A stretch of 64,000 nt of DNA from the NCBI GenBank assembly GCA_963771275.1, contig CAVYSW010000003.1, positions 1,312,001 to 1,376,000 of the forward strand. The letters are read 5' to 3'. Below are positions 1 through 64,000 of the stretch, one piece after another (the first letter of the stretch is position 1; each line of letters starts with the position of its first letter). The notes under the pieces were generated by a model. The model worked only from the letters and a program-made list of their open reading frames with translations, made no database searches and was not told the origin of the DNA. The position numbers and the translations under genes are program-made. Source of the DNA: an uncultured Gemmatimonadales bacterium. Its GTDB lineage: Bacteria; Gemmatimonadota; Gemmatimonadetes; Gemmatimonadales; GWC2-71-9.

Positions 1-695
1 CTGGTCTCGAGCCCGGTCCCGGCCACCTCGCCGTGTCCCTGACGGGCGTGGGCGTCGCCGAAGTAGAAGTAGGCGCCGTCGTGGAAGATCGGCAGGTACA
101 CCGTGGTGCCGGCGCGGACCTCGGGCGCGTCCATGTTGCCGCCGAAGTCGCCGGGCCACAGCCCGCCGAACGCCTCATCGCCGCGCGGCGCCACGGCCAC
201 CCGGCCGAGCATCGGCTGGAGGTCGATCGTGACCTCGCGCATCCGGCTGTCGGGAAGCGTGGTCGTGCCGGTCATCCGCTCGCGGTCGAGCCGCCAGACG
301 TAGCGCCGCGTGGGGATCGGGTCGTTGAGCACGCGCAGCCGGTCGTCGCCCGAGAGCGCGCCGTTTCCCGGGCGTACGCGGGAGGCCGCGGTCTCGTAAT
401 TCGGGCGGAGCGACACGATCTCGACCACGAGCATGTCGCTGGTGGTCGCTCCCTCGACGTAGATCGGCCCGACCTCACCGGGGAAGTCGCCGCCGGCCGC
501 CGTGTAGTAGCCGCCGAAGTTGGTCCGGGAGATCAGCACGGTGTTGGGGCGAATGCGCAGCACCGGCTCGCGCACGGCGAACGTGGGGTAGCCGACGGTG
601 GGGGTGAACCGGACCGTGTCCTGCGCCGCGAGGCGCGGGGCCGGGGTCGCCGCGAGCCAAGCCGCGGCTGGGAGGATCATCAGGGCAATGCGCAT
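1..695 (-). CDS. Acetamidase/formamidase family protein with signal peptide (3' end runs off the window)
   Basis: Hand translation of the minus strand from ATG 695 (AGGAG upstream): MRIALMILPAAAWLAA...GPIYVEGA...PGDFGGNMDAPEV...VYLPIFHDGAYFYFGDAHARQGHGEVAGTGLET. GGNMD and GD.HA.QG.GE are family motifs. Not in the ORF track because it has no stop in the window. Confidence 0.85.
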   Translation of the reverse strand, partial: MRIALMILPAAAWLAATPAPRLAAQDTVRFTPTVGYPTFAVREPVLRIRPNTVLISRTNFGGYYTAAGGDFPGEVGPIYVEGATTSDMLVVEIVSLRPNYETAASRVRPGNGALSGDDRLRVLNDPIPTRRYVWRLDRERMTGTTTLPDSRMREVTIDLQPMLGRVAVAPRGDEAFGGLWPGDFGGNMDAPEVRAGTTVYLPIFHDGAYFYFGDAHARQGHGEVAGTGLET

Positions 696-761
696 GGTCG
701 AGCGTCTCCTGTCGGCGCGGGCGGTTGCCGAGCCGTGCTCACGTCACGTGAGCTCGGCGCG

Positions 762-1022
762 CTAGTGGAGTCCGGAGGCCGGCGCGGCGCCGCGCCCGCG
801 ATCGCTCTCCCGGCGCGTCTCGACGAGCTGGCGCAGCGTGAGCGCGATCTCGAACATCAGCAGCGTCACCGCCCAGCTCAGCACCTGACTCGGGAAGATG
901 TCGACGAACGGAATGCTCCCGCCGAACAGATTGAGGAATTTCTCGATCAGGGCGAGGCCGAAGAGCAGGAAGGCGGTGCCGAGAAAGACGGGCGCGGTGT
1001 AGAGCCCGCTTTGCGTGGTCAT
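762..1022 (-). CDS. Small hypothetical membrane protein (2 TM)
   Basis: 86 aa with two hydrophobic segments; start overlaps the stop of the upstream Fpg/Nei gene. Confidence 0.65.
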   Translation of the reverse strand: MTTQSGLYTAPVFLGTAFLLFGLALIEKFLNLFGGSIPFVDIFPSQVLSWAVTLLMFEIALTLRQLVETRRESDRGRGAAPASGLH

Positions 1023-1987
1023 GGCGGCTCCTGGGTGGGTGGGGTCTTAGTCGCCGGAGAATAGCGCCGAACGGGGGCGGCCGCGACTCCGCCGGCGCAT
1101 CGCGCCTCCAGCTCCTCCGGCGTGCGCGGCCAGTCGTCCCGGAGCAGCCGGGAGAGCGCGCGGTCGGCGAGCAGGCGGCCGCCAGTCTGGCAGCGCGGGC
1201 AGTAGTTCACCTCGTTCTCCGCGTAGCGGATGCGCTGCACCGGCGCGCCGCAGTCGGGGCACGGCTTCTTGTAGCGGCCGTGCACCGCCATCCCGTCCCT
1301 GAACGCCGTCATCTTTTCCGGAAACGCGTCGCCGGCTTCCAGTCGGAGCCGTGCGCTCCAGCGGGTGAGCGTGTCGCGGGTCGCCGCGAACAGGCGCTCG
1401 ATCTCGTCGGCCGCGAGGTTCGACGTGAGCTGCAGCGGGGAGAGCCGCGCGGCGTGGAGGATCTCGTCCGAGTAGGCATTGCCGATTCCGCTGAGCAGCC
1501 GGGGATCGGTGAGGGCCCGCTTCAGCGTGTGGCGCTCGCGGGTGAGCGCGGCGCGAAACGCGGCGAGGTCGGCGTCGAGCGGCTCGAGCCCGCCCGGGTC
1601 GTGGGCGGCGAGGTCTGACTCGCCGTGCACGATGTGGAGCGCGGCGCGCTGCCGCCGGCCCGCTTCGGTGAGCAGCAGGGTGCCGTTGGGGAAGTCGAAC
1701 GCGGCGAGGCCGGTGCGGCGGGGGAGTGGGGTGCCGGCCGGCTTCCACCGCAGGCGGCCGGCGATCATGAGGTGGAGCACGGCGTAGTAGTCCCCGTCGA
1801 GCTCGAGCACGATCCGCTTGCCGAGCCGACGCGTGCCGCGGACCACGCGGCCCGCCAAGGCCGTGACGGGTGGATCGACCGTTCGCAGCACGAATGGGCT
1901 CGCGATCCGCACGCCGCCGAGCGGCCGGCCGACGACCCGGGCCGTCAGCGCCGCGCGGTACAACTCGATGTCGGGGAGCTCGGGCAT
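1019..1987 (-). CDS. Fpg/Nei family DNA glycosylase/AP lyase
   Basis: N-terminal MPELPD, HLMIAG, H2TH motif GIGNAYSDEIL, C-terminal zinc finger CPDC...CPRC. Confidence 0.92.
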   Translation of the reverse strand: MPELPDIELYRAALTARVVGRPLGGVRIASPFVLRTVDPPVTALAGRVVRGTRRLGKRIVLELDGDYYAVLHLMIAGRLRWKPAGTPLPRRTGLAAFDFPNGTLLLTEAGRRQRAALHIVHGESDLAAHDPGGLEPLDADLAAFRAALTRERHTLKRALTDPRLLSGIGNAYSDEILHAARLSPLQLTSNLAADEIERLFAATRDTLTRWSARLRLEAGDAFPEKMTAFRDGMAVHGRYKKPCPDCGAPVQRIRYAENEVNYCPRCQTGGRLLADRALSRLLRDDWPRTPEELEARCAGGVAAAPVRRYSPATKTPPTQEPP

Positions 1988-2116
1988 GCGGGGTGACCTC
2001 CGTGGGCGGAATCTATCCGGCGGGAATGGCCGCCGCCGCCGCCCCGCGGCGGATGCTTCATGCGGCGTTGGGGCTCACGCTGCATATTGATGGGCGTCCA
2101 AATCTCGGAATGGGCC

Positions 2117-3610
2117 ATGCCGTCAGCCGGTCTCTCCCGCCGCCAGTTCGTGATCGCCGCCGGTGCCGCGCTCCCCGGCGTTCGCCTGTCATCCCTGCTG
2201 CGGGACCCGTACGCGCGGCACCCGCTCGTGTCGTCGTCGGCACCGCTCAGGATTCGCGGCCGGGTGCGAGCCGGCGGCCGCGGGCTCGCGCGCGTGGGGG
2301 TGACGGACGGCCTCGAGACGGTTCTCACGGCGGCCGACGGCTCGTTCGAGCTGGTCACCACGGCCGACCGGCCGTTCGTGTCGGTCTCGCTGCCGGCGGG
2401 ATACCGCATCCCGCTGAACCCGACGGGCACGGCGCGCCCCTACCGGCCGATTCCGGCGGGGGTGGGGCGGGAGATGAGCGCCGTGTTCGACCTCGAGCCG
2501 CTGCCCCACGGGGACGAGCGCCATACGTGCCTGCTGCTGCCGGACCCGCAAACGGAGACGCTGGAGGAGACGCGGTGGCTCCAGGAGCAGACGGTGCCCG
2601 ACGTGCGGCGGACGGTCGCCGCGCTCGGCGACCAGGAAGTGTTCGGCGTCGCCTGCGGGGACCTCATGTTCGACCATCTGGAGCTGCTGCCGGAGTACGA
2701 GAAAGCGGTCGCGGCGATGGCGGTGCCGTTCTTCCAGGTGATCGGCAACCACGACATGGACTACACGGCGAGCGGGGACGCTCACGCCAGCGACACGTTC
2801 AGCCGGCACTTCGGACCGCGGTATTACTCGTTCGACCGCGGGGCGGTGCACTACGTGGTGCTGGACGACGTGTTCTGGCACGGGTCGGGGTACATCGGCT
2901 ATCTCGACGACGAGCAGCTCACGTGGCTCGCGGGCGATCTCGCCCGCAGCGAGCCGGGGCGCACGGTGATCGTGATGCTGCACATCCCGGTGCTGGGCGG
3001 CGGCCACGTGCGGATCGGCCGGCGCAGCCCCGAGGTCGGCATGGCGGTGATGAACCGCGAGGCGCTCTACCGGCTGCTCGAGCCGTACCGGGCGCACGTG
3101 CTCGCCGGCCATACGCACGAGAGCGAGCACGGCTTCACCCACGGCGTGCACGAGCACGTGAGCGGCACCGTGTGTGGTGCCTGGTGGAGCGGCCCGATCT
3201 GCGGCGACGGGACGCCGTCCGGCTACAGCGTGTACGAGATCGACGGCGAGTCGGTCTCGTGGTATTACCAGGCCACGGGGCAGGAGGCGACGCACCAGCT
3301 GCGGGTGTATCCGCGCGGCGCCGATGTGGCGGCGCCCGACGAGATCGTGGCGAACGTGTGGAACTGGGACCCCGAGTGGACGGTCGTGTGGTACGAGGGC
3401 GGCGAGCGGCGGGGCGCGATGGCGCAGCGGCGGGGGCGGGACCCGCTGAGCGTGAAGCTCCACACGGGGCCCGACCTCCCGCCGCGGCGGCCGTGGGTGG
3501 AGCCGTACGTCACCGACCACCTGTTCTACGCGCCCGTGGCGCCCGACGTGCGTGACGTCCGCGTGCAGGTGGTGGACCGGTTCAACCGGGTGTTCGACGC
3601 GGTGCTCTGA
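2117..3610 (+). CDS. Tat-exported calcineurin-like metallophosphoesterase
   Basis: SRRQF twin-arginine signal after ATG 2117; DPQ, GDL, GNHD, HIP and GHTH metallophosphoesterase motifs; C-terminal GAWW...DGTP.GY. Confidence 0.9.
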   Translation: MPSAGLSRRQFVIAAGAALPGVRLSSLLRDPYARHPLVSSSAPLRIRGRVRAGGRGLARVGVTDGLETVLTAADGSFELVTTADRPFVSVSLPAGYRIPLNPTGTARPYRPIPAGVGREMSAVFDLEPLPHGDERHTCLLLPDPQTETLEETRWLQEQTVPDVRRTVAALGDQEVFGVACGDLMFDHLELLPEYEKAVAAMAVPFFQVIGNHDMDYTASGDAHASDTFSRHFGPRYYSFDRGAVHYVVLDDVFWHGSGYIGYLDDEQLTWLAGDLARSEPGRTVIVMLHIPVLGGGHVRIGRRSPEVGMAVMNREALYRLLEPYRAHVLAGHTHESEHGFTHGVHEHVSGTVCGAWWSGPICGDGTPSGYSVYEIDGESVSWYYQATGQEATHQLRVYPRGADVAAPDEIVANVWNWDPEWTVVWYEGGERRGAMAQRRGRDPLSVKLHTGPDLPPRRPWVEPYVTDHLFYAPVAPDVRDVRVQVVDRFNRVFDAVL

Positions 3611-3755
3611 GCGATCGGACGCTCGCGTCCCGGCCCGCTGCGGGATTCCCGGCGGGCGGTCGCGGGCGTCTCATTGGTGACGGCGGTCACATGACATCCT
3701 GCGCTCGCGCCGCGCTACAGGGTACAAGTGGAGGACTCGACGCGGGTGCACCTTC

Positions 3756-5153
3756 ATGGAGGGTTGGCGACTGAGGCACGCTGCTCTGCGTTCGGCAACG
3801 GTGCAATACCTGGTGCGGCTCGCCGCGCTGACCGCGGCCTACTTCGTCGCGGGGATACTCGGCGCGGGGCTAGCCTTCCTCCCGTCGGGCACGAGCCCCG
3901 CCTGGCCGGCGGCCGGGATCGCCCTCGCGGCCCTGGTGCTGCTCGGGGTTCGCCTCTGGCCGGCCGTTCTGATCGGCGCCTTCTTCGCCAGCCTGGTGAC
4001 GGTCGGCGCGGTGGCGGTGTCGAGCGGCATCGCGATCGCCAACACCATCGAAGCCGTGCTGGGCGCGTATCTGATGTTCAGGTGGGTCGGAGGCCCCGGG
4101 GCGTTCGGCCGGGCCCAGCGGACCTTCAAGTTCACGGTGCTCGCCGCAGGAGTCAGCACGATCGGCGCCACGCTGGGGGCCACGACCCTGGCGCTCGGCG
4201 ACCTGGTGCCGTGGACGGCGTTCGGCTCCGTCTGGATCACCCGGTGGCTGGGCCACTTCAGCGGCGACTTGGTGGCCGGGGCCGTCATCCTGCTATGGGC
4301 CACGAATCCGATGACCCGGTGGAGCCTTGGCCAGACGGCGGAGGGAGCCGGTGTGTTTGTCGCCCTCGTCCTCGCGGGCCTTTTCGTGTTCGGCCCCCTC
4401 TCCCCGGCGGCAGCGCTGCGATACCCGCTCGAGTTTCTCTGCCTCCCGCCGCTCCTCTGGGCGGCCTTTCGGCTCGGACCTCGTGAGGCCGCGACCGCCG
4501 TGCTGCTGCTGTCCGCGATTGCCACCCGGGGCACGCTGATCGGCCTCGGCCCGTTCGCGCGGGACACCCCCAGGGAATCGTTGCTGCTGCTCCAGGCCTT
4601 CACATGCGTCGCCGCGGCCATGACGCTGATCGCGGCCGCCGTCGTCCGGGAGCGCCGGTACGTCGAGGAGCAGCTACGCACGCTGTCGGTGAGCGACCCG
4701 CTGACCGGGCTGGCCAACCATCGGCGCCTGGTGGCCGTGCTGGAGAACGAGGTCGAACGCTCCAAGCGCACGGGGCAGCCGTTCGCGCTGCTGTTTCTCG
4801 ATCTCGACGAGCTGAAGGCGATCAACGACCGGCACGGGCATCTGGTCGGCAGCCGCGCTTTGTGCAGACTGGCCGACGTCCTCCGCGCCACATGCCGCGT
4901 GGTGGACACGGCGGCGCGCTACGGCGGCGACGAGTTCGCGGTCGTGCTGCCCGAGACCAACGCGGCGGCGGCCCAGGAGGTGGCACGGCGCGCGGCCGAG
5001 CGGCTCGCGCTGGATGCCGAGCAGCCTCCGCTCACGGCCAGCATGGGCGTGGCAGTCTACCCGCACGACGGGCAGTCGGCGGAAGGGCTGATCGGGACCG
5101 CCGACCGGATGCTGTACGGCATGAAGCGCGCGCGGCTGGAGGATGCGCGCTGA
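3756..5153 (+). CDS. MASE1-domain diguanylate cyclase
   Basis: Multi-TM N-terminus with WPAAG (MASE1); DPLTGLAN, INDRHGH and RYGGDEF motifs. Confidence 0.9.
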   Translation: MEGWRLRHAALRSATVQYLVRLAALTAAYFVAGILGAGLAFLPSGTSPAWPAAGIALAALVLLGVRLWPAVLIGAFFASLVTVGAVAVSSGIAIANTIEAVLGAYLMFRWVGGPGAFGRAQRTFKFTVLAAGVSTIGATLGATTLALGDLVPWTAFGSVWITRWLGHFSGDLVAGAVILLWATNPMTRWSLGQTAEGAGVFVALVLAGLFVFGPLSPAAALRYPLEFLCLPPLLWAAFRLGPREAATAVLLLSAIATRGTLIGLGPFARDTPRESLLLLQAFTCVAAAMTLIAAAVVRERRYVEEQLRTLSVSDPLTGLANHRRLVAVLENEVERSKRTGQPFALLFLDLDELKAINDRHGHLVGSRALCRLADVLRATCRVVDTAARYGGDEFAVVLPETNAAAAQEVARRAAERLALDAEQPPLTASMGVAVYPHDGQSAEGLIGTADRMLYGMKRARLEDAR

Positions 5154-5198
5154 GGGCGGCCATCCGTCACGCCCTCCGGGGCCGGCAGAGCCCCGGGG

Positions 5199-8054
5199 CT
5201 ACGGTGCTCCGGTCTTGGCGTCCTTCTTCCGGGCCTGTTCCTGGTCGAGGTAGCTCACGCCCTTGGTGATCCAGTCGGGCGCGGGCTCTCCTTTGAGATA
5301 ATGGGCGAACCACTCGAGGATGCGGTTGTGGTAGTCGATCTGGTTCGCCTTCTTCGCGTTGCTGTGGTTTTCGCCCTCGTACACGAGGAACACGAAGTCC
5401 TTGCCCGCGCGGCGCGCGGCGTTGTAGTACTCGACCCCCTGGTTGAAGTCCACGGCGCCGTCTTCCGTGCCCTGCGCCACGAGCAACGGTGTGTGCAGCC
5501 GCTCCACGTGGAACACGGGTGAGTTGGCGATGTAGGCGTCGATGTCGTCCCAGAACGGCACCGCCATGCGCCCCTGGCTGATCTCGAAGATCCGGGCGTC
5601 GGTGCCGCCACTGTTCCAGTAGACCGAGAGGTACATGCTCACGAGGTCGGTGAGCGGCGCGCCCGCCACCGCCGCGGCGAAGATGTCGGTCTGGGTCACG
5701 ACGAACGCGGTCTGATAGCCGCCCCACGAGTGCCCGGTGAGCCCGACCTGCTTCGGGTCCACCATGCCGGTTTCGAGCACCCGCTTCACCGCGGGGACGA
5801 TCGCGGCCACCGCCGACCGGCCGGGATCGCGGTCGCGGTAGACGATGTCGGGCTGGAGCACGAAGTAGCCCTGGCTGGTCCAGACGGTGGGGTCGTACGC
5901 CGCGCGGCTCGACGGCACCACGTACTGATGGACCGAGGGTGAGCGGATCTCGTAGATGTAGACGATCATCGGGTAGCGCTTGCCCGGCTCGTAGTCCGCC
6001 GGATAGAACAGGGCGCCCTGGAGCCGCTCGCCCCAATCGTTGCGATACTCGATCAGCTCGGAGCGGCCCCAGCGGTACTCGCGCTGGAACGGGTTGGTGT
6101 GGCTCACTTGCCGCGCGCTCGCCAGGGTCGGGCCGGCAACGAAGAAGTTGGGCGAGCGGTCGAAGTCCTGCGCGACGTAGAGGTAGACCTCGGCGTCTCT
6201 GGCCTTGCTGAGCCGGCCGATGCTCGCGTCCTCCCACACCAGCCGCTCGACCTTGCCGCCCGCGAGCCGGCTGTAGCCGCTCCGCTTGCTCCAGTCGCCG
6301 GTGGTGCTGAGGTAGACCGGCTTCGCCAGGTCGACGTACTTCTCGTCGGGATCGAGCCGCACGCGCCGATAGCGGGTCGAGTCGGTCATGCCAACCGTGA
6401 GGCGCCTCGTTCCGGAGCTGTCGGGGCGGGCTTCCCAGACGTCGTACTCGTCGTACAGCAGCACGCTGCGATCGTCCTTCGTCCAGCCACCCGTCCCGAA
6501 CGGCGGCTTCTGCTCCACCGGATGGTCATCCTTGACGTTGACGAACGTGGTGGCGAGGCCGGCCGTGACGTTGGTGTGCTTCCCGGTGGCGAGGTCGTAC
6601 GTCCAGTAGTGGTCCTTCATCAGGTACAGCAGGTACCGGCCCGCCGAGCTGGGGCCGTAGGTGTACTGCACCTTCTGCATGATGAGCGTGGCATCGCCCG
6701 TGGCCACGTCGATGCGGTAGAGGTCCTGATAGTCGGGCCCGAACATACCGTCCCGCTCGTAGGGCGTCCGGTCCGTACCGATCGCCCAGCGATCGCCCTT
6801 GGCGAGCGTGACGTCCTCGGTGAGCTCGGTGCCGAGCCGCACGAATCGCGCGTCGTCCAGATGCCAGGCGATCAGGTGATTCCGCCGCCGATCCTGGTTG
6901 GCCCGGACTTTCTGCTCCGGGTAGATGTCCACGTCCTTCGCGTTCCAGATCTGCACGGTGCTCGGCTCGTCCGGCTCGTCGGCCGCCGGCTTGCGGTCGG
7001 CTCGGGCCCCGGCGGTGTCGCGCGGCGCCTTGGCCGTGTCGCGGGCCGCGGTGGAGTCCTTCGTCGCCGTCGAGTCCTTCGCCTCCTGTTTCGCCCTCTC
7101 GCGCTCCTTGATGCCGAAGTAGAGGGTGCGCGCGTCGTCGGACCAGCGGATGCCGGCGTAGGTCACCACGCGCATGTCGGCCGGGAAGCCCGGGGTGGAG
7201 TCGGGGTCGAACGCGAACGCCGCCTGGCGGTTGCCGGCCACGTCGCGCCAGGCGAGCACCACGTAGGTCGAGTCCTTGTAGCGCTTGTCGTCGGCGCGGA
7301 GGCGCATCACCGCGAGGTCGTCGTCGTCCTCACGCCACGTGAGACCCTCGTAGCGCGCGTTCTTCGACTCGAGCAACCGCAGCCGGCCGGACCCGGGATC
7401 GAACAGCTCGACGCCGTTGCCCGCCTGCCCCTCGGCGTCGATCAGCATCGCGACCAACCCGCCCTTCGGCTGCCAGGCGTATTCCGCGACGTTGCCGAAA
7501 TTGGTCTCGCTGCCGGCGGCGAGGTCGCGCACGACGAGGTCCACGCCGCGCTGCTTGCGACTCCCGGCCCCTTCGGGGGCGTAGCGCCGCATGGTGAGGT
7601 AGCGGCTGTCGTCGGAGAAGGTGAAGCCGGCGACGTCGGCGACGCTGAGCGTGTCGCCGGTGACGAGGTTCCTCAGCCCAAGCCGCATGTGGATCGGCTT
7701 CTTCTCCTTCTCCAGCCGCGCGCGCTCCTTGGCGCTCACGCCGATCGCGTACGCCAGCCAGCGTCCGTCCCGGGAGAACCGCGGGCTCTGCGCGTACGGC
7801 ACGACGAGCGTGGTGTCGCGGTCGAGTGGCGTGATGCGGAGCTCGTTCTCCTCGTTCACCCGATCGACCGGGTATGCGAGCCACCTGCCGTCGGGCGAGA
7901 TCTGGCTGGCGAACGCGAGCGATTCCCACTTGCCGTAGTCGGCGGGCGTGAGGGATCGCCTGGCGGTGTCCTGGGCGGCGAGGTCGGAGACGCCGAGCAG
8001 AATGGCGCCGGCGAGCACGAGGGTGAGCAGGCGCGGTGTGGACCGGACCGACAT
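5199..8054 (-). CDS. Secreted S9 family (prolyl oligopeptidase-like) peptidase
   Basis: Signal peptide after ATG 8054 (MSVRST..., GGAG RBS); beta-propeller region; GHSWGG nucleophile, GTEDGAV Asp and GENH His. Confidence 0.9.
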   Translation of the reverse strand: MSVRSTPRLLTLVLAGAILLGVSDLAAQDTARRSLTPADYGKWESLAFASQISPDGRWLAYPVDRVNEENELRITPLDRDTTLVVPYAQSPRFSRDGRWLAYAIGVSAKERARLEKEKKPIHMRLGLRNLVTGDTLSVADVAGFTFSDDSRYLTMRRYAPEGAGSRKQRGVDLVVRDLAAGSETNFGNVAEYAWQPKGGLVAMLIDAEGQAGNGVELFDPGSGRLRLLESKNARYEGLTWREDDDDLAVMRLRADDKRYKDSTYVVLAWRDVAGNRQAAFAFDPDSTPGFPADMRVVTYAGIRWSDDARTLYFGIKERERAKQEAKDSTATKDSTAARDTAKAPRDTAGARADRKPAADEPDEPSTVQIWNAKDVDIYPEQKVRANQDRRRNHLIAWHLDDARFVRLGTELTEDVTLAKGDRWAIGTDRTPYERDGMFGPDYQDLYRIDVATGDATLIMQKVQYTYGPSSAGRYLLYLMKDHYWTYDLATGKHTNVTAGLATTFVNVKDDHPVEQKPPFGTGGWTKDDRSVLLYDEYDVWEARPDSSGTRRLTVGMTDSTRYRRVRLDPDEKYVDLAKPVYLSTTGDWSKRSGYSRLAGGKVERLVWEDASIGRLSKARDAEVYLYVAQDFDRSPNFFVAGPTLASARQVSHTNPFQREYRWGRSELIEYRNDWGERLQGALFYPADYEPGKRYPMIVYIYEIRSPSVHQYVVPSSRAAYDPTVWTSQGYFVLQPDIVYRDRDPGRSAVAAIVPAVKRVLETGMVDPKQVGLTGHSWGGYQTAFVVTQTDIFAAAVAGAPLTDLVSMYLSVYWNSGGTDARIFEISQGRMAVPFWDDIDAYIANSPVFHVERLHTPLLVAQGTEDGAVDFNQGVEYYNAARRAGKDFVFLVYEGENHSNAKKANQIDYHNRILEWFAHYLKGEPAPDWITKGVSYLDQEQARKKDAKTGAP

Positions 8055-8129
8055 GAACTCCTCCAGGAAGGACGTATGGTCGAAACGATTCGGGTAAGGT
8101 ACTGCGGCGCGGCGCGGCGCGGCGGGGCG

Positions 8130-8155
8130 AGCGGGGCGGCCGGGGCCGCCCCGCT
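8130..8155. terminator. GC-rich hairpin between the egtB-like and S9 peptidase genes
   Basis: AGCGGGGCGGC-cggg-GCCGCCCCGCT is a perfect 11-bp stem; no clear U tract. Confidence 0.35.
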
Positions 8156-8171
8156 GAGCGGGCACTGCGGA

Positions 8172-9440
8172 TCAGACGGGTCGCACGCAGCGGAACTTGG
8201 CAAACACATAGGGATAGTGCGGCTGGAACCAGTTGCGGAACGTGCGCCGCACCAGCGCGCGATCGGTCGCCCAGGACGCGCCGAGGATCACGTAGTGCTC
8301 GTCGTCGAAGAAGTCGGCGGAGTAGCCCGGGTAGGTGCGCGCCCACGGCGTGAACCCGGGGAACGGCGCGAACACGCTGCGGGTCCACTCCCAGCCGTTC
8401 CCCACGAGGTCCCGCACGCCGTGCCGGCTCGCGCCCCGCGCGTTGCGGCCGGCGGGCTCCGGCGCCCATTGCTGGAAATGGTAGTTGCCGGTGGCCGGGT
8501 CGCCCCAGCGCACGCCCTCCGCGGCGCGATGGAACTGCGCCTCGGTCGGGAGCGTCGCGTCCTGCCAGCGCGCATAGGCGTCCGCCTCCGCCCAGCTCAC
8601 GTAGACCGGCCAGTCGCGTACCGCGTCGAGCGGCAGCTCGTCGAACAGCGTGAGTTAACGCCATTGGCCGTCAGTCCGCCGCCAGAACACGGGATGGCGG
8701 TGCGCGGCTCGTTGGCGCCAGGCCCAGCCCTCGGGCGTCCACAGGTCGGCCTGCTCGTAGCCACCCGCCTCGAGAAAGGCGAGCCATTCGCCGTTCCGCA
8801 CCGGCGTCGTGTCGATGGTGAACGGCGCGACGTCCTCCTCGGCACCGGGGAACTCGTTGTCCCAACCGAACGGCACCGCGTCGAACGCCGTGCCGAGCCG
8901 CACCCGCCCGCCGGGCACCGCCACGTGGCCGGGCGCCGCGGCGCCCTGGAAGTGGTACGCGGGCAGATCGTCGGGCCTGCGGAGATGCCGCCGATCGAGC
9001 TGCTGCATCATGTACAGCAGGGTCTCGTGATGCATCACCTCGTGCTCGAGCACGAGGTGGTACACGCGCCCGTGATCGGCCAGCGGATCGTGGCCGACGA
9101 GGCGCTCGACGTCGCCGAACGAGGCGCGCAGCGCCGCGCGCACGCGATCGCGGTAGGCGAGCGTCTCGGCCACCCCGGGCCACTGCTCCGCGCCCCGGTA
9201 GTGGTCGACCCCGACGGGATCGATGCCCCGCGCGAACAGGCGATCGAGCCCGGGCTGGGGGCCCTCCCGCTCGAGCAGCCCGCCGATCGCCTGATTCCAG
9301 CCGAAGGCCGGCAGGTGGCCGACGTAGAAGATGAACGGCTGGCGCAGCGCGATCGGCCGCTCATACAGGGCCGCGGGATCGAGCAGCGCGAACAGGCGAT
9401 CCGACCGGCGCCAGGCGGCCTCGAGCCGCGCGAGCAGTGT
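8172..9440 (-). pseudogene. EgtB/OvoA-like non-heme iron sulfoxide synthase (DinB + FGE-sulfatase domains) with an internal TAA
   Basis: One continuous frame: RQPFIFYVGHLPAF, HEVMHHE (HX3HXE iron motif), FGWDNE, GNGWEWT, RNWFQPHYPYVFAKFRC. In-frame TAA at 8655-8657; no ATG/GTG/TTG at the expected N-terminus. Confidence 0.8.
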
Positions 9441-9452
9441 GGACCGGTGGGC

Positions 9453-9488
9453 TTGACCGGGCGATAGTGTGTTACTACGTTAGTAACA
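9453..9488 (+). promoter_or_regulatory. Sigma70-like promoter overlapped by an Rrf2-type operator palindrome
   Basis: TTGACC (9453-9458), 17 nt spacer, TACGTT (9476-9481); palindrome TGTTACTA-cgt-TAGTAACA at 9470-9488, just before ATG 9491. Confidence 0.65.
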
Positions 9489-9490
9489 TT

Positions 9491-9958
9491 ATGACGAGCA
9501 GCCGGTTCGTGGTGGCGGTGCACATGCTCACCCTGCTGGAGCGCGAGCAGGGGCGGCCGGTGACCTCGGCGTACATCGCCGTGAGCGTGCATACCAATCC
9601 GGGGGTGGTGCGGCGGCTGCTTGCGCAGCTCGGCCGGGCCGGGCTGGTGAAGGCGCGGCTCGGGGCCGGGGGCGGCACGGTGCTGGCCAGGCCGGCGGGC
9701 CGGATTCGCCTCCTCGAGGTGTACCGCGCCGTCGAATCCGGCGGGCTGTTCGCGATGCACCGCTCGCCGCCGGACCAGCGCTGCCCGGTGGGCCGGCATA
9801 TCCAGGCGACGCTCACCCAGGTGATCGGCCGGGCGGAGCGGGCGCTCGAGCGCGAGCTCGGCGACGTCACGCTGGCCGAGGTGGCGCGCTCGGTCGCGGC
9901 GCGCGCGCGCCGGCTCGCGGCGACGGCGGTGGAAGCGGGGGCCCCGGCGCGGGTGTAG
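9491..9958 (+). CDS. Rrf2 family transcriptional regulator (YwnA/HypR-like)
   Basis: SSRFVVAVHML, TSAYIAVSVHTNPGVVRR, GAGGG..LARP, C-terminal CPVG; lacks the IscR three-Cys motif. Confidence 0.9.
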   Translation: MTSSRFVVAVHMLTLLEREQGRPVTSAYIAVSVHTNPGVVRRLLAQLGRAGLVKARLGAGGGTVLARPAGRIRLLEVYRAVESGGLFAMHRSPPDQRCPVGRHIQATLTQVIGRAERALERELGDVTLAEVARSVAARARRLAATAVEAGAPARV

Positions 9959-9978
9959 GAACTTTTTTTCGGCTGAAG

Positions 9979-9997
9979 TGTTACTGTGATGGTAACA
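9979..9997. promoter_or_regulatory. Second copy of the Rrf2-type operator, upstream of yceI
   Basis: TGTTACTGTGATGGTAACA has the same TGTTAC-N7-GTAACA layout as 9470-9488. Confidence 0.6.
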
Positions 9998-10023
9998 GAT
10001 AAACGCGGCATCTCTCGGAGGCT

Positions 10024-10569
10024 ATGACGATGACGACGACATGGGCACTCGATCAGGCGCACACGGGCATCGAGTTCAGCGTGCGGCACCTGGGGATCGC
10101 GACGGTGCGCGGTCGGTTCGGGCTACAATCGGGGACGGTGGATCTGGAGGACGACGGCGGGCTACGCGGGATCGCGGCGACGATCGACGCCGTGAGCGTG
10201 GACACCGGCGTGGAGCAGCGCGACGCGCACCTCCGCTCGCCGGATTTCCTCGATGCGGCGGCGTACCCCACCATGACGTTCCGCTCGACGGCGGTGCGGC
10301 GCCGCAGGGACGACGGCTACGACGTGGAGGGCGACCTCACGCTCCACGGCCAGACGCACCCCGTCCGCCTCGCGGTCGACGTGACGCCGCACGTCACCGA
10401 TCCATGGGGCAACCAGCGGGTGGCCGCGTCGGCCACGGGCAAGCTCGACCGCCGGCAGTGGGGGCTCACGTGGAATCAGGCGCTGGAGTTCGGCGGCGTC
10501 GTGGTGAGCGACGAAGTACGCTTCACGCTCGACGTGCAGGCGGTGGCGCCGCAGCCGGTGGCGGCGTGA
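10024..10569 (+). CDS. yceI: YceI family polyisoprenoid/quinone-binding protein
   Basis: WALDQAHTGIEFSVRHLG, RDAHLRSPDF, GDLTLHG, DPWGN, RRQWGLTWN. Confidence 0.9.
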   Translation: MTMTTTWALDQAHTGIEFSVRHLGIATVRGRFGLQSGTVDLEDDGGLRGIAATIDAVSVDTGVEQRDAHLRSPDFLDAAAYPTMTFRSTAVRRRRDDGYDVEGDLTLHGQTHPVRLAVDVTPHVTDPWGNQRVAASATGKLDRRQWGLTWNQALEFGGVVVSDEVRFTLDVQAVAPQPVAA

Positions 10570-10966
10570 GCGGGCCGGCCGAGCCGGAGTGCGGCGGGGT
10601 GACGCCCTTGCGGGCGAGGATCACCTGCAGCAGGCGGCGGTCCCGAGCGTTGACGCAGGGGCGGTCGCAGGCCGCCCACTCCTCCAGCCGCCGGCACAAG
10701 CGGTTGCACTCGGGAGCGTCATAGAGGTCGTCCACCGCGTCCCCCCTGGGCGCGTCCGCCAGGCACGACCTCAGCCGATGCGTGAGCACGGAGACACTGG
10801 AGCCGCAGCCGTGCTCGAACACGAGCAGGTTGGCCTCCGGGGCATGCGGAGCGACCTGCAGCCCGACGACCCGGAGGCGCGGGTCATCGAGGAAACGCTC
10901 CGGCGTCAGCCAGCGCTGGCCGCAGGCGCCGCACGCGCGGAACGCGCGTGGGGACTGGTGCGTCAC
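10523..10966 (-). CDS. Cys-rich hypothetical protein (8 Cys)
   Basis: From GTG 10966: CGAC, HGC, RSC, CNRLC, CDRPC. The 3' end overlaps the end of yceI. Confidence 0.55.
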   Translation of the reverse strand: MTHQSPRAFRACGACGQRWLTPERFLDDPRLRVVGLQVAPHAPEANLLVFEHGCGSSVSVLTHRLRSCLADAPRGDAVDDLYDAPECNRLCRRLEEWAACDRPCVNARDRRLLQVILARKGVTPPHSGSAGPLTPPPAAAPPPARRA

Positions 10967-11004
10967 TCGGGCGGGGTGCGCACCCGGTAAACCACGAGGC
11001 GCTC

Positions 11005-11269
11005 CACCCTCGCCGGGGCCGCCACCGGGCTTTCCCATGAGCCGCACGAACCGGCCGGCGGAGTCGAACACGGCGATACGCTTGGCCGATGTGTCCAGCA
11101 CGTACAGGTTGCCCCGGGCATCCGCGCCCACGACCCCGCCCTGCAGCTCGTAGAACGACTGCTCGCCAGCGTCCGTGTCGCCGAGGGCGAACAGGGAATC
11201 GAACCGCCAATCGAGCGGGACGTCCGGGCCGGCGTAGGTGGCGATCTCCACGCCGGCGGAATCCACCAT
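11005..11269 (-). pseudogene. Truncated 6-bladed beta-propeller (NHL-like) fragment
   Basis: MVDSAGVEI...DARGNLYVLD...IAVFDSAGRFVRLMGKPGGGPGE. It stops resembling a propeller after about one blade and runs in frame into the Cys-rich ORF. Confidence 0.5.
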
Positions 11270-11298
11270 GCCGCGGCGGACTTCATGCCCTCCTCGTC

Positions 11299-11778
11299 CT
11301 ACATCTTCGCCGAATCGGGGAGCGGCATCGTGCTCGCACCGATGTCCGCCGCGGCCTTCCACGCCCCGTTCACCTTCTGCCAGACCGTGACGTAGTTGCC
11401 GGTGTCCTGCTTGCCCTCGTTCGTCATGGTCCACGAGCCGATCTCGTAGGCCAGGTCGCCCGAGCCGGCGACCACGACCTTCTTCGTGGTCCAGCTGACT
11501 ACGGCGTTCGGCATCTTCGCCGCCTGGGCCTCTGCCGCCGCCTGGACCCCCGCCGGCCCCATCATGGGCTCCGCGTTCTGCGGGAACGACATGCCGTCCG
11601 GCGCGAAGCTGGCCGCTGCCGCGGCCCAGTCATGCGCCTGAACCGCCTTCATCCAGGTGGCCGACGCGTTGCGAATGGCCTGCTCCTCCGCCGCGACGTC
11701 CGTGGTCGGTGGCTTGGCGCAAGCGGCAAGCGCGACCAGGGCGACGGCGGCGAGCATGTCACGGGTGTGGCGGATCAT
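11299..11778 (-). CDS. NTF2-like (DUF4440/SnoaL) lipoprotein
   Basis: GGAGG RBS, lipobox LAAC, SGDLAYEIG, GNYVTVWQK...WK. Confidence 0.8.
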   Translation of the reverse strand: MIRHTRDMLAAVALVALAACAKPPTTDVAAEEQAIRNASATWMKAVQAHDWAAAAASFAPDGMSFPQNAEPMMGPAGVQAAAEAQAAKMPNAVVSWTTKKVVVAGSGDLAYEIGSWTMTNEGKQDTGNYVTVWQKVNGAWKAAADIGASTMPLPDSAKM

Positions 11779-11851
11779 CACGACCTCCGGTACGGGGGAT
11801 CCCATAAGGGGCCTCGCCGGAACTGCGCTGTCAAGCGCCGCGCGGCGCGAC

Positions 11852-12175
11852 TCAATGCTGCCACACGGCGAATCCCTGCTGGCGCAGCTCTTCGGCGAGG
11901 AACTCCTCTTCCTCCACCGCGTCCCGGTAGGGCATGGGGTTGTAGGGTTCGTACAGCTCGGGGAGCAGATGCAGGCCGTACTTGCGAACGTAGCGGTTCG
12001 CCTTGTAGCCCCGCTTGTGCTGCGCGAAGCGCCTCTCGGGCGACAGCCCCGTGCTGCCCACGTAGACGCACGGCTTGAGCGGGTGGCGCTGCGGGTTGGC
12101 GTCGCGGAACCTGCGTTCGTTGAGCACCGCGTCGTCGAGCTTGATGACGTAGACGTTGTGGTGGCGCTTGGGCAC
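11852..12175 (-). CDS. Small GIY-YIG-like nuclease
   Basis: VYVIKL...VYVGSTG...RRFAQH...YVRKYG...EE pattern. Confidence 0.7.
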   Translation of the reverse strand: MPKRHHNVYVIKLDDAVLNERRFRDANPQRHPLKPCVYVGSTGLSPERRFAQHKRGYKANRYVRKYGLHLLPELYEPYNPMPYRDAVEEEEFLAEELRQQGFAVWQH

Positions 12176-12184
12176 GGCCGCTCC

Positions 12185-12502
12185 CTACAGCTGCACGTCA
12201 CCCCCAGGGTCGCGCTCCCTGAGCCGCTCGAGCGTTTCGGCTCCCTCCTGCACCCGGCGCTGCGTCTCCGCGTGATCAGGTTGCGCCGAGCGCCAGTCCG
12301 GCCGGCCGGTCGCATCGAGCGGCACGCGGATCACCAGCCCCTCGGTCCACGCGTGGCCGGCCGGCAACCGGTCGAGCGGCAGCGTGATCCCGCCGCCCCG
12401 GTCGTCGGCCAGCAGCGCGACCGCGCCCTCGATCCGATCGATCACGACGGTGAGCAGGCGCGGGGTGCCGCGCCCCTCAGCGGACGGTGTCTTGTCGGGC
12501 AT
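12185..12502 (-). CDS. DUF3006-like protein
   Basis: VIDRIEGAVALL...LPLDRLP...EGLVI; directly follows the ComEC-type MBL gene. Confidence 0.65.
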   Translation of the reverse strand: MPDKTPSAEGRGTPRLLTVVIDRIEGAVALLADDRGGGITLPLDRLPAGHAWTEGLVIRVPLDATGRPDWRSAQPDHAETQRRVQEGAETLERLRERDPGGDVQL

Positions 12503-13325
12503 GCTGGGTCTCCACGTCGTAGCTCCCGTCGGCGCGACCCGCGATCGTGATCGAGCCGTCCCGGTCGGTGCGGTAGATCGTCGCTCCGAGGGCGGAATAG
12601 TAGCGCAGCGCTCGCGGGTTCGGGTGTCCATAGGGATTGTCCGCCCCCACCGAAATCACCACGACGCTTGGGCGCGTGCGGGCGATCCATCCGGGTGTCA
12701 CCCCGTTGCGCGCCCCGTGATGGGCCGCCTTGAGCACGGTCACCCGGGGGAGGTCGAGCGTGAGAAAGTAGCGCAGCTCGTCCAGCTCAGCGTCGCCGGT
12801 GAGCAGCGCCCGGAAGGCGCCGAACGCGAGCAGGACCCCCACCGACCGGTCGTTCTGGCTCGCCCCCGCCGGCCACGGCGGCAGCACGCGGAGCGGCACG
12901 GAGCCCAGCGCGATGGTGCGGGCCAGGGGCGCGAGGTACGTGATGCCGAGGGAATCGACCGCGTGCATCAGCCCGCGGTACGTCGTGGTGGTGTGCGGCG
13001 TCCCGTTGTCCAGGAACGTCCGGGTCGGGATCGTCCGAAGCACCTGCTCCATGCCGCCGATATGGTCGGCGTCCGCATGGGACGCGATCACCAAGTCCAG
13101 CGTGTCGATCCCGAAGCGCGCCAGCCGATCGGCCACGTCTGCGCTGGCGGGGCCGGCGTCGATCAGCGCGGTCTTCCCTTCGGGCGAGATCACCAGCGCC
13201 GCGTCGCCCTGGCCGACGTCGAGGAACACGATGCGGACCCGCGCGGAGTCCTGGGCCCACGCCGGCTGCGCGGCGAAAACGAGCAGGGCCAGCCGGGCGG
13301 CGGCGACGAAACGGTGCAGGTCCAT
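12477..13325 (-). CDS. ComEC/Rec2-type metallo-beta-lactamase-fold hydrolase (secreted)
   Basis: Signal peptide; FLDVGQGDA, LIDAG, SHADADHIGG, LLTGDAE, KAAHHG, NPYGHP, RTD..G. Confidence 0.9.
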   Translation of the reverse strand: MDLHRFVAAARLALLVFAAQPAWAQDSARVRIVFLDVGQGDAALVISPEGKTALIDAGPASADVADRLARFGIDTLDLVIASHADADHIGGMEQVLRTIPTRTFLDNGTPHTTTTYRGLMHAVDSLGITYLAPLARTIALGSVPLRVLPPWPAGASQNDRSVGVLLAFGAFRALLTGDAELDELRYFLTLDLPRVTVLKAAHHGARNGVTPGWIARTRPSVVVISVGADNPYGHPNPRALRYYSALGATIYRTDRDGSITIAGRADGSYDVETQHARQDTVR

Positions 13326-13606
13326 CGTCCAAGTGTGGCGATCTTCATGCGGACACGCCACGGTGGAGCGCCAGCGGCTCCGGCGGGCTTCATCTCGACC
13401 GGCGTGGTCCCGATTCCCGTTCCTCCCCGCTCACGTGCCGCAACCGGGCGCCGTGAGGCGGGCGTTGCGCGGTGTGGTACCGACCCGGATGTTGCATGCA
13501 GATCGCCGATCGCGGCGGTTGGCAAACGTGTCTGTCCTCAGGAGGTTTGTGCATCCCGGATGGCGACGGGGTTCCGCCACCAGTCCGCAATCCATGGGGG
13601 TGTCGC

Positions 13607-14935
13607 ATGTGCAGCACATCCCGTCTGAACGTGATGCTCACGGTTTCGATGTTGGTAGTGGGCGCGTGCTCGTCCGAGGGACCGGACGGAGGTGGCAACC
13701 CGGTCACGATCCCCGCGAACGCGATGGACTACGTCGTGTTCGCCTGGAACGACCTCGGCATGCACTGTCTCAATCCGACGTACACCCAGGCGGTGATTCT
13801 GCCGCCCTACAACACGGTGTGGGCACAGGTGATCCGGCGCGGCAACCCGCCGCAGATCGTGACGCAGGGCATCGCCGTCGAGTATCGCATCGTCGACAAC
13901 ACGTTTTCGTACGGGAAGACCGATGCGCACGGGGGCGTCTTTGCCCAGTTCTGGGACAACAGCCAGGCGCTGTTCGGCGCGGCGCTGGCGCACGACCAGG
14001 GTCTGAACCTCGAGGATCCGGCGATTCACAACGGACTCTCGGGAACCATGGTCCTGAAGGGCGATCACTTCCAGGTGAACGGCATCCCGATCGTGCCGGT
14101 GAGCGACGCGGGGGTGTGGAACCCGTACCAGGTGATCGAGGTGACGGTGAAGCAGGGCGGCACGGCGATCGCGCAGACGCGGGCGACCGTCCCGACGTCG
14201 GACGAGATCGACTGCGCCAAGTGCCACGGCGCCGCGGATCCGTTCGGCGACGTGCTGGCAAAGCACGATCAACGGCACGCGACCTCGCTCGCTTCCGGCA
14301 CGCCGGTGCTCTGCGCCAACGGAGCCTGCCACACGAGTCCCGCGCTCGGCCAGAGCGGCGAGGGCGCCGACGGCTACCTGTCGGCGGCGATCCACGGCGC
14401 GCACGCGAGCCGCGGGGCGGCGTGCATGGACTGCCATCCGGGGGCCGTGACGCGGTGCAGCCGGAGCGTGGCGCACACGGCGACGGACGGCAACTGCACG
14501 ACCTGCCACGGCGCGATGGATCAGGTGGCCTCCAGCATCGAGTCGGGTCGCGTGCCGTGGGTCACCGAGCCCAAGTGCCAGAACGGGAGCTGTCACGTGG
14601 GTGTCGAGGAGGTCGACACGCAGGCCACGCTGTACCGCAACGCCACGGGCCACCAGGGCCTGCGCTGCCCGGTCTGCCACGACAGCCCCCACGCGATGTA
14701 TCCCAGCCGGGAAGCCACCGACAACTACCAGCCGGTGCAGTATCAGACCACGGTGAAGACGATCGGCAGCTGCGCGGCGTGTCACGCGAGCTCGCGCGGC
14801 GCCGGGGCGGGGCAGGACTTCGCCGAAACGCACGGCGGGACGGGTGGCGAGCCGAACGCCTGCCGCGTGTGCCACACGGTGGTACCGGCCAACACGACCG
14901 GTTGGCCGCACGCGTACACGTGGCAGGCCCGCTGA
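13607..14935 (+). CDS. Multiheme cytochrome c lipoprotein (6 CxxCH + 2 CX4CH)
   Basis: Lipobox VVGAC; WNDLGMHC N-terminal domain; CAKCH, CMDCH, CTTCH, CPVCH, CAACH, CRVCH plus CANGACH and CQNGSCH. Confidence 0.88.
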   Translation: MCSTSRLNVMLTVSMLVVGACSSEGPDGGGNPVTIPANAMDYVVFAWNDLGMHCLNPTYTQAVILPPYNTVWAQVIRRGNPPQIVTQGIAVEYRIVDNTFSYGKTDAHGGVFAQFWDNSQALFGAALAHDQGLNLEDPAIHNGLSGTMVLKGDHFQVNGIPIVPVSDAGVWNPYQVIEVTVKQGGTAIAQTRATVPTSDEIDCAKCHGAADPFGDVLAKHDQRHATSLASGTPVLCANGACHTSPALGQSGEGADGYLSAAIHGAHASRGAACMDCHPGAVTRCSRSVAHTATDGNCTTCHGAMDQVASSIESGRVPWVTEPKCQNGSCHVGVEEVDTQATLYRNATGHQGLRCPVCHDSPHAMYPSREATDNYQPVQYQTTVKTIGSCAACHASSRGAGAGQDFAETHGGTGGEPNACRVCHTVVPANTTGWPHAYTWQAR

Positions 14936-15077
14936 AGCTCGCGGCCAGCGCGCCGTTCCGGGCCCGTCTTCTCCGGGGAGCCGGCGACATGGCCGACGCT
15001 CCACCTCAGCCCTCCGCCCTGGCCGCCGTTCGTCCGGCCGCCTATCCTAGGGTCAGGCTCCCCACCGAGCGGGTCGC

Positions 15078-17690
15078 ATGGCCGACGTGATGGGTCGTTT
15101 GCAGGAGGCGCTCGCCGAGCGCTACACGATCGAGCGGGAGATCGGGCGGGGCGGGATGGCGACGGTCTATCTCGCGCGCGACCTGAAGCACGAGCGCCGC
15201 GTGGCGCTCAAGGTGTTCCATCCGGAGCTCGCCCAGGTGCTCGGCCCGGAGCGGTTTCTCCGCGAAGTGAAGGTCACCGCGCAGCTGCACCATCCCCACA
15301 TCCTGCCGCTGTACGACTCGGGCGTCGCGGACGGGCTGCTGTACTACGTGATGCCGTACGTCGAAGGCGAGTCGCTGCGCGACCGTCTGGCGCGCGAGAG
15401 GCAGCTGCCACTGGACGATGCGCTGCGGATCTCCCGCGAGGTGGCCGACGCGCTGTCCTACGCGCACAGCCACGATGTGATTCATCGGGACATCAAGCCG
15501 GAGAACATCCTGCTGGAGAGCGGCCACGCGGTGGTGGCGGACTTCGGGATCGCGCGGGCGATCACGGTGGCTGGGGGCACGCGGCTGACGGAGACGGGGT
15601 TGGCGCTGGGGACGCCGGCCTACATGAGCCCGGAGCAGGCGGCGGGCGAGCGGGAGCTCGACGGCCGGACCGACGTGTACAGCCTGGGGTGCGTCCTGTA
15701 CGAGATGTTGGCGGGCGCACCGCCGATCACGGGACCGAGCGTGGCGGCGGTGCTGGCGCGGAAGTCGGTGGACGCGCCGCCGGAGCTGCGGCGGGTGCGG
15801 AGCGCCGTGCCGGCGGCGGTCGAGCGGGCCGTGACGCGGGCGCTGTCGCTCGTGCCGGCGGATCGGCAGCGCACGGCGGCGGAGCTGGCCGAGCAGCTCG
15901 GGAGGGCGGCCGCGATGCCCGCAGCGGCGGAGCCGGCGGGCGCGCCGGCGGTCCCCAGGCGGCGCCGTGCGCCGGCGCTCGCCGTGATCGCGGCGCTTGC
16001 GGTCGTCGCGGCCGCGGTGGCGCTGTGGCGGGTGGTTCCCCGGGGTGGGGCCGCGGCCCCGGTCGCGAATCGGGTCGTGGTGCTGCCGTACGACAACCAG
16101 ACGGGCGACTCGACGCTCGATCCGATCGGGCGGATGGTCGCCGACTGGATTACCGAAGGGTTGGCACAGACCAGCGACGTGCAGGTCGTTCCGAACATGA
16201 TCGTGCTCCAGACGCTGGCCGGCATCAAGCCGCGACCCGGAGGGAGCGGGGAGAGGACGGCGGTCCAGGAGCTGGCCCGGCTCACCCAATCGGGTCTTGC
16301 CGTGACCGGGTCATACTACCGGCACGGGGACAGGCTGGAGTTCCACTCGGAGGTCCTCGACGTGAGGTCGAGCACCCCCCTGGGGGTCATCGAGCCGGTG
16401 CTCGGCCGCATGGAAAACCCCACGGCGGCGATCGATTCGTTGCGTCTCAGGGTGATGGGGGTGCTGGCGGCCCGACTCAACTCGGCCGGCTGGGAAATCC
16501 CCGCTTCGGTCCAACCGCCGTCCTACGACACCTATCGCGCGTACGCCGAGGGGATGAGCCGTTGGATCGGGGGGAACTACTTGGAAGCGGGTGTCCTGTT
16601 CGAGCGCGCGTTCGCGCTCGATTCGACCTACCTACGGGCGTTGATTCTCGCTTCAGCGGCGTACGGCAACGCCGGTAACCGCGCCCGGTCCGACTCGCTG
16701 CTCGAATTCCTCGTCTTGCGGCGTGATCGGCTGTCGCCGTACGACCAGTACCGGCTCGATTTTGGGCTGGCAGAACTCCGCGGTGATCGTGAGGCCCAGC
16801 TCGCGGCCGCGCGGGCCGCGGTGCGACTCGTCCCGATTGGCACCGCGCGGTTCGCGCTCATCGTGTCCCTCAGGGCGGTCAACCGACCACGGGAGGCGCT
16901 CGCCGAGTACGACGATCTGCTACGACACGGTATGCCCGAGAGCGGGGCGGCGTGGTACGTCGTCTGGGGAGGCAGAACTGAGTTGTACCACATCCTGGGC
17001 CAGCACAAGAAGGAGCTGGAGGTGGCGCGGGCAGGTCGCGCGCGGCTCTCCGGCTCGCTGCCTGTCCTGCTGTACGAAGGCCGCGCGCTCGCGGCGTTGG
17101 GACGGATGGATGAGCTACGCGCGCTGAGCGACGAGATCCTGGCGCAGCGTGTGCGGCCGGGACTCACACCCGGCGACGTCCTGCTGACACTCGCAGAGGA
17201 GTTGCGTGCGCACGGGCATGCTGCGGAAGCCGCAGAGGTCGCCGACCGGGCGCTCGCCTGGTATGACGCGCAACCTCCCGCCGTCCTCGCACGTGGCTGG
17301 CGCCGAGACCTCGAGGCCTCGCTGCTGTACCTGCGCGAGCGGTGGGCCGACGCCGCGGCACAATGGGATTCGATCCCGTCCGACTCGACCAACGTCGTTA
17401 CTCGTCTCGGTACCCGCGGTGTGCTGGCGGTGCGCCTCGGTCAGCCGGACTCGGCGCGCACGATCGCCGCGGAGCTCGCGCGGCTCGACCGGCCGCGCCT
17501 GAACGGCCAGCACACGCTGTGGCGCGCCAGAATCGCCGCCGTGCTGGGCGAGAAGGACAATGCGGTGGCGCTGCTGCGCCAGGCGTTCGCCGAGGGCGTG
17601 GCCTACGGCATCTGGCTGCACACCGACATGGACCTCGAGTCGCTGCGCGACTACAAGCCGTACCGGGAGCTGGTGCGGCCGAAAGGGTAG
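15078..17690 (+). CDS. Membrane Ser/Thr protein kinase with TolB-N-like and TPR-like domains
   Basis: GRGGMATVY, VALK, HRDIKPEN, DFG, GTPAYMSPEQ; TM helix; helical C-terminus. Confidence 0.92.
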   Translation: MADVMGRLQEALAERYTIEREIGRGGMATVYLARDLKHERRVALKVFHPELAQVLGPERFLREVKVTAQLHHPHILPLYDSGVADGLLYYVMPYVEGESLRDRLARERQLPLDDALRISREVADALSYAHSHDVIHRDIKPENILLESGHAVVADFGIARAITVAGGTRLTETGLALGTPAYMSPEQAAGERELDGRTDVYSLGCVLYEMLAGAPPITGPSVAAVLARKSVDAPPELRRVRSAVPAAVERAVTRALSLVPADRQRTAAELAEQLGRAAAMPAAAEPAGAPAVPRRRRAPALAVIAALAVVAAAVALWRVVPRGGAAAPVANRVVVLPYDNQTGDSTLDPIGRMVADWITEGLAQTSDVQVVPNMIVLQTLAGIKPRPGGSGERTAVQELARLTQSGLAVTGSYYRHGDRLEFHSEVLDVRSSTPLGVIEPVLGRMENPTAAIDSLRLRVMGVLAARLNSAGWEIPASVQPPSYDTYRAYAEGMSRWIGGNYLEAGVLFERAFALDSTYLRALILASAAYGNAGNRARSDSLLEFLVLRRDRLSPYDQYRLDFGLAELRGDREAQLAAARAAVRLVPIGTARFALIVSLRAVNRPREALAEYDDLLRHGMPESGAAWYVVWGGRTELYHILGQHKKELEVARAGRARLSGSLPVLLYEGRALAALGRMDELRALSDEILAQRVRPGLTPGDVLLTLAEELRAHGHAAEAAEVADRALAWYDAQPPAVLARGWRRDLEASLLYLRERWADAAAQWDSIPSDSTNVVTRLGTRGVLAVRLGQPDSARTIAAELARLDRPRLNGQHTLWRARIAAVLGEKDNAVALLRQAFAEGVAYGIWLHTDMDLESLRDYKPYRELVRPKG

Positions 17691-17811
17691 GTGCTTGGCC
17701 CTCGGCCGTGGCTAGCCGAGCATTCCACTCGCAATTGAGACGTGGCCGTTCGCTGGCCGACGCTCACTCACCGACCTATTGTAGAAGCACCCTCACCTGG
17801 GTTTCGGCTCC

Positions 17812-20745
17812 ATGGCCGACCTCCTCGCCCGTCTCACGACCGCCCTGGCCGGACGCTACCAGATTCAGCGCGAGCTCGGCGCCGGTGGGATGGCCACCGT
17901 GTATCTGGCGCAGGATCTCCGGCACCACCGCGCGGTCGCGGTGAAAGTGCTGCGCCCCGAGCTCGCGCAGACGCTGGGCCCCGAGCGGTTTCTCCGCGAG
18001 ATCGAGATCGCCGCCGGACTGCATCATCCGCACATCCTGCCGCTGTATGACTCCGGCGACGCCGGCGGGTTCCTGTTCTACGTGATGCCCTATGAGGAAG
18101 GCCGCTCGCTGCGGGACCGGCTGCAGCGCGAAGGGGAGCTGCCGATCCCGGAAGCGGTGCGCGTGCTGCGGGACGTGGTGGATGCGCTCGCCCACGCCCA
18201 TCAACACGGTCTGGTCCATCGCGACATCAAGCCCGAGAACATCCTGCTCTCCGGCCATCATGCCCTGGTCACCGACTTCGGCGTCGCCAAGGCGGTGAGC
18301 GAGGCGGCCGGCCGGCACGCGCTGACGACGACCGGGGTGGCCCTCGGCACCCCCGCCTACATGGCACCCGAGCAGGCGGCGGCGGATCCGCACCTCGACG
18401 CGCGCGCCGACCTCTACGCGGTAGGCATCCTGGCGTACGAGATGCTGACGGGTCGTCCGCCATTCCTCGGCCCCACGCCGCAGGAGGTGCTCGTCTCTCA
18501 CATGACGGAGCCGCCGGAGCCGGTGACGGTCTACCGGCCCGCGATACCGCCGGCGCTCGCGGCACTGGTGATGAAGTGTCTGGAGAAGAACCGGGCGGAC
18601 CGCTGGCAGAGTGCGGACGAGCTGCTGCCGCAGCTCGAGGCCATGCTGACGCCGAGCGGCGGGATCACACCGGTCGAGACGCAGCCGGTCGCGGCGGTAC
18701 GGCGGCTGCCGTGGCGGTGGGCTGCTATCGTCGCCGGTGCCGCTGTGGTGCTGGCGGTGGTCGTCGCCGTCGTGATGCGCAGGGGGCCGGCACCGACACT
18801 TGATGCCGCGTTGTTGGCGGTCGCGCCGTTCGACGTGCTCTCGGCCGACAGGGACCTCGAGGTCTGGGGTGAGGGGCTGATGGACCTGCTGTCGCGGAGC
18901 CTGGACGGCGCCGGTCCGATTCGCACGCTCGCGCCGACGATCGCCGTGCACCGCTGGTCGGGCCGCGCCGACGCGACATCGGCCGCAGCGTTCGGCAGGC
19001 GTACCGGTGCCGGGCTGGCCGTGTTCGGCACGCTCGTCGCCATCGGCGGCGACTCGGCGCGCGCGGCGGCCACGCTGCTCGACGTCTCAACCGGCGCGGT
19101 GCTGGGGGAGCAGGAAGTGCGCGACCGCGCCGACCGGGTGGACCGTCTGGCCGATTCCCTGGCTGTCCGGCTGCTGGGCGACCTGAGCCGGACGCGCAAC
19201 GTCGGCGCGACACCGCTGCGCTCGGTCGGATCGGCTTCGCCGGCCGCGATCAAGGCCTTCCTTCGGGGGCAACAGCACTACCGACGCTCGAGCTGGGACT
19301 CGGCGCGGAGTTTCTTCGAGGAGGCCGTTGCGCTCGACTCGAGCTTCGCGCTGGCGCACCGCGGCATCACGAAGGTGGCGGGGTGGAACGAGGCCCAAGC
19401 GGGTAGCCCTGCGCTACGGGCCCTGGAGATCCGGGCCGGCGACCTGAATCACGGCCTGGCGCCGCGGGAGAGCCTGCTCGTGCTGGTGGACTCGTTGTGG
19501 GCCGGATTGGAGAGCTTCGATGGGCAGTGGTCGCGGCTGGACCGGTTGTTCGCGATCCTCGAGAGCGCCGCGCGCCGCTACCCCGAAGATCCCGAGGTGT
19601 GGTACGAGCTGGGAGAGGCCCGGTTCCACTTCGGGTCGTCGGTGGGGGTCAGCGCCGAGCGCATGCAGGCCGCGTTCAGCCGGGCCATCCAGCTCGACTC
19701 CGGCTTCGCGCCCGCCTACATCCACACGGCCGAGCTGGCGTTCATGTTGCAGGGCCGCGCGGCGGGAGGGCGCGCCCTTGATGGGATTCTGGCGGCCCAC
19801 CCGGCGGGGATCGAAGGGGGGGGAGCGCAGCTGGCCAGGGCCCTGCTCGATCCGGAGGCAGCGCGGTCACCCGAGACCGCCGCCCTGCTCGACACGCTCG
19901 CTCCCGAGGCATCACGGCGTGCGTTCGACGCGCTGCAACGCTTTCCCGACTCGGCCGAATCAGCAGTCCGCGTGGCGCGCTCCTGGTCGGAGCGTTCCTC
20001 CGGGGGCGTGGCATACCTGCGGTGGATCCTGGCGTACCGGGGGCATGTGCGCGATGCGATCGCCGCGTTCCCCCCACCAGAGTGGCGGACGCCGGAGTTC
20101 CGCAACTGGGGCATCCACGGCACGTTCGCCCAGCTCGCGCTGCTGGGTGCGTTCCCTGAAGACACCGTGCGCGTCGTGTTTGCCGACTTCCTCGCGCACG
20201 GATATGGCCAGGGGGTGTATCTGGCCGGCCGCTGGTGGGCGGACCGGCGCGACACGCTGTCCCTCGCGCGCGCGGTCCGCATGTACGCTGACTACCTGCG
20301 GGCAGCGCCGGGCCGCACCATCGCGGATACGGCGATCATGCACTGGGCCCAGGACTGCGCCGCCGTGTACCTGGCGCTCGCCCGCGGCGACACGGCCGAC
20401 GCGCTGCGACGGTTCCGGACACTCCGGGACTGGCCGTTCGTGCCGCGCGCGTACCAGCAGCGCCTGACCGAGGCCCAGGTGCTTGCCGCCATCGGCAGGG
20501 ACGAGGAAGCGGCTGCCGTGCTCGACCAGATCGCGGACATCGGGTTCCCTCCCGGACCGATCGAGGTGATCTGGACGCTCGAGCGCGCTCGGGTGAACGA
20601 GCGTCTGGGGAACCGGGAGAAGGCGGTGCGGGACTACGGTTACGTGATGGATGCGTGGCGTCATGCAGATGAGCTGCTGCGGCCGTTCGTGGAGGAAGCG
20701 CGGCAGGGCGTCACCCGGCTGGCGCGCGAACCGCGGCGGGAGTGA
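17812..20745 (+). CDS. Membrane Ser/Thr protein kinase with TPR-like C-terminus
   Basis: GAGGMATVY, HRDIKPEN, DFG, GTPAYMAPEQ; TM helix; LAVAPF domain. Confidence 0.92.
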   Translation: MADLLARLTTALAGRYQIQRELGAGGMATVYLAQDLRHHRAVAVKVLRPELAQTLGPERFLREIEIAAGLHHPHILPLYDSGDAGGFLFYVMPYEEGRSLRDRLQREGELPIPEAVRVLRDVVDALAHAHQHGLVHRDIKPENILLSGHHALVTDFGVAKAVSEAAGRHALTTTGVALGTPAYMAPEQAAADPHLDARADLYAVGILAYEMLTGRPPFLGPTPQEVLVSHMTEPPEPVTVYRPAIPPALAALVMKCLEKNRADRWQSADELLPQLEAMLTPSGGITPVETQPVAAVRRLPWRWAAIVAGAAVVLAVVVAVVMRRGPAPTLDAALLAVAPFDVLSADRDLEVWGEGLMDLLSRSLDGAGPIRTLAPTIAVHRWSGRADATSAAAFGRRTGAGLAVFGTLVAIGGDSARAAATLLDVSTGAVLGEQEVRDRADRVDRLADSLAVRLLGDLSRTRNVGATPLRSVGSASPAAIKAFLRGQQHYRRSSWDSARSFFEEAVALDSSFALAHRGITKVAGWNEAQAGSPALRALEIRAGDLNHGLAPRESLLVLVDSLWAGLESFDGQWSRLDRLFAILESAARRYPEDPEVWYELGEARFHFGSSVGVSAERMQAAFSRAIQLDSGFAPAYIHTAELAFMLQGRAAGGRALDGILAAHPAGIEGGGAQLARALLDPEAARSPETAALLDTLAPEASRRAFDALQRFPDSAESAVRVARSWSERSSGGVAYLRWILAYRGHVRDAIAAFPPPEWRTPEFRNWGIHGTFAQLALLGAFPEDTVRVVFADFLAHGYGQGVYLAGRWWADRRDTLSLARAVRMYADYLRAAPGRTIADTAIMHWAQDCAAVYLALARGDTADALRRFRTLRDWPFVPRAYQQRLTEAQVLAAIGRDEEAAAVLDQIADIGFPPGPIEVIWTLERARVNERLGNREKAVRDYGYVMDAWRHADELLRPFVEEARQGVTRLAREPRRE

Positions 20746-20793
20746 GGTTGGGCAGCAGGGCGTGGGCTTTGGCCAGCGACCAGGCCCGGCGCG

Positions 20794-21405
20794 CTACTCG
20801 GACGCGGCCGATGAGCCTGTCCCCGCGAACAGCACCTCATACAGCACGAGCCCGCGCCGCACCGCCAGCACCGTCTGCTCCGCCATGTAGTAGGGCATCG
20901 CGCCGATCTCGTCCCGGGACAGCGCCGCGAGCGCGCGGTCCGCGTCCTGGGGCTCACGCAGCCCCTCGAATGCCGCGAGGAACTCCGCCTTCAGCGCCCG
21001 CTGCACCCAGGGCTTGGTCTCGACCGTCGCCTTGGTGACGATCACCCGCGTGACGGCGCCGTCCGGCCCGACGGCGATCCCGACCTCGAGCGGTCCGTGC
21101 TGGTTGTTGACCTGCGGGAACAGCACGACGCCCGCGATCCGGCCAGCCGCGTCGGTGCCGTAGTAGAACCGAAACTCCCCCGTCTCCGGCGTGAAGTCGC
21201 CCGCCTGCCGGATCCTGCCCAGGTCGTCGCGGCCGATGTCCACGGTGCGCTCGAAGTACAGCGACGCGCCCTTCAGCGTCGCGCGAATCACGTCCGCGTG
21301 CCTGGCGAGCACCACGGTGGGCGTGATGTGGAGCGGAACGGCGGTGAACAGCGTCGCGGCCGCGACGAGTGCACCCGTCGGCCGGAGCCATCGGGCGGTG
21401 CTCAT
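20794..21405 (-). CDS. Exported FMN-binding-domain-like protein
   Basis: ATG 21405 overlaps the upstream stop; signal-like N-terminus; HGPLEVGIAVGPDGAVTRVIV...FLAAFEG resembles the FMN_bind fold; the SGAT motif is degenerate (IGAM). Confidence 0.55.
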   Translation of the reverse strand: MSTARWLRPTGALVAAATLFTAVPLHITPTVVLARHADVIRATLKGASLYFERTVDIGRDDLGRIRQAGDFTPETGEFRFYYGTDAAGRIAGVVLFPQVNNQHGPLEVGIAVGPDGAVTRVIVTKATVETKPWVQRALKAEFLAAFEGLREPQDADRALAALSRDEIGAMPYYMAEQTVLAVRRGLVLYEVLFAGTGSSAASE

Positions 21406-21959
21406 GTCATCCCTCCGTTTTCTGATCGCCGGCCGAAGGCCGCCCGCACGGTGCCGGCCAGCACGACGACGTACACCGCCGCCATCAGCCAGCCCGCCGC
21501 GATGGTGAGCAGCGCGAACCCTCCGGTTCCGAGCTTGATGAGCCATTGCCCGGAGAAGTCGAGCGCGCCGGACGCGAACGCCGCGACGATGACGCCGTTG
21601 CGCCACCGTGCCGGCCACCCGAGGCCGAGGATGATGATCGTCTCGAGTGCCGCCACGACGGCGAACATCACGAGGTGGATGTGGCTGTCCTGGATGAGCA
21701 GCTGGGTGTCGATCACGTGCCGCTCCTCCGGCATCTGGCCGAGATCGAGCGGCTGGGTCCGGCTGTGCGACTCGAGCATGGCCGAATCCACCTCTGCCGG
21801 CGGGGCGTAGGCGGCGCTCACGTCGGCCGGCGTGAGACCGGCCCACTGCCTGACCATGAGAAACGCGAACAGGTAGCCGTATCCCAGGACGAGCTGAAAC
21901 AGCACCACGGCCAGGCGGACGGAGAAATCGGCGCGGCGGAGACTGTAGAGCCCGGTCAT
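21402..21959 (-). CDS. Hypothetical 4-TM membrane protein with conserved-looking SHIHL motif
   Basis: Four hydrophobic helices; DSHIHL. Confidence 0.65.
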   Translation of the reverse strand: MTGLYSLRRADFSVRLAVVLFQLVLGYGYLFAFLMVRQWAGLTPADVSAAYAPPAEVDSAMLESHSRTQPLDLGQMPEERHVIDTQLLIQDSHIHLVMFAVVAALETIIILGLGWPARWRNGVIVAAFASGALDFSGQWLIKLGTGGFALLTIAAGWLMAAVYVVVLAGTVRAAFGRRSENGGMT

Positions 21960-21968
21960 CGCGTACGG

Positions 21969-23099
21969 CTAGAACAGCGCCACGAACTGCAGCACGTAAC
22001 GGACGTCCCAGGTGCCGAGCCCGTTCCCGGTCGCGAAATAGGGCTCGCTGGAGTGGTCGAACCGGGCTTCAGCGCGGATCTGGAGGCGCGGAATCCGCAG
22101 CGTCGTATGCTCGACGTTCGCGAAGATCCCCTCGCGGCCGCTGCCCAACAGATACACCGGCGCGAAGCTGTACGAGGCAAGCGTCTGGGGCTGTCCCGTG
22201 CGGCTGCCGTCCCGATCGCGGAACACCTCGGCGCGAAGCACCGCCCCGAGCTGCCCGGCCAGCCGGCCGAACAGCGTCAGGGTGCCACCGTACCACCGCG
22301 CGTCGCTCCCGTCGGCGTTCGCCCCCCGGTCACCGCCGAAGTTGGCCTCGCCGGCCACCAGCCACCGGGCGGACGGTTGGACCGCGTAGTCGAGCGTGAG
22401 CACGTACCGGTCCACCGTGCTGTCCTGCGGCCCCTCCCGCCCGTACACGCCGGCGAGTCCCAGGCTGCTGTTGGCGGAGGGCAGGACCCCGATGCGAAGC
22501 CCGCCGGTCTTGCCGTGGTTGGGCGAGAGCTGCGCGTCCCAGCCGTTCGACGCCAAGGCGGCGATCTCGAGCCGCGGCCCCGCGACCCAGCGGCCCACCA
22601 GGCCCACCATTTTCGTCGGTCGCGCCAGCTCGGCGTTGAACGTGCGCGTCGCCTGGAGGTTGAGCGGCTCGTCGTCCCGCTCGAACCCGATGGGCACGTC
22701 GAAGCGCCCCGCGGCGAGACTCACGCTCGTGAGACCGGGAGGCGTCCAGTTGAGAATCAGGTTGTCGATCTCGATCTCCGTCGCCACCTCGCCGCTCCCC
22801 GCGCCGCCTTCGGCGAGGGCCGTGGTCAGCTGGCCGAACACCCAGACGTGATCGCCGATCTCGCGGAACAGCGAGACGGCGAGCTTGCTCGCGGCGAACG
22901 AATTGTCGCGCGTGCGGCCGGCGTAGCTGTAGCTGCCGACGCCGTACCCGCTGATCTGGAGCGGTGACGCCTCCTCCTGTCCCAGGCTCTCCAGGGTCTG
23001 CGGCTTGTCCCCCGGGCGGGCCTGAGCCGTCGCCGTGAGCGGTGCGAGCAGCGGCACGAGCGCCAGAGTGGTCGCGAGACGGCGGATGGACGGTCGCGT
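21969..23099 (-). CDS. Outer-membrane beta-barrel porin (start uncertain)
   Basis: Signal peptide ...LAPLTATAQA; alternating beta strands; GRFDVPIGFE; C-terminal Phe (QFVALF). The ORF track starts at GTG 23057; the frame stays open to an ACG at 23099. Confidence 0.75.
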   Translation of the reverse strand, partial: TRPSIRRLATTLALVPLLAPLTATAQARPGDKPQTLESLGQEEASPLQISGYGVGSYSYAGRTRDNSFAASKLAVSLFREIGDHVWVFGQLTTALAEGGAGSGEVATEIEIDNLILNWTPPGLTSVSLAAGRFDVPIGFERDDEPLNLQATRTFNAELARPTKMVGLVGRWVAGPRLEIAALASNGWDAQLSPNHGKTGGLRIGVLPSANSSLGLAGVYGREGPQDSTVDRYVLTLDYAVQPSARWLVAGEANFGGDRGANADGSDARWYGGTLTLFGRLAGQLGAVLRAEVFRDRDGSRTGQPQTLASYSFAPVYLLGSGREGIFANVEHTTLRIPRLQIRAEARFDHSSEPYFATGNGLGTWDVRYVLQFVALF

Positions 23100-23102
23100 C
23101 GG

Positions 23103-26048
23103 TCAGTCCCCTTTCACCAGGCGCTCGAAGCGCGGGTTCCCCCGGAGCGGCGCGAAGGTGGGATCGATCCGGAGCCACCCGGGCGAGAGGTAGTAGGGGA
23201 TGCGCAGCAGTGCCTCGAGCTGGTCGATCGCCTTCTCGTGCTCTCCCGCCAGGGTGTAAACCCGCGCCAAGAGGTGCTGGTTGTAGGCGCCGGAGAAGGC
23301 GTCTGCGGTCACGGGCAGCAGGCCCAGAGACCGCTCGCCGTCGCGCAGCGCCTCGTCGTTCCGTCCGGCGTAGGCAAGCGCCACCGCGGCGAGTGCCAGC
23401 AGGTAGTTGTCATCGGGGCTGGCGCGCAGCTGCTCCTGGTATACGAGGCGTGCCGAGTCGCCGTACGCGCGCGCGCGGGCCGCGTCCCCGCGGAGGGTGT
23501 AGGTCGCGGCGAGGGCCAGCGCCCACGCGCCGCGGTCGTCGTCGAACGCGCCGGGCGAGAGCCGCAGCAGCAGGCGTTGCTGGTCGTCGTCGAGCGCCCA
23601 GAACAGATCCCACGTGGCCGCCGCGAAGGCCACCAGGCGGGTGGGCTCGATCTCCGCCGGCGCCGCGCGCAGCACGGCGCGGGCCCCAGCCAGATCGCCG
23701 CGGGCGAGGTGAATCATCGCCTTGGTCTCGATCAACGAGACGTTGGTCGGTGCGAGGGCGAGCCCCCGGTCGGTCTCCGCCATCGCATCGTCGTAGCGGC
23801 GGAGCCACAGGAGATTCGTCGCGAGGGCCGTCTGTCCGCCGATCGACCTGGGGTCCAATGCCCGCGCCCGACGGAGCAGCTCGACCGATTGCTCCCATTC
23901 CCCAAGGCTCCGGTCCGTCGTGGCCGTGCCGACCAGCAGCCCGGGGTCGTTGGGCGCCAGCTGCAGCCCATCCGCGTACTCCGCGCGGGCGCGGCCGATG
24001 TCGTAGCGCACGTTGGTGTAGTACGAGCCGAGGGCCATGTAGGTCTCGGGCGCCTTGGGAGCCAAAGCGCGGGCGCGCTCGGCCGCGCTGCGCGCGCCCT
24101 CGGCAGCTTCGGGGGACGGCGTGGAGAAATGGATGGTGGAGAACGTCTGCGACAGACGCGCCCACGCGAGCGCGAAGGTGGAATCGAGGGCGACCGCCTG
24201 CTCGTACAGGTTCACCGCCCGGCGGGCGGCCGTCTGGCCGCCGGTGCGGCGCGCCTCCTCCGCCTTGAGGTAGGCATCGTACGCCGCGAGGTTCGCCGTG
24301 GGCCGCGCGGTGAGCTCCTGCTGCTCGCCGCTCCCGAGCGCCACGTTGAGCGCGCCGGCGACGCGCACCGCGATGTCGGCCTGCACCTGGAACAGGTCGG
24401 TGAGGTCGGCGTCGAAGGTCTGCTGCCAGGTGGCCGCGCCGGTGTGCGCGTCGATCAGCTCGGGCACCACCTGCACGCGGCCGGGCCCACCGGGGGTCTT
24501 GGCCCAGCTCACCGTCGCGGTGAGCAGGTAGTCCACGCCGAGCTCGCGGCCGATCTCCTGGGGTGACTTGGTGGTGCCGCGGTACTGATCGGAGCTGGTG
24601 CCCGCCGTCACGCGGAATTCACCGAGGCCGGTGAGCTTGCCGCGCACCTGATCGGCGATGCCGTCCACGAAGTAGGCGTCATCCGGAGCGCCGCGATTGG
24701 TGAACGGCAGGACCGCGAGGCGCTTGGCGCCGCCCGGTTCGGCCGCGGCGGGGCCGCGGCGGGCCACCAGCACCGTCGCGACGGACGCCCAGAACACGAG
24801 GGCGAGCACGCCGCCTCCGATGGCGCTTTGCCAGGTGAGCACACGCCTGAGACCGCGCACCTCGCGGCCGGCCAGGCGGCGCGCCTCCACCTTGCGCGTG
24901 AGCAGCAGCACCGGAACGCCGACCGCCAGCAACGCCACGGCGAGCGCGAAGACCCACGGCGGAAGCCCGAGCTGGCGCATCACCGCGTAGATCACGGCCA
25001 GCACGGCCGCGGCCGCCACGCCGAACATCCCGCCGACCCGGGCCGCCGTCGGCCCCGCCGAAGCTGCCGGCCCCGCGCCGCTCTTCACCGTGTCGGCCGC
25101 CTGGACGAGCGCGGTCGCCAGATCCGTCGCGGCCTGGTAGCGCGCCAGCGGGGCGCGTGCCATCGCCCGCGAGACGACCGCCGGAATGGCGGCCGGGAGG
25201 TTCGGTCGCCGCGTCGCGAGCGGTGCCGGATCCCGGGTCAGGCTCTGCGCCAGGATCGCCTGCGGCGTCGCGCCGGAATACGGCGGCTCGCCCGCCAGCA
25301 TCTCGTACAGGACTCCACCCACCGCGTACACATCCGCCCGCGCGTCCACGTCGCGATCCCCCGCCGCCTGCTCCGGACTCATGTACTGCGGCGTTCCGAC
25401 CGCGAGCCCCGTCTGGGTGAGGGTCGCTTCGGCGCCCAGTGCCCGGGCGATCCCGAAATCCGCCACGAGGGCGTGGCCCGCGCCGAGCAGGATGTTCGCC
25501 GGCTTGATGTCCCGATGGACGATGCCCCGCTCGTGCGCGTACGCGAGCGCCTCCGTCACCTCGCGGGCCAGTCGCAGCGCCTCGTCCACCGGCAGCTGAC
25601 CGCTCTGCTCGAGCCGCTCGCGCAGGGAGCCGCCGTCGACGTACGGCATGACGTAGTACAGCACACCGTCGGCGTCGCCCGAATCGTACACCGGCAGGAT
25701 GTGCGGGTGGGTGAGCTGCGCCGCGATCTCGATCTCCCGCAGGAAGCGCTCGGCCCCGAGCGTCGCGGCGAGCTCGGGCCGCATCACCTTGAGCGCCACG
25801 GGCCGCTTGTGCCGCACGTCCTCCGCGAGGTACACCGTTGCCATCCCGCCCTCGCCCAGGACCCGCTCCACCTGATAGCGGCCCGCCAGCGCCCGGCGGA
25901 CCCGCGTGATCTCGACCGGACCGCTCACCGCCGTCCGCGGAGGCGCGCCGGGGTCAGCCGGCGTCGCGGCCCCGCAGTGGAGGCAGAACTGCGCTTCCTC
26001 GGGCAGGGGCGTGTGACAGGCTGGACAGGCGCGGGCGGCTGCCGGCAT
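23103..26048 (-). CDS. Ser/Thr protein kinase with N-terminal zinc ribbon, TM helices, TolB-N-like and TPR domains
   Basis: CPAC...CLHC; HRDIKPAN, DFG, GTPQYMSPEQ; LAVLPFTN; C-terminal DP.F..LRGNPRF. Confidence 0.92.
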   Translation of the reverse strand: MPAAARACPACHTPLPEEAQFCLHCGAATPADPGAPPRTAVSGPVEITRVRRALAGRYQVERVLGEGGMATVYLAEDVRHKRPVALKVMRPELAATLGAERFLREIEIAAQLTHPHILPVYDSGDADGVLYYVMPYVDGGSLRERLEQSGQLPVDEALRLAREVTEALAYAHERGIVHRDIKPANILLGAGHALVADFGIARALGAEATLTQTGLAVGTPQYMSPEQAAGDRDVDARADVYAVGGVLYEMLAGEPPYSGATPQAILAQSLTRDPAPLATRRPNLPAAIPAVVSRAMARAPLARYQAATDLATALVQAADTVKSGAGPAASAGPTAARVGGMFGVAAAAVLAVIYAVMRQLGLPPWVFALAVALLAVGVPVLLLTRKVEARRLAGREVRGLRRVLTWQSAIGGGVLALVFWASVATVLVARRGPAAAEPGGAKRLAVLPFTNRGAPDDAYFVDGIADQVRGKLTGLGEFRVTAGTSSDQYRGTTKSPQEIGRELGVDYLLTATVSWAKTPGGPGRVQVVPELIDAHTGAATWQQTFDADLTDLFQVQADIAVRVAGALNVALGSGEQQELTARPTANLAAYDAYLKAEEARRTGGQTAARRAVNLYEQAVALDSTFALAWARLSQTFSTIHFSTPSPEAAEGARSAAERARALAPKAPETYMALGSYYTNVRYDIGRARAEYADGLQLAPNDPGLLVGTATTDRSLGEWEQSVELLRRARALDPRSIGGQTALATNLLWLRRYDDAMAETDRGLALAPTNVSLIETKAMIHLARGDLAGARAVLRAAPAEIEPTRLVAFAAATWDLFWALDDDQQRLLLRLSPGAFDDDRGAWALALAATYTLRGDAARARAYGDSARLVYQEQLRASPDDNYLLALAAVALAYAGRNDEALRDGERSLGLLPVTADAFSGAYNQHLLARVYTLAGEHEKAIDQLEALLRIPYYLSPGWLRIDPTFAPLRGNPRFERLVKGD

Positions 26049-26145
26049 CAGACCTCGATGGAGCTGATCAGTGGCGCTGGAGGAGCGAGCGGGAAATATC
26101 GACCGTTTGGGGGCCCGCGCAAGCGCGGTGTCGCTCGACGCCGAG

Positions 26146-27006
26146 CTATTCCACCCGTTCGAGCAGCACGATGCCCGACATCCGGCGCAGCTCCTCGCGC
26201 TTGCGGCGGGGATACAGCGCCGCGAGGGCCTGGAAGAACCGGGCGAAGCGGATGGACCGCCGCAGGCGGATCGACTCCTCGAACGTGGACCGGAACTCGA
26301 CCTCGCGCCATCCCAGCGGCGCGAAGAACGCGGTGCCGGCGGCGGGCGCGAAGCGCATCGGCGCGTTGCCCGCCTGGAGCGTCCGGCCCCACGTGCGCTG
26401 CAGCATCTTGAGCAGGCGGGGCGAGCCGAGGTCGATGAGCCAGTAGCGGAACGCGCCGGCGGCGTGCAGGTCGCGCGCCAGCGCGCTCACCTCAGCCGGC
26501 GTGAGGTATACCAGCAGGCCCTCGCAGATTCCCAGGCCGCACCGCGCGCCGGCGGCCGCCCGGGCGATCGCGGCCCGCCGGTCTGTCGCGTCGGTGAGGT
26601 CGGCGGGCAGCTGTTCCAGCGTGCATACCGGTCGCTCGCCGCCGAGCTGTTGACCCTTGTAGGCGAGCATCGGCGGCAGGTCCGCATCGAACCAGCGGAG
26701 CGACGGCGGCAGCGCCATGCGATACGGGCGCGCGTCGAGGCCGGCCGCGAGGTTGAGCACGGTGTCGACCCCGTCCCGCCCCACGGCCCGCAGGATGATC
26801 TCGTCCATCACGGCCGTGCGGACGATCATCGGCCAGGCGAACTGCCGCGCCTTCGGGATCGCGTGGAGCATCGCGTCGCCCTGCGGCCCGGCGAGCCGTC
26901 GGGCGTACGGGTCGTGGAAGATCGCGTCGGGGCGCTCGGTCTCGAGCGCGCGGTACATCGCCACCCAGCGGGCGGTGTCGGAGACGTGGGCGATCGGGGC
27001 GGTCAC
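26146..27006 (-). CDS. SAM-dependent methyltransferase (LCM/TIGR00027-like)
   Basis: SDTARWVAMYRA.E, DPYA, RT, LAAGLDARPYR, DADLP, EGLLVYL; GTG start at 27006. Confidence 0.88.
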   Translation of the reverse strand: MTAPIAHVSDTARWVAMYRALETERPDAIFHDPYARRLAGPQGDAMLHAIPKARQFAWPMIVRTAVMDEIILRAVGRDGVDTVLNLAAGLDARPYRMALPPSLRWFDADLPPMLAYKGQQLGGERPVCTLEQLPADLTDATDRRAAIARAAAGARCGLGICEGLLVYLTPAEVSALARDLHAAGAFRYWLIDLGSPRLLKMLQRTWGRTLQAGNAPMRFAPAAGTAFFAPLGWREVEFRSTFEESIRLRRSIRFARFFQALAALYPRRKREELRRMSGIVLLERVE

Positions 27007-27016
27007 AAGACCCCGC

Positions 27017-28942
27017 TCAGGTGATCTGCCGCAGCAGGCCACCCAGCTCGGCGGCGGACTGCACGCGATCCTCCGGCCGCTTGGCGAGCAGCCGGATGAT
27101 CAACGCCGACAGCGCGGGCGGCATGTCGGGGGTCAGGGCGATCGGCGCTTCGGGCTCCTGGCTCAGCACCTTGGCGATGAGCGAGACCGGGGAGCCGCCG
27201 TCGAACGGCAGCCGACCGGTGAGGCACTCGTACAGCACCACGCCCACCGCGTAGAGGTCGCTCCGGCCGTCGACCGGCTCGGACAGCAGCTGCTCCGGCG
27301 ACATGTAGGCCGGCGTCCCCACCACGAGGCCCGTCTCGGTGAGCGCGCTGGCCCGCTCGGCGAGGCGCGCGATGCCGAAGTCCATCACCTTGAGCACGCC
27401 GTCGGCGTCGAGCAGGAGGTTCTGCGGCTTGATGTCGCGGTGGATGACGCCCTGCTCGTGCGCCACGGCGAGGGAATCGGCGAGCTGCGTGGCGATCGCG
27501 AGGGCGGAGGGCGCGTGCAACGGCCCGCGCACGTCGATCAGGTCGCGCACCATGATGCCCTCGACGTACTCCATCGTGAGGTAGTACACGCCGCGCCACT
27601 CGCCGAAGTCGTGGGTCCGCACCACGTTGCGGTGCGAGATCCGGCGGGCCAGGCGGATCTCGCTCTTGAACCGCTCGATCAGGCTCTGATCGGTCATCAG
27701 CTCGGGCCGCAGCGTCTTGATGGCGACCTCCTCGTCCAGCTCCCGGTCGTAGGCGCGGTAGACGGTGCCCATGCCGCCTTTGCCCACCGTGGTGCGGATG
27801 TCGTAGCGCTCGGCGAAGCGACGGCCGACCTCGAGCGCGCCGCCGTCCAGCACGACCGGCATTTCCCGGGAATTGCGCGCGATCCCGATGTCCTCGCGCA
27901 GGTCCCGCAGTCGCGCGCGGAGCCGCTCCTCGCGCGCGTGCACCTCCGCCGCCATGCCGTCGAACACGCGCGCCAGCCGCCCCAGCGCGTCGTCCCGGCG
28001 GGCCATGTCGCCCAGCGCGCCCGCCCGGTAGCTCCCCTGCTCGACGGCGGTCGCCGCCTCGATCACCCGCCCGACCTGGCGGATGTACTCGAGCTCCTGG
28101 TCGTGCAGCCGCTTCTTCTCGAGCGAGGCGTTGATCCGGGCGCGCAGCAGCACCGGGTCGAACGGCTTCGTGAGAAAGTCCTCCGCGCCCCGCTCAATGC
28201 AGCGCACGATGCTCGCCATGTCGTCGAGCGCGGAGATCACGATCACGGGGATGTCGCGCGTGGCCGGCGAGTCCTTGAGACGTCCCAGCACTTCGTAGCC
28301 GTCGAGCTCCGGCATCATGACGTCGAGCAGGATGAGGTCGAACGGCTGCGCCGCGAGCAGCGCGAGGGCGCGGCGGCCGTCCTCCGCGCTCTGCGTGCGG
28401 TACCCCTCGCGCTCCAGCCGGCGCCCGAGGACGTCCCGGTTGCCCTCGTCGTCGTCCACGACCAGGATCCGGGCCGGGCCGGTGGACGGACGGGCGTCGG
28501 CGGCGGCGCCCGCGGCGGGTGCGACGGGCGTCGGCTGGGGGCGCGCGGGCACGAGCCGCGCGGCGGCCTGGAGGATCTTCCGCAGGTCCTGGGCGTACGT
28601 GTCGCCGGCGTCGTGGTCCGCCGCGGCGAGCAGCGCTTCCACGGTCCCGGTGATGCGCTGCTGCGGGGCGGCGAGCGACGTGAACAGGGCATCCGCGACG
28701 TCGGCGCCGAGCGTCGCCTGGGTGGACGGCAGGGCGCGGTTAATCAGCGCCAGGACCTCGCGCGCGGCGGCCAGGGTTTCGCCGAGAGCGCGGCGCCGGT
28801 CGGCCGCCTCCGGGCCGGCGGCGTCTTCCAGCAGCATCTCGGTGTACCCCACGATGTGATTCACGGGCGTGCGCAGCTCGTGGCGCAGCTCGCCCGCGAG
28901 CACCGGGGTCAGCGGACCGCGGAACGTGGCGAAGTCGGTCAC
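27017..28942 (-). CDS. DHp(HisKA)-REC-coiled coil-Ser/Thr kinase fusion protein
   Basis: HELRTPVNHIVGY with no HATPase domain; REC ILVVDD...DVMMP...KP; kinase GKGGMGTVY, HRDIKPQN, DFG, GTPAYMSPEQ. Confidence 0.9.
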   Translation of the reverse strand: MTDFATFRGPLTPVLAGELRHELRTPVNHIVGYTEMLLEDAAGPEAADRRRALGETLAAAREVLALINRALPSTQATLGADVADALFTSLAAPQQRITGTVEALLAAADHDAGDTYAQDLRKILQAAARLVPARPQPTPVAPAAGAAADARPSTGPARILVVDDDEGNRDVLGRRLEREGYRTQSAEDGRRALALLAAQPFDLILLDVMMPELDGYEVLGRLKDSPATRDIPVIVISALDDMASIVRCIERGAEDFLTKPFDPVLLRARINASLEKKRLHDQELEYIRQVGRVIEAATAVEQGSYRAGALGDMARRDDALGRLARVFDGMAAEVHAREERLRARLRDLREDIGIARNSREMPVVLDGGALEVGRRFAERYDIRTTVGKGGMGTVYRAYDRELDEEVAIKTLRPELMTDQSLIERFKSEIRLARRISHRNVVRTHDFGEWRGVYYLTMEYVEGIMVRDLIDVRGPLHAPSALAIATQLADSLAVAHEQGVIHRDIKPQNLLLDADGVLKVMDFGIARLAERASALTETGLVVGTPAYMSPEQLLSEPVDGRSDLYAVGVVLYECLTGRLPFDGGSPVSLIAKVLSQEPEAPIALTPDMPPALSALIIRLLAKRPEDRVQSAAELGGLLRQIT

Positions 28943-29310
28943 GCGTCGCGGGCCAGCAGCGTGTCGATCTTGGCCAGGAGGCGTGGCAGCTCGATCGGCT
29001 TGGTGTCGTAGTCGTCGCAGCCCGCGTCGATGGCCTTCTCGCGGTCCCCGGCCATGGCGTGGGCGGTGAGCGCGATGATCGGCACCCGCTGCGTCTCCGG
29101 CGCGTCGCGCAGCAGGCGCGTCGCCGCCCAGCCGTCGATCTCCGGCAGGCTCATGTCCATCAGGATGATGTCGTACGCGCCGGCCCGGGCCATCGCCACG
29201 CCCTCGCGGCCGTCCACCGCCATCGTCACGTCGTGGCCCTTGCGCTGCAGCCGCCGCGACAGCATGTCGCGGTTCATCTCGTTGTCCTCGACCAAGAGGA
29301 TCCTCGCCAT
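28939..29310 (-). CDS. Single-domain response regulator (DivK-like)
   Basis: ILLVEDNEMNRDML, DMSLP, LTAHAM, TKP. Confidence 0.92.
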   Translation of the reverse strand: MARILLVEDNEMNRDMLSRRLQRKGHDVTMAVDGREGVAMARAGAYDIILMDMSLPEIDGWAATRLLRDAPETQRVPIIALTAHAMAGDREKAIDAGCDDYDTKPIELPRLLAKIDTLLARDA

Positions 29311-29326
29311 CGTGCGCCTCCCGCGC

Positions 29327-31439
29327 TCAGCCCGTCGGGGATACGCGCGCCGGCAGGCGCACGGTGAAGCAGCATCCCTGGCCCGGCGTGCTCTCGACCT
29401 GCACGTCGCCCCCCATGAGGTTCGCGAACCGCTTGGTAATCGCCAGGCCGAGGCCGGTGCCTCCGTACTTGGCGGTGGTGGACGCCTCGGCCTGGGCGAA
29501 CGCCTCGAACAGCCGATCCATCTGCTCGGGAGTCATGCCGATGCCGGTGTCGCACACCGTGAACACGACGTGCACGGCGTCCCGCTCGACGGCGAGGGTG
29601 ATCGTGCCGCGCTCGGTGAACTTGCAGGCGTTGGACAGCAGATTGAGCAGAATCTGCCGCACCTTCGTGAGGTCCGCGTCCATGGTGCCCGGATCGGCGG
29701 GCCGCTCGACGTCGAGCCGGTTGGCCCGCTGCGCCACCAAGGGGCGGGCGGTCGTGACCACGTCGTCCAGCATCGGGCCGATCGCGAACGTCTCGACGTA
29801 GAGTTGCATCTTGCCCGCCTCGATCTTCGACAGGTCGAGGATGTCGTTGATCAGCGCCAGCAGGTGCCGGCCCGCCGTGTGGATCTTGGCGAGATCCTCG
29901 ATCAGCTGCGGCTGTCCCAGCTCGGCGACCTCCTCCTGGAGCATCTCGCTGTAGCCGATGATCGCGTTCAGCGGGGTGCGCAGCTCGTGGCTCATGCTGG
30001 CGAGGAACTGGCTCTTGGCGCTGTTGGCCGCCTCGGCGTCGCGCCGCGCGCGCAGCAGCTCCGTGATGTCGTGGTACAGGCCCATGAGGCCCACCCGCTC
30101 GCCGTCCACCATCACCGGCACGCCGAGCACCTCGACGTCCACCAGCGAGCCGTCCTTGCGCCGCCGCCGGCCGATGCCGTGCACCGCGCGGCCGAGCGCC
30201 TCGCGGGTGTAGCGCTCCGCCTCCTCGCGCGTCGCGTCGGTGGTGATCAGCTCGTCGAGGTTGCGGCCGACCGCGTCGGCCTGCGGGATAGCCGAACAGC
30301 CGCTCGAACGCCGGATTGCACTCGACCACGCGGTACTGCGGATTGAGCGTGACGATGGCCACGGGGCTGTTGCGCACCAGCTCGCCGAAGTACTGGCGCT
30401 GCCGCTGGGCCGCGGTGTAGAGCTGGGCGTTCTCGATCGCGATGGCCGCCTGCGGCGCGAACAGGTTGAGCAGGCGCAGGTCCTCCTGATCGAACACGCG
30501 GGCGGGGTCGGAGTGCACGGTGGCGATCGCGCCCACGAGGCGCCGGCCGATGAGCAGCGGCGCCGCCATCACCGAGTGCACCAGCACGTCGGCGTACTTG
30601 GCCGACTGGCCGAGCCACTCGTGGTATGACGGGATGATGAGCGGCTCCAGGGTCCGCGCCACCGTGCCCATCGCGCCCTCGCCGAGCCGGAGCCGCGTGC
30701 CGGTCGAGTCCTTGCCGATCCGCTCGCTCGCGACCACCACCAGCTCGCCGGTGTCCTCCTCGTAGATCGCGACCTCGCCGCCCGTCACGCCGAGCAGGGC
30801 CACCGCGCGCTCGATCACGGCCTGGAGCACGCGTGACAGCTCCAGCTCCGACGCCAGGTCGGCCATGGTGTCGAGCAGCGCCTTGTGCTCGTCGGCGCGC
30901 CGCCGCTCCTCGGCCAGCAGGCGCGCGCGCGCGACCGCGATGCCCGCCTGGTTGGCGGCGGCCTGGAGGATCTCGAAGTCCTCCTCGCCGAACGCGTTGG
31001 GCTCGGCGCTCTCCACCACGAGCACGCCGATCGTCTTCCCGTCCACCCGGAGCGGGACGTCCACTTCGGAGCCGCTCGCGAGGCTCGCGAGGTACTTCGA
31101 CTCGCGCCGCACGTCGGGGGTGTAGTGCAGCCGGCCGTCCTGCATCGCCTGGGCGCTCAGGCCTTCGCCGGGGTGCACCCGCATCGCAACCGGCGCGTCG
31201 GGCCAGCCGACGCTCGCCTGGAGCACGCGATCGCCCGTGGCGTCGTCGAGCAGGAACACGCCGAGGAAGTTGTAGCCGAGCGCTTCGTCGTGGAGCCCGG
31301 TGACCACGCTGCGGTACACCATGGCCTCGTCGTGGGCGGCCGCGATGCCGGTGCTGAGCCGGAGCAGGGCGGCCTGGCGCCGCGGGACGCTGCCGCCGAG
31401 CGAGCGCCGGCGCGCGCGAGCCTGCCCGCCCACGCCCAC
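29327..31439 (-). pseudogene. GAF-GAF-PAS histidine kinase with a +1 frameshift near 30286
   Basis: The 5' frame encodes GAF/GAF/PAS up to FGYP. Removing one G from GGG at 30285-30287 restores ...[18 protein letters not shown]... and joins it to the HisKA (SHELRTPLN) and HATPase (NACKFT, DTGIG, GTGLGL) frame. Confidence 0.85.
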
Positions 31440-34400
31440 TAGGCTCCGCGCCGCGCGCCGGCCCGCGCGGCCACGAGATCGCGGATCTCCGCCAGCAGCT
31501 CGTCCCCACCCTGGCCGCTCTTCCGCACGATGCGCTCCACGCCGCCGTTCAACCGCGTGAGGTCCTCGTCGGTCAGCTCCTTGGCCGTGAGCACGATCAC
31601 GGGGAGCCGCTTCAGATCGGCGCGGCGCCCCACCGTCTCGAGGAACTCGAACCCGTCCATCTCGGGCATCATCAGGTCGAGCAGCACGAGCTGCGGCCGG
31701 CGCTCGCCGAGGCGCGCGAGCGCGACCCGCCCGTTCTCCGCCTCGGCGACCGCCCAGCCGGCGCGCTCGAGCGTGCGGCGCAGCATGTCCCGCGTGGCCG
31801 GATCGTCCTCGACGATCAGCACGCCGTCGCCCTGCGCGCGCGCCGCGCACGCTTCGACCGCCGCGACCAGCCGCGCCCGGTCGACCGGCTTGGTGAGATA
31901 CTGCGAGGCCCCGAGCGCGAAGCCGAGCGTCTTCTCGTCGAGGATCGAGAGCATGATGACCGGGATGTCGGCGAGCGCCGCGTCGGCCTTGAGCGCCGAC
32001 AGCACCGTCCAGCCGTCCTGACCCGGCATCAACACGTCCAGCGTGATCACGTCGGGACGCCCCTCCCGCGCGCGGGCCAGACCGCTCTGGCCGTCGGACG
32101 CTTCCTCGACCCGGTAGCCGGCCCTGACGAGGTGCCGGGTCACCAGCGTGCGGGCGGTGGCGTCGTCGTCGATCACGAGGACCGTCCCGGCGGTCGGCGC
32201 GGGCGAGGCGGCCGGGGGCGGCGCCGGCGCGGCGCGCCCCGTCGCCGCCAACACGGCGGGCACGTGGGCCGTGAACGTCGATCCCCGACCCGGCACGCTC
32301 TCGACCGCGATGTCACCGCCCATCATGCGGCAGAACCGCCGGCTGATCGTAAGCCCCAGCCCGGTGCCGCCGAACCGCCGCGCGGTGGATGCCTCGGCCT
32401 GCGTGAACGCCTCGAACAGCCGCGCGAGCTGGTCGGGCGTCATCCCGATGCCGCTGTCCTCGACCGCGAAGGCCACGGTCTCGCCCGCCGCGCCGTCCCG
32501 GCGCACCCGCAGCGTGATCGTCCCCGCCTCGGTGAACTTGCTCGCGTTGGACAGCAGATTGAGCAGCACCTGCCGTACCCGGGTGAGGTCGGTGTGCATC
32601 GCCCCCGGCTCGCCGGGACAGTCCAGCACCAGCGTGTTGCGGTTCTTGGCGACGAGCGGCTGCACCGTGGCCAGCACGTCGTCCAGCATCGGGCGCACCG
32701 CGAACGTCTCGGGGAAGAGCTCCATCTTGCCGGCCTCGATCTTCGAGAGATCGAGCACGTCGTTGATCAGCGACAGCAGGTGCCGGCCGGCCGCGTGGAT
32801 CTTCTGGAGATCGGGCAGCAGCGCATCGTCCCCGCGCTCCGTCACCTCTTCCTCGAGCATCTCGCTGTAGCCGATGATCGCGTTCAGCGGGGTGCGCAGC
32901 TCGTGGCTCATGCTGGCGAGGAACCGGCTCTTCGCGCTGTTGGCCGCCTCCGCGTCGCGCCGCGTCCGCAGCAGCTCGGTGACGTCGTGATACAGCCCCA
33001 TCATCCCGACGCGCTGCCCCTTCACGATCACCGGCACCGCCAGGACCTCCACGTCCACCAGGCTGCCGTCGCGCCGCTTCCGCTGTCCGATCCCGGAGAC
33101 GGCATGCTCCCCGGCGGCGCGGGTGTACCCCACGGCCTGGGCGCGGCTCTCGGGCGTGGTGATGAGGTCGTCGAGATTGCGGCCGGCGACCTCGGCGGCG
33201 GTGTAGCCGTAGAGTTGCTCGAACGCGGGATTGCAGGAAACCACGTTGTGATGCGGGTCGAGCGTCACGATCGCCACCGGGCTGTTGCGCACCAGCTCCT
33301 CGAAGTACTGGCGCTGCTCCTCCGCGGCGGTGAACAACCGGGCGTTCTCGATCGCGATCGCGGCGGGCGGCGCGAACAGGTTGAGCAGGCGGAGATCGGA
33401 CTCGCCGAACACCCGCGTGGGGTCGTCGGTCCAGATGCTGAACGTGCCCACGAGCCGCTGGCCGACCAGCATGGGGGCGACGATCAGGCTGCGCACCGCG
33501 ACGTCGGCATACCGGGCCGACCGGCCGGACCAGGCCCGATAGTCCGAGATGATGAGCGGCTCTTTCGTCTGGGCCGCGCGGCCCATGGCGCCTTCGCCCA
33601 TCGCCACGCGGGTGCCGGGCGGGAGACCGTCCACCGCGCGCGTCGCGACGATGACCAGCTCGTCCCGCGCGCGATCGACGATCGCCAGCTCGCCCGCCGT
33701 GGCGCCGAGCAGCGAGATCGCGCGGTCGAGCACGGCGTCGAGCAGGGCCGACAGCTCGAGCTCGGCCGACAGGGACGTGAGCGTGGCGATCAGGGCCGCC
33801 TGCTCATCCGCCCGGCGGCGCTCGCTCGCGAGCAGCTGACGCTGGGTCGCCTCCAGCCGGGCCCGGCCCAGCGCGATGCTGGCCTGGTTGGCGGCCGCCG
33901 TGAGGATCTCGAGATCCTCGGGGGCGAAGGCGTTGGGGCGCTCGCTCTCCACCACCAGCACGCCGCCCGGCTCGTCGTCGATCACCAACGGCACGTCCAC
34001 CTCGGAGCCGGAGCTGAGCCCCGGGATGTACCCCGGCTCCCGCGTGACGTCGGCCGTATAGTGCAGCTTCCCGTCGGCCAGCGGACGGGCGCTCAGCCCC
34101 TGGCCGTGCGGAAGCCGCAGGTCGGGCGGGATGTCGGTCCATCCCACGCCGGCGCGCATCACCCGGTCGCCGGTCGCCCCGTCCACCAGGAACACGCCGA
34201 CGAAGTCGTAGCCCAGGGCGGGATCCCGCAGACCCTCGACGACGGCACGGCAGATCGCCCCCTCGCCCGGGGCGGCCGCGATGCCGGTGCTGAGCCGGAG
34301 CAGGGCGGACTGGCGATGGGCGAGCGCCGAAAACGCCCCGTCGCCCTGGGGGGCGGCGGGGGGACTGGGGATGTGGTGGTGGGCCGTTGGCTGGGTCTGG

Positions 34401-34480
34401 TCACCGCAGCCGAACGATACGGCCGGTCGGGCGCCGAGGCTAGGGTACACGACTAAACAACTCGGTTTAGGATCCTTCAT
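31439..34480 (-). CDS. Hybrid histidine kinase GAF-GAF-PAS-HisKA-HATPase-REC-REC (start uncertain)
   Basis: [26 protein letters not shown], two REC domains; no TM helices. Confidence 0.9.
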
Positions 34481-34569
34481 TGGGAGGTGCAGGTCTCCTA
34501 TACCGCGCCCTGTAGATTTCGTAAGGAAGGGGCAATCGGCCAGGTCCGGGTCGTGACGAGGAGCCGAGC

Positions 34570-35076
34570 ATGCCCAATGCCGGGTTGCTTCATCAAACCG
34601 AAGATCCGCTGATCTCGATCGGCGTCCTGGCGGCGCAGGTTGGCCTGTCCGTCTCGTCCGTGCGGAAGTACGAGAACGAAGGCCTCATCATCGCCCACCG
34701 GACCGAATCCGGACGTCGCCTGTTCTCCAACGAAGACATCGTCCGGGTGCGCAACATCCGGCACATGATCCGGGACCTCGGGCTCAATATCGCGGGCATC
34801 CGCAGGATGCAGGCGCTGCTGCCATGTTGGGAGCTGCTGCCGTGCAGCGCGGAGATTCAGGAGCAGTGCCCGGCCTACCGGAACACCACGCAGCCCTGCT
34901 GGACGATCAAGGGACACAAGTGTGCCTCCCTGGGAAACTCCTGCCGGCAGTGCCTGGTGTACTGTTTCGGGTCGCTGTGCACCGAACAGACCAAGAGCCT
35001 GGTGTACCGGCAGCCGGACGCATCCGGGGCGACGGCGGCCGCCAGGGGGCTCATCGACGGCAAGGGAAGGTCGTGA
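34570..35076 (+). CDS. MerR/HspR-like regulator with Cys-rich 'CW...CW' C-terminal domain
   Basis: ISIGVLA...[11 protein letters not shown]...RT..GRRLFS; 9 Cys including PCW...CPAY...PCW...CRQC. Confidence 0.85.
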
Positions 35077-36030
35077 ATGGTGGAAGCGATGCTACTCGTT
35101 CTGTCATACGCCTCGGTGGCGGTGTTCGTCGCGGCGATCGTCGTCCGGGCCGTGCGCATCGCCCGCCTCCCGCTGCACCTGCGATGGGAGCTGTATCCCG
35201 TGGCCCACGAGAAGGGCCGCGCCCGCTACGGGGGCTCCTACCTCGAAGAGCTGGACTGGTGGACGAAGCCGCGCCGGTCGTCACTCCTCGGAGAGCTGCG
35301 CGTGATGCTGGCGGAGATCGTGCTGCTGGCCGGTGTCTGGGAGCACAACCGCAGGCAGTGGCTCCGTTCGTTCCCATTTCATTTCGGCCTGTATCTGCTC
35401 GCGGGGCTGATCGCACTGCTGCTGGCGGGCGGCATTACGCTCGCCGCCGGGGGGGGCGTGGCGCTTGGTGATGGCTGGTGGGGGCGGATGCTCTATGGGC
35501 TCACACCCATCGTGGGCTATGCGGGGCTGGGACTGGCGTTGATCGGCGCGCTGGCGCTGCTGATCAGGCGGAGCGTCGAGCCCGACTACCGGGAGTACAC
35601 CAAGAAGGCGGACTACTTCAACCTGGCCTTCTTCGTTGCGGCGCTCGGCGTCGCCCTCGTTGCCCACGCCGTGGGGGACCCGCAGTTCGCGGCCCTGAGG
35701 AGCTACTTCGCGCGGCTGGTGACGTTCGACGTCGCCGCGCGGGGCGCGGGGGCGTCGCTGACCGGGTTGAGCGCCGTGGAGGTGGTGCTCGGCAGCCTGC
35801 TGCTGGCCTACATCCCGCTGACCCACATGGCCCACTTCTTCACCAAGTGGTTCATGTACCACGACATCCGGTGGAGCGACGAGCCCAACCTCCGGGGTAG
35901 CAAGATCGAGCGTCAGGTGACGGCGGCGCTCCACTACCCCGTGAGCTGGGCTGCGCCCCACATTCGCGGCGATGGGCACAAGACCTGGCTCGATGTGGCC
36001 ACGTCGAGTGTCGAGGAGAAGCAGCCATGA
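35077..36030 (+). CDS. dsrM: DsrM-like (NarI/HdrE family) membrane cytochrome b, second copy
   Basis: HLRWELYPV, FPFHFG, YIPLTHMAHF; multi-TM; coupled to the dsrK-like gene. Confidence 0.8.
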   Translation: MVEAMLLVLSYASVAVFVAAIVVRAVRIARLPLHLRWELYPVAHEKGRARYGGSYLEELDWWTKPRRSSLLGELRVMLAEIVLLAGVWEHNRRQWLRSFPFHFGLYLLAGLIALLLAGGITLAAGGGVALGDGWWGRMLYGLTPIVGYAGLGLALIGALALLIRRSVEPDYREYTKKADYFNLAFFVAALGVALVAHAVGDPQFAALRSYFARLVTFDVAARGAGASLTGLSAVEVVLGSLLLAYIPLTHMAHFFTKWFMYHDIRWSDEPNLRGSKIERQVTAALHYPVSWAAPHIRGDGHKTWLDVATSSVEEKQP

Positions 36031-37640
36031 CGCACAAGCGCGTTGCCGTCGAGGACATCTCCCGGCCGTCGCCGAAGCTCACCGAGCTGCGCAAGGAGGA
36101 CTTCAAGCCGCTGCCGGCGCCATTCGACACGCCGGACTCCACGCCCGCGTTCGCTCCGCTGAGCGAGAAGGCCAGGGAGCGGTACGAGGCGTCGCTCGAC
36201 GACACGATCGCCCTGAGCCTGCCCAAGCCCAAGAGCAAGGCGGAGGAGGACGCGCTGGTCGCGAAGTTCCTCGCCGGCCTGCAGAAGCTGTTCACGAAGG
36301 AGAACAACTGGACCTTCCTGCAGCCGCTGCTGCTCTCGATGGACCATTGCGCGACCTGTCACACGTGCTCCGACGCGTGCCACATCTACGAGGCCAGCGG
36401 CCGCAACCCCGTCTACCGGCCGGCCTACCGGTCCGAGGTGTTCCGCCGGCTCTACAAGAAGTACGTGAAGTCCAACGGGCATGGGATGCTGGGCGCCTGG
36501 CGGAACGGCGACATCGAGCTCAACTGGACCACGGTTGCCCGCCTCGGGGAGCTAGCCTACCGCTGCAACCTCTGCCGGCGCTGCGCCCAGACCTGCCCGA
36601 TCGGCGTGGACAACGCGCTGATCGCGCACGAGATCCGCAAGATCTTCAGCCAGGAAATGGGCATCGCGCCGCGCGAGATCCACGACAATGGCTCGATGCT
36701 GCAGCTCCGGGTCGGCTCGTCGACGGGCATGAACCAGGCCGTCGTCAGGGACAACGTCGCGTTCATCGATGACGACGTCTCGGAGAAGACGGGCCTGACG
36801 ATCGCGACGCCGTGGGACAAGGCGGGTGCCGACATCCTGCTGATCCACAACGCCGGCGAGATCATGTCCTGGCCGATGAACCCCGGGGCGTTCGCCGTGA
36901 TCTTCGAGTCGGCCGGTCTCAACTGGACCATGTCGAGCGAGATCGCGGGCTACGACAGCATCAACTACGGGGTGTGGTACGACGATTTCCAACTGGCCCG
37001 CGTCGCGGTCAAGCACGCGCAGATCGCCAAGCAGCTCGGCGTCAAGAAGATCGTGCTGGGTGAGTGCGGCCACGCCCACAAGGCGCTCACCGTGATCGCG
37101 GACCGGGTGCTCACGGGTGAGCTGAACATCCCGCGCGAGAGCTGCATGGTGACGTTGGAGAACCTGGTCTCCTCCGGACGGATCAAGGTGGATCCGTCGC
37201 GCAACGATTTCCCCGTCACGCTGCACGATCCGTGCAACCTGGTGCGGTTGATGGGGATCGTCGAGCCGCAGCGCCGGGTGCTGCGGCACATCGCGCCCCG
37301 GTTCCGCGAGATGACGCCGCACGGGGTGGAGAACTACTGCTGCGGCGGCGGCAGCGGCTTCGCCATCATGTCGGGGCACAACTTCGGCGACTGGCGGGCG
37401 CAAATAGCCGGGCGGAAGAAGCTGGAGCAGATCCTCAACGCGTTCAAGGATGAGCTCGACCCGTCGATCCACAAGTACGTGTGCGCGCCCTGCTCGAACT
37501 GCAAGGGCCAGCTGCGGGATCTGTTCAACTACTACGACCTGTGGGAAAAGCACTCGATCATGTACGACGGGCTGGTCGAGCTGATCGTGAACTGCATGAC
37601 GGACGTGAAGCCCGGCTTCATCGAGTGGGAAATGCACTAG
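36027..37640 (+). CDS. dsrK: DsrK-like (HdrD family) Fe-S oxidoreductase, second copy
   Basis: CATCHTCSDAC, CNLCRRCAQTC, GECGH, HDPC, CCGGG, CSNC. Confidence 0.8.
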   Translation: MTHKRVAVEDISRPSPKLTELRKEDFKPLPAPFDTPDSTPAFAPLSEKARERYEASLDDTIALSLPKPKSKAEEDALVAKFLAGLQKLFTKENNWTFLQPLLLSMDHCATCHTCSDACHIYEASGRNPVYRPAYRSEVFRRLYKKYVKSNGHGMLGAWRNGDIELNWTTVARLGELAYRCNLCRRCAQTCPIGVDNALIAHEIRKIFSQEMGIAPREIHDNGSMLQLRVGSSTGMNQAVVRDNVAFIDDDVSEKTGLTIATPWDKAGADILLIHNAGEIMSWPMNPGAFAVIFESAGLNWTMSSEIAGYDSINYGVWYDDFQLARVAVKHAQIAKQLGVKKIVLGECGHAHKALTVIADRVLTGELNIPRESCMVTLENLVSSGRIKVDPSRNDFPVTLHDPCNLVRLMGIVEPQRRVLRHIAPRFREMTPHGVENYCCGGGSGFAIMSGHNFGDWRAQIAGRKKLEQILNAFKDELDPSIHKYVCAPCSNCKGQLRDLFNYYDLWEKHSIMYDGLVELIVNCMTDVKPGFIEWEMH

Positions 37641-37705
37641 CGGGCGCAGGAGCACGGTCGTCCGCGAACGCCCCGCCCGGCGCTGCCGAGCGGGGCGTGT
37701 CTGCG

Positions 37706-38325
37706 TCAGGCTGGCCGGGGGGTCAGTGCCTCGGTCAGCCTGCGAATCCGGACCGTAGCCCGATGATAGCCGCGGCCACCCCACAGGACGATCACGACGC
37801 TGCCCAGCGCCAGCATACCATCGAACAGGCTCCACCACGACAGGCCGAAGTACCGGAACAGCGAGACTCCCAACACCAGGAACGCCAGGCCGGTGCGGAT
37901 CAGCGCGAGGTACGTGCGGCCCCACGCGAGCTCGGTGCGCAGGGTCGACAGACCGGTCCGCCGCTCGGCGAACTGGTTCCGGCCTGCCGCGAGCGTGTTC
38001 CGCTCACGCGCCAGCTCCGTTCGCTGTGTGGACATGCCGGTCCGCTCGCGGGCCATGCCGGTGCGACGCACGGCGAGGTCGGTCCGCTGCCCGGCGAGAG
38101 ACGTTCGCTCGCGACCGAAATCCGTTCGGATGCTGGCCAGCTCGGTGCTCCTGGTCGAGAGCCGCGTCTGTTCGCGGGTCAGCGCGGTCCGCTCCGCCGC
38201 CATGTCGGTCTGCTGCTGGGAGTACGTGTTCGCCGTCGACGCGAACTGGACCAGGCTCGACGTCCCCGCGGTCCGTCGCCGCGCAAGGTCGGCGAGCTCC
38301 TCCTCCAGCGTCTCTTCGGCGCCCA
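37706..38325 (-). CDS. DUF202/YidH-like membrane protein with heptad-repeat coiled coil (5' end missing)
   Basis: About 13 [EQR]RT.[LM]A. heptads, then RTYLALIRTGL and 2 TM helices. The frame is open upstream of ATG 38203 to at least ~38325. Confidence 0.7.
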
Positions 38326-38757
38326 GGGAACACGCTGTTCATCATCGCGGTCGATGTAGCTGTTCGCTGCCTCCTCGTCGCAGTGCAGGCGCTGCATCGT
38401 CATCGTCGTACGCACCTCCCGCGGCGCGTTGAGGCGAATCGCCATGAAGTGGGGAATCGGAGGGAGGAGCAGGTGACCCGAGAAGCCGTGATACACGAGG
38501 TTGTCGCGCCGGGCGTACTCGAGCAGCGCCGCCCGCATCAGGATGAGGTAGGGCCGCCGCAGCTCGCAGAACGCCTCATAGGCCCGGGCGGCGTCGCTGA
38601 GCTGCTCCACGATCCGCTGGGCCAGCGCACCGTGCTGATTCACGAGGGCTACGAGGTCCTCGCGAGACACGCAGCGGGCCCCGGTACGCTCCCGCAGCTG
38701 CTCGACGAGGAGTGTGACGCCGGACATGGTGCCGCGGGAGATCAACACGACGGGCAT
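38326..38757 (-). pseudogene. Cytidylate-kinase-like protein, truncated at about residue 143
   Basis: VVLISRGTMSG, LVYHG, RLNAP. It diverges from its two paralogs right after DDEQRV and lacks the W...Y...P.LYD segment. Confidence 0.7.
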
Positions 38758-38797
38758 GGTGCTCCTCCTCCCCCTTGCTGCCTCCTCTGCCGCGACC

Positions 38798-40141
38798 CTA
38801 TGGCACGGCCATCCAGAAATCCCTGAACACGACGGTCGACAGGAAGTAGCCGAGCGGGACGTTGATGGCCACGCCGATCGTGAACGCCCAGAACGGCGGC
38901 ATGCCGAACTTGGCGAGATCCCGGAATCGGGTCGTGAGGCCGATGCAGAGGAACGTGAAGACGAACGTCCAGGTGCGGAGCGTCTTGATGGGTGTGATGA
39001 GCTGGGCCTGCAACGTCCCCGCGTGATCGGCGGACGCCGTGGCCACCACGATGCTCATGATGACCGAGGCGAGGAAGAACCCGATCACGAACTTGGGAAA
39101 CCGCGTCCAGATGACACCCGGTCCCAGCGCCGCGCGGCCGGTCGTCGCGCCGCGCTCCCACAGGGTGACCGCGACGATCGAGAGCACGAACGCCCAGATC
39201 CCGATCCAGATATCGCGGCCGATCACCTTCATCAGCGTGAAGGTCTGAATCGCGGCGTCGCTGCCGGCGTGCGACGCGATCGTCTGGGCGGCGGCATAGC
39301 CCGCGGCGTCGGCGAACTCGCTCGTGCCGATCCACGCGCCGGCGACCGCTGGATGCAGGCCCAGCGCCCGGCTGGCCAGGGGCAGGAAGAAGATCATCAC
39401 CAGGGCCCACAGCGACACGATCGAGATGCTCACGGCGACGTGCTCCTTGTCCGCCTTGACGGCGCCGCCGACCGCGATCGACGCCGACACCCCGCACACG
39501 GCGCCCCCCGCGCCGAGCACCGCGGCAAACCGCTTGTCCAGCTTGAAGACGCGCGTGGCCACGAAGAACATCACGAGCCAGGTGCACAGCGACACGATCG
39601 TGGCCTGGAGGAACGCGATCCGTCCCGCCGAGACGATCAGCGTCAACGGCAGCGTGGCGCCGAGCAGCACGATCCCCGTCTTGATGTAGTACTCTGTCCG
39701 GAGCGAGCTATCCAACCAGGCCGGCAGTTTCGCGCCGTTGCCGACGAGCAACCCCAGAATGAGCGCCACCAGCGGCGCCTCGAGGCTGTAATAGTGAAAG
39801 AACTGGCTCTGACTGATCACCAGTATCAGCGCCGATGCCAGGTAGATCAGCGTGAAGCCGGCCACGTAGTGCGTGAGCCTGTGCCCCATGATCGCCGTGC
39901 TGATCGCGAAAACGGTGCCGAAGACCAGATAGAGCAGGACGTACCAGGGCCACCCGATGGCGAAGTGGGTCATGACCCGGGAGAACACCGTCCACTCCCT
40001 CGGCGGGCTCACGGCCAGCGGTGCCAGGGTGCCGCCGCCAAGGAAGAAGGCGATCGCGCTCGCGATGATGCCCAATCCCAGCCAGACCGCCCACCAGTCC
40101 TCCGTCTTCCAGAGTGCCGCGAACCGCTCACCAGTGCTCAT
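38798..40141 (-). CDS. YeiH/UPF0324 putative sulfate exporter
   Basis: EDWWAVWLG, YIKTGIVLLGA, VCGVSASIA, WIGTSEFADAAG, KVIGRDIWIG, RFPKFVIGF. Confidence 0.88.
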   Translation of the reverse strand: MSTGERFAALWKTEDWWAVWLGLGIIASAIAFFLGGGTLAPLAVSPPREWTVFSRVMTHFAIGWPWYVLLYLVFGTVFAISTAIMGHRLTHYVAGFTLIYLASALILVISQSQFFHYYSLEAPLVALILGLLVGNGAKLPAWLDSSLRTEYYIKTGIVLLGATLPLTLIVSAGRIAFLQATIVSLCTWLVMFFVATRVFKLDKRFAAVLGAGGAVCGVSASIAVGGAVKADKEHVAVSISIVSLWALVMIFFLPLASRALGLHPAVAGAWIGTSEFADAAGYAAAQTIASHAGSDAAIQTFTLMKVIGRDIWIGIWAFVLSIVAVTLWERGATTGRAALGPGVIWTRFPKFVIGFFLASVIMSIVVATASADHAGTLQAQLITPIKTLRTWTFVFTFLCIGLTTRFRDLAKFGMPPFWAFTIGVAINVPLGYFLSTVVFRDFWMAVP

Positions 40142-40389
40142 GGCGTGTCATCCTTTCCCGAACGCCGGCTCGAGAGCGTCGTCCGTGCAACGGGCGCGGT
40201 GCCTCCCGTACAGAATACCGCATCGGCACCGACTCGGGAGCGCCGAGCCGTGGATTGCCGACAGCGGGGCTCGGACATGGGGAGCGTCGTGTCGCACGAT
40301 CGCTCCACACGATACGATGTCCGCGGGCGCCATGGTCGCGACCGCCGCTGCATCGACGGGTGCGGAACGGCGGTGGTATCTTGTCGGCG

Positions 40390-40749
40390 ATGCTGATTCT
40401 CATCGCGCACGGCAGCCGGGACCCGCGGTGGCGCGCATCGGTCGAGCGGGTCACCGCGGCGTTGCAGGACGATCTCGGCAGGGACAAGATCGGCCTGGCC
40501 TACATGGACTGCACGCCGCCGACGCTGATGGATGTGGCGGCCGACGCCGTCCGCATGGGGGTCGGGAGGATTCGCGTCCTGCCGTTGTTCCTCGCCGTCG
40601 AGGGGCACGTCGAGCGCGACGTCGTTCCGCTGGTGGACCAGGTCCGGGGGGCGCTCGACGCGCTGGAGATCGAGCTGCTCGAGCCGGTCGGCCAGATGCC
40701 TCCGTTTCGCGAGTTGCTGCGCCGGATCGCGCTGACGACGGAGGAATAG
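40390..40749 (+). CDS. cbiX: Short CbiX/SirB sirohydrochlorin chelatase
   Basis: LIAHGSRDP, AYM, VLPLFL..GHV; 119 aa single domain. Confidence 0.82.
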   Translation: MLILIAHGSRDPRWRASVERVTAALQDDLGRDKIGLAYMDCTPPTLMDVAADAVRMGVGRIRVLPLFLAVEGHVERDVVPLVDQVRGALDALEIELLEPVGQMPPFRELLRRIALTTEE

Positions 40750-42243
40750 GTGGCCGGGATGGTCTATCTGGTCGGCGCCGGCCCGGGCGATCCGGGGCTG
40801 ATCACGCTCCGTGGCGTCGAGTGCTTGGCGCGGGCCGATGTGGTGCTGTACGACTATCTGGCGAACCCCGCGGTGGTCGAGCATGCGGCCGCATCCGCGG
40901 AGCTGGTCTCGCTGGGCGACCCCGATGCCGGCCGGGCACGCACGCCCGACGAGATCAGCGCGCTCATGGTCGAACACGCCAGCAGGGGCAAGACCGTCGT
41001 GCGTCTCAAGGGGGGCGACCCCTCGGTGTTCGGTCGCGGGGCCGACGAGACGACGGCGCTGCGGGAAGCCGGCGTGCCGTTCGAGATCGTTCCCGGAATC
41101 ACCGCGGGCCTCGCGGTCGCCGCGTACTGCGAGATCCCGATCACCCATCAGGACGATGCGTCGGCGGTGGCGCTGGTGGCGGGCCGGGAGCGGCGCGACA
41201 AGGTCGTCTCGCGGCTCGACTACGGCGCCCTCGCCCGGTTTCCGGGGACGCTCGTCTTCTACATGGGTGTGGCGCGGGTCGCGGAATGGCGCGACGCCCT
41301 GCTCGAGCAGGGCAAGCCGGCCGCCACGCCCGTCGCGATCGTCCGGTGGTGCACCCTGCCGCAGCAGCGCACCTTCCGTTGCACGCTCGGAACGGTGGCC
41401 GACGTGGTCGAGCGAGAGCAGCTCCGTCCACCGGCGCTATTCGTCGTCGGCGCCGTCGTCGCCCGTGCCCCCGAGCATCCCTGGTTCGCGTCCCGACCGC
41501 TGTTCGGGACGCGGGTGCTGGCGAGCGGCTCACCGGGCACCTCCGAGCAGCTCCGGCGCCGGCTGGCGGACCTCGGGGCCGACGTCATCACCCAGCCGGC
41601 GATCCGGATCACGGACCCGCCGGATTGGGCGCCCGTGGACGCGGCACTGGATCGGCTCGAGCGCTACGACTGGGTGGTATTCTCCAGCGGCAACGGTGTC
41701 GACTACCTGCTCCGACGGCTGCTCTCCCGTGGCGGGGACCTCCGCCGCCTGGCGCGCGCGAAACTGGCCGCCATCGGCTCCGGGACGGCGGAGCGGCTGG
41801 CCCGCTATCACCTGCGCGCCGATCTCGTGCCCGACGAGTTCGTCGCGGAGTCGCTCGCCGGGGCGCTCGTCGGCGACGCACGGGGCCGGCGCTTCCTCGT
41901 GGCCCGCGCGAGCCGCGGGAGGACGGTGCTGGGGACGGCCCTCGAGCGGGCGGGCGCCGACGTCGACCAGGTCGTGGTCTATGGCAGCGTGGATGTGGAG
42001 CAGCCCGCCGCCGGCGTGGTGGCGGCGCTCGCATCCGGTGACGTCGACTGGATTACCATCACCAGCTCCGCGACGGCCCGCGCGCTCGTGCGGCTCTACG
42101 GATCGGCGCTGGGGCGGGCACGGTTCGCGAGCATCGGACCGTTGACGTCGGCGACGCTGCGGGAGCTGGGGCATGCGCCCGCCGTCGAGGCGTCCCCCCA
42201 CACGACGGCGGCGCTCGTGGAGGCGATCCTCACGGCTCGTTGA
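40750..42243 (+). CDS. cobA: Uroporphyrinogen-III C-methyltransferase / uroporphyrinogen-III synthase fusion (CobA-HemD)
   Basis: VYLVGAGPGDPGLIT, RLKGGDP..FGRG, VPGIT; HemD part FSSGNGV, AIG..TA, SIGPLT. Confidence 0.92.
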   Translation: MAGMVYLVGAGPGDPGLITLRGVECLARADVVLYDYLANPAVVEHAAASAELVSLGDPDAGRARTPDEISALMVEHASRGKTVVRLKGGDPSVFGRGADETTALREAGVPFEIVPGITAGLAVAAYCEIPITHQDDASAVALVAGRERRDKVVSRLDYGALARFPGTLVFYMGVARVAEWRDALLEQGKPAATPVAIVRWCTLPQQRTFRCTLGTVADVVEREQLRPPALFVVGAVVARAPEHPWFASRPLFGTRVLASGSPGTSEQLRRRLADLGADVITQPAIRITDPPDWAPVDAALDRLERYDWVVFSSGNGVDYLLRRLLSRGGDLRRLARAKLAAIGSGTAERLARYHLRADLVPDEFVAESLAGALVGDARGRRFLVARASRGRTVLGTALERAGADVDQVVVYGSVDVEQPAAGVVAALASGDVDWITITSSATARALVRLYGSALGRARFASIGPLTSATLRELGHAPAVEASPHTTAALVEAILTAR

Positions 42244-42252
42244 TTCGCGGGC

Positions 42253-42924
42253 TCAGTCCTCGCCGGGGGTTCCGGCCAGGGCGCGCCGCGTCAGGTCCCG
42301 CACACGCGTGCGGCGGAGCGAGCCGCCCTCGTAGAGATCGACCGGTCCCTCGTCGGCGAGGAGGTCCGGCCGGGTGGCGAGCGGCGCCGGCTGTCCCACC
42401 TGCATCAGCGCCCAGACCGCCATGCCGCGGACCTGAGGATCGCGGTCGTCGAGGGCCGCCGTGATCGCCCCGAGGAGCGGCGCGACGTGATCGCGGGCGA
42501 GGGCGCCGAGTCGTCCCAGCGCCCACAAGGCGCCCGGGCGGAAATGCTCGAGGTCTTCCGGTTCCAGGTTCACAAGGAGCGAGGCGACGATTGGGACGTA
42601 GTCGGCGCAGAGCGTCGGGCACCACCGGACGATTTCCGCCATCGCTTCGGGCGAGCGCCAGCAGATGCCGCCCGACTCCTCGCTCAGCAGCCAGTACAGC
42701 CGGCGCAGCTGCTCGCGGACGTGGTCGGGATGACGCTCGGCGATGCGGGCGGCGCTGCGACCCAAGGCCTCGACGGCGCGCCAACCGATCTCGGGGTCCG
42801 GGTCGAACGTCAGGGATACCAAAGTGCCCAGGACCCGCTTCGTGCGGCCGCCGATCTCCGCGACCCGCTCCAGGCGTCTCTGTTTCAGCAGGTCCCGCAG
42901 GGCGTCCTTGGTCGGTTGGGTCAC
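42253..42924 (-). CDS. HEAT-repeat protein (DVU0298-like)
   Basis: WRAVEALG, RRLYWLLSEESGGICW, ALWALGRL, D.DPQVRG.A.WAL. Confidence 0.75.
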   Translation of the reverse strand: MTQPTKDALRDLLKQRRLERVAEIGGRTKRVLGTLVSLTFDPDPEIGWRAVEALGRSAARIAERHPDHVREQLRRLYWLLSEESGGICWRSPEAMAEIVRWCPTLCADYVPIVASLLVNLEPEDLEHFRPGALWALGRLGALARDHVAPLLGAITAALDDRDPQVRGMAVWALMQVGQPAPLATRPDLLADEGPVDLYEGGSLRRTRVRDLTRRALAGTPGED

Positions 42925-42952
42925 GAGCGCGGTGGCTTATCGATCAGCATGA

Positions 42953-43028
42953 ACCGCAGAGCACGCGGAGCGCGCAGAGACCAGCGACCGCGGTCACCCA
43001 CTCTCGCGTCCTCTGCGCTCTCCGCGGT
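42953..43028. repeat. REP-like imperfect palindrome built from 9-nt CGCAGAGNN units
   Basis: ACCGCAGAGCACGCGGAGCGCGCAGAGA ... CTCTCGCGTCCTCTGCGCTCTCCGCGGT; intergenic. Confidence 0.6.
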
Positions 43029-43139
43029 GCGGCGGTCACCGCACCCCCGTTCGGCGCCGGATGCCCGGCACGAGATACCCATTCGGAACGCGCGCGGCCC
43101 CGTGGGCGTTCCGCATGGGGACAGGAATCGCACGGCGTG

Positions 43140-44690
43140 TTACCGCAGCAGGACGGGCATCCCCATGGCCGGCCAGATCCAGCGCACGAACAGCGCGAGC
43201 ACGGCGATCAGGATGAGGCTCACGGGAAGGCCGGCCCGGAAGAACTCCCGGGCGGTGAACTGATTGCTCGTGTAGGCGATGGCGTTGGGCGCGGCGCCCA
43301 CCAGCAGCAGGAACGGCATCCCCGCGGTGACGAGGCAGGCGAAGAAGATCACTTCGGGTGTCACGCCGACGTACCCGGCGATGACCAGAGCGACCGGCAA
43401 GGTGATGGCGATCGCCGCGACGTTCATGATCAGGTTCGTCATCCCGAGCACGAACACGGCCATGCCCATCACGAACATCATCCATGGGGCTTGGTGGAAC
43501 AGCCCGAGCCAGGTCACCGCGAGCCAGCTGGCCGCGCCCGTCTGCCACAGGCAGAAGCCCAGGCTCATCGCGCCGCCGAAGAGCAGGACGATGTTCCACG
43601 AGGCCTCCTCGAGGTCCTCCACGCGCACGATCCGGAGGACGAAGAACAGAATGCCGGCCAGGAGGATGACGGCACTCTTGTCGAGTGGCTCGAAGGCGGG
43701 GATCAGCGTGCGTACGCTCAGGATCGCGATCGTCGACAGGACGATGGTCAAGGCAAGCGTCTCGTTCCGGCTCATGGGACCCAAGCCGGCATGGAGGCGC
43801 TTGACGCGCTCGCGCAGTCCCGGAATCGTCTTCCGTTCTGGCGGATAGTACAGCATGAAAAACGCCCAGACCACCAGCGTCATGATGGCCCCGACCGGGA
43901 ACATGTAGTACGTCAGCTCGAAGAACGACACCGTGCGGCCCGTCATGTCGCGGAAGAACCCGATGGCCACGGCGGCCCGCGCGGAGCCGAGCAGCGTGAT
44001 GATGCTGCCCGCGCCGGCGACGAAGGCCATCCCGATGAACAGGCCCTTGCCGAACCGGGTCGGCGCGCTGTCCTCGGTGTACAGCGCGTAGATGGCGAGG
44101 AAGAGCGGGAACACCGTCGCGGCCACGGCCGTGTGCGCCATGATGAGCGTCAGGGCCGCCGTCATGACGAAGCAGCCGAGGTAGATCATGCTGGTCCGCT
44201 CGCCCACCAGCGACAGCATCTTGTAGGCCATCCGCCGGGTGAGCCCGGTCTTGGTGAATACCATGCCGAACAACAACGAACCCACGATGAACCACACGGA
44301 CGGGTCCATGAAGTCCGTGAACGCCACGCGGACGGGGCGAATGAGGAACAGGGCCTGGAGGACACCGATGGTGATGCTGGTGACGCCGATCGGGATCACC
44401 TCGAACACCCACCACGTCGCGGCGAGCAGGAAGACGGCGAGCGCCCCCTTGCCCTCTCGGGTGAGTGGAAACGCCTTCCCCTGGGGATCGATCGCCGGGT
44501 GCAGCGTGGGCGCGTAGTATATCCCGAGGAAGAGTGCCAATCCAAGCAAAATGAACGCCGTTCGCTGCCAGTCGAACCCGGCCGCGTCCCGGGCGCTCTT
44601 GGTGTGCGCGACCTCCACCGTCGCGACGCCAACCGCACGAGGCGCGGGATTGGGTCCAGCCGCAGTGGTCTCTATCGTTTCATTGGTCAT
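43140..44690 (-). CDS. DASS/SLC13 anion (sulfate/dicarboxylate) transporter
   Basis: WWVFEVIPIGVT, KTGLTRRMA, AGAGSIITLLGSAR, WNIVLLFGGA, TNLIMN, GAAPNAIAY. Confidence 0.9.
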   Translation of the reverse strand: MTNETIETTAAGPNPAPRAVGVATVEVAHTKSARDAAGFDWQRTAFILLGLALFLGIYYAPTLHPAIDPQGKAFPLTREGKGALAVFLLAATWWVFEVIPIGVTSITIGVLQALFLIRPVRVAFTDFMDPSVWFIVGSLLFGMVFTKTGLTRRMAYKMLSLVGERTSMIYLGCFVMTAALTLIMAHTAVAATVFPLFLAIYALYTEDSAPTRFGKGLFIGMAFVAGAGSIITLLGSARAAVAIGFFRDMTGRTVSFFELTYYMFPVGAIMTLVVWAFFMLYYPPERKTIPGLRERVKRLHAGLGPMSRNETLALTIVLSTIAILSVRTLIPAFEPLDKSAVILLAGILFFVLRIVRVEDLEEASWNIVLLFGGAMSLGFCLWQTGAASWLAVTWLGLFHQAPWMMFVMGMAVFVLGMTNLIMNVAAIAITLPVALVIAGYVGVTPEVIFFACLVTAGMPFLLLVGAAPNAIAYTSNQFTAREFFRAGLPVSLILIAVLALFVRWIWPAMGMPVLLR

Positions 44691-44722
44691 TGAGGAAAGA
44701 CCTCGGGGTCGGCGTGCTCCGC

Positions 44723-45259
44723 CTATTGCAGCAGCCGGATGAGCTCGTGAAACACGTCGACCGAGCGCACCACGCCCACCAGTTGACCATTCCGCACCAC
44801 GGGTATCAGGGACAGATCGAGCGAGACCATCTCGCTCACCGCCTTCATGACGTGGTCGTCGGCGTCGAGGATCGCCTCGATCGGACGCATCACGTCGCTC
44901 ACGGGTCGGCCCGCGCGCTCGCGAATGCCCTTCATCATCCGATCGTACGAAAGCTCCGACAGGTTCGGGTCGACACCCACGTCGAACAGTCTCCGGGGGT
45001 GCTCGAGCGGCTGCCTGACCAGGAACGCGGGCTCCAGGCCCAGCATGAGGTCGCGGCGGCGGACGTAGCCCACCGCGACGTGAATCGCGTCGAACACCAG
45101 CAGCGCGCGGGGCAGGGACTGGCGTCCCCCCGTTTCGAGCTGCGCGTGCTCCATGACGGCGATCGCCTCGCGGAGCGTGGCGTTGTCGCGCACGGAGGGG
45201 TACTGCCCTACCGGGATCATGATCTCCCTGACCCGCGTCACGAGGGCCACGGCCGTCAC
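44723..45259 (-). CDS. CBS-pair domain protein
   Basis: VREIMIP...ATLREAI; VSDVMRP; IPVVRNGQLVGVV. Confidence 0.85.
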   Translation of the reverse strand: MTAVALVTRVREIMIPVGQYPSVRDNATLREAIAVMEHAQLETGGRQSLPRALLVFDAIHVAVGYVRRRDLMLGLEPAFLVRQPLEHPRRLFDVGVDPNLSELSYDRMMKGIRERAGRPVSDVMRPIEAILDADDHVMKAVSEMVSLDLSLIPVVRNGQLVGVVRSVDVFHELIRLLQ

Positions 45260-45696
45260 CAGCCCTTCTTGTGCAGGATGTCCGACATCTTCTGCGCGAC
45301 GCGCTGGTCCCTGAGCGACCAGTGCTTCCGGGCCGCGTCGTCGATCTTCTGCACCAGCGTGTCGATGGAGGCGGGCTTCTCGAGCAGGTCGAGGGCCCCG
45401 AGCTTCATGGCCGCCACGGCCTGTGCCAGCGTGGCCCGGCCGGTCAGAAGGATCACCTGGAGATCGGGGTTGATGGCCAGCAACCCCTGCAGCGTCTCGA
45501 CGCCGTCCATGCCCGGCATCGCCATGTCCAGCAGGATGGCATCGAAGGTTCTCGCGCGGGCCTTCACCAGCGCTTCCTCGCCGCGCGCGGCGGTGGCGAC
45601 GGTGAGCCCGCGCGCCTCGAGTCGCTCCGCCAGCACGGCCACGAACTCGGGCTCGTCATCGACGAGCAGAACGGTGCACTCGGTGGATGCGGTCAT
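45256..45696 (-). CDS. Single-domain response regulator
   Basis: VLLVDDE, LDMAMPGMDG, LTG, EKP. Confidence 0.9.
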   Translation of the reverse strand: MTASTECTVLLVDDEPEFVAVLAERLEARGLTVATAARGEEALVKARARTFDAILLDMAMPGMDGVETLQGLLAINPDLQVILLTGRATLAQAVAAMKLGALDLLEKPASIDTLVQKIDDAARKHWSLRDQRVAQKMSDILHKKGW

Positions 45697-45721
45697 CGGA
45701 TCCGCTCCCGGACCTGCCGGG

Positions 45722-46120
45722 TCACGGCTGGTCTCCGGCCGGTGATTGAGCCTGCCCGCGCGCCGCCGCGGCCTGCACCACCCGCGCCAGGTGGTCGATC
45801 TTCACAGGCTTCATGAGATAGTCGAACGCGCCGAGCTGCATGCCCCGCTCGGCGTCCTGCCCGGAACCGAGTCCCGTCAGCAGGACCACCGCCACCGTCG
45901 GCCACTGTTCCTTGATGCGCCGGAAGACCTCGAGGCCTCCCAGGGCCGGCATCTTGACGTCGAGCACCACCACGTCGCACGGCGCGGCGGTGAGGTGCGC
46001 CAGGGCCGCCGCGCCGGTGGTCACGCCGTGCGCCTCGAACCCGCGGAGGTTGAGTCGTTCCACGAGCGCGGTGACCAGGTCCTCCTCGTCGTCCACGATC
46101 AGCACGCGAAGGGGGGCCAT
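45722..46120 (-). CDS. Single-domain response regulator
   Basis: VLIVDDEE, LDVKMP, LTG, MKP. Confidence 0.9.
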   Translation of the reverse strand: MAPLRVLIVDDEEDLVTALVERLNLRGFEAHGVTTGAAALAHLTAAPCDVVVLDVKMPALGGLEVFRRIKEQWPTVAVVLLTGLGSGQDAERGMQLGAFDYLMKPVKIDHLARVVQAAAARGQAQSPAGDQP

Positions 46121-46128
46121 GGCGGTCT

Positions 46129-47883
46129 CTACCGTGGCGCCTGATTGATCGGAAGGGTCACGGTGAAGCAGGTTCCCTCGCCGACCTTGCTCTTGACGTC
46201 GATGTGGCCGCCCAGCTTCTGCACGATGCCGTAGGTGATGGAGAGCCCCAGGCCCGTTCCCGCCCCCTTCTTGGTCGTGAAGAACGGATCGAAGATGCGG
46301 GCCAGGTGCGACTCGGGGATCCCCACCCCGTCGTCCGCGACGCTCACGGCCACCGCGTCCGGTCCGGCCGGCTGAACGCCGATCTCGATGCGTCCGCCGT
46401 CACTGACGGCGGCGAAGGCGTTGTTGAGGATGTTGAGGAACACCTGTTGCAGCTGACCCCGGTCGCTGACGATCGTCGGCGGATCCGCGGGGTAGTCGAA
46501 CTCGATCGTCACGTTGCGGAAGCTCGCTTCCTTCTCCAGGAAGCTCAGAACCTCCCTGAGCAACAGGTCGAGATTGATGCTCTCGCTCTGCACGTCCATG
46601 TGCTTGGCGAACCCCAGCAGGCGGTGCGTGATGCCGCCGCAGCGGTCGGCCGCCTTGGTGATCGCTCCCACCAGCGTGATGAGCTTCTGACGGGGCGGGA
46701 GCTCGCCCGATTGCTCCAGGAGGTCGCGCAGCAGCCCGGCGTTCTGCGTGATGATGGCAAGGGGGTTGTTGATCTCATGGGCCACCCCAGCGCCCAGCCG
46801 GCCGATAGCCGCGAGCTTGTTGGTGTACTCCACCTTGTGGTAGATCGCGGCCCGCTTGCGATCCGCGTCGCGGACGCGGTTCACCATGTACACCGTGCCG
46901 GTGATGACCACGGCGAGAATGACGATGCTGCCGATCGCCGGGAACAGCAGCACGTCGCGCCGGAGGGTGCGCCACCCGGCGTGCAGCTCCACCCGCGGCG
47001 TGAGCAGCACCAATGTGAAGGGCGAGCGGTCGATGCCGGCGTACGCGACGATCAGCGGCTCGCCGCGCTCGTCCGTGAGATCGACGAGCTCCGGCTGCGG
47101 GCTGCGGGGCAGTGGCGGGAGGGGAGCCCGGTCGAGGACGTCCCCGTAGTGCTGCGACGGTGTCTGGAGCGTACCGTCCCGGTTGATGATGAACACATCG
47201 CTGAAGGGTTCCACGCCCACCGAGTGGCACCGCCGGCAGACCGTTCCCTGCTCCGGGCGGCGCGACGTACGGGACCGGACGAGAAAGTGGAACACGTCGG
47301 TGTCGATCGTCGCGCGCAGCACGAACTGGTGGCCGTCATCCCGCACCTGCTGGATCGCGATCACGATGTGCGGAAGGTTCCGATAGCCGAGGAATACGTC
47401 GCTGACATAGGAGCCCTGCGCGCGGACCTCACGGAACCACGCGTGGTCCGCGTAGTTCCGCCCCCTAAGGTCGTACGGACCGGCGTAGGCGATCTGCAGG
47501 CCGTCCTCGTCGATCACCCCCAGATCGACGATGCCGCCGAACGTGAACTTCACATTGGCGAGCAGCGAGTCGAGCTGCCTCGACTGCAGCAGTTTGTCGA
47601 ACGGCGTTTCCCGGGCGATCATGGCGAGCGCCGACAGGCGCTCGGAGAGGAACGACTCGAGCGATTGCTTGCCGGCGGTGGCGAACCGCACCATGGGCCG
47701 GGTCAGCTCGGTGTGGAACGCGTCTTCGTACTGATGGTAGTTGATGCTCGCCATGATGAGGAGGGGCAGGACGGCGACGGCGGACACGGAGAGCACCGCG
47801 CCGAGCAGCATGCGGCGGTACCGCCCCCCGGACAGCAGGTGCCGCTCCTCCGGACGGAAGTCCTGCGTGGCGTCGTCCGTCAT
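46129..47883 (-). CDS. Membrane sensor histidine kinase (Cache-type, NtrB-like) with extracytoplasmic CxxCH
   Basis: Two TM helices flank a Cache-like region (WF...YVSDVFLGYR); AHEINNPL, NNAFAA, DDGVGI, PFFTTK, GTGLGL; CRRCH at 47224-47238. Confidence 0.9.
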   Translation of the reverse strand: MTDDATQDFRPEERHLLSGGRYRRMLLGAVLSVSAVAVLPLLIMASINYHQYEDAFHTELTRPMVRFATAGKQSLESFLSERLSALAMIARETPFDKLLQSRQLDSLLANVKFTFGGIVDLGVIDEDGLQIAYAGPYDLRGRNYADHAWFREVRAQGSYVSDVFLGYRNLPHIVIAIQQVRDDGHQFVLRATIDTDVFHFLVRSRTSRRPEQGTVCRRCHSVGVEPFSDVFIINRDGTLQTPSQHYGDVLDRAPLPPLPRSPQPELVDLTDERGEPLIVAYAGIDRSPFTLVLLTPRVELHAGWRTLRRDVLLFPAIGSIVILAVVITGTVYMVNRVRDADRKRAAIYHKVEYTNKLAAIGRLGAGVAHEINNPLAIITQNAGLLRDLLEQSGELPPRQKLITLVGAITKAADRCGGITHRLLGFAKHMDVQSESINLDLLLREVLSFLEKEASFRNVTIEFDYPADPPTIVSDRGQLQQVFLNILNNAFAAVSDGGRIEIGVQPAGPDAVAVSVADDGVGIPESHLARIFDPFFTTKKGAGTGLGLSITYGIVQKLGGHIDVKSKVGEGTCFTVTLPINQAPR

Positions 47884-47933
47884 GCTCCCGTCCGCGGTGC
47901 GCGCATCGAAGGTGGTGGCTGCACGGCCGGGCG

Positions 47934-48845
47934 TTACTCGCCGTCGCGGCGGATGCACCCCGCCCGACGTACCGTGTCCACGAGGTGGGTGAGATCGACG
48001 GGCTTGCGCAGGTAGTCGAACGCGCCCAGGCGGCGGGCCTCCTCTTCGTCTTCGTCGGAGCCGTGTCCCGTCATGATGATGACCTGGACCAGGGGGTGCA
48101 TCGCCTTCACCCGCCGCAGCACTTCCATCCCGCCGATCCCCGGCATCTTGAGATCGAGCACGATCACGTCGGGAATCTCGGTCCGGAGCATGTCGAGCGC
48201 CTGCTGCCCGCTCAACGCCACCTCGCCGCCGAGATCGCGCATCTCCATCCGCTCGGCCATGGTCCGCACGAAATCCTCCTCGTCGTCGACGAACAGGACC
48301 TTGAGGGCCTCGGGGTGGGAGGGGAAGCGCTCGGGCGCCCGCTCGGGCTCCGCGGCAGCCCGCCGCGGCAGGGGCTCCTCCAACATCCCCTTGGCCATCT
48401 CGGGCACGTCCGCCTCGGCCATGGCGGCAGCACCCATGCTGCGGGAGAATTCGTCGCGGGAGTCCTTGAGGACGTTGAGGCCCTTTCGCCAGGCCGCCCG
48501 GATCGTGTGCAGCAGGTGGTGCGTGTCGGCCGGCTTCTGGAGGTATTCGAAAGCGCCCAGCCGACGCGCCTGAGTCTCCTCCGTGGCGGAGCCGTGCCCG
48601 GTGAGGATCACGACCTGGACGTTGGGGTGCTCCTGCTTGACCCGCTCCAGCACCGCCATGCCATCGATGCCCGGCATGCGCAGGTCGAGCACCATCACGT
48701 CGGGCGCCTCGTCCTCGACCATGCGCAGGGCTTGCTCGCCGCTCAACGCGACGCGGCTATCGACGTCGCGCATCTCCATCCGCGCGGCCATCGTTCGCAC
48801 GTAGTCTTCCTCGTCGTCGACGAGTAGCACCTTGATCTTGCTCAT
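47934..48845 (-). CDS. Tandem REC-REC response regulator
   Basis: Two near-duplicate REC domains (V[LF]VDDEED.VRTMA.RMEMRD...DL.MPGI.GM...TGHGS...KP). Confidence 0.9.
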   Translation of the reverse strand: MSKIKVLLVDDEEDYVRTMAARMEMRDVDSRVALSGEQALRMVEDEAPDVMVLDLRMPGIDGMAVLERVKQEHPNVQVVILTGHGSATEETQARRLGAFEYLQKPADTHHLLHTIRAAWRKGLNVLKDSRDEFSRSMGAAAMAEADVPEMAKGMLEEPLPRRAAAEPERAPERFPSHPEALKVLFVDDEEDFVRTMAERMEMRDLGGEVALSGQQALDMLRTEIPDVIVLDLKMPGIGGMEVLRRVKAMHPLVQVIIMTGHGSDEDEEEARRLGAFDYLRKPVDLTHLVDTVRRAGCIRRDGE

Positions 48846-48866
48846 CGGGCCCTCCCTAGCGGGCCA

Positions 48867-49529
48867 TCAGGCCGCGGTCGCCGCCGGGAAGAGAAGCCGG
48901 AAGCGACATCCCCCACCGGCCACGTCGAGCGAGCCACCGAGACCGTCCACGAGCTCCGCGAGCCGGCTCCAGCCGGCGGTGTCCGTCGGGGCGGATCCCG
49001 TGTCACCGCCCGTCAGCTCCGCGGCACACTCGACGGAGGCGCGTCCGTCGTGCCGCGCGGCGCACAGGGTCACCGTCCCCGGGGCGGAAAGCCGCTCCAT
49101 GCAGCACTCCACCGCTGCGAAAAGCGCCATCTGCAGTCGCAGGGCGTTGCTTCGAACCGCGAGATCCGGATCGCCCGGTCGCACCTCCAACGCGTGCCCC
49201 CGCTGCCGCGCGAAGCGCTGGCTCAGGAACGCCGCCTGGCGCACCTCCTGGTCCAGCTGGAGCACCGCCGCTGCATGCTCCAGGGCGTGGGCGAAGCGGT
49301 TCAGGCTCGAGACGATGTCGGCGCCGCGCGCGACCTGGGTGCCGATCCGGTCGACGCAGCGCAGCAGCCTGCTCGGGTCGGGGGCGCCGCGCCGCTCCAC
49401 GGCGCGCACGAGGTCCTCGATCAGTCCCGCGGACTCCTTCACGATCGCCAGCACGTTGCGCATCTCGTGTGTGGCGCTGGCCGTGATGGCGGCAATGAAC
49501 GCCGCTTCGCGATCGTCTGACGTGCTCAT
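48867..49529 (-). CDS. Sensorless histidine-kinase-like protein with degenerate ATPase domain
   Basis: THEMRNVLAIVKE H-box, RFAH; N and G boxes not recognisable. Confidence 0.7.
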   Translation of the reverse strand: MSTSDDREAAFIAAITASATHEMRNVLAIVKESAGLIEDLVRAVERRGAPDPSRLLRCVDRIGTQVARGADIVSSLNRFAHALEHAAAVLQLDQEVRQAAFLSQRFARQRGHALEVRPGDPDLAVRSNALRLQMALFAAVECCMERLSAPGTVTLCAARHDGRASVECAAELTGGDTGSAPTDTAGWSRLAELVDGLGGSLDVAGGGCRFRLLFPAATAA

Positions 49530-49565
49530 GCTCGAGCCAGCATCTCCGCAGCCCCCACCCGTGAT

Positions 49566-51569
49566 TTACGTGAGTGCACCGGCAGGCGCCAGCCGGCGCT
49601 CGATCCACTCCTCCGCGTGCTCCACGGCCGCGGTGAACGCGTCGTGGGCGTAGAGCGTCGCCGCGTACGCCGCCACGGCCCGCTCCAGGTCGTCCGCCGT
49701 CCAGATGGTGACGCCGTCGGGGGGCGCGGTGCCCCGCAACGAGCCGAACGAGTTGAAGTCGACGATCGTGAGCGGCCGCGCGGCAAAATCGCGCAGCCCG
49801 CGCAGCAGCGCGGGATCCAGGACGGGGTCATTCTGGTCGATGCCGAAGAACACGAAATCGGCATCGCCGATCGCCTGGACGACGCCCGGCTCGGCGTAGG
49901 CATGGACGCGCAGCCGGCGGCCGTGCCCGATCGCGGCACGCAGCAGCTTCATCTGGCCGTGGTGGTCCCGATACACCAGCGTCAGCTGACGGTGCGGGAC
50001 ATGGAACCGCTCCGCCAACGCAGCCAAGATCGATCGTGAGGTGGTCGAGCCTCCGATGACGACGTGGTGACGGTCGTCGAAGACGGCACCATGGTCGCGC
50101 AGGTGCGACAGCGCCGCGAGGCAATACCCGGTGCTGAACCGTCCCCACGGGGTCTCGGCGCGGACCTCCGCCGCGAGCGCGGCCGCCTGCCCGACCAGCT
50201 CTGCCGCGCGGGCGCCGGCGACGCCGCTGCAATTGGCGATCCGCAGCGCCGTCTGTAGCTGGGCCACGACGTCGGTGTCCCCGGGGAGCGCGCTGTTCAA
50301 CCCGCACGCCGTGCGCATCAGATGATGCCGCGCAGCGTCACCGAAGAGTACGTTGACCGCGAGGCCCTGCGGCTCGCAGCCGTACAGTTGGTGGCGGATC
50401 CGCGCCGCGACGCACTCGCGGGCCGCGACGTCGTCGACCTCGGTGGCCCACCCATAGAATTCGATGCGCTGGCAGGTGTCCCATACCAGGGCTTCGGCAA
50501 CGAGACCCTGCTCCCGAGCCCACTGCAGCAGGGCGTGCAGTGCCTTGCGCGACTTTCGCACGCCGGCGAACGCCGGCGCGGTGCTGTGGCGCACCTGCGG
50601 GCCATGCGTGGCGCGAATGCCGTTCGCGAGCGAGGCGCCGATCATGATCAGCGAACGCTCGCCGGCGCCGATCTCCTCGACGCCGGGCAGCGGAGCCGGA
50701 GGCGGGGGCGAGGCCGCTGCGGTCAACGGACGCGATCCGCGGAGCACGAGATCCCGGAGGACGGGGACGACCTGGTCCTGGTCGTCGAGCCGCGGGCAGA
50801 TCACAAGCTGGACCGCGTGGTCTTCGCCGAGATCGCGGCCCGTGATGGCGGGGGGCGCAAGCGGTCCGGGGCCATCGCCGAACCCGGTAAGCGGGCACAG
50901 CAGCACGCTGCGGACGCCCGCGCGCCGGAGCTCGGCGAGCCGCGCGGCCGCGCCGGCGCCGAGCGCATCGGGTGCGGCGGGCTCGCGCCAGGCCAGCGAT
51001 ACCCGCTCGGCCGGCCAGCCGAGTCGCCCGGAGACGAGCGCGACGGTCCGTTGCAGCTGCCGCACCCAGGGATCGCCGTCGCACCGGGGCGACTCGAAAC
51101 CGCCGTCTGCCCAGAAGAGCAGATGCGCGGTCTGGGAGCACATCCCGTGCGACGCCGCGTGCTTCGCGATCACGGCCGCCTGCGCGTTCACGTATCCCGC
51201 GTCGTCGTGCCAGCTGGCGCGGATGCCGACGTTGATCGGCTCGTCGCGGTGTGCAAGCAGCCGATACAGCTCGCGCGCGACCGCGCCGTTGGTGAGGTCG
51301 CTGAAGTGCGGGGACAGCGGCACGACCACCAGCTCCGTCGCGCCGTCCGCGATCACGGCCTCCAGGGCGTCCGCGATCGACGGCTGGCCGTGGAGCGATG
51401 CCCCGCGCACCTGCCAGCCGGCGGGCAGCACGGCCGCCAGCGCCCGGACGTGGTGCGCGAGCGGCCCGACGGACGTTGCTCCCGCGCCGACCCGCACCAG
51501 CAGGGCGGCGCGGGCCGGGCCGGCGGGCTCGGGCGATGGGTGGGTGAGGAAGGCAGGCATGGTGCTCAT
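49566..51569 (-). CDS. Ferrochelatase-like / glutamyl-tRNA reductase-like fusion
   Basis: N-half GQPSIADAL...LVVVPLSPHFS...SWHDDAGYVNA...DPW..Q (HemH-like); C-half TCQRIEFY, HLMRTACGLNSALPGDTDVVAQL, VRAET (HemA-like). Confidence 0.75.
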   Translation of the reverse strand: MSTMPAFLTHPSPEPAGPARAALLVRVGAGATSVGPLAHHVRALAAVLPAGWQVRGASLHGQPSIADALEAVIADGATELVVVPLSPHFSDLTNGAVARELYRLLAHRDEPINVGIRASWHDDAGYVNAQAAVIAKHAASHGMCSQTAHLLFWADGGFESPRCDGDPWVRQLQRTVALVSGRLGWPAERVSLAWREPAAPDALGAGAAARLAELRRAGVRSVLLCPLTGFGDGPGPLAPPAITGRDLGEDHAVQLVICPRLDDQDQVVPVLRDLVLRGSRPLTAAASPPPPAPLPGVEEIGAGERSLIMIGASLANGIRATHGPQVRHSTAPAFAGVRKSRKALHALLQWAREQGLVAEALVWDTCQRIEFYGWATEVDDVAARECVAARIRHQLYGCEPQGLAVNVLFGDAARHHLMRTACGLNSALPGDTDVVAQLQTALRIANCSGVAGARAAELVGQAAALAAEVRAETPWGRFSTGYCLAALSHLRDHGAVFDDRHHVVIGGSTTSRSILAALAERFHVPHRQLTLVYRDHHGQMKLLRAAIGHGRRLRVHAYAEPGVVQAIGDADFVFFGIDQNDPVLDPALLRGLRDFAARPLTIVDFNSFGSLRGTAPPDGVTIWTADDLERAVAAYAATLYAHDAFTAAVEHAEEWIERRLAPAGALT

Positions 51570-52048
51570 TTCCTGTTTGCGTCGCGAGCGAGAAAGTCCG
51601 CGATCTGGTCTCGTGTTTGTCGGGCGCGCGCCGGATCGTTGCCGTCGGTGAACACGGCCACGGTCAGGTCGTCGCGTTGCAGCAGCGCCCCGAAGATCAC
51701 CTGCGAGCGTTCCGCCGAGGATGCATCGCAGGCGAGCATGCCTCGTTCCGCCGCGCTGCGAACGACGGCGGCGTTCAGGGCCTCGTCTCCCGTCGCGGCC
51801 ACGGCGAGCGATGCGCCCTCCAGGTGCTCGACGCGAAACGGCTCCGGCAGCCAGCGCACGCGCCCGGTGTCGACGAGTGCCGCGAGCTCCTCCGAAATGC
51901 GCGGCGCGACGACCGAAACGTGCGCCCCGGCCCGGACCAGCGTCTCGACCTTGCGCGTTCCAACGGGACCGCCCCCCACGACCAAGCAACGGGCGCTCCG
52001 GAGGCGCAGCCCGATCGGGAGAAACCGCAGCGGACCCGCGGTAGGCAT
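51566..52048 (-). CDS. sirC: Precorrin-2 dehydrogenase (SirC / CysG N-terminal)
   Basis: LPIGLRL...LVVGGGPVGTRK...VVAP...AATGDEALN...AVFTDG. Confidence 0.85.
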   Translation of the reverse strand: MPTAGPLRFLPIGLRLRSARCLVVGGGPVGTRKVETLVRAGAHVSVVAPRISEELAALVDTGRVRWLPEPFRVEHLEGASLAVAATGDEALNAAVVRSAAERGMLACDASSAERSQVIFGALLQRDDLTVAVFTDGNDPARARQTRDQIADFLARDANRK

Positions 52049-52061
52049 GGATCGTCCGGCT

Positions 52062-52508
52062 TCAGTGCCCGACATTCAACACGCCGCTCGCCGCGAGCGC
52101 GAGAATCAGGCTCTCCACGACGGCGAACGCGGCGTAGACGAAGTCCCGTTTCCGGAGCAGCGTGGGGACGATCCCCACGTAGCACGCGACCGTGACACCG
52201 GACAGCAGCACGATCCCCGAGAAATTCAGATAGTCACCCTTGTTCAGCACGGCGATCCAGGACCAGCCGGTCACGAGGTGCGCGCGGTGCAAGTGCTCGG
52301 CGTTGATCGTGCTCAGGTAGTCGTGGACGTTCATGCTCCAGTAGGTCGGCAGATCCTCCAGCGGCACGGCCGGCTCGACGACGCCGAAGACGTACAGCGC
52401 GAACGTCACGACGAGGATGGTCAATCCGATGTAGACGCCGGTTTCGAGAATCCGGGCGTAGAGCAGCTGCTCATCCTTGACCACCGGGGCCTTCACGTCT
52501 TCGGACAT
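52062..52508 (-). CDS. DUF1634-like membrane protein (TauE partner)
   Basis: EQLLYARILE, YWS, GWSW, GDYLNF.GI; 3 TM; directly after tauE. Confidence 0.7.
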   Translation of the reverse strand: MSEDVKAPVVKDEQLLYARILETGVYIGLTILVVTFALYVFGVVEPAVPLEDLPTYWSMNVHDYLSTINAEHLHRAHLVTGWSWIAVLNKGDYLNFSGIVLLSGVTVACYVGIVPTLLRKRDFVYAAFAVVESLILALAASGVLNVGH

Positions 52509-52534
52509 CGTGACGTCCCCCCCTGATCGCTCCA

Positions 52535-53518
52535 CTAGATGATGAAGGGCAGACCCAGTCCCTGGGTCGCGGCCTTCGCCCCCGAGAACAACAGCAACGC
52601 GATCACGACCCAGCGAATGAACGCCGGCTTGGCGACCCGCAGAATGCGGACGCCGATGATCGATCCCAGCATGATGCCGATCAGCGACGGAACCACCATC
52701 ATGGGGATCACGCATCCCTTGTTGAGGTAGATCCACGCCGCGGACGTGTCCGTGATGGACAGGAGGAACTTGCTGGTCGCCACGCTGATCTTGAGGGGCG
52801 CGCCGAGCACCAGGTTCAGGACCGGGACGTTTGCCCAGCCCGCGCCGAGGCCGAACATGCCCGCCATCACGCCGATGACGATGAACAGCAGCAGGCCGGT
52901 TGTCGTGCGGTGGATCTTCCAGTTGATGGTCTGCCCCATGCTGGCTTCGCGGTACACGCCGTAGATCTGCAGGGCCGACGACAGCCGGTCGGCGACCGGA
53001 ACCTGTGGGAACTCGGACTTCCTCGCGGCCATCATGATGGCGACGATCGCGAGGATCGTGACGCCCAGCGCCGTCTGCACGACGTCGGTGGGCAGCGCAA
53101 GGCCGATCATGGCGCCGATGATGGCGCAGGTCGAGGCGATCAGCGCCAGCGGCATGGCGAGACGGAGACTCGCCAGGTTCATCCGCAGGAAGCCCGGTCC
53201 CGCGGCGAGCGCGCCGCTCAGCGCCACCAGCAGACCGCACCCGCGGACGAAATCGAGGTGAAACGGGAGAAAGCCGCTGACGATCGGCACGAACAGCACC
53301 CCGCCGCCCACGCCGCCGAGGGCGGCCAGGATCCCCATGAAGAACGTGAGCACGAACAAGACGAGCGGCCAGATCCACCACGACGTCAGGCCGTCCGGCG
53401 CGAGCGTCGTGGCCGGATCGCTCGCGAGCAGCAGCGTGGGGCGCAGCAGCAGCAGGGCCGCCAGGATCGCCGCGGCCGACGCGCAGCCAAGGAGCACGTC
53501 GCGCACCCGAATGCCCAC
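52535..53518 (-). CDS. TauE/SafE family sulfite exporter
   Basis: GGVGGGVLFVP, GMFGLGAGWANVP, ATSKF, PSLIG...G. Confidence 0.88.
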   Translation of the reverse strand: MGIRVRDVLLGCASAAAILAALLLLRPTLLLASDPATTLAPDGLTSWWIWPLVLFVLTFFMGILAALGGVGGGVLFVPIVSGFLPFHLDFVRGCGLLVALSGALAAGPGFLRMNLASLRLAMPLALIASTCAIIGAMIGLALPTDVVQTALGVTILAIVAIMMAARKSEFPQVPVADRLSSALQIYGVYREASMGQTINWKIHRTTTGLLLFIVIGVMAGMFGLGAGWANVPVLNLVLGAPLKISVATSKFLLSITDTSAAWIYLNKGCVIPMMVVPSLIGIMLGSIIGVRILRVAKPAFIRWVVIALLLFSGAKAATQGLGLPFII

Positions 53519-53553
53519 CCGCCATGCCTCCTTGCCCCGCGCGCGCTCGGCGC

Positions 53554-54372
53554 TCAGGGATACGGGTCAAACCACTGGAGCTTCAGCCGCACCGCCGTCA
53601 CACCGGGGACCGAGCGGGCGATCTCGCTGATCCGGTCGCCCGTCTTGCCGGTCGCTCGCAGCGGGGCCGCGCCCGAGACCTCGACCACTCCGTCCTGCGC
53701 TTCGACCTCGAGGCCGTACCCGCGGGTCTCCGGCGCGCTCACGAGCGCGAGCTTGACCCGACAGGCCAGGCGGAAGTCCGTGAGCTGCGCCGCGACGCGG
53801 TCCGTGATCGCGAAGTCCGGCTGCGTGAGCGTAGTCGTGAGCAGTTCGCAGGCGACCGGGATGGACATCATCTCGAGGTTCAGGACCATGTCGTAGAGCG
53901 CCGGGTCCTCGATGTCCTCGCCGTACATCATGCGGACCCACCGCGCCCGCTGTGCGTCGACCCGCCGGACGAACTGCTCGGCCGCGAACCGGTCCATCCC
54001 CTCCGCCTCGACCAGCACGCGCAGCCGCAGCGCGAGCGGGGCGATCAGCCGCACGCGCAACACAGCCGGCAGGCCCTGCAGCAGCAGCTGCCCGGCGAGG
54101 CCGTGGTACACCAGGTTGCCGCCGCCGAGATGCTCGGCCAACGCCGCCTGGACGGCCACGACGTACACGCGCCGGATTGCCGCATGGCGATCCCACAGGC
54201 GCGGCGCCTGCTCCATCTTCTGGGCGAGGCTTTCTTCGGAGACGCCGAGCTCCGCCGCCGCCTGCTGAGCCACCTCCCGCCCCAGCAGCGGATACTGCAG
54301 GCGGTCCGCCAGACATTCGGCCAGCGCCTTCCCGCCGCTCCGGGTGCCCCGACAGATCGTGATGATCGCCAC
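53554..54372 (-). CDS. Cytidylate-kinase-like protein with C-terminal BON domain
   Basis: IITICRGTRSGGK, LVYHG, RVRLIAP, W...YG.D..DP.LYD; BON-like VEAQDGVVEVSG...ARSVPGV. Confidence 0.8.
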   Translation of the reverse strand: MAIITICRGTRSGGKALAECLADRLQYPLLGREVAQQAAAELGVSEESLAQKMEQAPRLWDRHAAIRRVYVVAVQAALAEHLGGGNLVYHGLAGQLLLQGLPAVLRVRLIAPLALRLRVLVEAEGMDRFAAEQFVRRVDAQRARWVRMMYGEDIEDPALYDMVLNLEMMSIPVACELLTTTLTQPDFAITDRVAAQLTDFRLACRVKLALVSAPETRGYGLEVEAQDGVVEVSGAAPLRATGKTGDRISEIARSVPGVTAVRLKLQWFDPYP

Positions 54373-54428
54373 GCGCTAGTCCCCTCGGGGGTCCACCCGG
54401 GTCGGTCGCCGCGGTCGCGCGCGCCGTC

Positions 54429-55082
54429 TCATGGCTGTCCGGCCGTCGCCGCGCGGAGGCGCTCGCGACACTCGGCGGCGAACGTCTGGTGCGCGGTGCG
54501 TACCGCCTCGGTGATTTCGTACTGCGGCTGCCGCGCCAGCGCCGCGATGATCGCGCAGGCGGTGCCAAGCGCGATCTCGCGCAGGTTGATCGTCAGATCG
54601 TAGAGCGACGGAGACGTGACGTCCGCATTGTACATCAGCCTGACCCAGCGCCTGCGGTCCTGGTCGACCCGGCGGATGAAGCGCATGGCCGCCTGCTGAC
54701 TCGTCGCGTGATGCGTGGCGACCAGCGACCGGACCCGCATCTCGAGCGGCGCGATCAAGCGCACGCGCAAAACGCCGGGCAGGCCGCGCAGCAGGAACTG
54801 GCCCGCCAGACCATGGTAGACCAGGTCGCCGCGCGCCACGTGCTCCGCCAACGCCGCCTGGACCCCGACCAGATACCGCTGGCGCTCGGGCGTGCGCAGC
54901 GCCCAGCGGGCGGGCGGCGTCTCCAGCTTGCTGCGCACCGCCTCCTCAGAGGCGCCCAGGGCCCGTGCCGCATCCTGCAGGATCTCGCGGCCGACGCACG
55001 GATACCCGAGGGTCTCGGCGAGGCACTCCGCCACCGCCCGGCCGCCGCTCAGCGTCCCCCGCGAGATGGTGATGATCGGCAC
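54429..55082 (-). CDS. Cytidylate-kinase-like protein
   Basis: GTG 55082 with GGAG RBS; IITISRGTLSGG, LVYHG, RVRLIAP, WVRLMY...PSLYDL. Confidence 0.8.
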   Translation of the reverse strand: MPIITISRGTLSGGRAVAECLAETLGYPCVGREILQDAARALGASEEAVRSKLETPPARWALRTPERQRYLVGVQAALAEHVARGDLVYHGLAGQFLLRGLPGVLRVRLIAPLEMRVRSLVATHHATSQQAAMRFIRRVDQDRRRWVRLMYNADVTSPSLYDLTINLREIALGTACAIIAALARQPQYEITEAVRTAHQTFAAECRERLRAATAGQP

Positions 55083-55092
55083 GGATGCTCCC

Positions 55093-56490
55093 TCAGTCCG
55101 GGACGCCGCGGGGCGCCGTGGCCCGGAAGCGCGCGCCGGCCCGCACGACGGCGGGCGCCCAACGCTCGGTCCCCAGCGCGTGCACGTGCGTGTAGGCCGC
55201 CAGCACGTTGCCGCGACACAGCCCGTCTCGCTCGCCGTCGAACCCATGGCCGCGACGCACGCGGAACGCGAAGCGCACGTCCGACGGCGGCGCCGACTGC
55301 ATGTACGTGTAGTGGAACTCGTGGCCGCGGATGGCGTCGCCAACGGAGAAGAAGGGATTGGGCTCCACCGTCTCGAGCACGGCGTAGCCGTGCCCCTGCG
55401 GCTTCGCCCCGAATCCGAACGCCACGGGCAGAATGCCCGTCATCGGGTATTCCCGCTCGTCCATCCGCAGCGTCTCACCGAGGAACACCGCGCCGCCGCA
55501 CTCGGCGTAGACCGGCAGGCCGGCGGCGGCCGACCGGCGGAGCGACGCGCGGAACGGCGCGTTGTCCGCCAGCCTGGGGGCCAGCGTCTCCGGAAAGCCC
55601 CCGCCGATGTACAGCGCGTCCACCTCGGGGAGCCCCGCGTCGCGCAGCGGCGAGATCTCGACCAGCGTCGCGCCGTGCCGGGCAAGCGCTTCGAGGTTCT
55701 CCGGATAGTAGAACTGGAACGCCGCGTCCCGGAACACGCCGACCCGCGCCTCCGCGGAGGGGGGAGCGTCGGCCGTCGGCGCGTCCGGCGGCGTGAGGGC
55801 CGGGGCCGCCTGGGCCAGCTGCCAGATCGCCGGCAGGTCCAGATGGCGCTGCGCCACATCGGCGACCTGCGCGAGGGCGTGTGCCCACTGGTCGTGCTCC
55901 TGCGGCGGCACGAGTCCCAGGTGGCGCTCCGGCAGGAGCGGCCGCGGCATCCGGGGTACGGCGCCGACGACCGGCAGACCGCAGACCTGGCGGATTGCCT
56001 CCCTGAGGACCGCCTCGTGGCGCGGGCCGGCCGTCTGATTCAGCACCACGCCGCGGAGCGGCACCAGCGGGTCGAGCTGCTGGCAGCCGAGCACCACCGC
56101 CGCCACGGTCCGTGTCGCCTTGGTGACGTCGACCACCAGGATGACCGGAGTCTGCAGCAGCTTGGCCAGCTCGGCCGTGCTGACGGTCCCCGCGGCGTCC
56201 GCGCCGTCGAACAGGCCGCGGTTGCCCTCGATGACGGCCGCATCGGCCTGTGCCGCCGCGGCGATGAACGACCGCCGGACGGTCTCGGGGGGCATGAGGA
56301 ACAGATCGAGGTTGCGGCACGGCACGCCAGCCGCCAGCGACAGCCAGGCCGCGTCGATGTAGTCGGGTCCCTTCTTGCAGGGCACCACCGTACGGCCCTG
56401 GCGACGCCAGGCCGTAAGGAGGCCCAGCGAGATCAGCGTCTTGCCGCCGCCTCCCCGCGTGCCCGCGACGAGAACCCGGGGAATGCGCAC
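55093..56490 (-). CDS. dsrN: DsrN, cobyrinate a,c-diamide synthase-like siroheme amidase
   Basis: GGGGKT, KKGPDYIDA, EGNRGLFDG, PERHLGL, FQFYYPEN, GGGFPE, YAECGG, GHEFHY; follows dsrL. Confidence 0.9.
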   Translation of the reverse strand: MRIPRVLVAGTRGGGGKTLISLGLLTAWRRQGRTVVPCKKGPDYIDAAWLSLAAGVPCRNLDLFLMPPETVRRSFIAAAAQADAAVIEGNRGLFDGADAAGTVSTAELAKLLQTPVILVVDVTKATRTVAAVVLGCQQLDPLVPLRGVVLNQTAGPRHEAVLREAIRQVCGLPVVGAVPRMPRPLLPERHLGLVPPQEHDQWAHALAQVADVAQRHLDLPAIWQLAQAAPALTPPDAPTADAPPSAEARVGVFRDAAFQFYYPENLEALARHGATLVEISPLRDAGLPEVDALYIGGGFPETLAPRLADNAPFRASLRRSAAAGLPVYAECGGAVFLGETLRMDEREYPMTGILPVAFGFGAKPQGHGYAVLETVEPNPFFSVGDAIRGHEFHYTYMQSAPPSDVRFAFRVRRGHGFDGERDGLCRGNVLAAYTHVHALGTERWAPAVVRAGARFRATAPRGVPD

Positions 56491-56494
56491 GGGC

Positions 56495-58177
56495 TCACGC
56501 CATTTCGATGAAGCCGCACGGGCAGATCTCTGCGCACTTGCTGCATCCCGTGCAGTTTCCCAGCTTGAACCCGTACAGCAAGCCCTTCTGCATCGGCTTG
56601 TCGATCGCCTGGTCCTGGCAGTACATCCAGCATTTCTCGCAGTCGAAGCAGTAGCCGCAGCTCATGCAGCGCCGCGACTCGTCGAGCGCCTGCTCCGGCG
56701 TGAGGCCCAGGTTCACTTCCTTGTCCACCGCCTGAAGGCGCTGGCCCACCTCGAGCGCGCTCGGCTCGTTCCGCTCCCGCTTCTCGTAATGATCCAGCAG
56801 CATCCGGTCGGTCCGGATGACCGTCATCTTGTCCTCTTCGAGCGGCTTGCCGAGGAAGCGGCGCTCGATCGCTTCGGCGGCGCGCCGGCCGTGGCCGACG
56901 GCGGTCGTGACGAGGTCGAGCTGGGTCACGTCGCCCCCCGCCCAGATGCCGGCGACCTTCGTCGCCCCCTCCGCATCGACCTGCACCCAGTCCTTGCCCT
57001 CGATGAGCATCTCGAAGCCGCTGAAATCGGGGGCCTGGCTCACGGCAGAAATCACCGCGCTGGCGGGGATCTCGAACTCGGAGCCCTGGATCGGGACGGG
57101 ACGCCGGCGGCCGGAGGAGTCCGGCTCGCCCAGCTCCATGCGGATGCAGCGCATCGCCGTGACCAGAGCGCCTTCCTTCCGGAAGCCGACCGGGGCGGCC
57201 AGGAACTCGATCTTGATCCCCTCCTTGATCGCTTCCTCAACCTCCTCCTTGATGGCCGGCATCTCGGCGAGCGTGCGGCGGTACAGGATCGTCACGTTCG
57301 CGCCGAGCCGCTTGCAGATCCGCGCCGCGTCGATCGCCGTGTCCCCGCCCCCGACGATGATGACGACCACGTCCTTCCCCAGGCTGAGCTGCTCTCCATG
57401 GTGGAAGCGGCTGAGGAAGTCGACGCCCGAGAACACGTTGGGGGCGTCCTCGCCGTCGACGCCCAGGCGCACGCCCTGCTGGGCGCCGAGCGCGACGTAG
57501 ACCGCGTCGTACGACCGCTTCAGCTCGTCGAGGCTCGGCGCCTTCCCGATCTTCGCGCCGCACTTGAGATCGACGCCCAGATCGAGGATCCGCTGGATCT
57601 CGGCGTCGAGCACCGATTCCGGCAGACGGTATCCGGGGATGCCCCACCGCAGCATGCCGCCGGGCTTTTCCAGGGCCTCGAACACCGTCACGCCGTACCC
57701 GCGACGAGCCAGCTGATAGGCGCAGGAGAGGCCGCTGGGGCCGGCGCCGATGATCGCGACCTTCTGCGGTCGCTTGTCGTCGGTCAGCCGCTTGAGCTTG
57801 AGATCGTGTGCGATCCCGAAGTCCCCGATCGCCCGCTCGACCTTGTTGATGCTGACCGCCCCTTCGAGCTCTTTGCGGTTGCACTCGGTCTCGCATGGAG
57901 CCGGGCACACCCGGCCGCACACGGCGGGGAACGGGCTGGTATCCGTGTAGATCTCCCACGCCTGCGCGAATGCCTGGTCGGTCGTCTTTCCCAGGCGCTC
58001 GGCCTGGGCGATCGTGGTGAGAAACTCCCGAATGCGGTTGCCACTCGGACAGGTATGCCGGCAGGGCGGCTTCTTCTCGACGTGCCTCGGCCGGAGCGGC
58101 GACTGCTCGCGCTGGCCGCCCCCGCCGAAGCTCCGCGTCGCGAAGCCCGTCTTCTTCTTCTTCACGATTTTCGCCAC
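56495..58177 (-). CDS. dsrL: DsrL NAD(P)H:Fe-S flavoprotein (DsrL-2 type)
   Basis: PPCRHTCP, CGRVCPAPCE, GAGPSG, GGGDTA, YRR motif; C-terminal ferredoxin CMSCG.CFDCEKC...CTGCSKCAEICPCG; between dsrD and dsrN. Confidence 0.9.
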   Translation of the reverse strand: MAKIVKKKKTGFATRSFGGGGQREQSPLRPRHVEKKPPCRHTCPSGNRIREFLTTIAQAERLGKTTDQAFAQAWEIYTDTSPFPAVCGRVCPAPCETECNRKELEGAVSINKVERAIGDFGIAHDLKLKRLTDDKRPQKVAIIGAGPSGLSCAYQLARRGYGVTVFEALEKPGGMLRWGIPGYRLPESVLDAEIQRILDLGVDLKCGAKIGKAPSLDELKRSYDAVYVALGAQQGVRLGVDGEDAPNVFSGVDFLSRFHHGEQLSLGKDVVVIIVGGGDTAIDAARICKRLGANVTILYRRTLAEMPAIKEEVEEAIKEGIKIEFLAAPVGFRKEGALVTAMRCIRMELGEPDSSGRRRPVPIQGSEFEIPASAVISAVSQAPDFSGFEMLIEGKDWVQVDAEGATKVAGIWAGGDVTQLDLVTTAVGHGRRAAEAIERRFLGKPLEEDKMTVIRTDRMLLDHYEKRERNEPSALEVGQRLQAVDKEVNLGLTPEQALDESRRCMSCGYCFDCEKCWMYCQDQAIDKPMQKGLLYGFKLGNCTGCSKCAEICPCGFIEMA

Positions 58178-58285
58178 GGCTCCCTCACCCGGCCCATTCA
58201 AGAGCCCGTTCGGCCGCGCGCACTCCGGGCCGGTGACGGCCCGAGAGCACGCGACGCCTGTCCCGACCCGACTGCGGTCCGAGAC

Positions 58286-58543
58286 TTACTGGGTTTCGCC
58301 TCCCGCAGCCCCTTCGGCGTGCGGGATCTCGATGAAGCTGCCCCCGAAATAGGTGTAGACACACCTGCCGGAGTCGATCAGGATCCGAATGGCGCTCTTG
58401 CACAGCTGCTTGTCACATTCGGCTTCCCCGAACTGCTGGATCATCGCCTTGGTCAAGTCGCCGGCCTTGAACTTCTTCTTGCCCTGATACTCCTTGACCA
58501 TCGCGTACATGGCGTCCGCGACTGCTTCGGTCGTGGCGGCCAT
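58286..58543 (-). CDS. dsrD: DsrD-like small protein
   Basis: 85 aa directly after dsrB; KKKFK..DL, K.AIR.LIDSG...YTYFGGS pattern. Confidence 0.8.
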   Translation of the reverse strand: MAATTEAVADAMYAMVKEYQGKKKFKAGDLTKAMIQQFGEAECDKQLCKSAIRILIDSGRCVYTYFGGSFIEIPHAEGAAGGETQ

Positions 58544-58553
58544 CGTGCACCTC

Positions 58554-59624
58554 CTAGAGTCGAATCTGCGCCGACCGCTTGTAGCTCAGGCCCGCGTACC
58601 TGAAGTCGTCGATGTGCTCCTTCTGGAACTCGATGCCCGTGAGCTTGAAGAAGCGGGGCCAGCCGATGCGCTCGATGAACTCCCCCATCCGCTCAAATTT
58701 CCGCGCGTGCTTGGCCCACACGTCCACGATGTTCCGGACGGCATCGACGACCTCCGGCCAACGCGGCGGGTTGTTCGGCAGGAAGGGAATCGCGAGCTTC
58801 GAGAACCGGGGCTCGACCCGGGCGTTGGAGACCTTGCCGCCCACCCAGATCGAGAGGCCGTCGTTCAGCGGGTCGGCCAGCGGCAGCGCCGGGCAGACCG
58901 AGAAGCAGTTGGCGCAGAACATGCAATTCTCTTCCTCGATCTCGACCGACGGCGCCCCGTCCACGGTCACCGGGCGAATCGCCGCCGTGGGGCAGGACGC
59001 GATGACGTTGGGGATCTCGCAGACCTTGTTCAAGCCGCGCTGCACCCGCGGCGGCCGGCGGTGAATCCCCAGAATCGCGATGTCGGAGCAGTGCACCGCT
59101 CCGCACATGTTGAGGCAGCACGCCAGCGCGATCCGCAGCTTCCCCGGCAGCTCGCGGCTGGTGAAGTGATGACAGAGCTCATCCATCACGCACTTCACCA
59201 CGCCCGACGCGTCGGTCGCGGCGGAGTGGCAGTGCACCCACCCCTGTGTGTGCACCACGTTGGAGATCGTGTTGCCGATGCCGCCCACCGGATGCCCGAG
59301 CTTCTTGAGGTCGGCGATCAGCGGCTCGACCTTGGACTGGTCGGTGAGCAGGAACTCGACGTTGTTGCGGCTGGTGAACCGCAGGTGGCCGCCGCAGTAC
59401 TTGTCGGCCAGGTCCGCGAACGCCCGGATCCGCGTGATGCTCAGCAACCGGGGCGACGCGGCCCGCACCGTGAAGAGCTTGTCGCCGGATTCGGCGACGT
59501 GCACCATCACGCCGGGCTTCAGAATTTCGTGGTACTTCCACGTCCCGTAGTTCTTCTTGATGACGGGTGGAAGAAACTGCTCGTAGTTCGGAGGCCCGAT
59601 ATCGGTAATTCGTTCCGTTGCCAT
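58554..59624 (-). CDS. dsrB: Dissimilatory sulfite reductase beta subunit
   Basis: [55 protein letters not shown]. Confidence 0.97.
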
Positions 59625-59690
59625 CTCTCGTTCTCCCAAGCAAATCGTCAATCGTCGGCTGCCTGGACGTATTGGGGCCCAACCGGGGCG

Positions 59691-60911
59691 CTACGGGGCA
59701 GCGGCCTCCTCCTCCTCTTCCTCGCCTTCCTCGAAGTACTCCTCGTAGAAGACGTAGGGGTTCTCTCTGGGGTGGGCGATCATCTCGGGGACCGGCTCCA
59801 GCTCGATCGCCTCGAGGAAGTTGGCCAGACCCACGCGCTGCATGAGCTCCCCAACCCGCTCCCGGTTCTTGCCGTTCTCGCTCCAGAAGTCCCAGATGCG
59901 CCCGACAAGGTCCTTCAGCTCCTGGTAGGGCGGCTCGAGCTTCATGAAGGGAACCAAAACCGACGACAGCAGGGCCCCCTGGACGATCGGGGCCTTGGCG
60001 CCGAGCAGGATGGTGGCGCCGCGATCGATGCCCGGGCGCAGCGCCTTCGGCATGGCGTTGATGCAGTGCATGCACTTGACGCAGTTCTCATCGTCGATCG
60101 TGAGCTTCTTGCCGTCCCATTCCATACAGTGGGTGGGGCAGTGATTGCACACGTCCTTCTGGATGTCGAGCCCCGTCTTGGCCGCGGCCTGCACCTCGGC
60201 CTGGTCGATCCGGATCTGGTCGCGCCACGTGCCGATGATCGACATGTCCGCCCGCGCGATCGACGCCACGCAGTCGTTGGGGCAGCCGGCGCACTTGAAC
60301 TTGAACTTGTACGGGAACGCCGGACGGTGCAGCTCGTCCTGGAACGTGTGGGTCAGGTCGTTGGTGAGGTGCAGCGTGTCGTAGCAGGCCCACTCGCACC
60401 GCGCCGGCCCGACGCAGCCGCTGGGCGTCCGCATGTCGGAGCCCGAGCCGCCGAGGTCGAAGCCCGCCTCGGTCAGCTCCTTGAAGGTCGGCTCGAGCTG
60501 ATCGGTCGTTGTGCCGAGCAGGATGATGTCACCCGTGGAGCCGTGCATGTTGGTGAGACCGGATCCGTGACGCTCCCAGATGTCGCAGATCGTGCGCAGC
60601 GCCTTCGAGGTGTAGAACCAGCCGCTCGGCATGTTCACGCGCAGCGTGTGGAAATGCGCGATCTTGGGAAACTGGTCCGGCAAGTCGTTGTAGCGACCGA
60701 TCACGCCGCCGCCGTACCCCAGCACGCCGACGATCCCGCCGTGCTTCCAGTGGCCCATCTTCTCGTTGTACGACCGCTCGAGGAGCTGCAGCAGTTGCCC
60801 GGCCTGCTCCTTGGTCGCGGCCGCCTCCTTGATCTGCGTGACGAAGCTGGGCCAGGGTCCGGTCTCCAGCTCGTCCAGTAACGGCGTACCGTTGCTACCT
60901 GACTGAGCCAT
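59691..60911 (-). CDS. dsrA: Dissimilatory sulfite reductase alpha subunit
   Basis: [65 protein letters not shown]. Confidence 0.97.
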
Positions 60912-60959
60912 CGGTATCTCCTCTTGCGTGGAATGATGGCGTTTCTGCCGGCGGTCGTT

Positions 60960-62120
60960 TCACGTCACCACCAACCGCTCTCTGACACCCAGCACGACCT
61001 TGTACAGCACCGTCAATGCGAGACATCCGACGGCGTACACGCCCACGGCGATCGCGATCTCGGGGGCCGTCGGGGCATACTCGGTGATCTCGCCGAGCGG
61101 TGACGGAATGAAGCCCGTCACCACCATGGCGAGGCCCTTCTCGATCCAGATGGCGGCGATCACGCCGCCGCAGAGCATCGCCAGATACTTCTCCCGCCGG
61201 CGCACGGCGGGCACCAGCAGGAACAGCACACAGGTCACCGTGAGCAGCTGGCCGACCCAGACCCACGGCGTCAGCGCGGCATGCCCCTCCAGTCCCACGA
61301 AGAGGTAGGCGAAGGCCTCGACGTGATCGGGGATGTTGCTGTAGAGGCCGGTGAACAGCTCCAGCAGGACGAAGAACAGGTTGATCGCCATCGCGTACGC
61401 GACGATCACGCCGAGCTTCTGCACGGCCTCCTGGCCCGGATCGAAGCGCGTGAAGCGCCGCAGCAGCAGCGCCAGCAGGATCAACAGGCTGGGACCCGAG
61501 GCGAACGCCGAAGCCAGGAACCGGGGCGCCAGAATCGCCGTCATCCAGAACGGCCGGGCTTCGAGGCCGGCATACAAGAAGGCGGTGACGGTGTGGATGC
61601 TGACGGCCCACGGGATCGACAGGTAGATCAGCGGCCTGACCCACCTGGGCGGCGGGACGTCTTTGCGCTCGGCCTCGAGCGTCACGCCGCCGATCACGGC
61701 GTTCAACACGAGGTAGCCGGACAGCACCAGCACGTCCCAAAACATCACCGAGCTGGGACGGGGGTGCAGCAGCACGTTCATCACCCGCGCCGGCTGGCCC
61801 ATGTCGACGAACACGAACAGCATGCACATCAGCACCGCCGACACGGCCAGGAACTCGCCCAGAATCACCATCCGGGCGAACGCCTTGGTGTGGTGCAGGT
61901 AGTAGGGCAGAACGACCATGACCGCGGACGCGGCCACCCCGACGAGGAACGTGAACTGCGCGATGTAGAGGCCCCACGCGACGTCCCGGCTCATGCCCGT
62001 GATGTGCAGGCCCTCGCGCAGCTGGTAGCCGTAGGCGGCGAGACCGACCAGCACGAGGGTCCCCCAGAGGCCCAGGAGCAGCCAGTAGCGCTTGCTTCCA
62101 CGGAACGCGTTCTGCAGCAT
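60960..62120 (-). CDS. dsrP: DsrP (NrfD/PsrC family membrane subunit)
   Basis: TGMSRDVAWGLYIAQFTFLVGVAASA, SIPWAVSIHTVTAFL, APRFLASAF. Confidence 0.93.
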   Translation of the reverse strand: MLQNAFRGSKRYWLLLGLWGTLVLVGLAAYGYQLREGLHITGMSRDVAWGLYIAQFTFLVGVAASAVMVVLPYYLHHTKAFARMVILGEFLAVSAVLMCMLFVFVDMGQPARVMNVLLHPRPSSVMFWDVLVLSGYLVLNAVIGGVTLEAERKDVPPPRWVRPLIYLSIPWAVSIHTVTAFLYAGLEARPFWMTAILAPRFLASAFASGPSLLILLALLLRRFTRFDPGQEAVQKLGVIVAYAMAINLFFVLLELFTGLYSNIPDHVEAFAYLFVGLEGHAALTPWVWVGQLLTVTCVLFLLVPAVRRREKYLAMLCGGVIAAIWIEKGLAMVVTGFIPSPLGEITEYAPTAPEIAIAVGVYAVGCLALTVLYKVVLGVRERLVVT

Positions 62121-62165
62121 GGTAATTACGTCTTTGCTCCCTCCCGGTAATCGTCCCGACCGACC

Positions 62166-62969
62166 CTACACGATGTAGAACACGTTCGGCCCGGTTCCCA
62201 GGCCGACCCTGCGGGCGATGGTATTGCGCTCGCGCAGCATGCGATTCACCGCAGAGTCCGGCTCGGCCAGGTTTCCGAACGTCAACGCCCCCTCACCCCC
62301 GGGCACGCGGCTGGCGGCCTCCACGCAGGCAGGCGGCTTGCCGTCGCGGAGCCGCTCGGCGCAAAACGTGCACTTCTCCACGACGCCCTTGGTACGCGTG
62401 GGGTAGTCCGACGGCAGCGCGCCGTGCTCGTCGCGCTCGAGATACGGCCGCGGATCCCGCCAGTTGAAGCTCCGCGAGCCGTACGGGCACGCGGCGATGC
62501 AGTAGCGACAGCCGATGCAGCGGTGCATGTCCATCATCACGATCCCGTCCTGCTCGCGCTTCCAGGTGGCCCCGGTGGGACACACCTTGACGCAGGGCGG
62601 GTTGGTGCAGTGGTTGCAGAGCACCAGCACCGGGAGGACCCGCGTGACGGCGGCCGTGTGCGCGTGCACCTGATCGGGAAACACGTGCTGGTATTCCTCG
62701 GTCCAGATCCACTTGACCTCGTCGGCCGGATCCGAAATGCGGGGCACGTTGTGCTCCCGATCGCAGGCCTCGATACAGGCGCGGCGCACGTCCTCGCGCA
62801 GGCACTTCTCGGTATCGATGATCATGGCCCACTGGCTGCGGGGCACGGCCGCGTCGGCCGGGGCCTGCCCGCGCGCCGCGCAGGCGGCGTCGAGTAGAGG
62901 GAATCCGCAGCCCACACCAAGTGCCGTGAAGCTCAGCTCCTTGAGGAAACGGCGTCGGCTCTCATCCAT
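62166..62969 (-). CDS. dsrO: DsrO Tat-exported Fe-S protein
   Basis: SRRRFLK Tat signal; CNHCTNPPCVKVCP, CIGCRYCIAACP, KCTFC. Confidence 0.93.
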   Translation of the reverse strand: MDESRRRFLKELSFTALGVGCGFPLLDAACAARGQAPADAAVPRSQWAMIIDTEKCLREDVRRACIEACDREHNVPRISDPADEVKWIWTEEYQHVFPDQVHAHTAAVTRVLPVLVLCNHCTNPPCVKVCPTGATWKREQDGIVMMDMHRCIGCRYCIAACPYGSRSFNWRDPRPYLERDEHGALPSDYPTRTKGVVEKCTFCAERLRDGKPPACVEAASRVPGGEGALTFGNLAEPDSAVNRMLRERNTIARRVGLGTGPNVFYIV

Positions 62970-62972
62970 CGC

Positions 62973-63353
62973 TCAGTTTCCTTTGGGCTCGATGTGACAG
63001 TTCCAGCACGTCAGCTCCACGCCGGCGTAGCTGTGGCAGCGGTCGCAGAACGTCGAGCCGTCGCTGTGGCAGCGCATGCACGTTCCCGTGAGGCTCATGA
63101 GGTACGACTTGCCCGACGTCGCGACGTAGTCTTTCTCGCCGTCCCGCACGACCGCGTTGCGCCACTGCTGCAGCAGGGCCACGTGCTGCGTCGTCATGTA
63201 CGCGCTGTCCTCGACGCACGCGGGCTCGCCCTCCGGCCGCTCCAGCTCGGGTCGGGGAGCGGAGCCGTCGGGGCCGAGCGCGTACCAGATCGGAAAGGCC
63301 GCGAGCGCGACGAACACGGCCAGCCCGGCGGTGATCCGCGTCCGGTCACGCAT
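62973..63353 (-). CDS. dsrJ: DsrJ triheme cytochrome c
   Basis: N-terminal TM; CVE...H...WR..VVR; SLTGTCMRCH, CDRCH, CWNCH. Confidence 0.93.
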   Translation of the reverse strand: MRDRTRITAGLAVFVALAAFPIWYALGPDGSAPRPELERPEGEPACVEDSAYMTTQHVALLQQWRNAVVRDGEKDYVATSGKSYLMSLTGTCMRCHSDGSTFCDRCHSYAGVELTCWNCHIEPKGN

Positions 63354-64000
63354 CGGCGGACGCTCCCTCCTCCGAGCCCGGTTCCCCGTCTGTCGCCATG
63401 CCGGGGATCGGCTCGAGTCGCAGGTTGTGCGTGCGCCGCTTCTCGCCCTTGAACACGGTGGCGTTGGCGACGAGCTCGCAGATGCCCGTCACCTTGACGC
63501 CAGGGGCCCAGTAGTCGCACACCGTCGGCAGCGTGGCGCGATCGATGGCGCACATGGCGGCCAGCCGGTTGACGCCGTGCCGCTCCTGGACGTAGCGGAC
63601 CGCATTGCCCCGGGGGAGCCCACCGCGGAGCCGCATTTCCATGTTCTCGTCGGTGCCCAGGCCGGCGCCGCCGCCGCAGCAGAACGTCTGTTCGCGGATC
63701 GTGTTTTCCGGCATCTCGAAGAAATGGTTGCACACGTTGCGCAGCACGTACCGGGGTTCCTCGAGGATCCCCATCGCGCGGGCCGGGTTGCAGGAGTCGT
63801 GGAACGTGACGCGGAGGTGGTCGTTGCGCGACGGGTCGAGCTGCAGCTTGCCGTGGCACATCACGTCCGCCAGGAACTCCATGATGTGGACCACCTTGGT
63901 CGAGCGCGCGTGCTCGAACACGGTGCCCGTGACCGGCGAGCGCGGAACCTCCAGGAAGTCGGCGGGCCCGTTCATGGTGTCCATGTACTGGTTGATCACC
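63346..64000 (-). CDS. dsrK: DsrK C-terminal part (5' end beyond the window)
   Basis: NQYMDTMNGP, TFHDSCNPAR, CCGGGAG, CAID; upstream of dsrJOP. Confidence 0.92.
   Translation of the reverse strand, partial: VINQYMDTMNGPADFLEVPRSPVTGTVFEHARSTKVVHIMEFLADVMCHGKLQLDPSRNDHLRVTFHDSCNPARAMGILEEPRYVLRNVCNHFFEMPENTIREQTFCCGGGAGLGTDENMEMRLRGGLPRGNAVRYVQERHGVNRLAAMCAIDRATLPTVCDYWAPGVKVTGICELVANATVFKGEKRRTHNLRLEPIPGMATDGEPGSEEGASADA

Follow-up and report, generated by a model that had tools for sequence, protein, structure and literature searches.

Several nucleotide-binding modules, among them CBS, RCK/KtrA, STAS and USP, regulate transporters, and we know of no transporter that is regulated by a module of the NMP-kinase fold. 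Intracellular control of sulfate entry by APS or ATP has so far been a matter of speculation: in the available part of PMC11887813, clusters in which a DASS transporter is encoded with Cache kinases and CBS proteins are proposed to regulate sulfate uptake, possibly via APS/ATP, and its main text, as far as available, mentions neither cytidylate-kinase-like proteins nor TauE. The accessible portion of PMC5840216 describes TSUP function in sulfate reducers as not predictable and the transporters as mostly unassigned, and those of PMC4641369 and PMC4265775 describe DVU0146-0150 of the sulfate reducer D. vulgaris as an operon for membrane transport that includes a response regulator and is uncharacterised. 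A literature search outside subscription papers found no paper naming the protein subfamily described here and none linking cytidylate kinase-like proteins with dsr, or with TauE and sulfate-reducing bacteria. By title or abstract opening, none of the papers listed for cytidylate kinase-like proteins concerns sulfur, and the one paper listed for PF13189, on BON domains, leaves the family unmentioned in its main text.

Gene content of the locus

Coordinates refer to the window, i.e. the whole stretch of 64,000 nucleotides that was analysed, and genes lie on the minus strand unless stated otherwise. The final core dsr gene ahead of the module is dsrN (55093..56490; cobyrinate a,c-diamide synthase-like, TIGR00379, 430 bits), with dsrA, dsrB, a dsrD-like ORF and dsrL upstream. 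It is followed after 10 nt by K1 (54429..55082; 217 aa, GTG start, P-loop ISRGTLSGG, without BON) and then by K2 (53554..54372; 272 aa, 50% identity to K1, C-terminal BON). Both are intact proteins of a PF13189 subfamily, in agreement with the preliminary description, which had placed two kinase-like genes, one with BON, after dsrN on the same strand. Every gap from dsrL to the DASS gene is at most 56 nt. The TauE/TSUP transporter gene reported after the pair is present (52535..53518; PF01925, 123.6 bits). The small membrane protein beside it (52062..52508; three hydrophobic segments) had been assigned to DUF1634 and fails that profile (PF07843; 15.2 bits, cut-off 27.5); because 6 of 7 aligned homologues match DUF1634 at E<=1 (best 1.9e-7), it was designated divergent DUF1634-like.

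Genes for siroheme/haem synthesis and a sensor-kinase/receiver cassette, both missing from the preliminary description, lie between tauE and the CBS gene. The former are a SirC/DsrV-like precorrin-2 dehydrogenase (51566..52075; TIGR01470, 109.6 bits) and a ferrochelatase-like/glutamyl-tRNA-reductase-like fusion (49566..51569; PF00762 and PF05201, both under the NCBIfam cut-offs). They are followed by a short protein without family matches that is kept in G047, G164 and G018 and that to us looks like a sensor-kinase transmitter (48867..49529), a double-receiver response regulator identified by family profile match (47934..48845), a sensor histidine kinase (46129..47958; HisKA, HATPase_c) and two single-domain receiver proteins (45256..46120; PF00072). 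The Cache-like domain of the histidine kinase stays under its cut-off (dCache_1, 36.8 bits, E 4e-9, cut-off 45), and the real start of this gene probably lies further in. The CBS-pair protein (44723..45259; PF00571), the DASS/SLC13 transporter (43140..44690; TIGR00785, 216.9 bits, cut-off 198.6) and the HEAT-repeat protein of the DVU0298 family (42253..42924; NF045662, 175 bits, cut-off 75) follow as had been reported, and lie on the same strand. Two opposite-strand genes, also overlooked before, split the module between the HEAT gene and YeiH: a CbiX-like chelatase gene precedes a uroporphyrinogen methyltransferase/HemD fusion (40750..42243, plus strand; family profile matches). The YeiH family gene, a putative sulfate exporter (38798..40141), matches PF03601 (153.9 bits) and falls under the TIGR00698 cut-off (77.5 against 232.6 bits). 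Scans for promoters and terminators gave no promoter-like and seven terminator-like sites, about chance level, and the Rfam scan gave no matches.

The third subfamily gene, K3 (38179..38757), does follow YeiH as described, and it is a truncated gene whose homology stops near 38321. It leaves frame after about residue 145 and enters a gene for a DUF202 membrane protein with a coil of 7-residue Arg-Thr repeats, of which a remnant is left (37706..38287; 165 aa from the ATG at 38203). An intact relative of K3 has 272 aa, with BON. A near-identical strain (run X2) has a contig in which 621 letters replace one at 38318; contigs from run X4 and from run X1, which may be the source sample of this genome, span the short form. 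An assembly error was ruled out, as the short form is spanned by contigs from two studies and the long form is seen in a third, and the break is therefore a natural deletion allele. K3 is thus a pseudogene produced by a real 620-nt deletion (junction 38317..38319), with the loss of its second half and of the start of the DUF202 gene. In the FastTree tree, 10 of 11 members of the K3 clade lie upstream of a DUF202-repeat gene, which, and not YeiH, is the conserved neighbour of K3. The notion of one kinase for each of three transporter families was accordingly abandoned: K1/K2 pair with TauE, and K3 with the DUF202-repeat gene.

Kinase fold and the missing lysine

All three proteins exceed the 28-bit gathering cut-off of PF13189 (K1 127, K2 118, K3 57 bits), and the predicted model of K1 has the NMP-kinase fold (pLDDT 90.5). 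Its closest structures, the two best matches in both fold searches, are 3hdt (Z 19.5, rmsd 1.9, 163 aligned) and 3fdi (Z 17.6), both uncharacterised members of PF13189; CMP kinases come next (Z 16.0 and 15.7). APS kinase shows general fold likeness only (Z 9.9-10.6), the kinase-fold proteins have no Pfam match to PF01583, and neither PPDK regulatory protein (DUF299) nor sulfotransferase folds were among the 50 fold matches listed.

Translated in six frames, the 3.86-Mb genome contains the variant P-loop I[SC]RGT.SG, reported earlier as common to K1-K3, exactly three times, and each of K1-K3 does have it; LVYHG is found six times. In place of the Walker A lysine, K1 and K2 have Gly and K3 has Val; among 261 subfamily rows this column holds Gly in 91% and Lys in 0%, and the Ser/Thr position after it is also unconserved. 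The segment SRGTLSGGR aligns to DGPAGSGKS of this genome's Cmk in a low-probability 29-column match, the register of which agrees with the 3hdt/3fdi alignments. The lysine is absent from canonical PF13189 proteins too, so that its loss is family-wide. Residues kept in the same 261 rows are R8 (93%), R32 (93%), R/K67 (91%), R/K108 (94%), R116 (99%), R143 (91%), H90 (83%), D140 (95%) and W146 (96%).

The stated dissimilarity to true Cmk was borne out. K1-K3 have no matches to the bacterial Cmk profiles PF02224/TIGR00017, and the window's kinase-fold genes score 37.5 and 30.3 bits against the archaeal-type TIGR02173 (cut-off 102.1). The only gene in the genome that passes the bacterial Cmk profile is the true cmk on contig C10 (C10:720258-720896). 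With Gly as the usual residue of the subfamily where Walker A has its lysine, and with a true cmk elsewhere in the genome, none of K1-K3 is, judged by sequence, a CMP kinase.

Distribution, neighbours and fusions

The suspected association with dsr genes proved strong. In Acidobacteriota, a profile built solely from the window's phylum found the subfamily in 30/33 dsrA+ and 0/248 dsrA- genomes; since the gene predicts dsrA in 30/30 cases with no false positive in this sample, it is a useful dsr marker regardless of mechanism. The corresponding counts are 26/55 and 3/56 in Desulfobacterota, and the K1/K2 pair occurs in 5/6 dsrA+ and 0/295 dsrA- genomes of the window's phylum. The signal is weak and non-significant in Nitrospirota (6/51 and 1/50; Fisher p 0.11), and the Fisher tests overstate significance because the sampled genomes are related and hence non-independent. 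Two seeming dsrA- exceptions elsewhere carry dsrB or an aprA fragment. Seven dsrA- genomes of the window organism's family hold a divergent member in non-sulfur contexts, with aprA in none of the five checked. Across several bacterial phyla, the subfamily, with up to 8-10 paralogues per genome, follows sulfate/sulfite respiration. It is dispensable for sulfate reduction: among dsrA+ genomes it is absent at E<=1e-40 from 29/55 of Desulfobacterota, 45/51 of Nitrospirota and 3/4 of the Dehalococcoidia class.

Neighbourhoods were compared at 78 loci, which had been ordered by their similarity to a TauE-linked query and from which the neighbour profiles were also derived. TauE was found near the subfamily gene at 52/78 loci in many phyla (directly adjacent at 23) and at 0/19 canonical-type controls, whereas DASS and YeiH were each nearby at only 3/78. 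A sulfur gene or oxyanion-type transporter was nearby at 64/78 subfamily and 0/19 canonical-type loci. Other neighbours were PEP-dikinase-like (43, adjacent at 12), receiver (36), TIGR02186-type (34), kinase (28) and sat/apr/qmo/dsr genes (25; sat adjacent at 5, aprB at 6). The DVU0146-0150 operon of D. vulgaris presumably includes both TauE and TIGR02186 genes. Nine of 18 further loci adjoin TauE, SulP or SLC13, three adjoin EmrAB-type efflux genes and six have no oxyanion-type or efflux transporter alongside; dsr/apr/sat genes were in range at none of the 18. The order K1-K2-tauE is retained in 5/5 genomes having the pair, and K1/K2 share one 10-row clade (FastTree, support 98) in a tree of which many deep forks are open and only well-supported shallow clades were used.

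In other genomes the subfamily domain is fused to receiver, CBS or BON domains. The double-receiver regulator of the window is the best match, among about 50 regulators of the genome, for 25/27 fusion receivers, and its CBS protein is the best genome match for 9/9 fusion CBS parts (1-2 matches each), which ties the subfamily to the DASS cassette. Among 29 longer proteins, none joins the subfamily domain to one of TauE, DASS or SulP, which is a weak test. The genome holds a fourth subfamily gene, directly upstream of a second tauE and 570 kb away from the sulfur island; its product has two C-terminal membrane helices and a middle domain for which USP is a lead (Atlas score 0.87; USP not seen in the fold search).

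Proposed role and relation to known systems

For K1 and K2, the fold, the lysine loss, the conserved Arg/His set and the operon-like spacing are direct observations, as are the co-occurrence with dsr, the gene neighbourhood and the fusions. We give an even chance to the reading that they are non-catalytic, Arg-lined binding modules for an adenylate or sulfur oxyanion which regulate TauE-type and other transporters. Phosphoryl transfer by K1/K2 would then not occur, and the conserved residues would form one ligand pocket, as the NMP-kinase fold suggests. The ligand of K1/K2 would be an anion produced in sulfate respiration (an adenylate such as AMP/ADP/ATP or APS, or a sulfur oxyanion). They would relay its binding to the TauE transporter encoded with them and also to the sensor-kinase/receiver/CBS/DASS cassette, the output being direct contact with a putative transporter or receiver partner. 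K3 might serve the DUF202 coil protein likewise, the pair being broken in this strain. More tentatively, the subfamily as a whole may be an unrecognised accessory part of dissimilatory sulfur metabolism: derived from a kinase, it would sense APS/AMP or sulfite, gate sulfate and sulfite transport by TauE, SulP and SLC13, and feed a two-component relay. The substrates given for the transporters are family labels.

Two other readings were judged unlikely, and equally so. The proteins may be unconventional enzymes in which Arg residues replace the Walker A lysine, transferring phosphate or sulfate among adenylates, PPi and APS, or modifying the PEP-dikinase-like protein much as the PPDK regulatory protein modifies PPDK; the many invariant Arg/His/Asp on an NMP-kinase fold and the frequency of PEP-dikinase-like, sat and aprB neighbours would fit. 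The lysine and the next Ser/Thr are, however, unconserved, receiver fusions often lack the P-loop motif entirely and paralogues are many. This genome moreover has four subfamily genes and no dikinase-cassette gene (best score 88.9), which excludes an obligate PEP-dikinase-like partner here. Alternatively, they may be generic energy-state sensors of the transport and two-component cassettes of anaerobes, with ligands and targets that are not sulfur-specific and a sulfur link due to cassette location. Members in dsrA- genomes agree with this, as do neighbours such as EmrAB/MFS efflux (6/78; 4/18), CLC channels (2/78), DUF202 coils (12/78) and non-transport genes; the empty count in dsrA- Acidobacteriota, the dsrB or aprA fragment carried by the apparent exceptions and the repeated occurrence of subfamily genes directly next to sat, aprB and dsrN across phyla do not. 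Patchy presence among sulfate reducers and the loss of K3 could indicate genes that merely travel with a sulfur-respiration island in its horizontal transfer and are functionally unlinked to the transporters, but gene order kept across five families, clade-specific partners, fusions with cassette proteins and the distant second K-tauE locus make this very improbable. Ordinary cytidylate kinases, suggested by the Pfam family name, source labels and structural likeness to Cmk (Z 13-16), are hardly credible given the missing lysine, the profile results and the separate cmk.

If the binding-module reading is true, it would give the uncharacterised PF13189 family its first function. On the more tentative reading of the subfamily as an accessory part of sulfur metabolism, the gene, near-universal in dsr-bearing Acidobacteriota and the sulfate reducers of the window's phylum, would supply the intracellular control of oxyanion flux that is missing for sulfate reducers of freshwater and soil, and would be a new marker for them. 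As a candidate, the protein is small, soluble and well folded (model pLDDT 90.5), and its conserved residues and possible ligands make up a short list.

Among known systems, Cmk (PF02224/TIGR00017; TIGR02173) has the NMP-kinase core in common (Z up to 16.0, rmsd 3.2-3.5) and differs in its Walker A lysine, where the subfamily has Gly and scores under the cut-offs. PF13189 Cytidylate_kin2 (3hdt, 3fdi) is closer, with the same fold, a lysine-less SR..GSGG-type loop and an overall alignment. From canonical members the subfamily is set apart by the motif SRG[TS]xSGG with YHGxxGH, a C-terminal linker, usually a BON domain, bimodal scores (subfamily at least 148 bits, canonical mostly below 105), a separate clade and a sulfur-linked context that canonical loci lack. 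The CBS, RCK/KtrA, STAS and USP modules resemble the proposed role, being small, soluble, free or fused and beside a secondary transporter, but have a different fold. By gene content, the Desulfobacteraceae DASS cluster in the available part of PMC11887813 is likened to 43140-48845 (DASS, receivers, CBS and a sensor kinase, Cache-type in the cluster and putatively so here), whereas the cassette described here lies within a dsr operon and in another phylum.

Gene order and the kinase-fold genes of the genome

The window (C3:1312001-1376000) covers the end of a sulfur-respiration supercluster in an assembly (G000) that is 96.7% complete and, going by the labels of its homologues, belongs to Gemmatimonadota. 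Genes for a Rex-like regulator, aprBA, qmoABC, sat, a DsrC-like gene, and dsrMK lie upstream of the window, and dsrKJOP, dsrA, dsrB, an 85-aa ORF, a gene for a DsrL-like flavoprotein, and dsrN lie inside it. The 85-aa ORF is located at the position of dsrD, a name that is our own label; according to passages of PMC10591310, dsrD and dsrL beside dsrAB mark reductive metabolism. At locus L003, an OsmC-like gene (L003:4926-5318) was located between sat and dsrC, and a CxxCxxCC-domain gene (L003:11445-12311) between aprA and qmoA.

Downstream of dsrN, the order is K1 (54429..55082), K2 (53554..54372, with a BON domain), tauE, a DUF1634-like gene, sirC, a ferrochelatase/HemA-like fusion, a kinase-like fragment, a double receiver, a sensor kinase, two receivers, a CBS gene, and DASS. 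The genes from dsrN to DASS occupy a single strand with intergenic gaps of at most 56 nt, and the kinase, receiver, CBS, and DASS genes are referred to here as the DASS cassette (43140..48845, minus strand). Beyond DASS are a DVU0298-family gene, two tetrapyrrole genes on the opposite strand, YeiH, and K3 (38179..38757, minus strand). The fusion gene (49566-51569, minus strand), inside the dsr operon, joins ferrochelatase-like and glutamyl-tRNA-reductase-like domains, each far under its family cut-offs, and has homologues in two related genomes (G047 and G125). A plus-strand segment converging on the module (34570-37640) encodes a MerR-type regulator with a cysteine-rich tail and then a second dsrMK-like pair; the Ser/Thr kinase genes clustered at 15078-28942, whose products have TPR or receiver domains, are not part of the module.

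Five PF13189 genes were found in G000: K1, K2, K3, a fourth subfamily paralogue (K4), and one of canonical type (SRQYGSGG-type) in non-sulfur surroundings. K1 and K2 share 50% identity, and K3 is 32-35% identical to them. Two of the three subfamily copies in the window (K1 and K2) are intact. The third, counted as a third paralogue in the preliminary description, is a broken gene in this genome: its homology ends near 38321 and the sequence then runs on inside the DUF202 gene in a different frame, whereas the pair is unbroken in G125 (272-aa K3 including BON, followed by a DUF202 protein of 240 aa). Among four sequencing runs, an X2 contig, from a near-identical strain, has 621 letters where the window has 1 (at 38318), the short form is spanned by records of X1 (38124-38357) and X4 (38195-38421), and no piece spanning the junction was present among the matches listed for X3. 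The long form in X2 and the short form in X1 and X4 indicate that both K3 alleles are natural.

K4 (501 aa) lies in a block at L001:8218-12985 (G000:C3 about 793-798 kb), upstream of a second tauE type, a receiver gene, and a HAMP kinase gene. It comprises a kinase fold, a BON-like part, possibly a USP-like part, and a membrane part; its model (pLDDT 84.4) has the kinase fold and two more alpha/beta domains, and it ends in helices of which two are predicted to be hydrophobic enough for membrane spanning. A K4-type block stands after the DASS cassette in the related genome G164. A second CBS gene, a longer DASS-like ORF also matching receiver domains, and a receiver gene were located at G000:C10:765465-768588.

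Distribution and gene neighbourhoods

The subfamily comprises 801 clusters (50% identity) at E<=1e-30. Among 301 Gemmatimonadota genomes, G000 included, match scores were bimodal, and 13 genomes (G000 counted) were carriers at a threshold of 148 bits or more. dsrA is present in six of the 301, and five of these six, drawn from five families, have the tandem K1/K2 pair, followed in all five by tauE and a DUF1634-like gene and preceded in four by dsrN. Eight carriers lack dsrA; one (G018) has dsrB, and the other seven carry divergent members, four of which were placed in the tree and form one clade in non-sulfur contexts.

A profile built from this phylum alone was applied at E<=1e-40 to samples of four further groups, the genome at the centre of each having been picked for carrying the gene; all genome counts include related genomes and are not independent. 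In Acidobacteriota, 30 of 281 genomes were positive, all with dsrA (33 dsrA-positive in total), and omission of the centre genome left 29/32 dsrA-positive vs 0/248 dsrA-negative genomes, an enrichment in keeping with the association first proposed. Acidobacteriota loci in the neighbourhood set described below bear the titles Acidobacteriaceae, Terriglobia, Bryobacterales, Vicinamibacterales, and Thermoanaerobaculia, which places the gene in more than one lineage. The corresponding counts were 26/55 vs 3/56 in Desulfobacterota (an aprA fragment is present in one of those three genomes), 6/51 vs 1/50 in Nitrospirota, and 1/4 (the centre genome alone) vs 0/97 in the class Dehalococcoidia. On these counts, the subfamily gene nearly implies Dsr metabolism, although Dsr metabolism can do without the gene.

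Neighbourhoods were compared for the best 78 of at least 586 loci, from about a dozen phyla, with some loci from the same genome. Neighbours included TauE (52), PEP-dikinase-like (43), receiver (36), TIGR02186-type (34), kinase (28), aprA (15), DUF202 (12), sat (8), MFS (6), DASS (3), YeiH (3), and SulP (1) genes, and the recurring orders were sat-K-tauE, K-aprBA-qmo, tauE-TIGR02186-receiver-K-dikinase, and K-DUF202. A dissimilatory sulfur gene or oxyanion-type transporter was near 64 of the 78, vs 0 of 19 canonical-type PF13189 loci from Gemmatimonadota; neither was near the other 14. The expected enrichment near sulfur transporters holds overall, but not for DASS and YeiH. The 78-locus set favours such an outcome, because it was drawn with a TauE-linked query and itself supplied the neighbour profiles; for this reason 18 further loci were added (the top match in each of 18 hand-picked Acidobacteriota, Desulfobacterota, and Nitrospirota genomes). 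Here TauE was found at 5, SulP at 2, SLC13 at 2, EmrAB-type efflux at 3, and none of these at 6, and dsr, apr, or sat genes at 0 of 18. The link to transporters and sulfur genes is real, yet looser beyond Acidobacteriota and Gemmatimonadota. The PEP-dikinase-like proteins (~850 aa, PPDK_N plus phospho-histidine domain) accompany TauE and TIGR02186-type genes at 43 of these 78 loci (within L054-L131) and are absent from G000; the CxxCxxCC-domain gene recurs in 17 of the 78.

A FastTree tree of 137 rows unites K1 and K2 in a single clade (support 98, 10 rows), reflecting a duplication within this lineage. K3 groups apart from them, in a clade of 11 rows from four phyla (support 100), 10 of which stand immediately upstream of a DUF202-repeat gene. 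The pairing of YeiH with K3 suggested in the preliminary description was not sustained, since YeiH adjoins a subfamily gene in 2 of the best 78 of at least 586 loci and, in G125, is not found ahead of K3. The DUF202 membrane proteins (37706-38287, minus strand, in the window; also L041, L059, L094, L102, and L118) have a long coil of 7-residue Arg-Thr repeats of variable length, complete copies being 236-382 aa. A table on diatoms in PMC7283521 assigns DUF202 to the Vtc subunits of the polyphosphate complex, and anion handling by the K3 partner may be taken as a lead from this; the DUF202 proteins could possibly be an anion conduit.

Fold, fusions, and proposed role

The K1 model (pLDDT 90.5) matched best to 3hdt and 3fdi, then to kinases such as Cmk and shikimate kinase. 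Profile alignment to the Cmk of G000, over a short stretch (29 columns, probability 1.5%), placed Arg8 at the first glycine of Walker A and Gly14 at its lysine, and the identical register was obtained with 3hdt and 3fdi. Conservation was scored over 261 rows (subfamily cluster representatives, genes of the 78 loci, and K1-K4). At the lysine position, 91% of rows have Gly, 4% Ala, 3% Val, and 0% Lys, and the next column is variable. Strongly conserved are S7, R8, G9, R32, R/K67, Y70, Y89-H90-G91, G94, R/K108, R116, D140, R143, W146, and Y161-D162; H95 is conserved in 86%, with Gln in K1 and K2. Six conserved basic residues on an NMP-kinase fold suggest a candidate pocket that would hold a ligand bearing phosphate or sulfate.

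Longer subfamily proteins carry a receiver (25/29), CBS (2/29), or a K4 tail (2/29), and more such fusions occur outside this set. Of 27 fused receiver parts, 25 are closest, among about 50 G000 regulators, to the window gene at 47934-48845; all nine fused CBS parts have their best match in the window gene at 44723-45259. In G018, a fusion of kinase fold and receiver is flanked by SulP and homologues of the window kinase, kinase-like fragment, and receivers. Taken with the anatomy of K4, these fusions make the strongest case for placing the kinase-fold domain in the same signalling system as the DASS cassette. The initial proposal, in which K proteins interleaved with TauE, DASS, and YeiH may sense nucleotides or partner the transporters and tune sulfite/sulfate flux, thus survives in altered form, through the tie to DASS cassette signalling.

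Sulfate activation and APS reduction convert ATP to APS, PPi, and AMP and produce sulfite. The lysine-less, arginine-rich NMP-kinase fold could sense one of these compounds, and would then set transporter activity or relay output. We give about even chances to this sensing of a sulfate-respiration product; anatomy, distribution, and fusions are observed, and absence of catalysis, ligand class, and direct contact are inferred. An unconventional enzyme on the same kinase fold is unlikely, and a generic energy sensor is equally so. A mere passenger of these clusters is improbable. Ordinary cytidylate kinases, despite the fold, are very improbable for K1-K3, as the Walker A lysine position is mostly Gly, with Lys in 0% of the subfamily, and the true cmk of G000 is on contig C10, in agreement with the earlier view that these paralogues are unlike Cmk.

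Four unnamed syntenic genes are marked in acidobacterial dsr clusters in PMC6018796, one of which may be a subfamily gene; the word 'cytidylate' is absent from its two supplements. By word search, the subfamily is unmentioned in the main text of PMC10504309, PMC10591310, PMC6338057, and PMC5840216. It is real and conserved, an accessory family of dissimilatory sulfur metabolism that apparently has no name, and its role is probably regulatory. In the sections of PMC11887813 on DASS clusters, these carry Cache kinases, regulators, and CBS proteins, their control by APS/ATP is offered as speculation, and the PF13189 subfamily is not named. The subfamily would be a variant of transporter-linked sensor modules.
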